A stretch of DNA of 64,000 nt from Chiloscyllium plagiosum (lineage: Eukaryota), in NCBI RefSeq assembly GCF_004010195.1, contig NC_057739.1, positions 25,156,969 through 25,220,968 on the forward strand, written 5' to 3'. Under the pieces are notes generated by a model. It was not told the DNA's origin, did no database searches, and was given only the letters and a program-made list of their open reading frames with translations. Below, piece by piece: positions 1 to 64,000 of this stretch (the stretch's first letter is position 1; each line of letters opens with the position of its first letter). The position numbers were made by a program, and so were the translations under genes.

Positions 1-147
1 CTGGAACATTAAGCTGCCAGTCCTGCCCATCCCTGAGCCATGTTTCTGTAATTGCTATGATATCCCAGTCCCATGTTCCTAACCATGCCCTGAGTTCATC
101 TGCCTTCCCTGTTCGGCCCCTTGCATTGAAATAAATGCAGTTTAATT
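1..147 (-). pseudogene. CR1 ORF2 APE endonuclease N-terminus (partial)
   Basis: Reverse complement translates KLNCIYFNARGRTGKADELRAWLGTWDWDIIAITETWL. Confidence 0.9.
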
Positions 148-266
148 TATTAGTCCTACCTTGTCCCTGCCTGCCCTGACTGTATGACTCGCTTCTGTTC
201 TCAACTGTACCCATCTCAGATCGATCTCTTTCCTCACTATCTCCCTGGGTCCCAACCCCCACCTTA

Positions 267-1209
267 CTAGTTTAAATCCTCCCGAACAGCTCTAGCAAAT
301 TTCCCTGCCAGTATATTAGTCCCGTTCCAGGTTAGGTGCAATCCTTCCTTCTTGTACAGATCACTTCTACCCAATAAGAGATTCCAATGATCCAAAAATG
401 TGAATCCTTCTCCCATACACCAGCTCCTCAGCCATGCATTCACCTGCTCTATCCTTGTATTCCTGCCCTCACTATCTCTTAGGACCGGGAGTAATCCAGA
501 TATTACTACTCTCGAGCCTAACTCTCTGTAATCACCCTTCAGAATCTCAACCTTTTTCCTTTCTTATGTCATTGGTTCCAATGTGGACAATAACCTCCTG
601 CTGGCCCCTCTCCCCCGTGAGAACATCCTGCACCGTCTCTGAGACATCCTTGATCCAGGCACCAGGGAGACAACACACCATTCTGCTTTTTCGCTGCTGG
701 CCACAGAAACGTCTGCCTGTACCTCAGACTAGAGAATCCCCTCACACAATTGATCTCTTGGAAGCCGACGTACCCCTCATTGCATTAGAGCCTGATCTCT
801 TGGAAGCCGACGTACCCCTCATTGCATTAGAGCCAGTCTCAATACCAGAAACTTGGTTGTTTATGCTACGTTCCCCTGAGAATCCACTTTCCAAAACAGC
901 ATACCTTTTTGAAATGGGTATATTCACAAAAGACTCCTGCACTAGCTGCCTACCTCTCTTACCCTTCCTGGAGGTAACCCATCTATGTGACTGTATCTGA
1001 GACTTTCCCCCCTTCCTATAACTGCCATCCATCACATACTGTTGCTGTTGCAAATTCCTCATTACTTCTAACTGTCTCTCCAACCGATCCATTCGATCTG
1101 ATGAGATTCGCAGCCAGCAGCATTTATGGCAGATATAATCCGCGGTAACCCTTAAACTCTCTTTAAACTCCCACATCTGACAAGAATTACATTTCACTGC
1201 AAAGGCCAT
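267..1209 (-). pseudogene. CR1 ORF1 (zinc finger/coiled coil plus SGNH/GDSL esterase), disrupted by stops
   Basis: MAFAVKCNSCQMWE..YICHKC..DRLERQL; past the stop at 742-744 the frame reads IV*GDSLV*GTGRRFCG..VCCLPGA..VIVHIGTNDI; ends ARAVREDLN* at 267. Confidence 0.85.
751..834. repeat. Perfect 42-bp tandem duplication inside CR1 ORF1
   Basis: tgatctcttggaagccgacgtacccctcattgcattagagcc x2 (751-792, 793-834). Confidence 0.97.
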
Positions 1210-2237
1210 TTTTGCTCCTTCACAATCTACAGACCCAGAAAATAACACCGTCTTATTCTTCTACAAACATTTTCTTCTATTTTGCATTTGAATGCACATG
1301 GAGGAGAGTTGGTACAGGCACTCAATCCATTTCCATTCAACGTTCCTCTGTGAGTCCAGCACAGACGCTAACCTAAACCCAAACACAGAAGGGTCTTCGT
1401 GAATGTAGTTTTGAGTTCAAAATGCTTAGAATGGAGACTGATCTGCTTACTAGATACAAAACAGAAAACTTAAGAAAGCTAAATAGAAGAAATGGACACA
1501 TTCTTGAAACTCATTATCAATTCATTTAAAACAATTCACAACAGAAAGAGTGTTTGTAATGTAATAAATGCATTATATTGGATCAGTATCTAATTTCTAA
1601 TGGTCAGGACTTAAAACAGTTTGAATGAAATCCAAAGTGAACATAACTGTTGCAGATTGTTGTCCCACTGTTTATGAATACAAACTGCTTGATTGTTTCA
1701 AGAAAAAGGCGTCTCATCAAAGAATCCCTGCAGAATAACAGCTTTACTACTGAGGGTTACTGTTGCACAGAGCTAGTGTCACTGCCTCTGGGCCAGAAGA
1801 TCCCAGATTCACATTTTTCCTGGGGGTGTGTCACAACGTGCATGAACAAGTTGATTAGACATATCTATACTCTTATGACCAGTGACCCAGCCTTGATATT
1901 CCTTATGGGTAAATCAACCAATATGATAGTTCATTACAGCAATGCAACAAAAAGAATTGTATTGATATGGCAAAGCTCTGCATTGTTGATACATGTCTTT
2001 GAGACCACAAGGTAACTGCTGAAGATACAGAAGCCAATTAAACATTAAATGGTCTTGCGCACTTTCTGGGCTGGGATTTAAACACTAGCGATATGTTTCT
2101 TACTAATTTATTACCAGCCAGCAATTAAACATTGGCAGTGTTTATTTGTACTGCAACACTAGGGAATGCATTTCTTACACAAGGCAGAAAGTTAGAGAGT
2201 AATGTGTTGTAATTCATTGTTACATGTATTTATGAAA

Positions 2238-2363
2238 TCAAAATCACACGACTCTGCTTGTGGCCCAACCGCAAGTGGTTTCAAATAAACCTGTTGGACT
2301 ATAACCTGGTGTTGTGTGATTTTTGACTTTGTCCACTCCAGTCCAACACCAGCTCCTCCACAT
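2238..2363 (+). mobile_element. Short PLE-derived cassette, family B, with partial inverted arm
   Basis: aaataaacctgttggactataacctggtgttgtgtgatttt shared with the 24.1 and 41.2 kb copies; 15-bp TSD catgtattta(t/c)gaaa at 2223-2237 and 2364-2378. Confidence 0.8.
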
Positions 2364-2529
2364 CATGTATTTACGAAAAATACAATAAGTGTGTCCAAGT
2401 CGCCATCATTAATCAGCACCATTTTGATTACCTAAATTATAAAAAAAGAAATAACGCATACAAAGTTAAGACAAATTTCATTTTTATTCCAACCGTGGGT
2501 TTCTTGTTTTCACAAGTGACTATGAGATG

Positions 2530-3062
2530 CTGCCTTACCCCATAGCCGTCCCAGAGCCATCCCTGAGACTGCAACACTGAGGGGGAAGTATGTTGAAGCA
2601 GCTCCTGCCTACACTGACAGGAGCCACAATGCCTCCTCATCACCACCAATGCTCCCGCCACCACCATATGCAAGAGACTGTCCAAACTCCCAAGGACCGG
2701 GTCCATTCTCAATTTCCGAGGAACGATCAGCCGACCAAATTAACTCCCAAGGACCGGGAGACCATTCATTCTGAAGCTGGCAAAACACAAAGAAAAGGAA
2801 CCGGCCCCAATCCATTGACGCTGGAATAGCTACTCAAGCTGTGATCACCATGGCTACAAAGAATGGACCAGACCCACCGCTCAATAGCTTCCCACAACCC
2901 CTCTCCACCACCACAGCTGCAGAATGAAACAAAAAATGAACTTGATTCAAAAGTTAAATGAAGAAAAATAAAACTAAAAAAAAAGGACACTGTCGTTCAT
3001 CAGAGAGGAAGCGGACAGGCTGGGAGTCCGAACACCTCCTAACCTGCCACCTCCGCCATCTT
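2530..3062 (-). mobile_element. Probable LINE 5'UTR-like fragment (L1/Tx1-like)
   Basis: Minus strand starts caagatggcgg (YY1-type motif typical of LINE 5' ends); GC-richer than the flanks; internal repeat actcccaaggaccggg. Confidence 0.35.
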
Positions 3063-3208
3063 GAAAAGAATACAGCTGGTGTCTCAGAATTATTTGTACC
3101 ATTCATCATAGAGAGACAGTCTAAATTAAGTATTGAGATGCAAACCAAAGCCTTTTTACCAGAGTAAATTAAAACACAATTATGCTATGATTGACTGTTC
3201 CACTTAGT

Positions 3209-3492
3209 GGGTGGCACGGTGGCACAGTGGTTAGCACTGCTGCCTCACAGCACCAGAGACCCAGGTTCAATTCCCACCTCAGGCGACTGTCTCCCCGTGT
3301 CTGCGTGGGTTTCCTCCGGGTGCTCCGGTTTCCTCCCACAGTCCAAAGATGTGCAGGTCAGGTGAATTGGCCATGCTAAATTGCCCGTAGTGTTAGGTAT
3401 GGGGTAAATGTAGGGGTGTGGGTGGGTTGCGGGTTGGTGTAGACTTGTTGGGCCGAAGGGCCTGTTTCCACACTGTAAGTAATCTAATCTAA
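3209..3492 (+). mobile_element. HE1 SINE (tRNA-derived V-SINE)
   Basis: A box tggcacagtgg, B box ggttcaattcc, core gtgggtttcctccgggtgctccggtttcctccc, CR1-type tail, (aatct)n. Confidence 0.93.
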
Positions 3493-3677
3493 ATGTTGTG
3501 TTTATTTGCCAGTCATTATTATTATAATTCTCATCAGAAACAGAATAATAGTGTTGCTTTTAAATAGGAATTTTTACAGATGTCCTCAAAAAATCTTTGA
3601 GAAGCATCAAATTGTATGGGCTTTGTTTATCTGACAATAATAATTAAAGTTAATTATTTTCTACAGAAGAAAAAGTT

Positions 3678-3878
3678 AAAGTCACCATAACCTTACCGCA
3701 CCCTGTACTGCCCGCTCATTATGGAGACATGACCAGTGATGGTTTAACCTGAGGGTCACCTCACCTCTGGCATGGGGGGAAGATTAGGAATGAGAATCCT
3801 TTGTGATAAATTCAGCCAGTGCAGGAATTGAATTCACACTGCACAGCAAACTAGCCATCCAGCCAACTGAGCTAACCA
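3678..3878 (-). mobile_element. Older tRNA-derived SINE (unassigned family)
   Basis: Reverse complement begins ggttagctcagttggctgg..ttcaattcc; ggtttaacctgagggt core also present at 19.5 kb. Confidence 0.65.
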
Positions 3879-4279
3879 TTTTGTATGCTTCAGTGACTGG
3901 GCTCTGTGTCCAACACAATATTTTAGGGTTTTGAATATAAATAAATAAATAAACACTACATAAATGAACATAAAATATCAAAGAAGTTATTGCCCAATGT
4001 GGGGTCTCAAGATTCTGAGATTAAGAGGTCCATTAACTATTGAACAAACTAGCCAGACCTTGCTAGAATTGGGATTTGCTGATGTTCCTGCTGCTGACCA
4101 GGAAGGTGTCCAGCTCAGATTTCCATGTGCTGTTATATTTGAGGCCCAGGCAATCCTGATGAAAGTCCACAGTGAGCTTATATTGGGATGAGCAGGCTGT
4201 CTACTTGATAAAGGCTTAAATGTGGAATTTGGGATCCTGCAACCAATTGCAATTTTCAGCTACATAAAGATGGTTTGTG

Positions 4280-4614
4280 TATCCTGCCATTTCTGCTCTA
4301 TTGTGGGCTGATTTCCACCTGGAATGAGAGACAGGCAGGTATGAAGGGATGTGAAAATGGAAGGCACAGATCTTACTTTTTGGTATAGGTGGGGAGGTGA
4401 CTCTAGTGAGTGGGTAGCCAGTGCAAAGATCCTGCAGGGGATCATGGTGCCTGACAGTGAGTGATAGAAGATGATGTCAGTCAGAGGAGTGAAGCATGAG
4501 CCTTGGTGGAAGGTGGCTAGTAACAGAGATCGAGTGAGTGCGAGGTGTCCAAGAGAAGATAGTAGCACTTACACTGGCCGAGTTGTGAAGGTCATTGATC
4601 TCCTTCCTACATTG
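4280..4614 (-). mobile_element. Harbinger/PIF Myb/SANT-like gene remnant with an intron
   Basis: QCRKEINDLHNSAS|gtaagt (donor at 4572); acceptor ctctcattccag at 4319, then KSAHNRAEM. Confidence 0.6.
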
Positions 4615-6539
4615 CTTGTTTAAAGGTATTTTCAGCTACATTGAAACCTGAAACAAATACTGAATTAACTAAATTACAACAGATGGATTTTGTTGCACCA
4701 ATTGGGCAACAAAAACATGCCATGTGCTTTTCTAATTAATAATGTCCGCAGGCTTAAATGCTGGATACACTGCTCCTATAACTCAGGTAAAATAACCAAT
4801 AAATAAACTGTAATTTTGCTGACATCTAGTTATTGTTTCCTAAAGAACAGCCTTTATTTAAGAGTATTAACAAATTATCAACTTTAACATGTCCTCTTTT
4901 AATCTAATCATTATTTAATGAATGAAAGACTGAGGGGGTATTGCATACAAATCTTTATATAAAATATGTTAGTAGCAACAATTAATAAGTGTCCAACAAT
5001 TTCACATTATAGCTTGACAGTCTCTATGTCATTGCATGACTTGGAAGTTTCAACTTTGGCAGCAACGGTTATGTCCAAATACCTCACAGTTCCTGCAGAC
5101 ACTAGTAAAACCATTCTTGCCTGTCTGCACATAAAACTTGAATGCCAACCAGGATAGGTAAAACTCCCCAAGGGAGGGCAGTTTAAACCAGCAACAGATA
5201 GAGAGGTCAGAGGAGAGGTGACTGGGAATTGATGCTGGCTGAAATGAATTCCAGATGTTAGCTGTGACTGACAGGGATCTAGTACTGGAGATAATTTAAA
5301 TCAACATTAGCTGAGACATCAGACAGGGACAGGGTGGTCTAGATAGCTATCTTCTATCAGGAAAAACAGATAATATTCCATCCATTGAGAGTTACAGGAT
5401 CAGCTGTTATGTGACATAATGAATGGCTACTTAAAATGAGGCGCACCATAGAGGGGACCCACAATTACAGAGTCTGGAGACCAATCATTTTTCAAGCTTC
5501 AAATCTTCAAAGGCTTGAAAATTCTGAACATGCGACAAATATTCCTAGAAGCTCTGGTGATGGACACCATTTACTTAAGAACACTACCAGGATAGAATAA
5601 AGGAGTCCATTTTCCCATCTTACATGTGGCAGAGTTGGTTCCAGCCTATTTTCATCATTTGAGTAATTATTTGTTGCTTCCTTTTCATGAGTCGAACATA
5701 TTTCTCATAACGGGAGAATTAATCCTGCACATCATACTCCTTCTGTGGGCAACTAATGTTTTGCTTAAATTTACCAGCAAACTTCTTGTTTTTATTTTTA
5801 ATTTTTTTTACACATACTCCTCCCTATAATCATTAATATCAGAATATCCCTCACTTAAGGAACACAGCTCCTTTCTTACACATCCCAACTGGGATTTGCA
5901 AATTGGAAGAGTAGAGAAGAGGAACAGATTGAACATTCCTTGGCTATTGTATTCAAATGAATGATTTGAGTGAAAAGCCCAACATTAATTTATCTCTGCC
6001 CAGCACAAGGTGGTAACATTTATTTATTAATAAGATTGTGGATTGCAGAAGTCCATTGTTTCCTTGTATCTAAGTATTTGAATCTTGCAACCATGTCAAA
6101 TATTTTACCAACATGTTTCAGTCTATCACACTGATTTACTAAGTCAACAATTATGTTGTGTGTACACAGTAATTTTGTCTGGTTACACAAAGTGGAAAAG
6201 CAATTAAAGAAGTTAATGAATAGTTTACCAAACATTTAGAATGTGTTGCTCTCAAAGGCGAAAATAGTACTTCAGAAAACAATCTCCCTTGTTGTCTTTT
6301 ACCTTTCTATCCTCATTCTTGGATGTCAAAACACTTGATTGCCTGAGATAGAAGGCCAGTAAATTGTCTTTAGGTGGTTGCCTACACTATTTTGAATTTG
6401 TTGTCAGGAGTCATTAGATCACAGGGGAGTGAATGGGGGAGACCATTTGTAGATTAACTGTTCTGAAAATCTTGGGATTCAATCAAAGAAAACCTGGACT
6501 CTACCACCATGACTGATTCTGGAGGCTAAGGCTGCAATG

Positions 6540-6850
6540 AGGTCAGAAGCTCAATGGCCCTGGCAGAACCCAAACTGAGTGTCAGTGAGCAGGTTATTAC
6601 TAAGGAAGTGTAGCTTGATAGCACTGCTGGTAATGCCTTCCATCTCTTTAGTGATAATTGAAAGTAGGCTGCTGGAGCAGTATTTGGCCAAGTTGGATTT
6701 ATATACCGGACATAGTTGGCCCATTTTCCACATTGTTGGAAAGATACGAATGTTATAGCTGTAGTAGAGCAGCTTGGTTCAAGGCATGATAGGTTCTGGA
6801 GAGTAAGTGAATGTTACTATTAATAGAATGTTGTCAGTGCTCATAGCCTT
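6540..6850 (-). mobile_element. CR1/L2-group LINE RT fragment
   Basis: ORF 6551-6733 reads SLLSIITKEME..HFLSNNLLTDTQFGFCQGH. Confidence 0.75.
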
Positions 6851-6899
6851 GAGGTGACGGCATTGAAGATCTTCTAGTGGTTGATACAACTGAATTGCC

Positions 6900-7160
6900 A
6901 TTTCAGCGTGCAGTTAGGAATTAATCATATTGCTGTAGGTCTGGAGTCACATTTGGACAATAGTTTTCTTTTCCCTAAAGGGCATTAGTGAATCGCATGG
7001 GATTTTACAACAACCAGCATCATTGGACTTCAAATTCCAGGTTTTTATTTGATTCACATACCCACTATCTGGTGTGATGGAATTCAAACCTAGGTCCCCA
7101 GTACATTACCTGGATCTCTGGATTACTAGTGTAGTGACTATGCGGTTCTACAATTGCCTC
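6900..7160 (-). mobile_element. tRNA-derived SINE, family C (partner of the CR1/L2-group LINE)
   Basis: ccctaaagggcattagtgaa..ggaattcaaacc..cattacctggatctctggatt; related copies at 13.1, 24.4, 30.0 and 35.75 kb. Confidence 0.7.
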
Positions 7161-7254
7161 CTCTTCACATTTGCTCCTGGTAGTGGAGAGAACCTTCTCT
7201 TCTTGGTAGGTGCAAGTCTCACCTCTGGTCTCTCTACAGGTAATCAGCTCTTAA

Positions 7255-7577
7255 CTGGAGTGGCTCAGTGGTTAGCATTGCTGCCTCACAGCACCAGGGA
7301 CCTATGTTTGACTGCAGTCTCAGACAACTGTCTGTGTGGAGTTTGCACATTCTCCCCATGTCTGCGTGGGTTTCCTCCTACAGTCCAAAGATGTGCAGGT
7401 TAGGTGGATTGCTCATGCTGAATTGCCTCATAGTATCCAGGGATGTGCAGGTTATGTGGATTAGCATGGGAAATGTGGGGTTAAATAGGGTAGGGGTCTG
7501 GGTGAGATGCTGTTCGGAGGGTGGGCGCAGACCCGATGGGCCAAATGGCCTCTTTCCACACTACAGGGATTCTATGA
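7255..7577 (+). mobile_element. HE1-like SINE, older subfamily
   Basis: tggctcagtggttagcattgctgcctcacagc head, V-domain core, tail gggccaaatggcctc..gattctatga. Confidence 0.85.
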
Positions 7578-10500
7578 TAATAGGCTGCTGGGTAGCTGAT
7601 CCTCACTTGAGTGGGCTCTCCCAACTGACATTCTAGCCACAGGGCAGGAGGAGAGCTGCATAAGGGATCCAGCAGCCCAATAAGTCCAGCTCATAGGATA
7701 GTAAAGCACAGGAAGCAGCTATTCTGCCAATCAAATCTGTTCTAGCTTTTTCACAGAGCAATCTCATTCTACCCACCTCCTCTTGTTATTCTTTTTATCG
7801 CTTTATTATTATTTATTTCCTTTTGATAATGTAGTGCGTGCACATGCAATAGCCTATCAGAGCCTGTCAAATTCCAACCAGTTCTTAGGGATTGAGGGGC
7901 TTGGTCCCTGTGTGTAAAAGGAGTGTCACATAAAACGGGCCCAACTTTAAATCAATCCATCAGAAAATGGGAGATCAAATAACTCTGTAAACCAGTATCC
8001 ATGAGAGTTGAATGCATTGCTGTGTTTGGACCCGATCATTACGATGTGATTTTGTGCAGTTGATTTTTGTGATTTTGCATTATTGACAGAAGCAATCACG
8101 GTTGGTTCTCACATCTTCTCTCTATCTACCACGTGTCCCGATTTCCAGGGTGTTATTGTCACAGGCAGATACTATTCTAGGTCATTTACATGGATGAGAA
8201 AGAAACAAATCTGGGGGGTGGGTAGGACCTGGCCCAGAGTATCCGAACAGGCAATCTGAACTTGGCACAGAATTGGAGTTCAGGTGGTTAAGCTTCAACA
8301 GGTAGTGAGCTCTGAAGCAGAAGCAGGCTCTCTGCAGGGACCAGGGTGAGAGCAACTAAGATTGGCTTTTTATAGTCCTGGGGTTAGCTAAAACCAATTA
8401 GATACGTTTATCATCCAACTGAGGACACAAATTGGCGCTATGCAGTTTTGGTGGTTTATAAACATGGAATCACAAGTTTGGAGGTTTAATATTCTCTCCT
8501 GTCTGGGAGCTTGGATCTGCTTTCAGGCATATGAAGAATTTCCAAAGGGAGAGGAATCTATGCCTGTGTAGTTTCTGGGGCTGCTGACCCAAAAGGCAAC
8601 TTATAGAAGAGATAAAGGAAACTGAAGAGAATAGTTTTCTTTGCTGCACTTGGCAGTGAGGTGCACAGGCTGTACCATTAGCTCTGACCTGCTTTTACAC
8701 TGTAATAGGAGATGCTGCACTGTTTGTTACAGGACAGAGACTTTGAATGTTGTTATTAATCCTGAGAACCTTTTGTTTTTTAATTAAAATCTACCTTTAA
8801 CCTTTTGCAGGGCCTCCAGCCAAAATGTGCACTTCCCATTTCAGAATAGCTGAGTCTGCAGTGAGAAAGCAGCTTGAGTTATTTGCTGGTGTAAAGATAT
8901 TAGGTAGGAGGTGCTGGGAGTTATTACACTCCTGATTTCAAGACCAAATGCAAAGTTTTTTCTCGGATAGAAACTTTGCTTTCATTGTTCTATTTGGTGC
9001 TTTAGTCCATAAACCTGTAACTCTAACAGATGCCTCACAGATTTCCCATCCTAAACCACAGTGAGAGTATTTTGTTTATTGTTTTAAGCCAAGCATCAAT
9101 GACAAACTGAAGTACAAATAGTGACATGTGATGTATGTATTGTTCAAGTTTAAAAGATCTTTTAAGCCGACAAGCTATTTAGTTGTAATATTTCTCTGGT
9201 GTCAATTAAGAGTATTTGTGTTATAGTCAGTCAGTGCTTATTTGCTTGTTTATTAATAGAAAAGTGTCTGACAGTGAAGATTCCTGACAAGTAAGGGTAA
9301 TGTATAATGCTGGGTGATTTATGAGTAAGGATTGATCATTGTTTACTGCAGTCCTGAAGCAGTGATGGTGAAACCCAGTTCTGTTTTCAATGATGAAGTG
9401 TAGTCATGCACTTAATTCGTATCCTCCAAAAAGAGCCTAGCAATTTAAAAGGGCAATAAAACACGTCATTAATTTTTAGATTAAAACCTCATTTACTCCC
9501 TGCTGTCATTTCACACTTTGCCCTGATGGTTTCACTTCCTAATGCCAATTGCAGTTAGATTAACAAAATTTTAGCTGTGGGAACAAATTTGGTAAGTATC
9601 CCAATTTCTCTTGTCTGAATGACAGATAATGGCTCGCTATATGAAAAAAGGACAATTCCCACCCTTATAAAACTGGTTTAAAGGCCATTTGTAAAATTAA
9701 CATTATTCCTTAAAAAGTCAATTGTGAAAAGTGAATTACCAACAGATCAGAACATAAAAGGGGGCTGTGAGAATGAGTCAACTGGTATTTAATGATGATA
9801 TTCTTAAGGTGTTGGTATGTCACCACAAACTGTACATATTTATATATTCAAATTCCCCACCAAATTCCCTACTTCCATACAAGTGTCGACATGGAGTAGG
9901 AGCTGGTTGTCTGCCTTTGCTTTGAGTTGTTGGAAAAAGAGTGACTGAAAGGAATAAAGAACAACATTGCTCTAAAATGTATCTTTCAACAGAAGAAACT
10001 CCTCTTTACTAAATACCTCTCCAGAACATTTTGTCTAAGAACTGGAACTCCCTGTCCTAATATGCACAACATGTCAACATAAAAAAATAATTTCATACAA
10101 AACAAATTAAAACAGAATTGGTCCACTTGTCCATACTTTCAAACAGACCATATACATTGGCTTTTATACTATTTTCATTTCTTTTTGTTCTTGAACATCG
10201 ATCTTTCTTTCAAAGACCAAAAATGATTAATGACTGAGACTCTTTAAGATGCTAGAAAGTAAATTCATTAATTTCGCACTCAGTGTGCAGGCACATGCTC
10301 AATGAATTGCAAGTCAATGGGAGAATAACGTAGCTTGTGGAAGCAGGCACGTTCTGTTCACATACCCCCTCCAATTCAAATAATTTTTTTAAATGGGTGA
10401 GGTGTAAAAACAAGTGTCTTACTTAATATTTTACTGCTGCATGAGTTAGATTCACCACTAGAGAATCAATGCATATGTCATGTCCCGAGGTCCGACTCAT

Positions 10501-11034
10501 TCCTTTGCATGTCCCTGCTGGTGATGCTGAATTTACCCTTGTTTCTTTACAATTTGGAATATTTTTATGCATTTGAGCACCAGACATGAAAAAAACAATG
10601 TACTTGGAAAGAAGTAAAATGTTTTACAAATGATTTATTTTATACATCCCTCTCTCATTTCCACACCATTGGAGGTAGCATTATACCTTGCAATTATCTG
10701 GAATTCCCTATCTTGAATCCTTTGCCATTTCGTTCGTCCTTTCAGACACTCTTCAAAACCATTTCTTTGGCCAAGCAAGTTTCTTTAATAGCTTATTTCG
10801 CTCAACATCAATTACTATACTATCTTGGTTTGGGTTGTTTTCCCTTGTTAAAGATATTGGATTATTACAAATTGTTGTTACATCAACATTGCACTGTCAT
10901 ATAATGTACAATAAGTTACTAAGGAAATAGATGGAACCTTGATAACAGTTTGTGTAACTGAAGAATGTGCTGGTTTCACAGTTGCATGTATCTTATTGAT
11001 AATCTTTATACGATGCAAAATTGAAGACTGACAT

Positions 11035-11425
11035 AGACTCATAGAGTCTTAGAGATGTACAGCATGCAAACAGACCCTTCGGTCCAACCCGTCCATGCCA
11101 ACCAGATATCCCAACCCAATCTATCCCACCTGCCAGCACCTGGCCCATATCCCTCCAAACCCTTCCTATTCATATACTCATCCAAATGCCTCTTAAATGT
11201 TGCAATTGTACCAGCCTCCACTACATCCTCTGGCAGCTCATTCCATACACATACCACCCTCTGGGTTGAAAAAATTGCCCCTTAGGTCTCTTTTATATCT
11301 TTCCCCTCTCACCCTAAACCTACGCCCTCTAGTTCTGGACTCCCCAACCCCAGGGAAAAGACTTTGCCCATTTATCCTATCCATGCCCCTCAAAATTTTG
11401 TAAACCTCTATAAGGTCACCCCTCA
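11035..11425 (-). mobile_element. HER1/CR1 LINE 3' fragment
   Basis: RGDLIEVYKI..WNELPEDVVEAGTIATFKRHLD; tail ctatgagtctatg. Confidence 0.95.
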
Positions 11426-11534
11426 CATTTAGAATCAACTTGAAATAAATTTATTCCAGGTAGATGTAAATGATGTTCACTTATCTTAAACCATCTAATA
11501 TATCAATCTCACTAATTACTATATCAATTGAGAC

Positions 11535-12520
11535 TTCTGATAATACGATCCTACCATCAAACAATTTTCCCCTTCATTCCACTGTTCACTTTCCAGAGGG
11601 ATCATTTCCTGTATTTCCTCCCCAGTTCAGTTGTTCACCAGCTCGCACCGACAGCTGCCATCTCCTGGCATCTGGGCAGTCACATGTTTTGGGTGAGTGC
11701 ACATAATGTATCACAATTGTGTAGGGCAGGCCAGGTGAACCAGGGGATCTTTACCTCAACCATCATTGTTCATAGGTTCTCAAATGCAGAAGATGAAACA
11801 ATGATCATACGTCTCTACACAGTCCATTGCCCAGGGTTCCAAACATTCTCTACATGCAAGACAGCCTCCCCCAATTTATATAATCTATTGAATTATCCAT
11901 TTACGGATCAGCCACTTCATCATTCAAGAAAACATAAATGGATTAGTGGTTTTTCTAAACACCTCAACTGTCTGCAAATGCGCTCCTGCACGTTCTGCAC
12001 TTTTAATTTCTCCTTCCTCACTCAGTCTTTGATACCATACACCATTTACACAAAACTCAACATGTGTTTCAGGAACACCATTTTACTTTCCTACTAGACA
12101 TAGAAGAATCCTCTGATTTCAGGTAGATCCCTCTTAGTTTCAATTCCAACTTTGTCCCTCTTCTCAAACCTCCCATCCCTCAGCTAATCACATCCTTTGC
12201 CTTTTTATACTTCTCATATTTCTGTACCTTGACTCAGATAACCTATACCTGCCCACTGCTGATCTTATTTCTGAAAACATGCATCAGGAATGGTGATTAC
12301 ATGTATGATCATAGCAATTTCAAAAACACTTTTATTCCTTCCGATTTTAGCTGTCTTCCCCATTTAAGAAACTGGCCAATTTACATCACTTCCAAAGAAG
12401 AGATTTTGGACTTGAAAAGTTAACCGTTTTTCTGTCCACAGTTGCTGCCTGACCTCCTGAGTTTCTCCAGCATTTTCAGTCTTTATTTCAGATTTCCAGC
12501 ATCCTCAGTACTTTGCCTTT
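11535..12520 (+). mobile_element. Highly decayed Penelope-like element 3' region with old terminal repeat
   Basis: YDPT..IFPFIPLFTFQRDH resembles PLE DPTT..IFPSPPLSAFRRDH; 12390-12520 matches the PLE terminal repeat (gctgcctgacct..tttctccagca). Confidence 0.5.
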
Positions 12521-13049
12521 ATGTATGTCAATTCCACCTCCTGTGCAGTAAATAGGGATATATTAAAATACAACTCAGAAGTGAATTTTCTAATAGTTTT
12601 CCTCCTTTCCCTCAGATACATATACTTGTTACAATCAACATCTAGCTAAAAACAAGACTTCAGGCAAATATACAATGCACTATCCACTTTTTATAACAAC
12701 CTGACATGCTGGGGATACCTTCTCCAGTGGTGAAGTTACCGAACCAGCAATGCAGTGACAATGCGCAATTTTCAACTTCACTATGGCTCTCTTGGACATG
12801 TGGGATTGATGATTGTGTCCTTTAATCTCCTTATTGCTGATGCAATCTGGTTTGCAGTGAGATACTGCCCGGAGGTCGGGGACTGAGATCAATGTTGTTT
12901 CAATTCTCACTGCCAATCAAGCTCCAATATAATTATTTAGTTGCACAGCTGCAGTGGACTCTGACATTTGCTGCAACTCCAGAGCTAGTCTCAGTCTTTG
13001 TCAGATTGAGGTTCCCTTCCTAAGGAAGCTGCTAACAGTTCACTTTAAT

Positions 13050-13255
13050 TCATTCACAGAGGGCAATTAAGAATCAACCACGTCGCTGTGGGTCTAGAGT
13101 CACATGTAGGCCAGACCTGAGAAGGATGACAATTTCCTTCCCTAAAAGGCATTAGTGAACCAGATGGGTTTTTTTCCCGACAATCGACAATATTCATCAG
13201 TAGACTCTTACTTGTAGTTTTTTATAAATTAAATTCAAATCCCACCATCTGCCAT
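13050..13255 (-). mobile_element. SINE family C fragment
   Basis: gtcacatgtaggccagac..tttccttccctaaaaggcattagtgaaccagatggg. Confidence 0.75.
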
Positions 13256-13759
13256 CTTCCTTGTTTCCTGGAACAAAACTACAAAGTAGGAACAGGGGTT
13301 GGGACTAGTGTTGGATAGAGCATTATTTGTGTAAAGACAGGAAAAGATACTGGGTCTAAGAAATGAACAGGGAAAGTGATGGACTGATACTTATGCTGTT
13401 TGGCAAAAAAAATCTTCTTGACAATATTTCCCACCCCTACCTCCAATCTCTTCTGGGGTCTGACCTTGAATAATTTATCTATTCTCCCTTCAGGTCCAAC
13501 TCTGGTGTCTAAAGACACAATTCCGAATGTTCACTGTCTAATCAATGTCCCAGTTAAACTCTCCCTTTTCGTTAGAATCTCTGCAAAATACCTTCAAATT
13601 CTTTGCCAATTTGAAGCTGCTATATAAACACGAGTGCCTCAAATGAAGGGGAGTGACAGTTCACATATCTGTTAGGAAAAATTTAAACCTGGTTGAGCTG
13701 TTGAATATGAATAATACGTTGTTTTAGTGTACACAAATGCTGTCTTTATACTGCATTGA

Positions 13760-14031
13760 CAGGCAGAAGGCTAAAAGAACACAGCAAGCCAGGCAGCATC
13801 TGGAGGTGGAGAAGTCAATGTTTCGGGCATAACCTTCTTCAGGACTCGGGTGGGTGTCGGGGGAGCTGCAGATAACGACAGCTTTAAGGGTGGGGGCTGG
13901 GTGATGAAATGGGCATAGGTGAAGACAGGTAGAGGGTATGATCTGGTTGGTCAATGTGAGGAATGAATCCAGTTGGCAGCAAGGAGCAATGGAAGGGATG
14001 GGGACAGGCTGGGAAGGGAGTCGGGGGATGG
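13760..14031 (-). mobile_element. PLE 3' region with degenerate hammerhead motif
   Basis: Reverse complement cctgaagaaggttatgcccgaaacattgac (13815-13843) followed by gatgctgcctggcttgctgtgttct. Confidence 0.7.
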
Positions 14032-14051
14032 CTCCAGATCCACAGCAATAT

Positions 14052-14351
14052 GGCGGCACAGTGGCACAGTGGTTAGCACTGCTGCCTCACAGCGCCAGAG
14101 ACCCGGGTTCAATTCCCGCCTCAGGTGACTCCCTGTGTGGAGTTTGCACATTCTCCCCGTGTTTGTGTGGGTTTCCTCCGGGTGCTCCGGTTTCCTCCCA
14201 CAACCAAATATGTGCAGTTGAACTAGCCATGCTAAATTGCCTGTAGTGTTAGGTGTAGGGGAATGGGTCTGGGTGGGTTGCGCTTCGACAGGTCGGTGTG
14301 GACTTGTTGGGCTGAAGGGCCTGTTTCCACACTGTAAGTAATCTAATCTAA
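14052..14351 (+). mobile_element. HE1 SINE
   Basis: Full tRNA head, core and (aatct)n tail; near-identical to the 3209 copy. Confidence 0.95.
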
Positions 14352-14499
14352 TATGATTGACTCTTAATTGCCCTCTAGGCATTTAGGGATGGGCAATAAA
14401 TATTGACCTAGCCAGTGACGCCTATATCCTGTGAATAAATAATTAAAAAAAGGTCATCTCTTCTATTGACATTTTTTACTCTTTGATTTCTGGTTTTGA

Positions 14500-14705
14500 A
14501 TCATAAAATCCCTACAGTGTGGAAGCAGGCCATTTGACCCATCAATTCCATACTGACCTTCTGAAGAGCATTTTCCCCCCAGACCCACACCCCCCATCCT
14601 ATCCCGGTAACCCTGCATTTCCCATGGCTAATCCATTTAGCTTGCATATCCCTGGACAATACGGGAAATTTAACATGACCAATCCACTTAACGTGCACAT
14701 CTTCG
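14500..14705 (-). mobile_element. HE1-like SINE 3' half
   Basis: Reverse complement of the 7255-type core and tail. Confidence 0.8.
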
Positions 14706-14959
14706 AATCTGCGGCAGCATTCTGTTTAAATCACCCAGGGCCTTTTATCAGTTTTCCTGGGTGCCAGGTTTTGATCCATTTAGATATGATTAATTACTGC
14801 AAAGCAATTGAGTTGTTTTTTTCCTTCCTCTTTCCTCTCAGTCTTTACTGAATTTTATTCTGTTCATTTCATCAGTGAGGATGACAAGAAGAGTGGAGAG
14901 AGGGACAGAAGTATATACTTTAAAGACTATAGGGCACTACTGACCACAGCAGCATCATT

Positions 14960-15290
14960 GATGAGAAAGAGAAAGAGAGACAATGATGCACAGAGACAAG
15001 TATAAAGAGAGAGAGACCACTGATCTAGAGAGAAAGACACACATAGAGATAATGAGAGAGTGAGAATCAGACAGAGACAATCACGGGGGAAAAGAAACAG
15101 AGACAGTCAGGGAAATAGACAGGCAGACAGAATCACAGAGAGACAATGGCAATCAGGGAGATGGAAAGATTGAGAAAAACAGAGAGAGAAAAAGACCCAC
15201 AACGTGGAAAGAGACAGAGAGAGAGAGAAATCGTGAGGAACACAGACAGCAAGAAACACAGACAGACAGAAAGTTGGAGACAGGAGACTG
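14960..15290. repeat. GA-rich low-complexity tract
   Basis: Degenerate (GA)n/(GACA)n. Confidence 0.85.
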
Positions 15291-15994
15291 GCAGAAAACT
15301 TCTTTTGTCTTGTATCCTGTAACCAGTGAAAGGGTGGTTTGCTTGAATGACTTTCAGACACAGGGAAATATAACTCAAATATAGAACTATAATGTACTAA
15401 CTGTCTCTGTTACCTCTTCTAAATGTATAGGAAGTTAGTTAAATATAAGAATGAGAAGTCTTTCTTTCAAAATAGACTTGAGCAGAGATTTTATTTTGGG
15501 AGCCATGCTATGTTGTGATAAAACATTTACAATATAGATTATGTTTTGGGATTTGGATTTTGAAATAGAGGCAGTGGGATGTGAATCAGTTCTGTGAAGA
15601 CAATTCTTTTAAAAAAAGGTAAGGAAGTAATTTAGAACAGTGACCAAAGTGTACGAACTCCAAGAAAGCATGTGATTACAGCAGTCCTGAGGTGTCAATG
15701 GAGGGAATCTTATATTGCTGAATTTACACCAGACCGGAAAACCATTAGTTTTAGCTTTGAGTTCAGTTCAGAATTTAGGACAGTTTCCCCTTGTAGGAAA
15801 ATCAAGCCTTCAGTTCAGCAGACACACTACTTGAGCTGTTTTAGTTTGTGGAGCTGTTAAGAGTTCGGATTGAAATCTTTGAGGTGTTAGAACTGAAAAG
15901 ATTTAGGTCATTCTAACATGCTAAACAGCATTTTGTGTACACACAAATGAACTATGAGCAGGAGCAGACATTTCACCCTTTAAGCCTGTAGCGT

Positions 15995-16358
15995 CAGAAA
16001 CTGAGGGGTGATCTTATAGAGGTTTATAAAATCATGAGGGGCATGGATAGGGTAAATTACCAAGGTCTTTTCCCCATGGTAGGAGAGTCCAATACTAGAC
16101 AGCATAGGTTTAAGGTGAGAGGGGAAAGATTTAAAAGGGATCTAAGGGGCAACATTTTCATACCGAGGGTGGTGCATGTATGGAATGGGCTGCAGGAGGA
16201 GGTGGTGGAGATTGCTAAATTGGCCGTATTGTTAGGTGAAGGGGTAAATGTAAGGGAATGGGTCTGGGTGGGTTGCTCTTCGGAGGATCGGTGTGGACTT
16301 GTTAGGCTGAAGGGCCTGTTTGCACACTGTAAGTAATCAAATCTAATCTAATCTAATC
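15995..16358 (+). mobile_element. CR1 3' fragment fused to an HE1 3' half
   Basis: CR1 up to gaggtggtggag (16210), then attgctaaattggccgt..(aatct)n from HE1. Confidence 0.85.
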
Positions 16359-16385
16359 AGAATTGTGAAAGGTTTATGGTGGTAG

Positions 16386-17645
16386 GTCATAGAATCGTAG
16401 AGATGTACAGCACAGAAACAGACCCTTCGGTCCAACTCGTCCATGTCGACCAAATATCCCAACCCAATCTATTCCCACCTGCCAGCACCCAGCCCATATC
16501 CTTCCAAATCCATCCTATTCACATACCCATCCAGATGACTTTTAAATGTTGCAATTGTACTAAGCTCCACCATTCCCCTGGCAGCTCATTCCATACACGT
16601 ACCACCCTCTGTGTGAAAACGTTGCCCCTCAGGCTCTTTTATATCTTTCCCCTCTCACCCTAAACCTATGCCCTCTAGTTCTGGACCTCCCGACCCCAGG
16701 GAAAAGGCTTTGCCTATTTATCCTATCCATCCCCCCTCATGATTTTATAAAACTCTATAAAGTCACCCCTCAGCCTCCGATGCTCCGGGAAAACAGCCCT
16801 AGCCTATTCAACCTCTCCCTATAGCTCAAATCCTCCAACCCTGGCAACACCCTTATAAATCTTTTCTGAATCCTTTCAAGTTTCAGAACATTCTTCTGAT
16901 AGGAAGGAGACCAGAATTACACACAATATTCCAACATGGTCTAACCAAATGTCCTGTACAGCTGCAACATGACCTCCCAACTCCTGTACTCAATACTCTG
17001 ACCAATAAAGGAAAGTATACCAAACACCTTCTTCGCTATCCTATCAACCTACAACTTCACTTTCAAAGAGCTATGAACCTTCACTCCAAGGTCTCTTTGT
17101 TCAGCAACACTCCCTAGGACCTTACCATTAAGTGTATAAATCCTGCTAAGATTTGCTTTCCCAAAATGCAGCACCTCGCATTTATCTAAATTAAACTCCA
17201 TCTGCCACTTCTCAGCCCATTGGCCCATCTGGTCCAGATTCTGTTGTAATCTGAGGTAACTTTCTTCGCTGTCCATACACCTCCAATTTTGGTGTCATCT
17301 GCAAACTTACTAACTATACCCCTTATACTCACATCCAAATCATTTATATAAATTATGAAAATTAGTGGATCCAGCACCAATCCTTGTGGCACTCCACTGG
17401 TCACAGGCCTTCCATCTGAAAAACAACCCTCCACCACCAACCTCTGTCTTCTACCTTCAAGCCAGCTCTGTATCCAAATGGCTAGTTCTCCCTGTATTCC
17501 ATGAGATCTAACCTTGCTCACCAGTCTGCCATGGGGAACCTTGTCGAACGTTTACTGAAATCCATATAGATCGCATCTACTGCTCTGCCCTCATCAATCC
17601 TCTTTGTTACTTCTTCAAACAACTTAATTAAGTTTGTGAGACATG
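16386..17645 (-). mobile_element. HER1/CR1 LINE RT plus 3' end, 5'-truncated and frameshifted
   Basis: [23 protein letters not shown]; [10 protein letters not shown]. Confidence 0.97.
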
Positions 17646-18338
17646 CTTTTGGTCCAAGGAAAAGAAGCTGGGAGGGGTCAGTTAAGTAAAAACTTAAAGA
17701 ATTGAAATAGGAGTTGAGTGTCTTTAAAAGGATATTTTGGGAAACAGTTTGAAACTTTGTTTTGCTGTTTGTGTTTCCAATTGTTTTATAAATTAATAAA
17801 GCTTTGTTTTATTTTATTTAGTGTAATAAATTTATGTTCTGTTCTTAGAGAACATTTGCAACCTTGTGTGAATAAGTTCCAGTGACTAACCCCAAGGTAA
17901 CCAACAGCAAAACCATTTAAAATATTAAGGCAAGTTTCATTCTGAAATCTGATTGATCCAGTTTTGCCATCAACTGAGATTATACTAGTCCCCAGAGGCA
18001 GTGCCGGCTTGAATTTATTCAAGTTAGAGTTAGATTTCTGATAGGCACAGCAGACAACAAGAACGTGGAGTTGAGACCACAGCCAGGTCACCGTTGATCT
18101 TATTGAATGCAGAGCAAGCTCAAAGTGCCAAATAGCTATTCCTCAATCCTATTTAGAGTTCACATATGAAATCAAGAAGCTTAATTATGATTAAAACTGA
18201 GGGGCTCAAATGATAAATGTGTAACAATATAGCCAAATTGATGTTGAGTTAATTTCTAATAAAATGCATGGGAGAATACATTGATTTAAGGAACATTAAT
18301 TGCACATTATATTTAAATTTATCTATTGTTAAATTATA

Positions 18339-20460
18339 AGCTGCATTTACCTATTGAACTCTTGGACTGGCAGGAGTCTGTTTGCTTCAGATGGAACATT
18401 TGAAGTTAGCTACTTGTCAATTTTAGATTTGTTATTTTAAAACCAATTAAATTTGTATATAAAAGCCTCCTAGAGAGTTTCAGATGCTTTCTTTCTAAAA
18501 TTACCAATACAAAGCGTTACACTGGACAGTGGAATAAATGCAGAGACTAAACTCTACCTCTTCAAACTAGTTCAAAGGTTTAGGAAACCAGACATGAAGA
18601 ATAATTGAAAAGGTTAATTTCAAGTTTTTTGTATTGGCCCAATCTAATTAATACAAAGGCCTTTCATATTATTGTTGTCATTGATAATTTTGTTATTAAA
18701 ATGCAATATGGAATAAATAGTCACAGCTCATTATTTATAAAACAAATAGGGTGCTTTCATCAAACTTTATATCCACTATTATAAATTAGATTTACATAAT
18801 TTACATAACTTTGTACCTGCTCCTACGAATTGACCTGCCTCCAAATCTCCTGTGGTTACTGAATGATGGAAGATGCTTCAGTTCTGAATATGCCATTCTC
18901 GCAGTTCAAGACTTCTCTGGTCCTTTGGGGGGAAACAATAATAAAAATTGAGAACAATTTGTCTTACTTGCATTTAATTTCATTTATATTAATATCTTGG
19001 AGGAATGCGATACGGAGTTTGTTCATTTACTACTCTGTGTTGTTTTATTTTTAGGACCTCACTGTGTGGAGATTGATGAGTGTTTGAGTTCTCTATGTCT
19101 CCATAATGGAACATGCCATTATCTTGTTAATGGCATTAGCTGTATTCATCCAGCTGGATTCTCCAGCAGACAATGTGAGATGAATAACAATGACGGCAAG
19201 GAGAGCACCTGTCAGTTTTCTAGGAATGAATGACTATGATGCCAATATTAATGAATGTCAAATTGGACCATGTCAGGATGGTGTCCATTGTGTCGTTGGC
19301 ATAGATTGTTACATATGTATGTTCACCAAGATTCCCTAGATGAGGCTCTGGATTTGAAACATGTGCATGAAACCAAAGTCTGCACACTACTTCATGTACT
19401 GGTGCAATTTCAGTACTCCAGGGTTTGCATATGTATATTGCACCTCCATTTCAGGACCAGATGCAACAGCTTGTTGTGTCACCACAGTTTTACCAGATCG
19501 TAGGGCTGCTCTCTCATTAGAGAGATACAACTGCTGGTGATTTAAACTGAGGGTTGAGAGGTTGAGAAGGAGAGTATTTCACAGTAATCTCAACTGGTAA
19601 TGGGAATTGAACCCATGCTGTTGGCATCACACTGCTTCGCAAACATGGTAATGACAATGCAGATATCCAATGCGTACTCCTACCATGCCAGAAAGCAGAG
19701 CTCCTTAAGGTAAAGGTTTCGTTAACAAGCATAAATTTAACTGACATTAATTTGAAGATACAACTGTTGACAATTCACTTGCTCAGTGTGTGACAGCTCA
19801 ACAACATCAGAGTTCCTCATCTTCAAAGTGCCATGGCTTCAAGTGTCACTCTGACACAGTCTGAGTGGTCTTTATAGATGCTCCATCCTACAGTCGCAAT
19901 AATAGAAACTGAACGTCATTCAAGTCTGATCTATCAACAATGAAGTCCACACTCTCCAAACAACCCTATTCTCCCGACTGTAACAAACTCAGAAAAAGTC
20001 ATAGACTCAAATGAGGAGCAAAGTTTAGAAAAATCCTCAAATCTCAAGATTATCCTATATAATAGTGAATCAAAGACATTTAAGCGGATTTGGATTTCAT
20101 CCCAGATTGTAGAAAGCAGGTTTTATGATGTTTCTTGGGATGAGCTTGATTACTTTAGATGGCTGTGCACACCATTACTTTATCATTTACAGAGTTTAAA
20201 ATTACAGAAGAAATGTTCTGTGTGATAGAAATATAAATTCAGTAGCGATTAATGGTGAAATGCTGACTGCAATTGCTAATAAAAGAGGAAATGTTCCGAG
20301 GGCTGGGAGAAATAGGTTTGCCTTGAGAGTTCTGCATCTGTGACAGAGACATCCTCTACTCATTCATCCTCATGATATGCGTGTCTAATTGTCTCACATT
20401 TGCTGTACTTTGGCAGATCGGAAATAAACCTGAAAGTAAGCAAAGAATTGAGGTTTCCTT
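18339..20460 (+). pseudogene. EYS: Decayed intronless EYS-like (eyes shut homolog) retrocopy: EGF repeats, S/T-rich linker and LamG remnants
   Basis: FLGPHCVEIDECLSSLCLHNGTCHYLVNGISC..CEMNNNDGKESTC (19048-19212); NINECQIGPCQDGVHCVVGIDCYIC; SEWSL*MLHPTV (19860-19895) vs recalled human EYS SEWSKWELQPSV; LKIILY..FKRI..Y and VIEI resembling LamG1; collinear order, many stops and frameshifts. Confidence 0.62.
19500..19670 (-). mobile_element. SINE (same family as 3678) inserted into the EYS-like pseudogene
   Basis: tagggctgctctctcattagagag..tttaaactgagggt..gggaattgaaccc. Confidence 0.7.
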
Positions 20461-20984
20461 AGCACCTCCTTGACTGGTTTATTACGGGAGGCTGAATTAC
20501 TGTCACTTCATATTCACATGGTTGGTTTCTGAATATTTAGTGAAGTTTTTATTTTCACAAAACATCTCAAATTGGTACTTGAGGTATACTATAAAGTTTA
20601 CAAAAAGCAGGCTGCAAGACGAACATGGAAAGTAAAAGTGAGCGACTAAATATTATTAAGCTTTCTCTGGAAAATGTTTAAAATAATGGGATCATTTACC
20701 TAGACCAGAGCATGGTGAGACAAAATTTAGTAGAAATTATGAAAATTATGATGGATATAGTTATAGCAGAATGAATGACAATATGTTCATTCTTCTGGTT
20801 TGAGAATAAGTGACAATAAGACAACATCAAGTTGATCTCATGACTAAGAAAGAGAGCAATGAATAAGATAGAAGAAACATTTAGTTAAGGTCAATCATTT
20901 GAAGAAGGAACCTGCTGAAAGAAACCTATCCTATTCATCCCTTTTTTGAAGATTGACATAATAATTGAAATCACTAATCTCTCT

Positions 20985-21500
20985 ACTATAGGAAGAATGT
21001 TGTGAAACTTGAAAGGGTTCAGAAAAGATTTACAAGGATATTGCCAGGTTTAGAGGGCTTGATCTACAGGGAGAGGTTGAATAGGCTGGGGCTGTTTTCC
21101 CTGGAGCATTGGAGGCTGAGGGGTGACCTCATAGACGTTTACAAAATCATGAGGGGCATGAATAGGGTAAATAGACAAGGTATTTTCACTGGAGTGGGGG
21201 AGTCCAGAACGAGAGGGCATAGGTTTAAAGTGAGATGGGAAAGATTTAAAAGGGACCTAAGGGGCAACATTTTCACACAGAGGGTGGTGCATGTATGGAA
21301 TGAGCTGCCAGAGGAAGTGGTGGCGGCTGGTACAATTACAACATTTAAAAGGCATCTGGATGCGTGTATGAATAGGAAGGGTTTAGAGGGATATAGGCCA
21401 AATGCTGGCAAAAAGGGCTAGATTAATTTCGGATATCTGGTCAGCGTGGATGAGTTGGACCGAAGGGTCTTTTTCTGTACTGTACGTCTTTATGACTCTG
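20985..21500 (+). mobile_element. HER1/CR1 LINE 3' fragment
   Basis: KLERVQKRFTRILPGL..RLRGDLI..WNELPEEVV; tail tatgactctg. Confidence 0.96.
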
Positions 21501-24032
21501 TGACATTATAACTAAGAAGGCCATGCTTTTGTACAGTGTTGTACAATGGACTGGGTCTTTGCTGCTGAGGCAGGTAGCTTGATTTGGGTTCTTTGCTGGA
21601 TCAATGCACCTGCCTTGGGAGAAAGTGCCCTGTCTGATACAGGTTTTGCTCCTGAAGATGTGGGGTTCATTTACAGGAGGTTATCAAGCCTGCTCCTCCT
21701 AAACAAAGATTAGAGGTGATCACAGGGGTGACTATATGCCAAGGCAGCCTTTTCATAGCTGAATTGTTTTGCTTAAAAAAAGCCCTCACCACATACATCC
21801 CCTAAGTTCTCCAGCCACTGCCTATGCCCAAACCATGCCAACTCATGCCTCTCCATTCATCCCCATGACCTATTGTTTTCATGCCAGCTTAAATCTGACT
21901 CATGCCAACTCATACCCTTACCCACCATGCACTTCCCTTACACATTCTGTTAACACTTAACAAATATCCACATGGGCACATATTAGGAGCTACGTTGAGA
22001 AAAACATTTAGAATGAATATTTAAATATGTATTACCAGTTTTACTTTTTAAAAAATCCCTTTCATGAATGCCCCCTTAAAACTTTAAAGTACTCAAGTAC
22101 TTAATCTCTTTTCAAGCTAAATAGACATTGATTCATAACTCAGCATCAAAGACAACTCACCCATTAATGACCTATGTGTGTTGGCAATCAAACAGTGAAA
22201 AAAGTGGAAAGCAACCTGCCATTCAGGGTGATATAATTACAGCGGTGCCTGCTGATACCCATGACTGTCAGCAACTGTAAGTGCTCACTAATCCAGAAAC
22301 ACACCCGCGCTCAATTCAGACCCATTATGTCATCCATGAAATTCTGATGATATCATACGCGAAGACTGCACTGCACATGCACAGAGAAGAAGCAGGATAT
22401 TGACCCAAGAGAGTGGGAATGCAGGAGTGGGGAGTTGAGGGATTAAGGACATTGAAGCAGCAAGGGTGGGAGAGTGTGAGGACATGGGTTTGGGGAGGGT
22501 TCGGATGGCACAGGAGGTACCGGTAACTCTCTTTTCTACCTCAAATGGTGCCTTGAACTCCTCTCAAACTGCTTTAAGAGGTAGTTAATGGGCTTTGGTT
22601 GATATCTGAATTGAAAGTTGCTACTTCCACCAAGGCTGCCCTCTGTCAGTACTGCATTGGACAGTGAGTTCAGGTGATGAGCTCAGGCTCTAGTACAAGA
22701 TTCCTATCACAGCTTTCTAATTATGAAATGAGACAAGCTCACGTGAGACCAGTATTTTGGTCACTTCTGGACAAGGTAGATTGTCAGTGGCTAAGAGTAA
22801 GGAACCTTTGCATTCATGGAGACCACTGACTCAGCTAGTAAAAAATCTCAAAAGTATCTTTGATATGGAAGGCACTTAAGATTTACTGGCATATGATTTT
22901 AATTATGTTGCTATTTTCTCCACTGTTTGAATGTGCAACATACCACTTTCCCAGCAGAGAGAACAAACAAATGTCCTGACCCCATTCTTCATTATTGCAT
23001 ACTGTTTTGCCATTTAATGATTTGCCTTCAGGTTTCACGCCTTCTACTCTCTTTTCTGAACAAACACCTTGCACCTTTGCTCGTGCTGCTTCAGATTGAG
23101 GTCAATAGCTCACTGAGTAGAACACCATGTCTGTGAATAAAGCTTATCATCAGTTTTATCAACACTGGTCCCTCAGAACCACAGTATGATGATTAAAGTG
23201 ATAGCCTGGTCTTGGGTTAATGCAAGGTTAGGACAATTGACCTGTTGCTCAGTTCCCATTTGAGTAACAAGTAATGAATTAACCATAATTGAAATATATC
23301 AACACAACTGCTTTCAAACATGCTATCAAATGCTGTTCTAACATTGCAGTCTGCCCCTCTGGTTTTCTTTTAAATTCTGATAACCCTGTGACCAGATTAC
23401 TGAGCTGTTATATATTCTGAAGAGATACAAATGGTGTTTGAGTGCACTGGAATGGAAAGTGGGAGATACAGGCTGGAATAGCATGTTTAAATTATTAATT
23501 ACTCTGGAAAACAAAATTCATGTATCCTGATCTGAGAGATTTGTATCTGATAGGAAACTCCTATGAATGCATGCAATATTGCAATTAATTAAATCCCGTC
23601 AGTTGTCAATTTGGGTCTTGAACAAATACTATAGAAACTCAGTCCCTCACTGTGAACTCTCTCCAGGTTGATTAACTGCTGATTGAAAAAAAAGTGACAT
23701 TAAAATACCCTCTAGCCTCATGGAAGTGCTCAACATTTCTTTTAAAGGGTATTATATTTGCCATCTGTATGGAAGAACCCTTTCAAATAAGCTCAGGAAA
23801 TTATCATCTGTTGCCCTATCCTGGCTACATCAGTTCATTTAGATTAAAAATTGGGGCTAAATGCTGTTCACCTTTGACAAACAAAGTACAGGCAGACATA
23901 GAGAGCAACATCACTGGCAGAATAGTTCCAATGCATCCCAACATGCAAATTAGAAGCAAATCACAGGTTTTCTGTTTGCTGGCAGAATACTAAAGACCAC
24001 ATTTATAAGGCTCTGAGTTCACACAAAAATAT

Positions 24033-24200
24033 GAAATAAAAATCACACAACACCAGGTTACAATCCAACAGGTTTATTTGGAGCTGACGAAGGAACAGCG
24101 TTCCGAAAACTTGTACTTCCAAATAAACCTGTTGGACAATAATCTGGTGCTGTGTGATTTTTACTTTGTTCACTCCAGTCCAACACCGCCACTGTGACAT
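24033..24200 (+). mobile_element. Palindromic PLE cassette, family B
   Basis: Inverted arms aaaatcacacaacaccagg.. / ..ctggtgctgtgtgattttt; 11-bp TSD cacaaaaatat at 24022-24032 and 24201-24211. Confidence 0.85.
24084..24113 (+). ncRNA. Minimal hammerhead ribozyme motif (helix III mutated)
   Basis: CUGACGA-A-GGAAC-agc-GUUCC-GAAA. Confidence 0.65.
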
Positions 24201-24289
24201 CACAAAAATATAAGCAATTGGATTTAGAGTAGGCCATGTGCCTCCTTGAGCTATTTAATAAGTTCACAGCTCAACTGCATTTTACTTTT

Positions 24290-24580
24290 TTCTTATTCAT
24301 TCATGGGATTTACTATCTGGGCCAGCATTTATTGCCCATCCCTTGTTGAAAGTCAATTCCATTGCTGTGGATCTGCAGTCACGTGCAGACCAGACCAGTA
24401 AAAATGGCAGATTTCCTTCCCTCAAGGATATTAACAATCAACATGATCATCATTAAACGTTTAATTCCAGATTATTATCGAATTCAAATTCCACCATCTG
24501 TCATGGAGGGCTTTGAACTCAAGACCCCACAGCGTTACCTGGGTCTCTGGTTAGCAGTAACACCACCAGGCCATTGCCTT
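24290..24580 (-). mobile_element. SINE family C nested in an old CR1 3' end
   Basis: gccagcatttattgcccatccc tail and SINE body; flanks (24210-24900) are old CR1. Confidence 0.7.
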
Positions 24581-25333
24581 CCCTATCTCTCTGTTGCTAG
24601 ACTTTACTGTCCAAAGATCTATTGAACTTAGGTTTGAATCTATTCAATGACTGTGTGTTCACAGAACTTTAGAATTATCTATCCATAATGTATAATTATA
24701 ATCTGATGCATAATTCTCAGAGACAGAAGAAGTATTGTCTCCTCTCAGTCCTAAGTGGCTGACTTTTACTCTGGCTCCAGATACCCTAATCAAGGAGTAT
24801 TCAAAACTCTCAGCATCTAACCTACCAAGCCCTCTAAGGATTCACACATTTCAAAGCGAGAACCTTTCACTGTTCTTAATTCAAGAGGGTCTGGATCCAT
24901 TCTAGTCTATCTCTTTAATGTGGCTCTCATCATTCACACTTATCACTGGCTCTGCAATCTATTCCATCAGAGTCAGTCCAGGCACAAGTCGGGGCACACT
25001 CTGGATCTGCTTGTTGGAGAAATGAGTGACTATATTGAAGTTAGCTCTAACTAAGTGGGAAATACCTATGTTGATGTGTTAAGTTAGACAGGTATTTACT
25101 TTAGCAGGTAATTTCCAATCTGTCAGGATTGCTGATGGAAATGTAAAGGGACAAGAAGGACTCTGTGCAACTTTCAAATCGCAGGGAGTGGCAACTCTCT
25201 TGGGAAATGGATATAACTGAAAATATTGAACCCTTTCAGTATTTTTAGGGCCGAAGCCATTGAAAGGAGGAAACAAAGTACTGCCTTGCTGCAGAAGCAA
25301 ATAGGTTTTCATATTGCTATATCTATGATTGGA

Positions 25334-26010
25334 GTCATAGAGTTGTGGAGCTATACAGCATGGGAACAGACTCTTCAGTCCAACTCATCCATGCCAACCA
25401 GATATCCTAAATAATTTAGTTCCATTTGCTTGCATTTGGCCCTTATTCCTCTAAAACCTTCCCATTCATTCACTCATCCAGATGTCTTTTGAATGTTGTA
25501 ATTAAACCAGCCTCCACTGTCTTCTCTGGCAGCTCATTGCAAACTTGCATCACCCTCTGCGTGAAAAGGTTGTCCCTTAGGTCCCTTTAAAATCTTTCTT
25601 CTCTCATCTTAAACCTATGTCTTCTAGTTTTGGACTCCCCTACCCTGGGAAATAGACTTTGGCTATCCATGTGCCTCATGACTTTATGAACTTCTGTAAG
25701 GTCACCCCTCAGCCTCTGATGCTCCAAGGAAAACAAAACCCAGCCTATTCAGCCTCTCGCTGTAGCTAAAACCCTGCAATCATTGCAACATCTTTGTAAA
25801 TCTTTTCTGAACCCTTTCAAGTTTCACAACATCCTTCCTTGGAGGGTCAGTGTAGACTCAACGGGCCAAATGGCCTGCATTCACACTGCAGGCATTTTAT
25901 GAATATATGATTCTATAGCAGGGAGACCAGAATTGCATGCAGTATTCCAATAATGGCTTAACCAATGTTCTGTACTGCTGCAACATGATGTCCCAACTCC
26001 TGTACTCAGT
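25334..26010 (-). mobile_element. HER1/CR1 3' fragment containing a plus-strand HE1-type tail (about 25841-25913)
   Basis: Collinear with the 16386 copy; interrupted by ggagggtcagtgtagactc..gggccaaatggcctg. Confidence 0.9.
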
Positions 26011-27489
26011 GTTATTTTAAACCTTTTCTTCCCAGTGCCTTTCATTTCGCAATGCTGGAGTCCTGTTGCATGAAGACAGTCTTAATCAAGTATTGTCAGG
26101 GTAGTAGTGACAGAAAGTAATGATGCTGGTATACACATTGAGGAGATAAGTGGGCAGTGATACTTGAAAATATGTTCCTGCGATTACTCTCCAGTGCTGA
26201 CTCCCCCAGCATCAAATCAGCAAAGAGGCAGAGAGATATTCTGGCGCTGTAATATTTTATTCTCAAAATATACACACTGCAGAAGCAATGAAATATGTAG
26301 AAACAAATTTAACTTCAGAATAAACAGAAATAAAAAAATTAGAAATGCGTGGAACCAGTACAATACCCTCAAATATTCTTTAATAGATGGTACAATATAA
26401 CCTAAAGATTTTGATTGGTTGACGATTTGCCTGAAGAATTGACTTAAGGATATGCAGAATAGAACAAAATAGTAACAGTCGATGGATCAATCCCTTCCCT
26501 GGCAACAGAAAAGAACAAGAACAAACTGTTGCATTCAAAACAAACCAAACCCAAAATTCTTAAGTAGCAATTGAAACAATTATCAGTGTTGCATGTCGTT
26601 AGAGCAGAAATTGTTTGCTTCCATTAAGATAACTGGCAACAGTGAATTTTCCAGTTGGCTTCATGATGCAATGAGGAAGCTCACAATAGGTCAAGTGATC
26701 CTTGGGTCTTCGTACAATTGTTACCCTTCACTCAAGCGGATGACATGCTGGCTCATCACTACAGTGTTATTAGCAGCCTTTGTGATTTACATTATTGTCA
26801 GCATCTCCACCAGGAAGCAGCTAAAAATTTCTACAATATCAACTCGTTTCATTAAGTTCATGGTCACTTGTAATAGAGCGTTAAGATAATTATACAATTT
26901 GGTGCTTTAAAATAAAATCACAATGTAAAATGAAGAGCATCCTCAGCAAGAGTAATTTAGGAACCCCGTTTATGAACTTTGATCAAAACTGGTTATTTAA
27001 ACATACAAATTGGCTCTGTAGTGTAATATATGCGAACCCATATTTGTTAGTAAGTAATGTGAACTGGATTTGGTGCCAAACAATAAACATTGGAAAGGTT
27101 CTCGTTTCAGTTCCCGGTCAGCCAAGAGTTAGTTGGGATGCCACAAGGATTGGCAAGGGTTAGCTTCACAGTTGTTATCAAAGCCCACACTTGGTAGCTC
27201 TTAAAGCACCCACCACTGAGTTGTCTGCTGGCACTCATTGCCTAGGCTCACACACAAAGGACATGGATATTAGACAGAGGCATGTCCCCGGAGGGGATTT
27301 AAGGAGAAAAAGCGAAAATATGCTTGCAAAATGGGTGTAACACAGTTGAATTTAGATATAAAACAAATAAATTAGAAAGCACACCCTCCAAGGGATTCAC
27401 ACTTCATTGAAGAATTTGATCCTTTTCTTAAGCATGTCAGGTTATCTCTGGCTTTGTCCAAAAGTTATTGAACCCGGGACAAAGCCTTC

Positions 27490-27890
27490 TGCTCCATCCA
27501 GGCTATGCCTGCTTTTTGATTGAGCTCTCCAATGAATCCCAATCCCCAATTCCTTCCCCATAACCATGGGTTTCTTTTCTCATGAATTTATCCATTTTGC
27601 TATTGAATGTTACTAATGACTTGGATGCCATTAGCCTTTCAGATAGTGCATTCCGGATCACAACAACATACTGCTGTTTATTTATGTTGCCTCTTGTTCC
27701 TTTGACAATCATTTTAAACCCTGGTTACCTACCCTTCTGCCAATGGGAACAGTTTCCCCTTATGTACACTAACGCCCCTATTAAAACTTTTCTTAACTTT
27801 GTCTGCTCCAAGGAAAAGAGCTATAGCTTCTCTTGTCTATCCAAAAAAAACCAAAGTCACTGACCTTTGGTACAATCTAGTAAACCTCAT
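27490..27890 (-). mobile_element. Old CR1 3' fragment
   Basis: VIRNALSERLM..TFNSKMDKFM resembles the CR1 C-terminus. Confidence 0.6.
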
Positions 27891-27923
27891 CACCTGAATT
27901 AGTCCTGATTAAATCTCATGGAG

Positions 27924-28254
27924 TTAGATTAGATTCACTACGGTGTAAAAACAGGCCCTTTGGCCCAACAAATCCACACCACCCTGCAAAGAGTAACCCA
28001 CCCAGACCCATTTCCCTACCCTATATTTACTCCTGACTAATGCATCTAACATTATGGGCAATTTAGCATTGCCAATTCTCCTGACCTGCACATCTTTGGA
28101 CTGTGGGAGGAAACTGGAAAACCCAGAGGAAGCCCATGCAGACATGGGGAGAACGTGCAAACTCCACACAGACAGTCACCCGAGGCTGGAATTGAACCGG
28201 GGGATTCTGATGCTGTGAGGCAGCAGTGCTAACCACTGACCTATAGTGCCGTCC
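27924..28254 (-). mobile_element. HE1 SINE
   Basis: Reverse complement of the full HE1 head, core and tail. Confidence 0.92.
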
Positions 28255-29904
28255 CATGATCATTGGCTTGAAACCAGTTGTTTCTTTTTGCCTAAAACTA
28301 CATCGCTCAATTGTTGCACATTGTTTTCTTTTCTTCACAAAACCTCTGATAGCAAATTATGTCAAAATTCCATTGACTGCAAGCACTTGAGGGTGAAGGG
28401 AAATGAGTCACATCTGAATCAGTTCGATCTGATTTTCAGTAAACCACAGAGACTGTCACATGCGGGAGTGGGATAAAGGTGAGTGAGACAAATTTGAGGA
28501 CCGACGGGAGTGAGGAACAGAGAAGGTAGGAAACATTGAAAGGTCTTGAAGAAAATGAGGACAGTCAAAGGACAGAACCCTTGAGGGCTGGCTTGCCTGA
28601 GGAATCATTTCTAGCAATGGTCAGTCCCATCAGTAGAAAAAGAAGAGACATGTAGGAACAACAATCCAAAGAAAAGTCAATGCAAAAATTATATTGCTTT
28701 TTAAAATTATTTGCAAGGTTTCTTTTTTTTCTGCAAAACTTACAAGTGATTTTGTTGTCTGATTTGTTTTGAGAAGTTATTCCTACTGTCAGCTTACTCA
28801 GTCACAGGGCAGTACAGCTATAAGACAGTGGGAAAATGTTTGCTCACTAACCAGTTTTTAAACATTCCTCATCATCCATTTGTGAAGCTGATGTTGGTTT
28901 CCCTGCTGGATTATTAACTTACTATGCAGTTTTGGTTGCTATTTAATGGTATCTTTTTTAAAAAGCCATTTACACATTTGGAACAGCCTTATAATTGCTC
29001 TTTATATAAATGTTTTCAAATGTAAAATTGGTCATCAGAGTACAGAATACTGAAGTTTAAGCATTTTCTTATTCTGATGTTAATTGTTTCACTAATTGGC
29101 AATTTACAGCATGATGTATTCCTGTGTTGAGTAGAGCTGCTCAAAGCTATTATTAGTGCAATGTAGATCAGGTCAACAAATCCTCTCCAATATGGTAATT
29201 TCCTCTGCGTGGGTGAAGAGATAACAAAGTGCTTGTGGAAGCTGATGAAGCTCTTTTAACACAAAAAGAATCAAAATTGTTGTCATTCATGGCAAACTTC
29301 AATAACTTCACATTTTTGTGGGGGCAAGATAAAAGTTTCTTATTACTGAGGGAGGATGGGCAGGTCAAACACTGCTGGTCAGCGTTATCAAGCCTGAGCT
29401 GTTAGTTTGCAGAGGCAAACCTTTAATTCTTCACTGACACTTTCAAGAGGTAGAATTTCTCAAACCTCAGTACCAGGTATTGCTGCATATCACATTCTTT
29501 GGTTGCGTTGACGACAAACAGGAAAGCTGTAGCCAATTGGTAAAGAGAATGCAAGATATCTGATTAAAAAAACTCTATTGTAGGGTGTTCCATTTGCACA
29601 CCAACTATTTATCAAATCTATTAACTTATTCTGGAAGACTTTGTTAGTTTAGTTTACACGTTGCTGGCAATCATAGTTACCTAATATCAGCTGTACTCCA
29701 CTTGTGTTGGATTTTTCAAAAAATCAAGTATCATGTTGTGTTGCACAAGTTGGTGCACATACAGACTTTAGAACAAATCAGATTTTGAAGCATAAGGCAT
29801 GCACGGTAAGCAGTCAGGGTGTGATCTTTCATTTTCCATCAGTAAGTAGATGATCCTACACATTAATACCCAAGCTGTGAATTCATGATTCCAGTTTGGC
29901 TGTT

Positions 29905-30370
29905 TTTTTTCACTCATTTATAGAATATGGCCAGGCCAGCATTCATTATCCATCTCTAATTGCACAGAGGACAGTTAAAGGTCAACCACATTGCTGTGAG
30001 TTTGGAGTCACGTTTCTTCCCTAAAGGACATTAAGAGGCATTTGGATGGGTACATGAGTAAGAAGGGTTTGGAGGGATATGGGCCGGGTGCTGGCAGGTG
30101 GGACTAGATTGGGTTGGGATATCTGGTTGGTCTGGACAGGTTGGACCGAAGGGTCTGTTTCCATGCTGTACATCTCTATGACTCTAGTGATGCAGATCGA
30201 TTTTTCCCACAACAATTGACAATGGTTTCATTGTCATCATTATATTCTTATTTCCAGATTTTTACTGAATTCAAATTCCACCATCTACTGTAGCAGAATT
30301 TGAATCTAGGTCCACATAACATTACCTGGGGTCTCTGGATTAATTGTCTATCAATAACACCACTAGGTCA
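29905..30370 (-). mobile_element. SINE family C with a plus-strand CR1 3' end (about 30032-30185) inserted
   Basis: SINE ctaaaggacatta|gtga split by aagaggcatttggatggg..ctctatgactct. Confidence 0.85.
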
Positions 30371-31199
30371 TTCCATTGTCCTTTGTGAAGGCCTCCAAGA
30401 ATAGATGGCATAACCAAGGTGTGGATCACTTGGTCTCTACACTCTCCAGTGCATCTGAATGGCTGGTTTCAGAGAGGCTGAAAAAGCTGTGAAAGCTGAA
30501 GAACGAAGAGAACAAGACAAATAGGCTGCAGACAAGAGCAGACAAAGAGAGGATAGTTCTTCAATGATTGGACTAAATTTAAACCTACTTTTAAAAAACG
30601 GTGACATTTTTTGTGTCTGTGATCATTAGGATGTTAGAGCAGAGAATAGGGAATATTCTATTTTAGGCATCCAATGTAGATGTGAACTATTCCCAGTTTG
30701 GGTGTAACATTGGTGGATTTACATTTAGTAGGTTAGTAAACTTATGCCTGCACTATAAAGGGGATATGTGTGGTCCCAGGAACATGATGCAGCAGCTTAA
30801 AAGGAAAATGGAAATATCTTACAAATTACCCTTTGGATCTTTCAACCTTTGCTTTCTAGGAGTAGTTAGATAGACCTGCACACTCACATGTTGTGGTAAA
30901 TTGTTGTGGTAAAACATGCACACTCACATTCAACTCTCCTCTCTTTTTCTGGCAAAGGCCCCTAAACTGAGAAATATCTGTGTCATGTTAATAGTATAAG
31001 AAAATAGTTAGTAGATAAGAAAATCTGATACATGTGAGCGTGCTCCTGTCAATCTGCAGGGGCTGGAAGGAGTGTTGGCTTGAACAATAGGCCAATAGAG
31101 CATTAAAGGGACGGATTTTCAATTCATGTTAAGAATCCTACACCCAGCCAATTTCTAAGTGGCACTCACACATTGCTTTTCCTTAATCTATTCCCAGAG

Positions 31200-32235
31200 T
31201 AATAAAGGATGTGGTTTTGGAAACATTAGATGTGTTGGTGATCTTCATTCAATATTCTATAGACTCTGGATCAGGTTCTCCAGATTGGAATGTGGCAAAT
31301 GTAACCTCAATATTTAAACAAAGGAATGAGAGAGAAAATAAAGAGAAATATGGGACAGTTACCCTAATATCAGTCGTGGGAATATGATCGTGATGTGACA
31401 ACAGAACACTTGCAAAGCACTGGATGAAGTCAGCATAGCTTTATAAAAGGGAAATCATGCTTAACTAATTTCCAGATGTTTTCTGAGGATGTAATTATTA
31501 GAATAGAAAAGGGAGACAAGTGAGTATGATGTATTTTGATTTTGAGAAGGCTTTTGATTAGGTCCCACATAAAAGGCTTGTAGGCAAAATTAAAGTACAT
31601 GGGATTGGGGTAATATAGTGGCATGTATCAAGAATTGGTTGACAGATTGGAAACAGAGTAGGCATAAATGGATCTTTTTCCAGGTGGTGTGTGGTGACTA
31701 GGGGTGTACTGCAACTGTGGTTAGTCTGGGACCCCAGCTATTCATGGTGTATATATATATGGCCTGAATGAGGGAATCAAATGCAACATTTCCAAATATG
31801 TTGATGACACTAAACTAGATGGGATTGGGAGTTGTGAGTAGGATGCAAGGAGACTTCAGGGTTATCTAGACAAATAGAGTATGTGGTTAAACACATAACA
31901 GATGTAGTATAATGTGGATAAATATGACGTTATACACATTGGTATGATGTACAGAAAGCAATGTTTAAATGGTAATACATTGGGAAATGTGAATGTACTA
32001 AGGGATCTGGGTGGTCAACCTGTGGAATTCGCTAATACAGTAGGCTGTGGAGATTGGGTTGTAGAGAATGTTCAAGAAAGAGATTGTTAAATTTTTGGAT
32101 TTGAAAGGTATTAAAGGGTGTGGAGGGAAAGAGATAAGATGGCATTGAGATAGAGAATCAGCCATGATCATATTGAATGATAGAGCAGATTTGACAGCCT
32201 AAACTGTCTACCTGTGCTCCTAGTTTCTATGATTC
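31200..32235 (+). mobile_element. Old CR1 RT fragment
   Basis: Degenerate GKSCLTN, DFEKAFD.VPH and SKYVDDTKL motifs. Confidence 0.85.
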
Positions 32236-32689
32236 TACTTACTGCCATTGTGTGTGAACATGCTGATGAGAATGATTGTCAAAGTTAGATGGCAGCCATG
32301 ATGGGGCCTGCTGCTAGCAGAGAGTAGGCAAAACATTTAATGGCCTAACTGCACAGAGAGGTGACCAAACAGCCAACTGTAAGGTACCAAAACCTATATC
32401 ACAAAAAAACACTTTGTGGCAATTTTCTTTCTCATTGAAATGTAATTAATTACTCCTAGCATTGAACACAGCAGATTCTGTGCCATAACAGACATCAGAT
32501 TGGTGAGATTAGGTAGGTTGCAAATTGAAAGTTGCTGGCCTTCCTGGTCCATTAATAAGCTCCTCAAGGAGCTTAACAGAACATTAATTGAAGGCCAGAG
32601 GGTTCTTGGCTTCACTAACATACCATTGAGGAGCACTATGCTGCTCCTGCTCCTAATTAACAATCCTGACCAAAGAGACTTTTGTACCT

Positions 32690-33060
32690 GGTATGGGTCA
32701 AATCTCAGAACAGAAGACAGAGCACACAATTGCTACTGAAGGAATGCTACACAGAGTTATAATTGTTCAGTTGAAATTTTAAACCAATGTTCTGTCTGCT
32801 GTCTTAGATGTCATGATACCTTTTGAAGGACAAAGAGTTATCTTGACGTTTCGAAGTGCAATAAACCTTCAACCACCATCATTAAAAAGAGATTATCTGT
32901 TCATGTATTAATTTGTTACTTGTGAGATCTTACATTTTGGCTGCCAGGTGTCTCTGCACTGTAAGAATGTACACTTCCAGATGTTCTTTATTGGCTGTGG
33001 TTGTACAGGAGCTATCTTAGATTGTGAAAGGTTATACAAGTGCAAGTTCTTTTTTCTTTT
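32690..33060 (+). mobile_element. DeuSINE (SacSINE1/AmnSINE-like), old
   Basis: ttaaaccaatgttctgtctgct..gattatctg..ttggctgcc..acacttc..ttattggctgt..tgcaagttcttt match the recalled Deu-domain and tail. Confidence 0.55.
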
Positions 33061-33177
33061 CATTGCAAAGCCCCTCGCACATGAAGTTGCAAATAATGTA
33101 ACTTACATTTTTTCTCTGACTATAATGGAAATGAGTCCCAGCTTTATGTTTTCAGAAACAGTGTTTTCAGAGACTGA

Positions 33178-33370
33178 GGAGAAAGTGAGGACTGCAGATG
33201 CTAGAGATCAGAGCTGAAAATGTGTTGCTGGAAAAGCGCAGCAGGTCAGGCAGCATCAAAGGAACAGGAGAATCGACTTCCTGAAGAAGGGCTTATGCCC
33301 GAAACGTCGATTCTCCTGTTCCTTGGATGCTGCCTGACCTGCTGCGCTTTTCCAGCAACACATTTTCAGC
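33178..33370. mobile_element. Palindromic PLE cassette, family A
   Basis: About 65-bp near-perfect inverted arms around a hammerhead; 14-bp TSD ttttcagagactga at 33164-33177 and 33371-33384. Confidence 0.92.
33278..33312 (+). ncRNA. Minimal type-I hammerhead ribozyme motif, intact core
   Basis: uuc-CUGAAGA-A-GGGC-uuau-GCCC-GAA-ACGU-C|ga; palindromic ACGU helix III; predicted cut after 33308. Confidence 0.8.
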
Positions 33371-34520
33371 TTTTCAGAGACTGACCAAAGCTGCTCCAGT
33401 GGATCTGGTTTGTTTATTGTCTATTTAAATGTACAAAAATGTAATAGATCAAAAGGCAAAAATTGCAATGCACATCAGCTGCTGGCAAGCAGACAGGGAA
33501 TAGTGTGATGCATGGTATAAGAGAAGATAGTTGATCTACTGAGTAATTCTCCATAAGCTTACTGCTGGTTTGTTCTCATGCAGACCTGACCCTGGATCAA
33601 AATCTGACCTCCGCAATGCAGCTTCCATATGGTATCTGAAGCTCTGATCTTAAGGTCATAATTAAGATCTCAAATACAGGGAGGTGAGTATGATTTGAAT
33701 CAGACTGCTATTATCTTCATGTTAATATGATTACCTACAAATTTATGTTTTATCATATTTCATATTCTCTAGCTGCTTTTCCTTTCAATTAATTTATCTC
33801 CTGCCCTATCCAGCTGCTTGAGAGGATAGATAACAATCTTGTCCACTGTAACTAGCCTCAGACTTAAGTACTACTGACAAACTAATGGCTTGGACTAATA
33901 TGGCCCATAGATTTTCAATTGTTAGGAGATAGCATGAACGATTCCTGCAAACTACCTGTGCAAATCAGATTTCTGAAGGAATACATTTATTTTCATACCA
34001 TTCACATACAATGCAAATTATCATGAGCAGAATAATTACAACAATTGTGAGATTCAGATATACCTGTACTTGTTTTTAAGTGTTTTTCAGAGAGGGAGAG
34101 GAATAGGCACCTGTTTGAACATTAGCTCCCCTACAAGAAGAGAGGGTCATGCCATACTGATGTGAGAGTTAACAAGAACTGAAGGGGTTTGAAATATTCC
34201 AAAATCTGACCTGACTCAGACCATTTGTTTATACCTGCATTTCTCCCTGTCTGAGGGATGAGAAGATCTCCCAGCAGTAGTCAAAGATCAAATATGCTTC
34301 AATTTGTTAAAAGACATTCCATGATCTGAAACTAATGCTATGATTGATGATGGGGAAATGGTTTGCGTTTCATCAGTTCTGTATAGAATGGGAAAGAATG
34401 ATTTTCTTTACAGCTGTTTAATATTTTAGTTTATACTTTTCTCACTATTATGACCATGATTGAACTTTGCTATTCTTACAGGTGCTCAAATCACTGAGTT
34501 TACTTACCCTGTTGATCAAT

Positions 34521-34597
34521 AACATTCTAATTCTAAATGAGTCTGTTTTGGATGGTTTAACATTCTAACTTCTAAATGAGTCTGTTTTGGATGGTTT
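34521..34597. repeat. 38/39-bp tandem duplication
   Basis: aacattctaa(c)ttctaaatgagtctgttttggatggttt x2. Confidence 0.95.
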
Positions 34598-37179
34598 CTG
34601 CTTGACTGTAGCATGTACTACATTAACACAGTGGTATTTATGAGTGAACAATATACTGAATAAATCTTTACTGGGATTGATATTGGGTGCGTTAGGGTAT
34701 CTTAACCCCTTCTCCCCAAAATTTGTATTAGTCATAGAATTTGCATGATGTACTTCAGTAGAAAGCAATAAAGTTTGTGCTGTTTGGAAGCAGAAGAAAG
34801 ACATTTGATATGGGCACATGTGCTCACTGCACTGTAAGAGCTGCTACTCATGATGAAGATTGCTGCCAATGTCCTTTTCAAATATAGGAAATGACAGGAT
34901 TTGTTTGGTCTATGGTGGCCAAGGACAATAATTTTCTGATCTCACTCGAAGTATCTCTTGTAGTTGACGAGATAGAGTTTATTGTGTGTTAGTAACCTAT
35001 AACAGGTTAATGATGCAAGCTTATGATATATTATTTTATTTGAGAACTTGGATTCTAAAGTACAGGTCAACAAATTTTTGGTTTTCAGTGTTGTGAAGTC
35101 TGATTTTTTTTTTCAGAAAGGGGCAGAAAGTCATTTGGAACAGTGAGTAAAAACAGGCTTTTCCAAGAAATCATGTGAGATAAGCTGAGTGACTAGATGA
35201 CCTCCCTAGTGAGATACGAGCTAGAGTGTTTATTCAGTGGAACTTTCATAGCCTGTAGATATAATTAATCAAGGGGCATAAGTAGGTTGAACCTTTAATA
35301 CATGTGTTACTTCTAAGTTCATTGAAGAAACCTGATCTCTTTTGTTCTTGATAACAACAACTTTGGGAAACATATTACCATTTTGGTGGTTTACAAGTCA
35401 TTTATATTTTTGGTATGACGCGGAATAATGGGGTTTGATATCCAACATCACCTCTCATCAAAGTTGTAACTTTACAGTTCGATCCTGTGAGTATGACTTT
35501 GTTAGATAGTTGCTTGACTAATCTGTGTGACAGCTCTTGCAATTCACACACATGTCTCCAGAAATTACGAAAGAGGACTTCACAAGATGGAAGAGATGTA
35601 TTTCTTATTGTTGTTTCCAATGCTTAGTTTTGCTGTTGGGTGGCCCATGCAGTTTTACTCCTTTCTCTAGACTTGGCAGTGGTTTGATACAGTCAGAGAC
35701 TTGCCAGCCTAGCTCAGATAATGATTAGGGTCAACCACATCAACCTTGGCCTGAAGTTGTACGTGGGCCAGACTAGGTAAGGACAGCAGATTTCTTATCT
35801 TAAAGGACATTAGCTTAATTGACCCATTGCTGAAACTGACTCTTCTTGCCAAAATGTACCATGTCTTTCTAATGTGACTATATGTTTTAATTGCTTATCA
35901 GAATTGCATTTTGCTATAATAGCAGTCCAGTTGCTCCTAGGTCTGAACTGGAGAGTTTCCCTATGTGTAGCAGCTAAAAATGAAGGATTCCTACCTTCTT
36001 ACAGCTGAGACAGAGAATTTCTACTCTGCATGGTTAAAATGGGAGAGTCCTCCTTTTTTTTGCAGCTTCACTGTGTCAATCATGCTGATTGCAGCCTTAA
36101 TAAAAACTTCAAACAGTATTCTACTGAATGATTCCTGTTCCTTGCAATTTAAGTAAATGATTTCTTCCTTCTTTGCAGCTTTTCTGAAGATCTCCAGCCT
36201 TTTCATGGCCTGAATAAAGTCTCCCCAATTTATTGTTCCCATTATACTAAGTCTGTTTAGACTTTTAATCTCCCCAGAGTTATTGCTTAATTGCATGGCT
36301 TTGTAATGACCCCCTGTGACCTTGACTAATTTTCCTTTCATGACCTTTTACTTCTGTATCTGTGTCTTATGGTGCTTGCTTTCTATGGCAGTCACGTTTG
36401 ATCTAGGAATTACACTATTTTTACCTTCTCTTCTTTTCCACCCTGGATGACTCCTCTGTTAAAGGTTTTCCCAGCCCATGTAGGATTTTAAGCTTTATTC
36501 ATGGACCCTCCAATGTCTGTTCATTTACCACCAAACTCTGACATGGTCGTGCTCCCACACACTACAGCCTCACAATGAAGCCTATAACTGTTCTGCAGTT
36601 ACCAATTCCTCTTCTCTCGGGAGTTGTTAACTCTCCTGTTGTGGAGCATTGCTTGTCAGGTTTGAAAGACTTTTACCAATCTTGCAGTATTCTCTCTTGA
36701 TAAAGGTTACCACATGAGTTTCTTCTGCAAGGTTCTTAAATCTTCAATTCTTCCCTGCTGCTGACTAGATTGGAGACTTAAATCTGAGTTTAAAGATTGA
36801 ACACCATTGCTCGCCATGTGTTGTCTGAGCAGTCAAAGCAAATCTGTACTGCTGCCTAACATGTTGTAAAAGGAATGTCAGCTCACTACAGTACATGAGT
36901 TGTTTGTAATGAAGGTGATGTTCCCCCCCCACCTCCTGTTTCAATGTAGCAAACCACAGACTGTTTGGTCAAGTATGGGAAAAAAAGCACAACTTGGTCT
37001 AACTAGCGGAATCTCTTGTAGTTAACAAGATATAGGTCATTGCATGTTCGCAAATAGTTACAAGTTATATTGATATGAAAAACATTTTCATGGAGAGTTT
37101 GAGGAGGACACAGATGTTAGGTCTTGCTTTTTTTGAATCCTAAGCTACTCTGTCCACAAGTTAATATGCTGTATTGTGC

Positions 37180-38850
37180 AGGAAGTGTTGGAATTGATAA
37201 TTTTAGAGTTTATAGCCGCACACTTAGAAAACCAATAGGGAAGAGTCATCATTGATTCATCAAAAGAATATCATGTTCATACCAATTTATTGGAGTTCTT
37301 CAAAGGAGTTACATGTTTGAGCCTGTGCATTACTGCTTCTGCTGGGAACCCTAATATTGGTGATCCCATGATGTTCCATTGATTGTAGGTCTTGTTATTA
37401 AATATAAAGTGGATGGTGAGGCACAGGTCTACTAGCTTGAGGATGTTGTCTTTGCTGATGAAGTTGGTGCTGTCTGGTGTTTGTGTCCTTGGTTCCTAAA
37501 TACTCAACTACAGAAGCAGTCATTCCAACACCCACAAACTGAGCTGCAACAGGACATGAGTCCAACGAGTCACCACACACCACAGCACCCAGGAACTGCA
37601 AACAGCAGAAGAAAAATACCTACACAGCATATTCTGGAAGAATGGGTACCCAACAAACACAGTCTGCTGATTTCTCAACAACAAACCCAAACAAGTAGAC
37701 ACAACAGGCCCAGAAACCCCAGCCACACCACCTTACATCAAAGACATCTTGAAAATGATTTTCAGACTACTCAGACCCCATGGCACCATGGTAGCCCACA
37801 AACCCACCAACAGATCCAAATAGTGGCTGATGAACCCAAAGGACCCTATACAAACAACCAGCAAATCGAATGTCATTTACAAATACCCTTCAAGGACTGT
37901 AATAAACATTACATTGGATAGACAGGCAGGAAACTAGCCACCAGGATACACCAACACCAACTAGCCACCAAAAGACATGACCCACTATCACTTGCATTCT
38001 TACATACAGATAAAGGAGAACACCATGTGTGGAGTAACTGCACTTGGATTTTCAGAAGGCATCTCATAAGATGCCACATCAGAGGTTATTGCAGAAAATT
38101 AATGTTCACAATATAGTGAGTAACATACTGTCATGGATAGAGGATTGGCTGGCTGGCCAAAAATAGAACATATGCATAAGATGGTCTCTGTTCTGGCAAC
38201 AGGATGTGACAACTGCACAGGGATCTCTGCATGTGTTGGGGCATTATCTTTTTCCAATTTGCATCTAAGATTTAGGGAAGGGGTGAAAAGATATGGGAGA
38301 TACATTCACAAATGACACCAAGATAGGTAGAAAAGTATGTTAAAAAGAAGAGATGAAGAAGTGGCAGAAGGCTATAGGTAGGTTAAGTGAGTAGGCAAAA
38401 GCCTAACAGATGTGGGGAAATATAAAGCTATTCATTTTGGCATGAAAAATAAAAAAAGTACAGTAGTACTCAAAATGGAGAATAACTGCAGAATTCCAAA
38501 GTTCAGTAGGATTTAAGTGTTCAGGTGCATGCGTCACAAATTATGACTATGCAGGGACAGCACAGAATGAAAAGGCTAATGTCATGCTTTATTTTGAAAG
38601 TAATTGAACATAAAAGTAACAATGATATGCTTCAGTTATAGAGGACATTGATGAGACTATATCTTGAAACCTGTGTACAGAATGATACCTGAAATGAGTG
38701 AATTGTCTTGTGAGAATTGTTTGAACAGGTGGGCTTATTTCCACTGGAGTTTAAAAGAGTGAGGGACGATTTGATTGAAATGTACACACTCCTGAAGGGT
38801 CTTGACAAGGCAGACATGGAAAATTTGTTTCCTCTTGTGAAACACGAAAA
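37180..38850 (+). mobile_element. Old CR1 RT fragment (host of a PLE insertion)
   Basis: TNLLEFF..[insert]..LDFQKA..DDTK-like..RVRDDLIE. Confidence 0.75.
37315..38026. mobile_element. Penelope-like element fragment with 5' inversion: RT piece on minus (37315-37495), linker and GIY-YIG on plus (37496-38026)
   Basis: Minus: ILKLVDLCLTIHFIFNNKTY..MGSPILGFPAEAVMHRL. Plus: LNYRSSHSNTHK..KNGYP..VAHKP..NVIYK..KDCNKHYIG*TGRKLATRIHQHQLATKRHD. Confidence 0.9.
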
Positions 38851-39204
38851 GATCTGAAGGAGGGGTTAAATTATCTACTTCTGTTCCTGATTCATTTGTT
38901 TGTCTGACATAATCATAGCATGTGGTGCTTATGGCAGTCCTTACCATTAACCCTTTCAGACACATAATGCAACAGACCTCTGCAGAAATACACCAATTCT
39001 TCTCTTCACAAATATACTGGCAAAGACAGGTAGATAGAAGTTATCAGAGGCCTGTCTAGGATAATATCTGCATCATTCCTAAAATTATTTCAAGTAACAT
39101 GCGCACGAAAGTTCTCTACAAAAATAAAACAGTCTTTCTTCTAATTGTGCGTACTGACTGACTTGTTAGTTTGTGTATTGTATTTGTAAATTACTATAAC
39201 CTGT

Positions 39205-40170
39205 AGAGTCATAGAGTCATAGAGATGTACAGCATGGAAACAGACCCTTCAGTCCAACTTGTCCATGTCGACCAGATGTCCCAACCCAATCTGGTCCCAC
39301 CTGCCAGCACCCGGCCCATATCCCTCCAAACCCTTCTTATTCATATACACATCCAAATGACTTTTAAATGTTGCTATTGTACCAGCCTCCACCACTTCCT
39401 TTGGCGGCTCATTCCATACATGTACCACCCTCTGTGTGAAGAAATTGCCCCTTAGATCTCTTGTATATCTTTCCCCTCTCACCCTAACCCTATGCCCTTT
39501 TGTTTTGGACTCTCCCACCCCCAGGGAAAAGACTTTGTTTATTTATCTTATCCACACCCCTCATAATTTTGTAAACCTCTATAAGGTCATCCCTCAGCCT
39601 CCGATGCTTCAGGGAAAACAGCCCCAGCCTTTTCAGCCTCTCCCTGTAGCTCAAATCCTTGCGACTCTGCTTTCAAGGAGCTATGAACCTGCATTCCAAG
39701 GTCTCTTTGTTCAGCAACACTCCTTAGGACCTTACCATTAAGTGTATAAGTCCTGCTAAGATTTGCTTTCCCAAAATTTGCATTTATCTGAATTAAACTC
39801 CATCTGCCACTTCTCAGCCCATTGGCCCATCTGGTCCAGATCCTGTTGTAATCTGAGGTAACTCTCTTTGCTGTCCACTACACCTCCAATTTTGGTGTCA
39901 TCTGCAAACTTATTAACTGTACCTCTTATGCTCGCATCCAAATAATTTATGTAAATGGCAAAAAGTAGAGGACACAGCACCGATCCTTGTGGCACTCCAT
40001 TGGTCACAGGCCTCCAGTCTGAAAAACAGCCCTCCACCACAACCCTCTGTCTTCTATCTTTGAGCCAGTTCTGTACCCAAATAGCTAGTTTTCCCTGTAT
40101 TCTGTGAGATCTAACCTTGCTAACCAGTCTCCCACCGGGAACCTTGTCGAACGCCTTACTGAAGTCCACA
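39205..40170 (-). mobile_element. HER1/CR1 RT plus 3' end with an internal deletion near 39660
   Basis: [28 protein letters not shown]; (ctatgact)n tail. Confidence 0.97.
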
Positions 40171-41128
40171 CTGTCTGCCTTAATGTAGTTTTAAATTCTG
40201 AGGAAGAAACCTGAGGCATAAAATACAGAAAGATTTTTTACTCCCTCTCATCTCTTCAACCTTAGTAATTTAGAGCTACAGTCAAAATTTTAAGCAATTT
40301 ACTTTAAATTCAAGAACTGAAATTAAGAAAGTAAGGAGATCCAAGCAAAAGAAAAATCAATATTTCCAGAACTGTATTCTCATTTTCTTAATACTTTTGA
40401 AAGTATTTTTTTAAAGGCATAATTATGTTGTGAGGAAGGGATAGAGAGAAAGAAAGAAATTATTGTAACCTGGAAACTGGCAAGACGACCTTGCAGGAAA
40501 TACTTTACACGATACAATAAAAAGAACATCAGCAAGAGAATCTGTCTTCAAAAGCTTTAAACAGTTCTAAAGATCGGATTGAAGAATATCACATTCATAG
40601 AGCTTTTCTTGTTTTAATTGGGTTTGTACCTGACTCATGAACTTCACTTTGTACCTGCAGCATATGGTACTTTCAAGCAGAAATTGGCCCAAATAGATTC
40701 ATCTAAAAGTTAAACTGATATCAGTCAACAGGATAAAAGAATCAGTGTCTTTATTTGAGATCATCCGGCAAAAGTGAGAAAAAAAATTGACACACAATTG
40801 TGAAAAAAGTTCTTTCCAGTTCTATATATGCAAGTCAAGTGCTTCTGCATTAATTCTTACAGCAAAAAACCTCCACAAAACGTGTTCCTTATCTGGAAAC
40901 CAACTTGTTCTGGCTGGAATAGTTGGAAGGTGACCTGAAATGGATTTAAAAGTGGATTCTGGATTTACAATTGATCTCGGGTGCATAAAGACCACTACCT
41001 AATCATTTTTGGAAAGAACAACTCCAGAAACTGTAAGGAGACATTAAAGAAAATCAAAATGACAAAAAAACACATGCCTTTCTGCTTATCTAACTAAAAA
41101 TATACTTTTGCCAAACACATTTTATAAA

Positions 41129-41308
41129 TGATTTGGAGATGCCGGTGTTGGACTGGGATGCACAAAGTTAAAAATCACACAACACCAAGTTATAGTCCAA
41201 CAGGTTTAATTGGAAGCGCTAGATGGCTGATCAAGGAGCAGCGCTCCAAACGCTAGTGCTTCCAATTAAACCTGTTGGACTATAACCTGGTGTTGTGTGA
41301 TTTTTAAT
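41129..41308. mobile_element. Palindromic PLE cassette, family B, with mutated hammerhead (41227-41256)
   Basis: About 55-bp inverted arms; ctgatcaaggagcagcgctccaaacgctag; 10-bp TSD attttataaa at 41119-41128 and 41309-41318. Confidence 0.88.
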
Positions 41309-42414
41309 ATTTTATAAAGGCACTGTTCCTTTCGATGAAAGCTGAACACATCACTGACTTAAGAAAGCTAAAATCAAATAATTGTTGACACAAAAAGAGA
41401 AATATTCATTTGAAAATGGCTTCCCTTGGACCTGATTGTCTATCTACAACATGAAAGCACAAATCCAAGCTGACCCTCTGTGGGAACAAGAGCACAAACT
41501 CAGGCAGCATGTGAAACTTGTCACTATACTTGCTTACAGCTTTGAGCATCTAAGAGCGTTCGCTCAGTTGCTCTGTTGAGGCTGTCTTTTCCATGCAGTC
41601 TCGGACAGCCTTCTCATAAGCTCAGCAGAGACCCCGAATGGATGTGTGCAGTTGAATTCTGAATCTACGGGTCGACACCTCCAGCATTATAATTCAATGT
41701 CAAAGTTATGCTTTCAGTTCTCATTTACTGTTGTAATGACAATTTCCGAAACCTGACTGCAAGGAGCTGGATATTTGAATTATCAGTGGAATTCTGGGCT
41801 ACTTGACATTTTTAGTAATCAGCCTTCCCACACACCAAGCCTCAAATTGTTTGATGATGTACCCTATCCATGCAATTTGCACAAAAACATTTCTTTCACT
41901 CAAAAGTATATGATCAATTCTAAATCTTTGCTAAAGTTTGACTTTTAAACATAATTCATTTCTGCTGGAATGCTTATATATGAATGACAGATAGTTTTAC
42001 AACATAATGATAGGTTGTCATTGAATTGAGCCACTTAACATCATTGGACAAACTGAAGTTAATTCCCAAATGCTTTTATTTTTAATGAAGTTAAGGGCTG
42101 TTAAATGGAGATTGGCAGTAAATCTTTGTTCTTAATTATATGTACACAAATAATTTGTCAGTGTACTGTCTATTATGGTTCACTGTTAAATTAAACAAAT
42201 GCTGGAAATAATTTAATCTTATTACTGTATGTAGCATGGATGAGAGACATTTTGCACAATTCTTTTTCACTGAAGATAGTTTTTAATAACTTATACAATC
42301 ATAATAAGTGTAACACAAGTTTATTAATAACACTGTAACCTGAATGAGTCTTTTAGCATGTTACGTCATCAATTGAACTTATATTTATTAATATAGAAAA
42401 ATGGACAAACATAT

Positions 42415-43200
42415 TTTTTATTCACTGATGGGATATGGGTCTCACTGATTGCCCAGCATTTATTGCCCATCCCTAGTTGGCCTTTTGAAGGTAGTGGTGA
42501 GTTGCCTTCTTGAACCACTAAACTGCCATTTGGGATACACTTCAAGGGTTTTGACCCAAGACATTGATAATATATTTCCAAGACAGGATGGTAAGTGGTT
42601 TGGAGGGGAACTTGCAGGTGGTGGTGTTCCTATGTATTTGATGCCCTTGTCCTTCTTGATGGAAGTTGTGCTTTGGAACCATGGAACTTTGGTAATTTCC
42701 TGCTGTGCATCTTATAGATGGTACATGCTGCTGTAACTGACCATTGATGGTGGAGGGAATGAATTATGTGGATGTGGTGCCAATCAGGTGGACTGCTTTG
42801 TCCTGGATAGTGCCAAGCTTCTTGAGTGTTGTTGGAGCTGGACTCATCCAGGCAAATGAGGAGTATTCCATCATATTCTTTGTGCTTTGTAGATGGTGGG
42901 CAAGCTTTGGGAAGTCAGCAGGTGAGCTACTCATTGTGGGATTCCTCTAACCAGATCTTACGTCCACAGTATTCATATGGCTAATCTAGTTCAGTTTCTG
43001 GTCAATTGTAAACCCCAGGATGTTGATAATGTAGGATAGTTGATGTCATCGAATGTCAAGGGGTGATGGTTTAATTCTCTCTTGTTAGAGGTGGCTATTG
43101 TTGGCACTTGTGTGACTTGAGTCACACTTGCAACATCTCAGCCCAAACTTAGATATTGTCCAGACTTTGCTGCATTTGGACATGGACTGCTTCAGAGGCA
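42415..43200 (-). mobile_element. CR1/L2-group LINE 3' fragment
   Basis: Reverse complement of the 58.3-59.8 kb family; tail cagcatttattgcccatccctagtt. Confidence 0.85.
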
Positions 43201-43449
43201 TGTTCAGACAAAACTAGACACCAAACCAAATAAGGAGGCATTAAAAGAATTGATCAAACTTTTGTGCAAAAGGGTCCTAGGGCAGCAGTAAAGTCAATGC
43301 TTTCTCATGACTAATGTTTATTTCCCTTTATTCTGTTCGTACTGAGTGTATTGATCATTCCCTATAGAATAGAAATTTACTGAGGGAATTATTCTACTGG
43401 GATGCAAATGGTGCAAACATAACTGAAATGACTTTTAAAATGGAAATTA

Positions 43450-43757
43450 TAGAGTCATAAAATCATAGAGATGTACCGCACAGAAACCGATCCTTCGGTC
43501 CAACCCGTCCATCCAACCCGTCCATGCCAACCAGATATCCCAACCCAATCTAGACCCACCTGCCAGCACCCAGCCCATATCCCTCCAAACCCTTCCTATT
43601 CATATACCCATCTAGATGCTTTTTAAATGTCGTAATTGTAACAGCCTCCACCACTTCATCTGGCAGCTCATTCCATACACATACCACCCTCTGGGTGAAA
43701 AAGTTGCCCCTTTGGTCTCTTTTATATCTTTCCCCTCTCACCCTAACCCTATGCCCT
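43450..43757 (-). mobile_element. HER1/CR1 3' fragment
   Basis: GNFFTQRVVCVWNELPDEVVEA. Confidence 0.95.
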
Positions 43758-44114
43758 CCAAAAATATTTCATTAATAATAAAATCTGAAAATTGCAAATT
43801 AGACATTGAAGATTTACAGTGGTTACTATGAAAATCTTTAAAATTTGAGAATTTTGAAACAAAGAGCCAATTGGATTCAGATAGCTAGTTTTCAGGCGCA
43901 AACACAATTTTTCTTTTGACACGGACACAAGATGTATAGGGACACCTTTCCCTTGGGTTGGGAGCCTCTTAAATGCAAAACTAGTAACAGGGAAAAGTGT
44001 ACAACACTGTGGCCCAGATGTGCCAGCCAGAGTCTTTACTATTCAGCTTCCAAACAGAGTGAGTCACTTACAGACAAACATATAAACCATGCTGTACATC
44101 TCCATGACTCTATA

Positions 44115-45340
44115 AACATATGAAATAGGAACAGAAATAGGCCATTCAGGCTCTGTCTGCTCTGCCAGTCAATACGCTTATGACTGATCTGTTTGTGTTT
44201 CAAATTTCACACTCCTATCTACCGAAAAGCCCCTTGAATCTCCTGACCTAACCAGAATGTATCCACCTCCTGATCTAATCAGAACCTATCCACTTCCTGA
44301 CCCAAACAGAACCTGTCCACTTCCTGACCTAACCAGAGCCTGTCCACCTCCTAACCTAACCAGAAACTGTCCACCTCTGACTTAAAAATATTAGTTTGCA
44401 GGAATGGCGTGTACCAAAAGCTAATGGGATGCTATCCTTTACTACGAGAGGAATTAAAGATCAAAGTAAAGATGTTATGCTTCTGTTACACAGAACCTCC
44501 ACCAGCTTTTTAGGCAGAGAGTTCCAAAGCTGTATTACCTCTGAGAGAAAAAAAAAATTCCTAATCTCTGTCCAAAAATGGCAAGGCCTAATTTTAAAAC
44601 TGTGCCCCTACTTCTGGAATTACCGACAGGAGGAAACATCCTTTCCATAATCAGCTTGTCAAGATCATTCAGGATCTCACACTCTTCAATCAAATCAATC
44701 CCAACTGACTCTTCTAAACTCTAGTGAATCAAGCCCAGCCTGTCCAACTTATCCTCATAAAACAACTTGCTCATTCCAGGCTAATAAACCTCTGAATTGC
44801 CTTCAGTGCAGTTACATCCTTCCTTAAGTAAGGAGACTATAATTGTACTCAGTATTTGAGACTTGGTCTCATCTATGTCCTATGTAACTGAAACATAATA
44901 TCTTAACTTCTATCTTTAATTCCTCTCAGAATAAAGGATAACATCCCATTCACCTCCTTGTACCTGCATATTAATATTTTGTGATTCATACACAAGAACA
45001 AATGAATCTCTCAGCACCTTGGAATTCTACAGTCATTCTTCATTTAAATAATACTCTGGTTTTGCATTCCTCCTGCCAAAGTGAATAACTTCACATTTGC
45101 CAACATTATACTCCATCTGCCAGAGTTCTGCCCCTCGGTCAACCTATCTATATCAGTCTGCAAATTTTGTCACCTTTACAAACTAGTTTCTTATCAATCT
45201 TGGTGTCATCTGCAAATTTAGCTACCATACCTTTGCTCCCTTATCTCAGTCATTGACTGAAATTGTAAAAAGTTGAGGACCCAACAGAGATCCCTGTGGG
45301 ACTCCACACGTCACATCATGCCAATCAGGTGAAAACCCAT
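44115..45340 (-). mobile_element. Old CR1 RT and 3' fragment
   Basis: Reverse complement [21 protein letters not shown] (45195-45305); old CR1 tail at 44120. Confidence 0.85.
44241..44375. repeat. Minisatellite, 5 x 27 bp
   Basis: Unit about tcctgacctaaccagaacctgtccacy. Confidence 0.95.
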
Positions 45341-45639
45341 GATGCATTCATTGCTCTCTGTGAGTCAGTCAACCTTTAATCTATTCACAGATTGCCCTTC
45401 TTAACCACAGCACTTGCTAAAAAGGAAAATAAGATTTTGTGACAGAATATTGGCACTGTATTAATTTTTAATTATAAATGCAGAAAATGCTGGAAATACT
45501 CAACAGGCCAAGTAGCACATGGGGAGGGAGAAAAAGCATTAATGCTTCAGATATTAAATATTTCCAGAAACTATTATTTTTATTTTAGGTTTTGACATTC
45601 ACGGTTCTTTTTGTGGTGCTCAAATGTTGACATGGAAAT

Positions 45640-45812
45640 ATATGGGTCAAAATTCTGGAATTCCCTCTCTAAGGGCATTGTGGGTCAACCTCTAGCAGAT
45701 GGACTGCAGCAGTTTAAGATGGCAGCTCAGCACCAGCTTCTCAAGGGCAACTAGGGTTGGCCAATAATTGCTGGCCAGCCAAGATCCCAAGCCCCACGAG
45801 TGAATATAAAAA
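45640..45812 (+). mobile_element. CR1/L2-group LINE 3' tail
   Basis: ggactgcagcagtttaagatggcagctc..caagggcaactaggg. Confidence 0.75.
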
Positions 45813-45814
45813 AA

Positions 45815-46190
45815 AGGAGCAGGAGTAGGCCATTCGGCCCCTTGAGCCTGTTCTGTCATTCAATATGCTCATGGTTGATCATCCAATCCTGTTCTGGTTT
45901 TGGCCCCATAACTTTTGACCTTTTTAGCCCTAAAAACAATATCCAACTCCTTCTTGAAAACAATGAATGCAGGGAATTCCAAGACTCAACAGCGAAGAAA
46001 TGTTTCCTCATCTCAGTCCTGAATGGCCATAAAGTGTTGCCCTTGCTTCTGGACTCCCTGGTCATCAGGAACATCCTTCCTGCATTTACCCTGTCTAGAT
46101 CTGTTAGAATTTTGCAGGTTTCCATGAGATCTCCCTTATTTTTCTAAATTCACTGAATATCATCCTAACTGATCCAATCTTTATTCATAC
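45815..46190 (-). mobile_element. Old CR1 3' fragment
   Basis: ETCKILTDLDRVNAGRMF..FRTEMRKHFF. Confidence 0.85.
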
Positions 46191-46879
46191 TTCAGATATA
46201 TGTTTACATCCCTAGCCGTCTGATTTTGCTTTTATCTTGCACAGGACCTCAAAGTTCTGTCAAGTGATAGGGCTGAATGAATTTTACAGGAGATTGTGTT
46301 TGTAGCAGACTGTGTAAAAGAAACTTTGTAATAATTTGATCAAAAATGACTATTCTACTTATGTCCTTTCTACAGTTCAGATTGGAACAGCAGCTAATTA
46401 TAGAATCAGAGATGTTTACACCAGAAAAAGAACTTTGGTAGATTGCATACACACAAGTGCTTTGATGAATCATTTTCACAACTGCAATCCAAAATACCAT
46501 TGCCCTACTCTCTCCCTTTTCCCAGTATTATCCTTAGTTTTCAATATTAATCTTCCCTTAAAAATGCAATATTTTTCATCTTTATGGTTTCCAATGGCAA
46601 AACAATTCCCACTTCATAATGAAAAATCTCCCAATCTCTTGTAAGATGGACAAAGGTCTGTGAAGACCATCCTGAGAATTGTCTGGTGTAAAACTGAATT
46701 TAATTAACAGTTCTAGCATCATAGATGTTTACAGCAGAGAGAAAAAGGCCCTTTGTGCCATTGAGTCTGTGCTAGTCAAAATCAGCACCTAACTATCTTA
46801 ATTCAATTTCCTATAGCCTTGTACACCTTCACAAGGCTATACTTCTTAAATAATTCTTAAATTAAATTAAATACTTCTT

Positions 46880-47322
46880 AAATTAGATTAGATTCCCTAC
46901 AGCGTGGAACAGGCCCTTTGGCCCAACAAGTCCACACTGACCCTCCTGAAGAAGGGCTAATGCCCGAAACGTCGATTCTCCTGTTCCCTAGATGCTGCCT
47001 GACCTGCTGCGCTTTTCCAGCAACACATTTCCATCTCTGATCTCCAGCATCTGCAGACCTCACTTTCTCCTCTGAAGAGTAACCCACCGAAACCCATTTC
47101 CCTCTGACTAATGCACCTAATACAATGGGCAATTTAGCATGGCCAATTCACCTGACCTGCACATCTTTGGACTGTGGGAGGAAACCGGAGCACCCGGAGG
47201 AAGCCCACGCAGACACAGGGAGAATGTGCAAACTCCACACTGACAGTCGCCTGAGGCTGGAATCGAATCTGGAACCCTGGTGCTGTGATGCAGCAGTGCT
47301 AACTACTGAGCCACCATGCCAT
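46880..47322 (-). mobile_element. HE1 SINE interrupted by a PLE cassette, itself nested in an old CR1 (about 46720-48030)
   Basis: HE1 head at 47322, (agatt)n tail at 46882. Confidence 0.92.
46944..47071 (+). mobile_element. PLE cassette family A with intact hammerhead (46946-46975)
   Basis: cCUGAAGAAGGGCuaauGCCCGAAACGUC|ga, then the terminal repeat to cactttctcc. Confidence 0.9.
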
Positions 47323-47696
47323 GACGATTTCTGCCTCACCGTTCCTTGTAGAGAATGAGTTCCAGATTCCTACCACTTTCAAAGTGAAAAAAGTTTCCTC
47401 TCAATCTCTCTAACTTCCCGCCCCCTTCCCTTAAATCTATGTTCCCAGTCATTGATCCCTCCATCATGAGAAAAAAGTACCTTGCTATCTATAATCCTCA
47501 TAAATTTATACATCTCAATAACATCCCCCCCTTAGCTTCCTTTGCTCCAAGGAAAATAAGCCTTGTCTATCCATTTTTACTTCATAATAAAACTCTGAAA
47601 CCCGTGATATCCTGATAAATTTCCTCCAGTGCCATCACATCGCTTCTATAATGTGGATTTTAGAACTGCATGCAATACTTTACAATACTGTGGCCT

Positions 47697-47920
47697 TGGA
47701 GAAAGTGAGGACTGCAGATGCTGGAAATCAAGTCAAAAAGTGTGGCGCTGGAAAAGCACAGCCGGTCAGGCAGCATCCAAGGACCAGGAGAGTTGACATT
47801 TTGAGTATAAGCCCTTCATCAGGAATAACGTTCCTGATGAAGCGCTTCTGCCTGAAACATTGACTTTCCTGCTCCTCAGATGGTGCCTGACCTGCTGTGC
47901 TTTTCCAGTGCCCCACTTTT
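47697..47920. mobile_element. Palindromic PLE cassette family A with two opposed decayed hammerheads
   Basis: Minus motif 47794-47826, plus motif 47831-47863 (ctgatgaag..gaaac); 14-bp TSD caatactgtggcct at 47683-47696 and 47921-47934. Confidence 0.88.
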
Positions 47921-48606
47921 CAATACTGTGGCCTAACCAAAGTTTTATATGATTCCAGAGTAATCTCCCTGCTCTTAACTCTGTGTCTCAGCTAACAATC
48001 CCATCAGTTTTGTTAACCACTTTGACCAATTGACCTACCTGACAAAACTGTCCACCCCAGTACTAGCCCAAACACTGACCACAACACTATCTCATCATGA
48101 TCTGAAACCAGATTCCAATCAGCAACACACCCAGAAGCAATCCCATCCCATTAAACATAGTGCAGATTTAAATTATTTATAGGATTATTGCCTCTGGTTA
48201 CAAACCCTAGTTCAGGATTTGAGATTGAAATCTAACATGACACTTCATTGGAGTTCTGTGGGAGTGCTGCATTGTCAGAATCTGTGGTTTTGGGTATAAT
48301 TTTTTTTAAAAGATTCCCTTTTTGCCATGATAGCATTTCAGTAGGTAGAATCTTTCACTATATAAAGAGTCAATTAATGTGGGATTACTAATTAGTAGAT
48401 AATTGAATTAGCAAACACATATTTAACTAGAGTAGGAAAATAAATATTGTGGCAGTTTGGTGTCCTCTGTGAGTACAGAGTACTGTGAGCATATGATAGC
48501 AAGCTTTCACCATCGTTCTAGAGAAAACTACATCATACTATTGTAATAATGTTGAAAATAATAACTTCTCCAATGTGATTTATATCACCTTTAATACGTG
48601 GCACAA

Positions 48607-48710
48607 CACGTCCATCGTGAGGCAATACATGGACACACCCATTGCTCGGCAACACATAATCACACCCATCATGAGGCAACACATGACACCCATCACCATG
48701 CAACACAAAC
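48607..48710. repeat. Degenerate minisatellite, about 4 x 25-27 bp
   Basis: cacacccatcatgaggcaacacatg-like units. Confidence 0.7.
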
Positions 48711-51700
48711 ACACTGTTACAGATAGACCATAGTCAATAATGAACTTTCAGGGAAAATAGTTCAGAAAATCCCAGCAAAAATGTCCTATCCAACACAGAA
48801 ACCCAATAACTAGCTATAATGGGAAAAACCTCAACCAATACAACTACTAGTAGGCAGGACACTCTCAATTTACAATTAATTTCAAGGCAAAGTCAAGATC
48901 AAAAATGTTGCTTTAACCCTTTGCCTTGCACTGATCTTAATGCCAGCAAATCAGGACAAGGAACCTAGATGTAAAAATGTAAAAACTCCCAAAAGTACTG
49001 TCCGATGAAAATATAGACTGACTTTATAAAATATGAATAAATATAAAGAATTAATTAACAAAAGCAAGCCAAAATGAAGAGCTGCTCTGTTTTATAAAAA
49101 ATCCTTCACTGATAATAAAAAAGGAGCTTTCAATATTACCATCTTAAACCTTGAATAAAGTTTGATTCACTATCTAACAATATTGTACTAAACAATTGAC
49201 TATTTCAATAATCAGTATATCAAAGGATTAGGTGATACCATCCTACCTTCAAGGTAGTACCTTTTTTTAAAATATCAGTTGAAGATTACAATTTTGAAGT
49301 TACACCTTTAGCTTCTGGGCGAGCAGTTAAATTAATTAATTCTCTAAAGATTCACAGACGAGAGGGTTTCGGAATCCATGTGCTACGAAGATTTCTTGTT
49401 GTTAAAGGCTACAAGAATACTTAGAGATTCAGTTGTTGAGGCATCAGTAATCAAGACAGAGTTAATCCACGCCCAGTCTAGTTCAGAACTCCAGACCATA
49501 TATTACAACATGCTGTAACGAGTTGAGTAAAGCTTGTAGAACTGGACAGGGGCAGAGCATCATTGGTGTTCACAGAAGTGACAGAGCATGGAGTGCCTGT
49601 GATGTTCTTCTCATCAGTTCGTAGGCAGTTTTCGAAGGACATGCTGCAGAGGCAGATGACCGTGGGAGCTGCTACAAATAGTTTTACACAGAATCTCTAG
49701 GCTGCATGCTTCAGTAACCATGGAAGTAGAGAGAACTTCTTCCCATTTTCAGCTCTCTGCTGAGCTGATTCTGCTGTTCCTCTTCATTTGGGGTAGGTTA
49801 GCTGTCAGTCTTTTGTACTAAACTTTCTTCACTAACACCATGATCTAAAGTTTAGTTGACAGAGTAACTGCCTATTGAGGCAGCCAGGAATAGACTGGCT
49901 TAACTCAATCAACGTGGTCTTTATATCCAAAGCACTAAGCTGGATTGTTGGAGAGCTATTCGTATTTTGTTATCATGTGAGCTGAATCCTTTGTGCTGTG
50001 CCTGTCTGTATGGAGTAATACATAATACTTAAAAACTACATTTGAAAATCAACTTTGAATTTTATCTGATCATTTGATTTTCAAACAAGGCTGATGTCCT
50101 ATTTACCATAACTTACATTTAATTTTAAGTGGATTTAAGCTGCTTAACTTCTGAACCTATGAAACAAAAGCAGTTCACTGGCATTTTCTTGCAGTAACCA
50201 TAGTTACACCAGTTAGCAGTGTTTGATAATTACACTATAATAATTCACTGCGCTTTCTGGATGGATTGCAAGTTGGTCACAGTTATATTTGAAACTGCAA
50301 GATAACAGGAAATTCTCTGTTCCTATACCTACACATTTCATGGTTTCCTTCAATATTGAGATTAAGGATTAGTTCACACTGGTGCGTGTTTCAATTGAGA
50401 TGTTCAGACAGACTGTCATAAAAGTAACTTGTTTATTTTGTGGTGGAATATAAATTCATTAGGAACAGTAATGTCTAGGTTTAATATTTTAAACCCAATT
50501 AAGTAGTCAGAAAAGTCACATTGGGTACATGGCTCTGGCTGTAAGATAAACATAAAAAAGGAATTACCAGTTAAAAAAAAAGTGCAAAAGACTTCAGAAA
50601 TTACATTGGGCTTAAAGGTATAATCTTTTCTTGCATTGCTTTAAGTAAAATAATCAATGATAGGGAAGGTAACTAGGAAAGTCGGGAAGGGGTTTCGATC
50701 TAGTTGTTTATCCAGCTATATTGTTATTCAAGTTTCTCCTCTAAATGATATTTTTCATTAGCCCATTAGAATGGTTTCTTCAGTGTAATTTTGAAGTTAT
50801 ATAGATGTTTAAGTTTACATTTGTCATAAGTCACCCATTTTAATTTTATTAATCTTCTTAACATTTTGCAAAAAGTTAATAAATACTTGCAATGGAAGCA
50901 TGTGGATGATGTCGGAAATCAATTAGTTATAGGCTTTATAGGCTTTAAGTTATAGGCTTTAAGTTATAGATACAGTGGAACCGTTTCAGAAACCGCAGAT
51001 GACATTTGAAAGAATATAATCTTCTTCTTCTTCTGTCTGAAAGGTTAGCTGTTGATGATTCTGACATTGAGTGGGCCAGATGGCAGTGCCAGATGAATGT
51101 TACCATTAGGACTGTTTCTTGTGACCTCTGCCTGTGCTTTTAACCAGCTCTATTTGTTCATGTCGCAGATCCTGTGCTGGTCCTACCCAGATCAAGGCCA
51201 GTGACGTATATAAATCTCCTAATTTGAGCTCTGTCTTGGGATCCGTAAATGGCTGATCATGGTCTAAGACAGTTGATAAAATTTGTTCAACTGTTGAATT
51301 CAACAGCATTTCAAATATCTATTTTTTCTGTAATTCACAACAGTTTGAACATATTTATCTCTTGAAAATGTATGTTACAGTGAACATGTGGATCCTATTG
51401 CCAACATTCATACAAACTAAAGCCAAATTTGGTCCTCTGAACTTGAACACTTGTGGTCTGTACGGTTACTTAATGCACAAATTGTTGTGTGCAAAAGAAA
51501 TATACTTATCCTGTAGGGGTGGAGAGGAGTGTATTATTTGAAGATGGCTTTGAATATTCCTGGTTGCTTCATTAGCTAAGAATGCAGTGGGGCTTTCCTA
51601 TTCTTTCGTCTCAAACCACGTCACTGTTTTTCAATTAACTGTTGCTATGGGAAACAGAAGAATTTGCCAACACTGAATGCACAAGACTTCAAACTGCTTT

Positions 51701-52816
51701 CAGGCTAGCTGTGGTGCTTTATGTCTGATAGATGATTGTTAGGATTTCAATGCTGCTGTGTTTGGCTGGTACTCCAAATTGAGTTTCAGTGTGTGTCATT
51801 GGATTTCTGCTTCTTGTGTGCTCCTGTCTTCAGAATTTATTAATTCCACAGACACTGGAAGCAGCATTGCCTATGGACTTAGCCAAGCCTTTAGAAAAAT
51901 TTGTCTGTTTGTGGAACACCTAGGGTTCTGAAAGCAATGTTTCTACATTTCTCAATCAAATTTGCATTTTAAAGCAAAACTCTTTGGTGTGGAGCAAATA
52001 TTAATTTCTAATGAAGCTGTAAATGAACCTTCTTTACATTGCTTACCAGATAGGGTTTTTCCAACAGTTGGCGATGGTTTCAGAGTCTTCATTAGACTCT
52101 TAACTCCAGAGTTGTTATTGAATTCAAACTTTTTTCACTGTTTACTCAAGATAAAGAACTTGATTTCTGTTGACAGTAATCACTGTTAATTGAGTGAACT
52201 TCATTATTTTATGTATTCTTTTAAAAACATTGCAACAATCTCTTTTTAAAAAGTAAACTAGGTGTTAGATTTACACCATGGTTGATAATAAAGCAATAGT
52301 TCCTCTTTGAAATTTGAAGATGATGGGATCTTATTCAAGCTCATCACTTTACATCTGAAACATTATTTTATCAAGTGAAGGAAATGATTCTAATGAAAAC
52401 TACAACACTAGTATTAATAACTGAACAAAACTATCTCTTCACTTAGAAATTTGAAATTTTTAAGCTACGTGATGCAACAGCAATTTGTTTTTACAATTAC
52501 ATCTCTGTAATGAGTGTTGCTAGTAGCTTTTAGCACTCACTCAACACAGGCTTTGAACTTTTAAATGGTCTCCTGCCATATGGCTCATTGACACATTAAT
52601 TCTCACTGATTGAAAGTTGTTCTAGTTGTCAGAACAGTCATGACTAACATTGGAATAGGTCATCTATCTGTCCTTTGGAAATGATCCATGAGAGAGGGAA
52701 CCCAAAAATGGAGAGAACAACTGAAACTATATGAAATAATTTTATTTTATTAGATATTAGAATGAAAAGTCACATTTCCATTTTGATGACATTATGAATA
52801 AAATTCAATGATACTA

Positions 52817-53002
52817 CAGGTAATTCTTCTATAACACGATCTTGTGTGACCCCGCATTATAGAAAAATTGCACTTTGGAAAAAGCATTTAAAGTGCTAGT
52901 GATGTAAAAACCATTTCCGCTGTAGAAACCATGTCCCCAATTTGTCAATCATGTTACAGCGAATTCACGCTCACAAAATGCACATTACATCAGAACGACC
53001 TG
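52817..53002. mobile_element. Tc1/mariner (Tigger/pogo-like) MITE
   Basis: TA TSD on both sides; imperfect TIRs CAGGTAATTCTTCTATAA / CAGGTCGTTCTGATGTAA. Confidence 0.75.
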
Positions 53003-53344
53003 TACTTTCCCACTGAATCATTAGTTCACCCCTGGATTAATACATTTCTAGTTTGGCAAATGAGAATGTTCCAGTCCGGACAAGATGTCCTCAATGGCAC
53101 CCTTGACTTTACTGCACCATGTGGCAGAGAACTTAGCATAATATCTGGTTTAAATCTCCAACCAGCTCGATAGTAAAAGCATCAGAATTCTGCCTGATGG
53201 GAACATTCCATATGTTACTAAATCCTTACACTACAAAATCACTGAATATTAAAGAAGTTTGCAGAAAACAAAACTATCAAACACCAAGAATTTGTTTGCA
53301 CACTGATTTCTGAAACAGCATTAAAATTAATTGGACAGCATTTT

Positions 53345-53700
53345 TTAAATTCACTCATGGAATGTGGGCATCACTGGCTGGACTGGCATCTATTGCCTAT
53401 CCCTTGTTGCCTTTGAGAAGGTGGTAGTGAGCTGCTTTCTTGAACTACTGCAGTCCATGGCTGAAGGTGGACCCACAATGCCGATAGGGATGGAATTCCA
53501 GTGACCAAGGACACTGAAGGAATTCCAGGTCAGGATGGGAAGTGGCTTGAAGGGAATCTGCTGCTGGTGGTGTTCTCTGCTGGGAATCTGCTGCCCTTGT
53601 CCTTCAAGATGCAAGTAGTCATGGGTTTGGAAGGAGCTATCTAAGGATCCTTGGCAAATTTCTGCAGTGCATCTTGTAGATAGAACACACTGCTGCTAAT
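53345..53700 (-). mobile_element. CR1/L2-group LINE 3' fragment
   Basis: Same tail and body as the 42415 and 59520-59760 copies. Confidence 0.85.
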
Positions 53701-54436
53701 GAATGTTAAATAGAAGTACAGATACAGTGCAGAATATTTTGAGTGTGGTGGAGCATTTGTGTCCATAATTACACTTGGTAACAGCAATAGACATGTTGAT
53801 TTTCAGAATAGTTTGGTCCTTCACAGTGAAGCAGAAATGAAAGAAGACGAAAAGGATACTTGAGAAAGTCACTACACAGAGAGAGAAATTAATCTATTTC
53901 TGCCAAGTATTTTTGTTTAAGTAGTCACTTTGTAAGCTATACTAATTCATTTTCACCATTGATCATTCACTTCTGACATGAGAGCTTTTTCAGGTGGAGC
54001 AAGTTCCAGTGTTTTCCTATGGCTGAGGATTATCCACAACTCTCCACTTAGAGGAGAGCTCCATGAAAGAATCCAGATTCATGATTAAACTGAAAATGTC
54101 TTCTATTAAACATTTTTCACATTTTTATGTTTCACATGTTCACATTTTTAACAGCTCCCTCTATTATTACATTTCTCTCTCCTTTGGTTTCAGTAAGTGA
54201 ACTATTCAGACTTATACTGAGAGCAGGAGGATCACAAATCTGATCATCCTTCTGTTCAGAGATAATTCATTTCAGACATGGGCAATAATGCTATAACTTG
54301 TCTCAGACCAAGGAGTACAAACCAGAACCCAATGAGCATCACTGAAGAGTGCCTTGGTGCTGGTTGGTTGAGGACAGTGACTCAGCTAAATGAGTTTTAG
54401 ATTAGCTGATGTAATGTGTGGGATATGATTTTCTAA

Positions 54437-54565
54437 GTTGAAACTTTATTGCTGGAACAGCACAGCAGGTCAGGCAGCATCCAGGGAACAGGAGATTCGA
54501 CGTTTCAGGCACAGGCCCTTCTTCAGGAATGAGCAGAGAGTGTTCAGCAGGAGAAGATAAAAGGA
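54437..54565 (-). mobile_element. PLE cassette family A with hammerhead (54495-54530)
   Basis: Reverse complement AUUC-CUGAAGA-A-GGGCcuguGCCU-GAAACGUC-GAAU (4-bp helix I); 10-bp TSD gattttctaa at 54427-54436 and 54566-54575. Confidence 0.88.
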
Positions 54566-55029
54566 GATTTTCTAAATCAATGTTCATATTTTCCAAAACA
54601 TGGCTACATTGAAACCAGCAAGGATGTAAAGATATACTGAACCAAGCCAATACACCACCTCTAGGTTCCAGGGATCAAATGTGTAATATCGTAGGGTTCT
54701 TCATAAACTGCCTTTAGACTTTCAGAAAGCCAGAATCATGTCAACTCCTAATTGTCAGAATAACATGTCCTTGCTCTACATTACCTCCGAATTAAGATAT
54801 CCTGAAACACGATCATCAGGGATTCAGGCGCATAACTGTTCTAGATTACCAAATCAACATCACTCTAGATCATGAGGGAGTCAGGTACATGATGATTGGT
54901 AAGCCAGTGAATAAGGCAGAAATTGACGCTAGATTATCAGAAAAATTCAGATCCATATTAGGTTGAGATTGTGAGAGACAAAGACATATTTGGCTGGAGA
55001 CTGTCAGGGGATGAGGCATATATTGGCTC

Positions 55030-55230
55030 CAGAAATAGACAATGCTGGAGAACCTCAGCAGGTCTGATAGAGAGAAACAGACCCAATGTGACTCTTCTTT
55101 TGAACACCAAAGTTCCAAAGGGTCAATATTGGACTTGAAATATTAACTCTGCTTCTCTCTCCACAGACTGGCTGATATTCTTCAGCACTTTCAGGTTTTA
55201 TTTCAGATTTCCAGCATCTGCAATATTTTC
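55030..55230. mobile_element. Old palindromic PLE terminal-repeat remnant
   Basis: tgctggagaacctcagcagg.. / ..ggacttgaaatattaactctgcttctctctccacaga..atttccagcatctgca; related remnants at 12.4, 45.5 and 61.47 kb. Confidence 0.55.
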
Positions 55231-57803
55231 ACTCTATTTATTGGTTTTAGTTTATGAAAGTTTACTTAATTTTCTGTAACATTTTTACATTATAAATAAG
55301 GATGAATCAATGCAGAAAAATAATAATCATCAAAGTTTGATCTGAGTGTATTGTGTCGAGCTCTGTACAGGCTGGATTCTTTTTGTCTATTCTGTGTATT
55401 GTGGCCAGCATTGTACATGTCTACAGTTACTGGTGATTGAAGTGAGTAATACTCATCAGCTCATTCTTACTCATTGGTTAAATCATCAGCAATGCCACTC
55501 TCTTCCATAATATTAGATTACAAGATCATTTAACATTGGGCCCTGTATATGACATTACAAAATAATGGGGCACATTAGAACACAGCCAAAGAGATCTCAG
55601 AACAATCTAAATGGGGTGGGGTCTCTTATCATATTCTCCATAGAGGTGTAACTGTGAGGATGGTATGTAAGAAGGTACTTATGGAAGCTTTCTATATCTG
55701 AATAATTTCTCAAAATGTCTGTTTGTTAAAAGTTGTTAAAGGAACTGTTTTAACTCCATCAATTTCCAAATAAAGGAGTGGAATCAGGCAATTTATCATA
55801 AGGGAGGCAATGAGAACTCTATATATCAAAACTGATCTATTTTCACTATAAATAACAGACTACTGTCAGTGCAAGGCAGAGATCTGCATCCTCCTCTTTG
55901 TTAATGATTTTTCTGAAGTCTCACGATTGTGTGACAAGACAATACCTGCCAGTTATATGAAAAGCGTATACTTTTTAAAGTGGAATGCCAAGCACATCAA
56001 GCAATTGTCTGATAATATAACTACCAATCATGTTTTTCATAATACAGCTTTAAATGAAAAATTTGCAAATCATACAATAGTATCAGCAAGTGGAAAGAGC
56101 AGGTATCAATGAGACTGAACTACTTTAATTAGAATATGTGAAATGTTTATGAAATCACAAGTTTTGCATCAAGAAATTATCAAACCCCTGAGTTCTCCCA
56201 CCTTCATAGTAAGGGGGTGGGGTAATATTCCACAGTGGAGACCTTTGCTCTGTTGAAAATCCCTGGTGTCCAGGCTTTCACTGACAGGCAAACTATTTTG
56301 TTTGAATAATCAGATGTTTTAGCTTTCACTAGCCTTTTGGAGCATTAAGTTAGAGGGGGTAGCATCAGAATGAGCAGTCCCAGGTTGAGACTTGAAACAT
56401 TTTTGTACATGCCATGGTTGTGTGTGCAGCATGGAATGTTAGTCCATGAGCAAGATAAAATTCAGACTTCTGAATCTAACAGGTTGCTACGGTGATCCAT
56501 TCGCACTCTCACGTGTTTTTGTCTTCCAGATCCACTCAATGCTAGAGATGCATTAGCACAGTTTCTTTCAGTAAAGAAATGATTTTCTAATGCATGTGCA
56601 TTCAGTTATTAATAAGCCAAAGTTCACTTACAAGCTTTGATTTTTTTAAACCGGTAACACATTTTGGGGTAAAAGGAAACTGTATTAGAAATGTCAAATG
56701 CTAAGAAATTTATTGTAAAACTTCTGACCTTTCAAATTTGAATAGAACATCCACAGTCTAATAATGTAAAGTGAAATAACCCAACTTTGGGCTGATAGGG
56801 AGGGACATAAAAATGAGAAGAAATGAATAGAGAGGGTTGGCACACCGACTTCAAATATCATTTTCGAGAGGTTGCAATCAGCCTATTTTTAAAATAAAAC
56901 ACTGTTTCAAAATGTGAACTGTCTAAGAAAGCAAGCTCATGATGTGTAAAACCAGTCAATACTTCAGATTATACGCTGGATTGTTCCGTGGGTAAAATGA
57001 TTCCAGCTAAGTCAGGACATTGCTCACTGGGAGCAGAAACATTGGGAAATCCTGGGTGTTGGAACAAAGGCATGCAGCAATGGGAATGTACTTGTACAGA
57101 AGACTAAATGGTTACACAGGTCAAGAGGCTTGAAGAACAGGAATAGAGAAATGACACATCCAAGGACACCCAAAGGCACACTGTAATTAGCAAAGTAGTA
57201 AAAAATAGGGAGATGTAGGATCTCTGGAAATAATGGAAGAGAAGATTTACATTGCTAAAATTGAAGAGTTGTAAATTGAGGAATAAATAATAAATCATGA
57301 GTAGATGTATTGATTCGTATTTGTGCATCTGAGTTCTTGAACAGTGGCTGTTTTCTTCATATTATGTTTCTTCTAGACATAAAGCAGGTTTGGTGAGGAA
57401 GCGATGTAGTCACTGGTTGCTTTTCCCAACAAAATACTTGAATAAGTAACTTAATTATTTTTAACAACCCAGAAGAGAGATTCTAGTTGCAGACATATTG
57501 GACAGACATATAAAGGTAGGCTGAAAAGCAACAGGTTTTCCCCACAGGCTTGGCTCAGGTTTCCTCATGCGGTAATGTTCTCAGCTGTATGTATGGTCGT
57601 GTGAGGGTAGAGCAGCAAATGAAGTTGGCAGGCAGGAAGCTCTGAATCCCACCAGGACATTCTGGGCCTACAACACCAGGGGCAATATTTACAAGACACT
57701 CGGACAACAATTCACTCTCTCCAACCCAGGAGCATCATTCAACCTTGCTCATCACCCTCACAATATGGAGATATCTAAGACCTGGCTATAACCAGCAACA
57801 CTG

Positions 57804-57952
57804 TTCAGTGATGCCTCCTTTCCCGAAGAGAGAGGTGAAGTGCATTTCCCAAATCTGGCAACAATAGACCATCTCGCAAATGCCCAAGGACAGTTCAGAG
57901 AATCTGGCTCCAGTGCTACAAGAGAATGCATGATTGGTTATGCTCCACCAGG
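57804..57952 (+). pseudogene. Harbinger Myb/SANT-like ORF remnant
   Basis: FSDAS..ERGEVHFP..QRIWLQCYKRMHDWLCSTR. Confidence 0.6.
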
Positions 57953-58299
57953 CTATGTACAACTCTTTACACAATGCTTCATGCCCCTACTGCATATCAC
58001 TGCACAGGATTGTCACACACACACACAATAATTGTGCTGGCAATCTCTAGCCTTTGTGTGACCAATATCTGTCACTTCCATTGTAGCTAGTATGTAACAC
58101 TGCTAATGGTACTGTCTCTCACATGTCTGCCAGGGTTCACACTTAAAACAGAAAAGGAGCTAGAATAGGTCTCAGCAGCTGAGAGCTCACTGTCTTGACC
58201 TTAAGGCTGCATCTGACTGAGTGCAGCATCAAGAGGCCCTGGCAAAAGTAGAGTCAATGAAAATCGGGAGCAACCTCTCAGCTGGTTGGACTCTGCCAT

Positions 58300-59760
58300 C
58301 TCGATAGATAGTTGTGGTTGTAGGAGGTCAGTCATCTCAGCTCCAGGACATCACTGCATGAGTTCCTCAGGGTAGTGTCCTAGGTCCAACCATCTTCAGT
58401 TGCTTCAATAATGACCTTCCCTCCATCATAAGATCAGAAGTGGGGATGTTCACCGATGAATGCACAATGTTTAGCACTATTTACTATTCCTCAATACTGA
58501 AGCAGTCCAAATCCAAATGCAACAAAGTCTGGAAAAGAATCTAGTTTTAGGTTGAAAAGTGACAAGTAACATTCACATCACACAAATGTCAGGCAATGAC
58601 CCCCTCCAATAAGAGACAATCTAACTATCACCCTTGACATTCAATGACTTTAATATCATTGAATCTCCCTCTATTAACATCCAGTAGGTTACCATTGACC
58701 AGAAGCTAAACCGGACTAACAACATAAATACAATGGTTACAAGAACAGGTCAGAGGCTAGCAGTATTGGGGTAAGTAACTCATCTCCTGAATCCCCAAAG
58801 TCTTTCCACCATCCACAAGACACGAGGCACAAGTCAGGAATATGATGGAATACTGCCCACTTGCCTGGACGAGTGCAGCTCCAATAACACTCAAGAAGCT
58901 TGAAACCATCCAGGACAAAGCAACCTGCTTGCTTGGCACCACATCTACAAACATTCAATCCGTCCAACACGGGCGCTCAGTAGCAGCAGTGTGTATACCA
59001 CCTACAAGTTACACCAATGAAGTTTACCAAAGATCCTTAGACAGCATCTTCCAAACCCATGACTACTTCCATCTCAAAGGACAAGAGCAACAGATACTTT
59101 TTTCAAACAGTAGCTGTTTTCATTAGAGAAAAGAAGGTTTAGGGGTGACTTGATTGAGGTTTACAAGATGATTAGGGGGTTAGATAGGGTTGACAGTGTG
59201 AACCTTTTCCCGCGTATGGAGTCGGGTATTACAAGGGGGCATAGCTTTAAATTAAGGGGGGGTAGATATAGGACTGAAATTCGGGGTAGGTTCTTCACTC
59301 AGCGAGTCGTAAGTTCATGGAATGCCCTGCCTGTAGCAGTGGTGGACTCTCCCTCTTTATGGGCATTTAATCGGGCATTGGATAGGTATATGGAGGATAG
59401 TGGGTTAGTATAGGTTAGGTGGGCTTGGATCGGCGCAACATCGAGGGCCAAAGGGCCTGTACTGCGCTGTATTCTTCTATGTTCTATAACCTCAGCATCA
59501 TTCTATACCTGGGCACACCACCCCCTGCAAGTTCCCCTCCAAGTCACTCACCATCCTGTCTTGGAAACATACTGCTGTTTCTTCACTGTTGCTGGGCCAA
59601 AATCCTGGAATTCCATCCCTCATGGCATTGTGGATAAATCTATAGCGTTCGACTGCAGTGGTTCAAAAAGACAGCTCAGCCCTACCTTCTCAAGGGCAAC
59701 TAGGGAGGGACAATAAATGCTAGCCTGCTAGCAATGCCCACATCTCTGGATTGAATAAGA
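58300..59760 (+). mobile_element. CR1/L2-group LINE RT plus 3' end
   Basis: QDITA*VPQGSVLGPTIFSCF.NDLP..MFTDEC; MEYCPLAWTSAAP..KKLETIQDKA; tail gggacaataaatgct. Confidence 0.9.
59098..59487 (+). mobile_element. Young CR1 3' fragment (distinct subfamily) nested in the LINE above
   Basis: LIEVYKMIRGLDRVD..FFTQRVVSSWNALP; CpG-rich; tail ttctatgttctat. Confidence 0.93.
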
Positions 59761-60255
59761 AAACAAATATGTTGAATCTTCTAACTGTTTGTATCCTCCT
59801 TACAGACATCCTGCAGGAGCGATGATGACTCCGAATGCTCACATGCACATCATGCAGAGCAAAGATCACTTTCATTTCTTTCTTCTGGGAGAAATGGAAC
59901 CTGTGGAAAGTGGGAGCCAGACAGTTGGAGTTTGGGAATCAAAGTGCATTGTTAGTCCCTCTGTACTTCAGTGATAATGAATGCCCCTGGCAAATGTCTG
60001 TCCTGACACATGGAGCACAGTCCCTATGTTGACCTACATAACTCATTACTGAGGCTCTGAACAAAACAACTGAATAGGAGGCTAGTGGGGCAAAGGGAAC
60101 AAATTAACTTATAACTTATGCCAAGTAGTTTAATGTTTAAAGTTATAAACCAAGCATTATGGTGGAGACAAGAATGTGTCTGTACAAAATTTGGCACGTA
60201 GGTTTCAGTGTTTCACATGCTCATGCAAAGCATAGCTGCTATTATATTCTCTTGA

Positions 60256-60382
60256 GGAGAAAGTGAGGTCTGCAGATGCTGGAGATCAGAGCTGAAAATG
60301 TGTTGCTGGAAAAGCGCAGCAGGTCAGGCAGCATCCAGGGAACAGGAGAATCGACGTTTCGGGCATAAGCCCTTCTTCAGGA
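60256..60382 (-). mobile_element. PLE cassette family A with intact hammerhead (60349-60384)
   Basis: Reverse complement uucCUGAAGAAGGGCuuauGCCCGAAACGUC|gauuc; 15-bp TSD attatattctcttga at 60241-60255 and 60383-60397. Confidence 0.92.
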
Positions 60383-60619
60383 ATTATATTCTCTTGAACC
60401 TGTCTGCCCTGTGCCACCTCCTACTGTCCTGGCTTCATCAGCAGCAGCATCAATGTTGGCTCGCTCAGCATCTCTGCCAAACTCCCTTTGTTCCTTGGCT
60501 GAGAAAACAGCTGACTGGACTCTGCCATGGAGCTAGGCAGTGGAGTGTGCAGCAAACAATGACTGTTCTGGAGACCTTGTCCACTGAGTACCAGAGTGCT
60601 CCTCCTCCAGGAGTCCAGG

Positions 60620-61380
60620 CAATCAGATGCGTCCTCAGAAGACCAATTGCCTCTTAACTGATGGCCCTTGTGAGTGCATGGGCAGCTTTGTAATACTGTT
60701 ATGGCATCAGACTAAGAGTTGCTCTTTGGGGTTACAAGCCACACCTTCCCTGGGGCATGCCTCATCATCCATGAGCCAGCCTTGAAGATGATATGGGAGG
60801 CAGGTAAATGGGGTGTTCAACATTCAAAGACCCTGGGAGTTGTGCAGAATGTGAATGTTGTGGCAGTTCCCTGGATAAATGGTGCATACCCACAGAAGCT
60901 GTTACCTGTGGTCACAACTGTGCTGGGACATTGAAGGGATGAAATGCCTTCCCATTCAGGAATGTGGCGAGATGATGCCACGGAGCTCTCCATAGTGGCA
61001 ATGGGTCACTTGTCACTCTGAGAATTCAGCAATAGCTGCAAATCAGACAGCTTAAACACCTTGGCTGAACTGGACAGAGTGCAACATTTTTCTGTAAAGG
61101 ACATTATTAACTCACAAGTGCACTTATGAGCTTCTGATTGGGAGGTGCTGCACATGTCCCCAGCTGAGCTTCAAAGAAGCTGATGGTAAGAAAATTCAAT
61201 GCTGCTGTGAACTGCAGCACCACAGGCATTGCACTGCCCCACTAGAGGCAAGGTGCATATCTGCCTGCAGAAGTTGACGGATGTAGGTGACACATTCCTT
61301 TCACATGCAGAGATGCCACTGGCATTGTCTATCACTTGTGCAGGTAGCTGACCATGCACACTACTTGACAGCGCTGAGGA
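60620..61380 (-). pseudogene. Harbinger/PIF (HARBI1-like) DDE transposase fossil
   Basis: QLLQAD..GGSAMPV..TAALNF..GDMCSTSQSEAHKC; FLNGKAFHPFNV..CDH..VCTIYPGNCHN..IL.NS; WL..D..WLVTP; AHALTR. Confidence 0.8.
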
Positions 61381-64000
61381 CTCTAGTTCCTCTCTTTGGT
61401 AACTATTTGCTCATCCACAGCTACAATTCCTAAGACTGAGAAATCTCAGTTTTTGAGTCACTGGATTGGAAATGTTAACGCTGCTTTCTCTCCTCTGATG
61501 CTGCCAGACATGCTGAGTTTATTCAGCAATTTCAGTGTTTCTTTTCGAGCTAATAAGAAACGTGTCAATTGCTCTCCTTTGTGCCCCCACCTTCTTCAAA
61601 CTCCAGAACCCTAAACTTGGTTTGGTTTTCTGTACTGCAAACAACTGACACTGCCTACTGGGATGTTCATTCTGAAGGACAATTCTTCTGTGCAAAATCC
61701 CTAGACCTCTGTTCCACATTTTCAAATTGATGATAAGGTGTATCCACATAAAACTATGACAGAAATGTTTCATTGATTTCTATAACTCTGCCTCTCTGTG
61801 TGTTGCATAAAGTATAATCATTTTGTTCTCAGTCACTTCCAGTAATGGTTTTGATTAGCACCCATGTTAATGAGAATTTAGTTTTCTTTTATTTAAAAGA
61901 TTGAATTATGCACTGTGCCAGGAATTATATTTAAGCATGTCGGACAATACTTGCATTGTCCTTTTAAATTTCTCTCACATAAGATTAAGAATCCTTGATG
62001 TCACAATCTGTTCTATGGTGAGAACACAAAGATGTTTTATTTTGTCAGGGGTACAGATATTTATGACAAAATTAAGATTTAGTGAAGTTTTCAAAATAAA
62101 AAGAGTGTGAGTGCAGCTGTTTACGTAGTTAGTATGCCTAAATGATTACGACATGGGATACCAATTCAACCATGTGCTTGTATTTTACTTAAACATTAGT
62201 CTAATATGAATAAAACTAGTGTTGCTAAGTGAGCTGGGTATTACAGTAACAGCAAGCTTGACAGACTTACCCAAACATTTAACAGACTGGTACACCACCA
62301 GTAGTGAAAATGAACATGGCAGATCTCATTAATGGCTTGCATTGATGAACTCATGCCATTAACTATTGCGGAGTTATATATTAAACAGTCAGAAGGCAGG
62401 GGACTCATCGGATTACTGGTGGCCATTTGGAAAAGGTAGAACCAATTGCCCTGGAATATCGCAAGGATCATTGGATATTATCAAAGGTCCTTGATTCAAA
62501 GATGCTGTCTACTCAGGGTTACACATCTTCATCAGGCAGATGTTTAACACACTGGTCATTGAGAAAATGGGGTAAGACATACCACAAGATCAGGACAGCA
62601 AAATTCTCTTCTTTTCCTTTCCTTCTTGATCGCTGCTCTTCCTCATCATTATAGTCCTTGAACTCAATGCATGATGGCCATGTTGTTGCCATTTTGAGCA
62701 ATGAGTAGCAAGTTCCTCCCAGTCATTAATGGCAATACTTCAAGGAGAGCTTCAGAGCAACTTTGTAGCATTTTCTTTGTCCTCCCCTAGAACACAAGCT
62801 GTTTGTGAATAGAGGGATCTGAACCTGACAGAGGAGATGCCTTTTGGCCATCTGGACACAATGTTCAGCCCATCATGGCTGATGTTGCAAGAGTTTTGCC
62901 TCAGCGCTTGTGGAACTGTCTTCAACAAGGACACTAGCACTTGCTCAATGATCCTCCTACTGAATGCGAGGATTGTGTCAGAGGCAGTGCTAGTGGGTCA
63001 CTGGTGATGAACAGGCAGAATATACTTCTGATTTCTCTGGAGTGGATCTGAGGTGAAGTGTCAAAGTACAATCCTCAGTGATGTAAAGATGAATATGTAC
63101 CCATATTTTTCCTAGCGATATAATGAGGGCATATGTGTCTGTTTGATCATCTCTGTGAAACTGTTTCAAATATTCTTATTGCAAAAATGACAGCAGGCTT
63201 CAAGATCACTGCCTTGTCGATTTGACATAAGGCACTGAAAATGAAGTATGCAGAAGCACAATGGGATGTACTATTAAGGCAGAGTTGGACTGTGGAACAT
63301 TTTAGCCTGACATTTTCATTACAATTTCATTTCCTATTTGGTATATTTTAGTGTGTAAAGTATTAGTGAATTTCTGCATCTTAATGTTTGTCTTTAGATC
63401 CAATCCTTATCAAAACACATGCAGCGAAAGTGGTTTCTTCAACTGATATTCACGAACAACGTTTTAAATTAAGTAAAAATGCAAAAGAGTCAAGTCCACG
63501 TCAAAAAGATACAATGTCGTAGCCAATGTTTGACAGTGAGTGCATGTGCAGCGACTGTCAGCTCTGACAGAACTCAGCCCCTTTACTCAGCTTATTAGTG
63601 GCCCACAAGTAAAAATCACTTCATTCAGATTGAGTTGGAAGATAATCTGTGTCAACCAATTGATTAGAATGAAGGCTCTGAGACCTGATCAGATTGATTT
63701 TGAGAATAAGGTAAAATTTTACCCCCATAACCCCCAAACCACCACTGCTGGTTACATGCAAACACGAGGCATGGGGGAGAATTTTGACAAGAAGTCCCTC
63801 ATCTTCCATGATAACTTTGTCAGATAATTAACAGAAACCTTGGGAAAAATAATTCCTGGATTTTCCGAGCAGTGGCAGTCTCGCACAGATTGACACTCTG
63901 CTCCTTTTTTAAACAAAACAAAGGAGCTCCCCATTTCAGACAGGAAGTTCTGATCCGGACTCCTTCAGAAACGTGAAAACGTGCTGCCATCCTGACAGCT

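What the first reader, a model, noticed from the sequence alone, without database searches (positions are those of the whole stretch)
2238..60384. Dense set of short hammerhead-ribozyme cassettes from two Penelope-like families
Seen: eight 125-225 bp insertions (2.2, 24.0, 33.2, 41.1, 46.9, 47.7, 54.4, 60.3 kb), seven with 10-15 bp TSDs, plus a longer remnant at 13.8 kb. All but the 2.2 kb copy carry CUGANGA-A-stemII-GAAA, intact or degenerate, followed by a palindromic tetramer (ACGU in family A; AGCU inferred for family B) and an NUH site. Cores at 33281, 46946 and 60380 are intact. Established: PLE terminal repeats carry minimal hammerheads with a palindromic helix III thought to work as dimers. 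Inference: about one cassette per 8 kb, made of little more than ribozyme plus terminal repeat, suggests a SINE/retrozyme-like non-autonomous population mobilised by the PLE RT/GIY-YIG, rather than random truncation.
Basis: partly seen in the sequence, partly recalled or inferred. Interest (0 to 1): 0.8.

Follow-up and report, generated by a model that had tools for sequence, protein, structure and literature searches.

The report
Penelope stubs starting at the hammerhead
The short hammerhead-bearing insertions are end-pieces of two ordinary, very abundant Penelope-like jumping genes, with no sign of a separate mini-element lineage, and about half of them begin just before the ribozyme motif, likely because the copied RNA starts there.

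Summary
The eight insertions are real (126-224 bp, seven with TSDs). They are the hammerhead-plus-tail ends (pLTRs) of two Penelope-like elements (PLEs), whose longer copies carry RT and/or GIY-YIG.

In a 1.54-Mb genome sample such insertions occur once per about 5 kb, so the window is not unusually dense.

A SINE or retrozyme lineage is not supported:
- Short and long copies do not separate by sequence.
- Copies carrying the ORF start stop at the same place.
- Head-to-tail arrays are at most 8 of 312.

A TATA-like motif sits about 30 nt upstream of the pile-up in both families, outside the cassette. The best reading is that stubs are run-off cDNAs ending at the transcript start (inferred). 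In 79 of 87 inverted insertions one arm has the tail and one lacks it, suggesting priming from both target strands. No cleavage was shown.

The scan noted the pile-up before, elsewhere in this genome.

The parts
2238..2363 (+). Family B stub without hammerhead core (alignment starts at +31), with tail; TSD 2223-2237 / 2364-2378
13760..13890 (-). Old family A copy, degenerate core at 13842, tail-less, extends upstream into 3' UTR-like sequence; upstream limit approximate; no TSD found
24033..24200 (.). Family B head-to-head insertion: tail-less arm on minus, tailed arm on plus with core at 24084 (palindrome broken, helix I 5' strand absent); TSD 24022-24032 / 24201-24211
33178..33370 (.). Family A head-to-head insertion: tailed arm on minus starting at +25, tail-less arm on plus starting at -3 with intact core at 33281; neither arm contains the other; TSD 33164-33177 / 33371-33384
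41129..41308 (.). Family B head-to-head insertion, degenerate core near 41227; TSD 41119-41128 / 41309-41318
46944..47070 (+). Young family A stub, -2 to +125, intact core at 46946, inserted inside another short repeat; no clean TSD
47697..47920 (.). Older family A head-to-head insertion with two decayed cores (47822 minus, 47834 plus), both arms ending near -4; TSD 47683-47696 / 47921-47934
54437..54565 (-). Family A tail-less copy starting at -38, so it keeps the TATA-like TTTAT at its 5' edge; core at 54526 with G-U at the base of stem II; TSD 54427-54436 / 54566-54575
60256..60382 (-). Young family A stub, about -2 to +125, intact core at 60380; TSD 60241-60255 / 60383-60397

Best explanation
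The cassettes are hammerhead-plus-tail end pieces (pLTRs) of two Penelope-like retrotransposons that begin just upstream of the hammerhead core, likely because reverse transcriptase starts 85-125 nt inside the element's RNA and runs off at that RNA's 5' end. SHOWN: the cassette is the same sequence that follows the GIY-YIG 3' UTR and precedes the ORF start; 3' ends fall at two sites about 35 nt apart; 5' ends pile up at about -4 (A) and -9..-3 (B), counting the first C of CUGA as 0; an AT-rich motif is conserved about 30 nt upstream. INFERRED: that motif plus an initiator-like site is the core promoter, so the transcript starts at the hammerhead's 5' edge; the element protein primes at the two internal sites of the uncleaved 5' pLTR; cDNA that reaches the RNA end is joined to the target and gives a stub. 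INFERRED: inverted insertions arise when both nicked target strands prime, one at each site. Stubs lack the upstream motif and would be dead ends. Most hammerheads in them are passengers.
For: (1) Identity: natural copy L094 has RT, a Cys-rich linker and GIY-YIG ahead of the cassette (GIY-YIG E 1.9e-4, RVT_1 E 0.008, both below Pfam's cut-off). One decayed copy at G000:C2 near 110,003,500-110,006,700 runs tail, ORF start, RT, GIY-YIG. One long B copy matches GIY-YIG (35%, E 4e-5). (2) Peak: 141 of 210 A arms and 48 of 79 B arms reaching +9 stop at -14..+9; a majority do so in 27 of 36 blocks with at least 3 such arms. (3) The stop is tied to position, not length: tailed 73 of 138 and tail-less 71 of 145 A arms. 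(4) Not an alignment artefact: 21 of 35 TSD-bounded single A copies start at -6..+7 with the TSD within 7 nt. (5) Not the cut site: 7 A ends at +25..+31 against 97 at -5..+1; 2 B ends at +26..+32 against 29 at -9..-3. (6) TTTAT starts at -45..-30 in 35 of 42 long A arms (background 4 of 381 windows), TATAAA in 13 of 16 long B arms (2 of 121); 12 of 13 and 4 of 5 spacer lineages keep them. (7) Two insertions repeat one 5' end twice (-63/-63, -59/-59), as expected from run-off and re-jump. (8) 79 of 87 inverted insertions pair a tailed with a tail-less arm (p 8e-16 against 0.5), and in 38 of 79 the tail-less arm reaches further 5', which simple fold-back cannot give. (9) In vitro, a lizard PLE extends both target strands from two internal sites and uses uncleaved RNA (PMC11167929).
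Against: No transcript start was observed: the one informative RNA run shows no place where many molecules begin, and 93-94% of reads run into unrelated flanks. The promoter motifs were chosen after seeing the sequences; TTTATCT is also a GATA-type site on the other strand (recalled). In family A the peak coincides with the 5' edge of helix I, so -4..-1 may be conserved for pairing alone. Copies holding the ORF start pass the site about as often (4 of 13) as copies in general (68 of 210 reach beyond -14), which a pure run-off model does not predict without strand transfer or read-through RNA. The cap-G test (G after -4 ends in 7 of 17) and the motif-spacing test were inconclusive. TSDs were found for only 44 of 217 single-arm insertions.
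Confidence: 0.6

Rival explanations
1. RT stall: the RNA extends further upstream, and RT is displaced at the 5' edge of the hammerhead by the fold or by bound element protein, then jumps to the target or to the other strand's cDNA.
For: The family A peak (-4/-3) equals the 5' edge of helix I. About one arm in three passes the site, in ORF-start copies as in the rest. The PAc hammerhead is protein-assisted, so protein contacts this region (PMC11167929).
Against: RT has already removed the 3' strand of helix I when it gets there (inference). Helix I is predicted unstable. There is no comparable peak at the stable stem II. Family B ends reach -8/-9, beyond helix I. It does not explain the conserved motif 30 nt upstream.
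Confidence: 0.2
2. One reading: a non-autonomous SINE- or retrozyme-like population, copied from short master elements by the PLE protein.
For: Half of the insertions have their 5'-most end at the ribozyme (110 of 217 A, 35 of 75 B). 82 of 292 insertions extend past -40 and keep the promoter-like motif, so some could be transcribed. pLTR sequences can act in trans (PMC3846280), and non-LTR retrozymes are proposed to derive from pLTRs (bioRxiv 10.64898/2026.07.22.740005).
Against: No length-specific lineage. The same stop appears in ORF-start copies. 5' junctions are heterogeneous and inverted arms differ between insertions. At most 8 of 312 insertions are head-to-tail. In PAc the minimal RNA needs sequence beyond the RT start sites, which tail-ended stubs would lack.
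Confidence: 0.12
3. Ribozyme cleavage defines the cassette: RNA is cut at GUC and the product is copied or circularised.
For: Core and stem II are intact in 86 of 172 A arms and 25 of 72 B arms spanning the core. One tandem B insertion has an arm ending at about +28.
Against: Cleavage would give 5' ends at +28/+29; these are rare (9 against 126 at the peak). Stubs contain sequence on both sides of the cut. Fold-backs sequester the motif.
Confidence: 0.03
4. Ordinary random 5' truncation, or a mapping artefact caused by divergent UTRs.
For: There is a smooth background of ends on both sides of the peak, and UTR spacers differ between subfamilies.
Against: The stop rate is about 7-fold (A) and 3-fold (B) above the highest neighbouring bin, and TSD-bounded copies confirm the boundary.
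Confidence: 0.05

Closest known systems
Minimal hammerheads (min-HHR) in pLTRs of metazoan PLEs (PMC4209133)
   Same: Type I core, extra nucleotide before stem II, palindromic helix III positions, short helix I; mostly single dispersed motifs attributed to truncated PLEs.
   Different: Here roughly ten to a hundred times more copies by extrapolation than the 4,000-9,000 reported for coelacanth and frog, and the 5' ends are mapped to a sharp site upstream of the core.
Insertion architecture of endonuclease-positive PLEs: pLTR, 30-40 bp tail, adjacent inverted copy (PMC8557442, PMC3846280)
   Same: Tail at one end only, head-to-head inverted arms, TSDs; a TATA- and initiator-like pair was noted in a rotifer pLTR.
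   Different: In 38 of 79 inverted insertions neither arm contains the other, which does not fit the self-priming explanation proposed in PMC3846280.
PAc (Poseidon from Anolis) internal RT initiation (PMC11167929)
   Same: Two RT start sites defining the tail, both strands extended, uncleaved RNA used.
   Different: Family A has the Cys-rich linker of Neptune/Nematis type, its first matching ATG lies after the tail rather than in stem II, and 15 of 19 abutting TSDs start with the T that follows the tail, hinting at 1-2 nt microhomology.
Non-LTR retrozymes (bioRxiv 10.64898/2026.07.22.740005) and the schistosome Sm-alpha element (PMC6155905, PMC6765202)
   Same: Short, non-coding, type I hammerhead; retrozymes are proposed to be pLTR-derived.
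   Different: Retrozymes are tandem arrays with at least two hammerheads; these are dispersed singles or inverted pairs without their own upstream promoter motif.
Retroviral minus-strand strong-stop DNA (recalled)
   Same: A short cDNA from an internal priming site to the RNA 5' end, matching a repeat at the other end.
   Different: Target-primed and integrated directly; strand transfer is not shown here.

Membership tests
Endonuclease-positive Penelope-like element | Single ORF with RT followed by GIY-YIG | tested here: met
   Family A: L094 and the C2 copy. Family B: GIY-YIG fragment only, in 1 of the 2 longest references; RT linkage not tested.
Endonuclease-positive Penelope-like element | pLTR at both ends of the ORF, optional 30-40 bp tail, inverted copies | tested here: met
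   Cassette found after the 3' UTR and before the ORF start; bimodal 3' ends; 87 head-to-head insertions.
Neptune clade | [quoted passage not shown] | tested here: met
   Cys-rich linker in L094 and L102; PMC8557442 gives this for Neptune and Nematis alike.
Neptune clade | RT phylogeny groups with Neptune | not tested
   No reference RT sequences were fetched.
PLE minimal hammerhead | CUGANGA, one extra base, stem II, GAAA, palindrome, NUH | tested here: met
   86 of 172 A and 25 of 72 B arms spanning the core keep core and stem II; ACGU-C in 53, AGCU-A/U in 22.
PLE minimal hammerhead | Self-cleavage as dimer or with protein | not testable with these tools
   Folding only; the RNA reads were uninformative.
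Non-LTR retrozyme | Head-to-tail array with at least two complete hammerheads | tested here: not met
   0 of 9 in the window; at most 8 of 312 sampled insertions have any head-to-tail arrangement.
Non-LTR retrozyme | Circular or monomeric RNA cut at the ribozyme | tested here: inconclusive
   No pile of read starts or back-joint at the cut site in one poly(A) single-cell run, about 2% read.
SINE | Own lineage amplified from short master copies | tested here: not met
   Nearest-neighbour test p 0.16 (88 short, 29 long A) and 0.34 (24, 10 B); low power.
SINE | Promoter carried inside the copied unit | tested here: inconclusive
   The conserved TATA-like motif is upstream of the stub; an internal promoter, as in Drosophila Penelope (PMC2377424), was not tested.

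The most novel reading that the evidence does not exclude
PLE reverse transcription always starts in the 5' pLTR and makes a retrovirus-like strong-stop cDNA. Two times in three it is integrated as a stub; otherwise it transfers to the 3' pLTR and continues into the element, which would also regenerate the promoter-bearing partial tandem. Both target strands are primed, one at each start site. The genome's hundreds of thousands of stubs would then be a fossil record of this intermediate.
Probability: 0.25. Interest if true: 0.7.

Novelty: new member of a known kind. Interest (0 to 1): 0.4.

Why it matters
The elements are of a known kind, and the motifs are mostly passengers. The value lies in the end statistics. 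How PLEs regenerate their pseudo-LTR and form inverted copies is open (PMC2377424 states there is no obvious mechanism). This genome gives sharp, testable coordinates: a predicted transcript start at -4 (A) and about -8 (B), two RT start sites, and a one-tail-per-insertion rule. These can be tested with cap mapping and with the published in vitro assay.

Tried and rejected
- Rfam scan: no hammerhead model matched; five weak microRNA-hairpin matches, all below gathering score.
- queried the wrong side of a minus-strand locus and returned an unrelated repeat; discarded.
- RNA: no holder listed as RNA on record. Run X20 laid no reads. X19 shows both strands, mostly running into flanks, with no start or end pile. 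Contig runs X1 and X2 may be DNA. None of this counts for or against expression or cleavage.
- Cap-G test and motif-to-end spacing test by subfamily: inconclusive.
- The tree step failed on label format; only the nearest-neighbour test was used.
- Splice-acceptor explanation of the peak: AG positions differ among subfamilies (-2 to -25) and no shared upstream exon is seen in short copies; rejected.
- Length-dependent drop-off: rejected.
- Simple fold-back as the only source of inverted arms: rejected.
- Free co-folding of two short copies did not give the dimer hammerhead; not decisive.
- One search had wrong coordinates and gave no result.
- Rows dropped: arms bounded by N at the 5' end (20 A, 1 B) were not counted as ends; 20 of 303 A arms fit a third family better and were removed but remain in the, 54 and 58 counts; L288 was dropped from the ORF-start set because the alignment landed on another copy.
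Full report
Numbering: 0 is the first C of CUGA; the predicted cut lies before +28 (family A) and +29 (family B). An arm is one oriented copy; an insertion may have two arms.

OBSERVATION. The eight insertions and the 13.8-kb remnant are present. Seven have TSDs of 10-15 nt; the same search succeeds at 7 of 300 and 4 of 300 random sites. Four insertions are head-to-head fold-backs. Three cores are intact as stated, and a fourth (54526) is nearly so. Helix I at the three is 2 contiguous base pairs, with predicted pairing at most 0.045. Rfam does not detect these motifs. Four older copies of a third related family lie at 12.4, 45.5, 55.1 and 61.5 kb.

IDENTITY. A genome search with the 46.9-kb copy gave near-identical copies on many contigs, some extending upstream. 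Walking upstream reached the end of a GIY-YIG domain and then RT. Natural copy L094 holds part of RT, a Cys-rich linker and GIY-YIG (E 0.008 and 1.9e-4, both below Pfam's cut-offs). Downstream of the tail, three sampled copies continue into a shared ORF start, and one decayed copy links tail, ORF start, RT and GIY-YIG. The cassette is therefore the pLTR found at both ends of the element. Family B has copies extending 0.9 kb upstream; one matches GIY-YIG. The linker suggests Neptune or Nematis (PMC8557442, passages); no tree was made.

GENOME SAMPLE. I took 40 blocks of 40 kb at round coordinates on large contigs, 1,537,891 non-N bases. They hold 303 A-like and 108 B arms in 312 insertions. Twenty A-like arms fit the third family better, leaving 292 insertions. 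That is one per about 5 kb, against one per 7 kb in the window. A rough extrapolation gives about 650,000 insertions genome-wide. Core and stem II are intact in 111 of 244 arms spanning the core.

5' ENDS. 141 of 210 A arms and 48 of 79 B arms reaching +9 stop within -14..+9. The rate is 4.44 per 100 nt against 0.08-0.65 (A) and 3.30 against 0.29-1.22 (B). The mode is -4/-3 in A and spread over -9..-3 in B. The peak is the same for tailed and tail-less arms, holds in 27 of 36 informative blocks and appears in TSD-bounded copies (21 of 35). Ends at the cut site are rare: 7 and 2, against 97 and 29 in equal windows at the peak. [quoted passage not shown]

SINE OR RETROZYME? Nearest neighbours do not share length class more than shuffled labels do (0.663 against 0.624, p 0.16; 0.621 against 0.573, p 0.34; only 72 nt, so weak). 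I fetched 20 stretches for the 42 ORF-start matches. Of 21 usable arms, 13 reach +9 and 9 of these stop at the same site, so autonomous-type RNA gives the same end. Retrozymes are defined as tandem repeats with at least two hammerheads (bioRxiv 10.64898/2026.07.22.740005, abstract to discussion read; its supplements were not seen and may list families of this animal group). At most 8 of 312 insertions show any head-to-tail arrangement. PMC4209133 (results and discussion read) already describes most minimal hammerheads as single motifs probably from truncated PLEs.

WHY THERE? In long A arms TTTAT starts at -45..-30 in 35 of 42 (mostly -37..-33; background 4 of 381), ahead of a spacer variable in sequence but steady in length, with A at -4 in 38 of 42. 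In long B arms TATAAA starts at -40..-38 in 13 of 16 (background 2 of 121), with A at -8 in 12 of 16. The motif is kept in 12 of 13 and 4 of 5 spacer lineages. About 30 nt is the usual TATA-to-start distance (established knowledge). A TATA and initiator pair in a rotifer pLTR (PMC3846280, passages) and transcription from within the pLTR (PMC2377424, passages) are in print. Two insertions repeat one unusual 5' end twice, and 10 of 19 junction fillers of 8 nt or more contain element-templated pieces. Against this reading: the motifs were picked after inspection; the A peak also matches the edge of helix I; ORF-start copies pass the site as often as others (4 of 13 against 68 of 210); cap and spacing tests were inconclusive; RNA reads showed no starts.

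3' ENDS AND INVERSIONS. 3' ends are bimodal, about +85 and +120/+125, matching the 30-40 bp tail and the two RT start sites in PMC11167929. Of 87 head-to-head insertions, 79 have exactly one tailed arm, while single arms are tailed in 99 of 217. The tail-less arm reaches more than 5 nt further upstream in 38 of 79, the tailed arm in 17, and 24 are similar. Some junction calls are blurred by near-palindromic overlap, but many are clear, including 33178-33370. Where neither arm contains the other, both must be copied from RNA. Priming from both target strands is my inference. A tail at one end only is already described.

RIBOZYME FUNCTION. Not shown. Monomers are predicted not to form helix I, fold-backs bury the motif in a long hairpin, and inverted pairs place the two cores on opposite strands. 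Activity, if any, likely belongs to tandem or protein-bound source transcripts.

PRINT AND SCAN. Searches listed no PLE paper containing strong-stop or twin priming, and none with Neptune, Penelope, shark and retrotransposon together. The library lacks most subscription journals; the 2005 and 2006 PLE reviews and the 2016 dimer paper were seen only as references. PMC6155905 and PMC6765202 were read as passages. Earlier notes of this scan report the same pile-up and transcript-start idea elsewhere in this genome. I had written that reading before looking; the notes are not independent evidence. They call the host a shark; I did not test that.

VERDICT. Real, correctly located, and a new member of a known kind. 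The SINE or retrozyme reading is not supported. Run-off at the transcript start is the most likely cause of the short length (0.6). Interest 0.4.

Noticed in passing
window 12386-12525, 45474-45535, 55038-55240, 61456-61555: Four older copies of a third related PLE-end family with a different stem II; 55.0-55.2 kb looks head-to-head. 12 of 20 sampled arms of this family also start at -10..+9.
   Followed up: partly
window 46885-47320 and L002, L003, L007-L010, L012, L013, L017: Family A stubs inserted at the same site of another abundant short repeat (recalled as a shark SINE/LINE tail), with different 5' junctions, so independent events. The target resembles the RNA sequence after the tail, suggesting microhomology priming. 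The query included this flank, so the count is biased.
   Followed up: partly
G000:C1:100023934-100024240 (L203): Head-to-tail family B pair whose first arm ends at about +28, the predicted cut site; a single case that could be a jump onto a cleaved RNA.
   Followed up: no
L094 oriented 2500-2590; L102: Long copies with internal deletions joining the GIY-YIG end to the 3' UTR; in L094 the joint is 8 nt upstream of the core, with short microhomology.
   Followed up: no
G000:C6:15017301-15017680 (L142): Two arms share an almost identical old UTR but carry hammerhead regions of different subfamilies, with the switch at the core; chimera, conversion or assembly artefact.
   Followed up: no
window 44241-44377: Tandem repeat of a 27-nt unit, about five copies.
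   Followed up: no
window 11033-11450, 16381-16910, 20978-21504, 25329-25840, 39203-40190, 43449-43760: Several truncated copies of a LINE-like element; open frames at 20978-21421 and 39756-40190 look like RT C-terminal parts (CR1-like, recalled).
   Followed up: no
L033, L095, L110: RT-region copies contain short tandem reiterations of 27-43 nt, either repeated template slips or short-read assembly artefacts.
   Followed up: no
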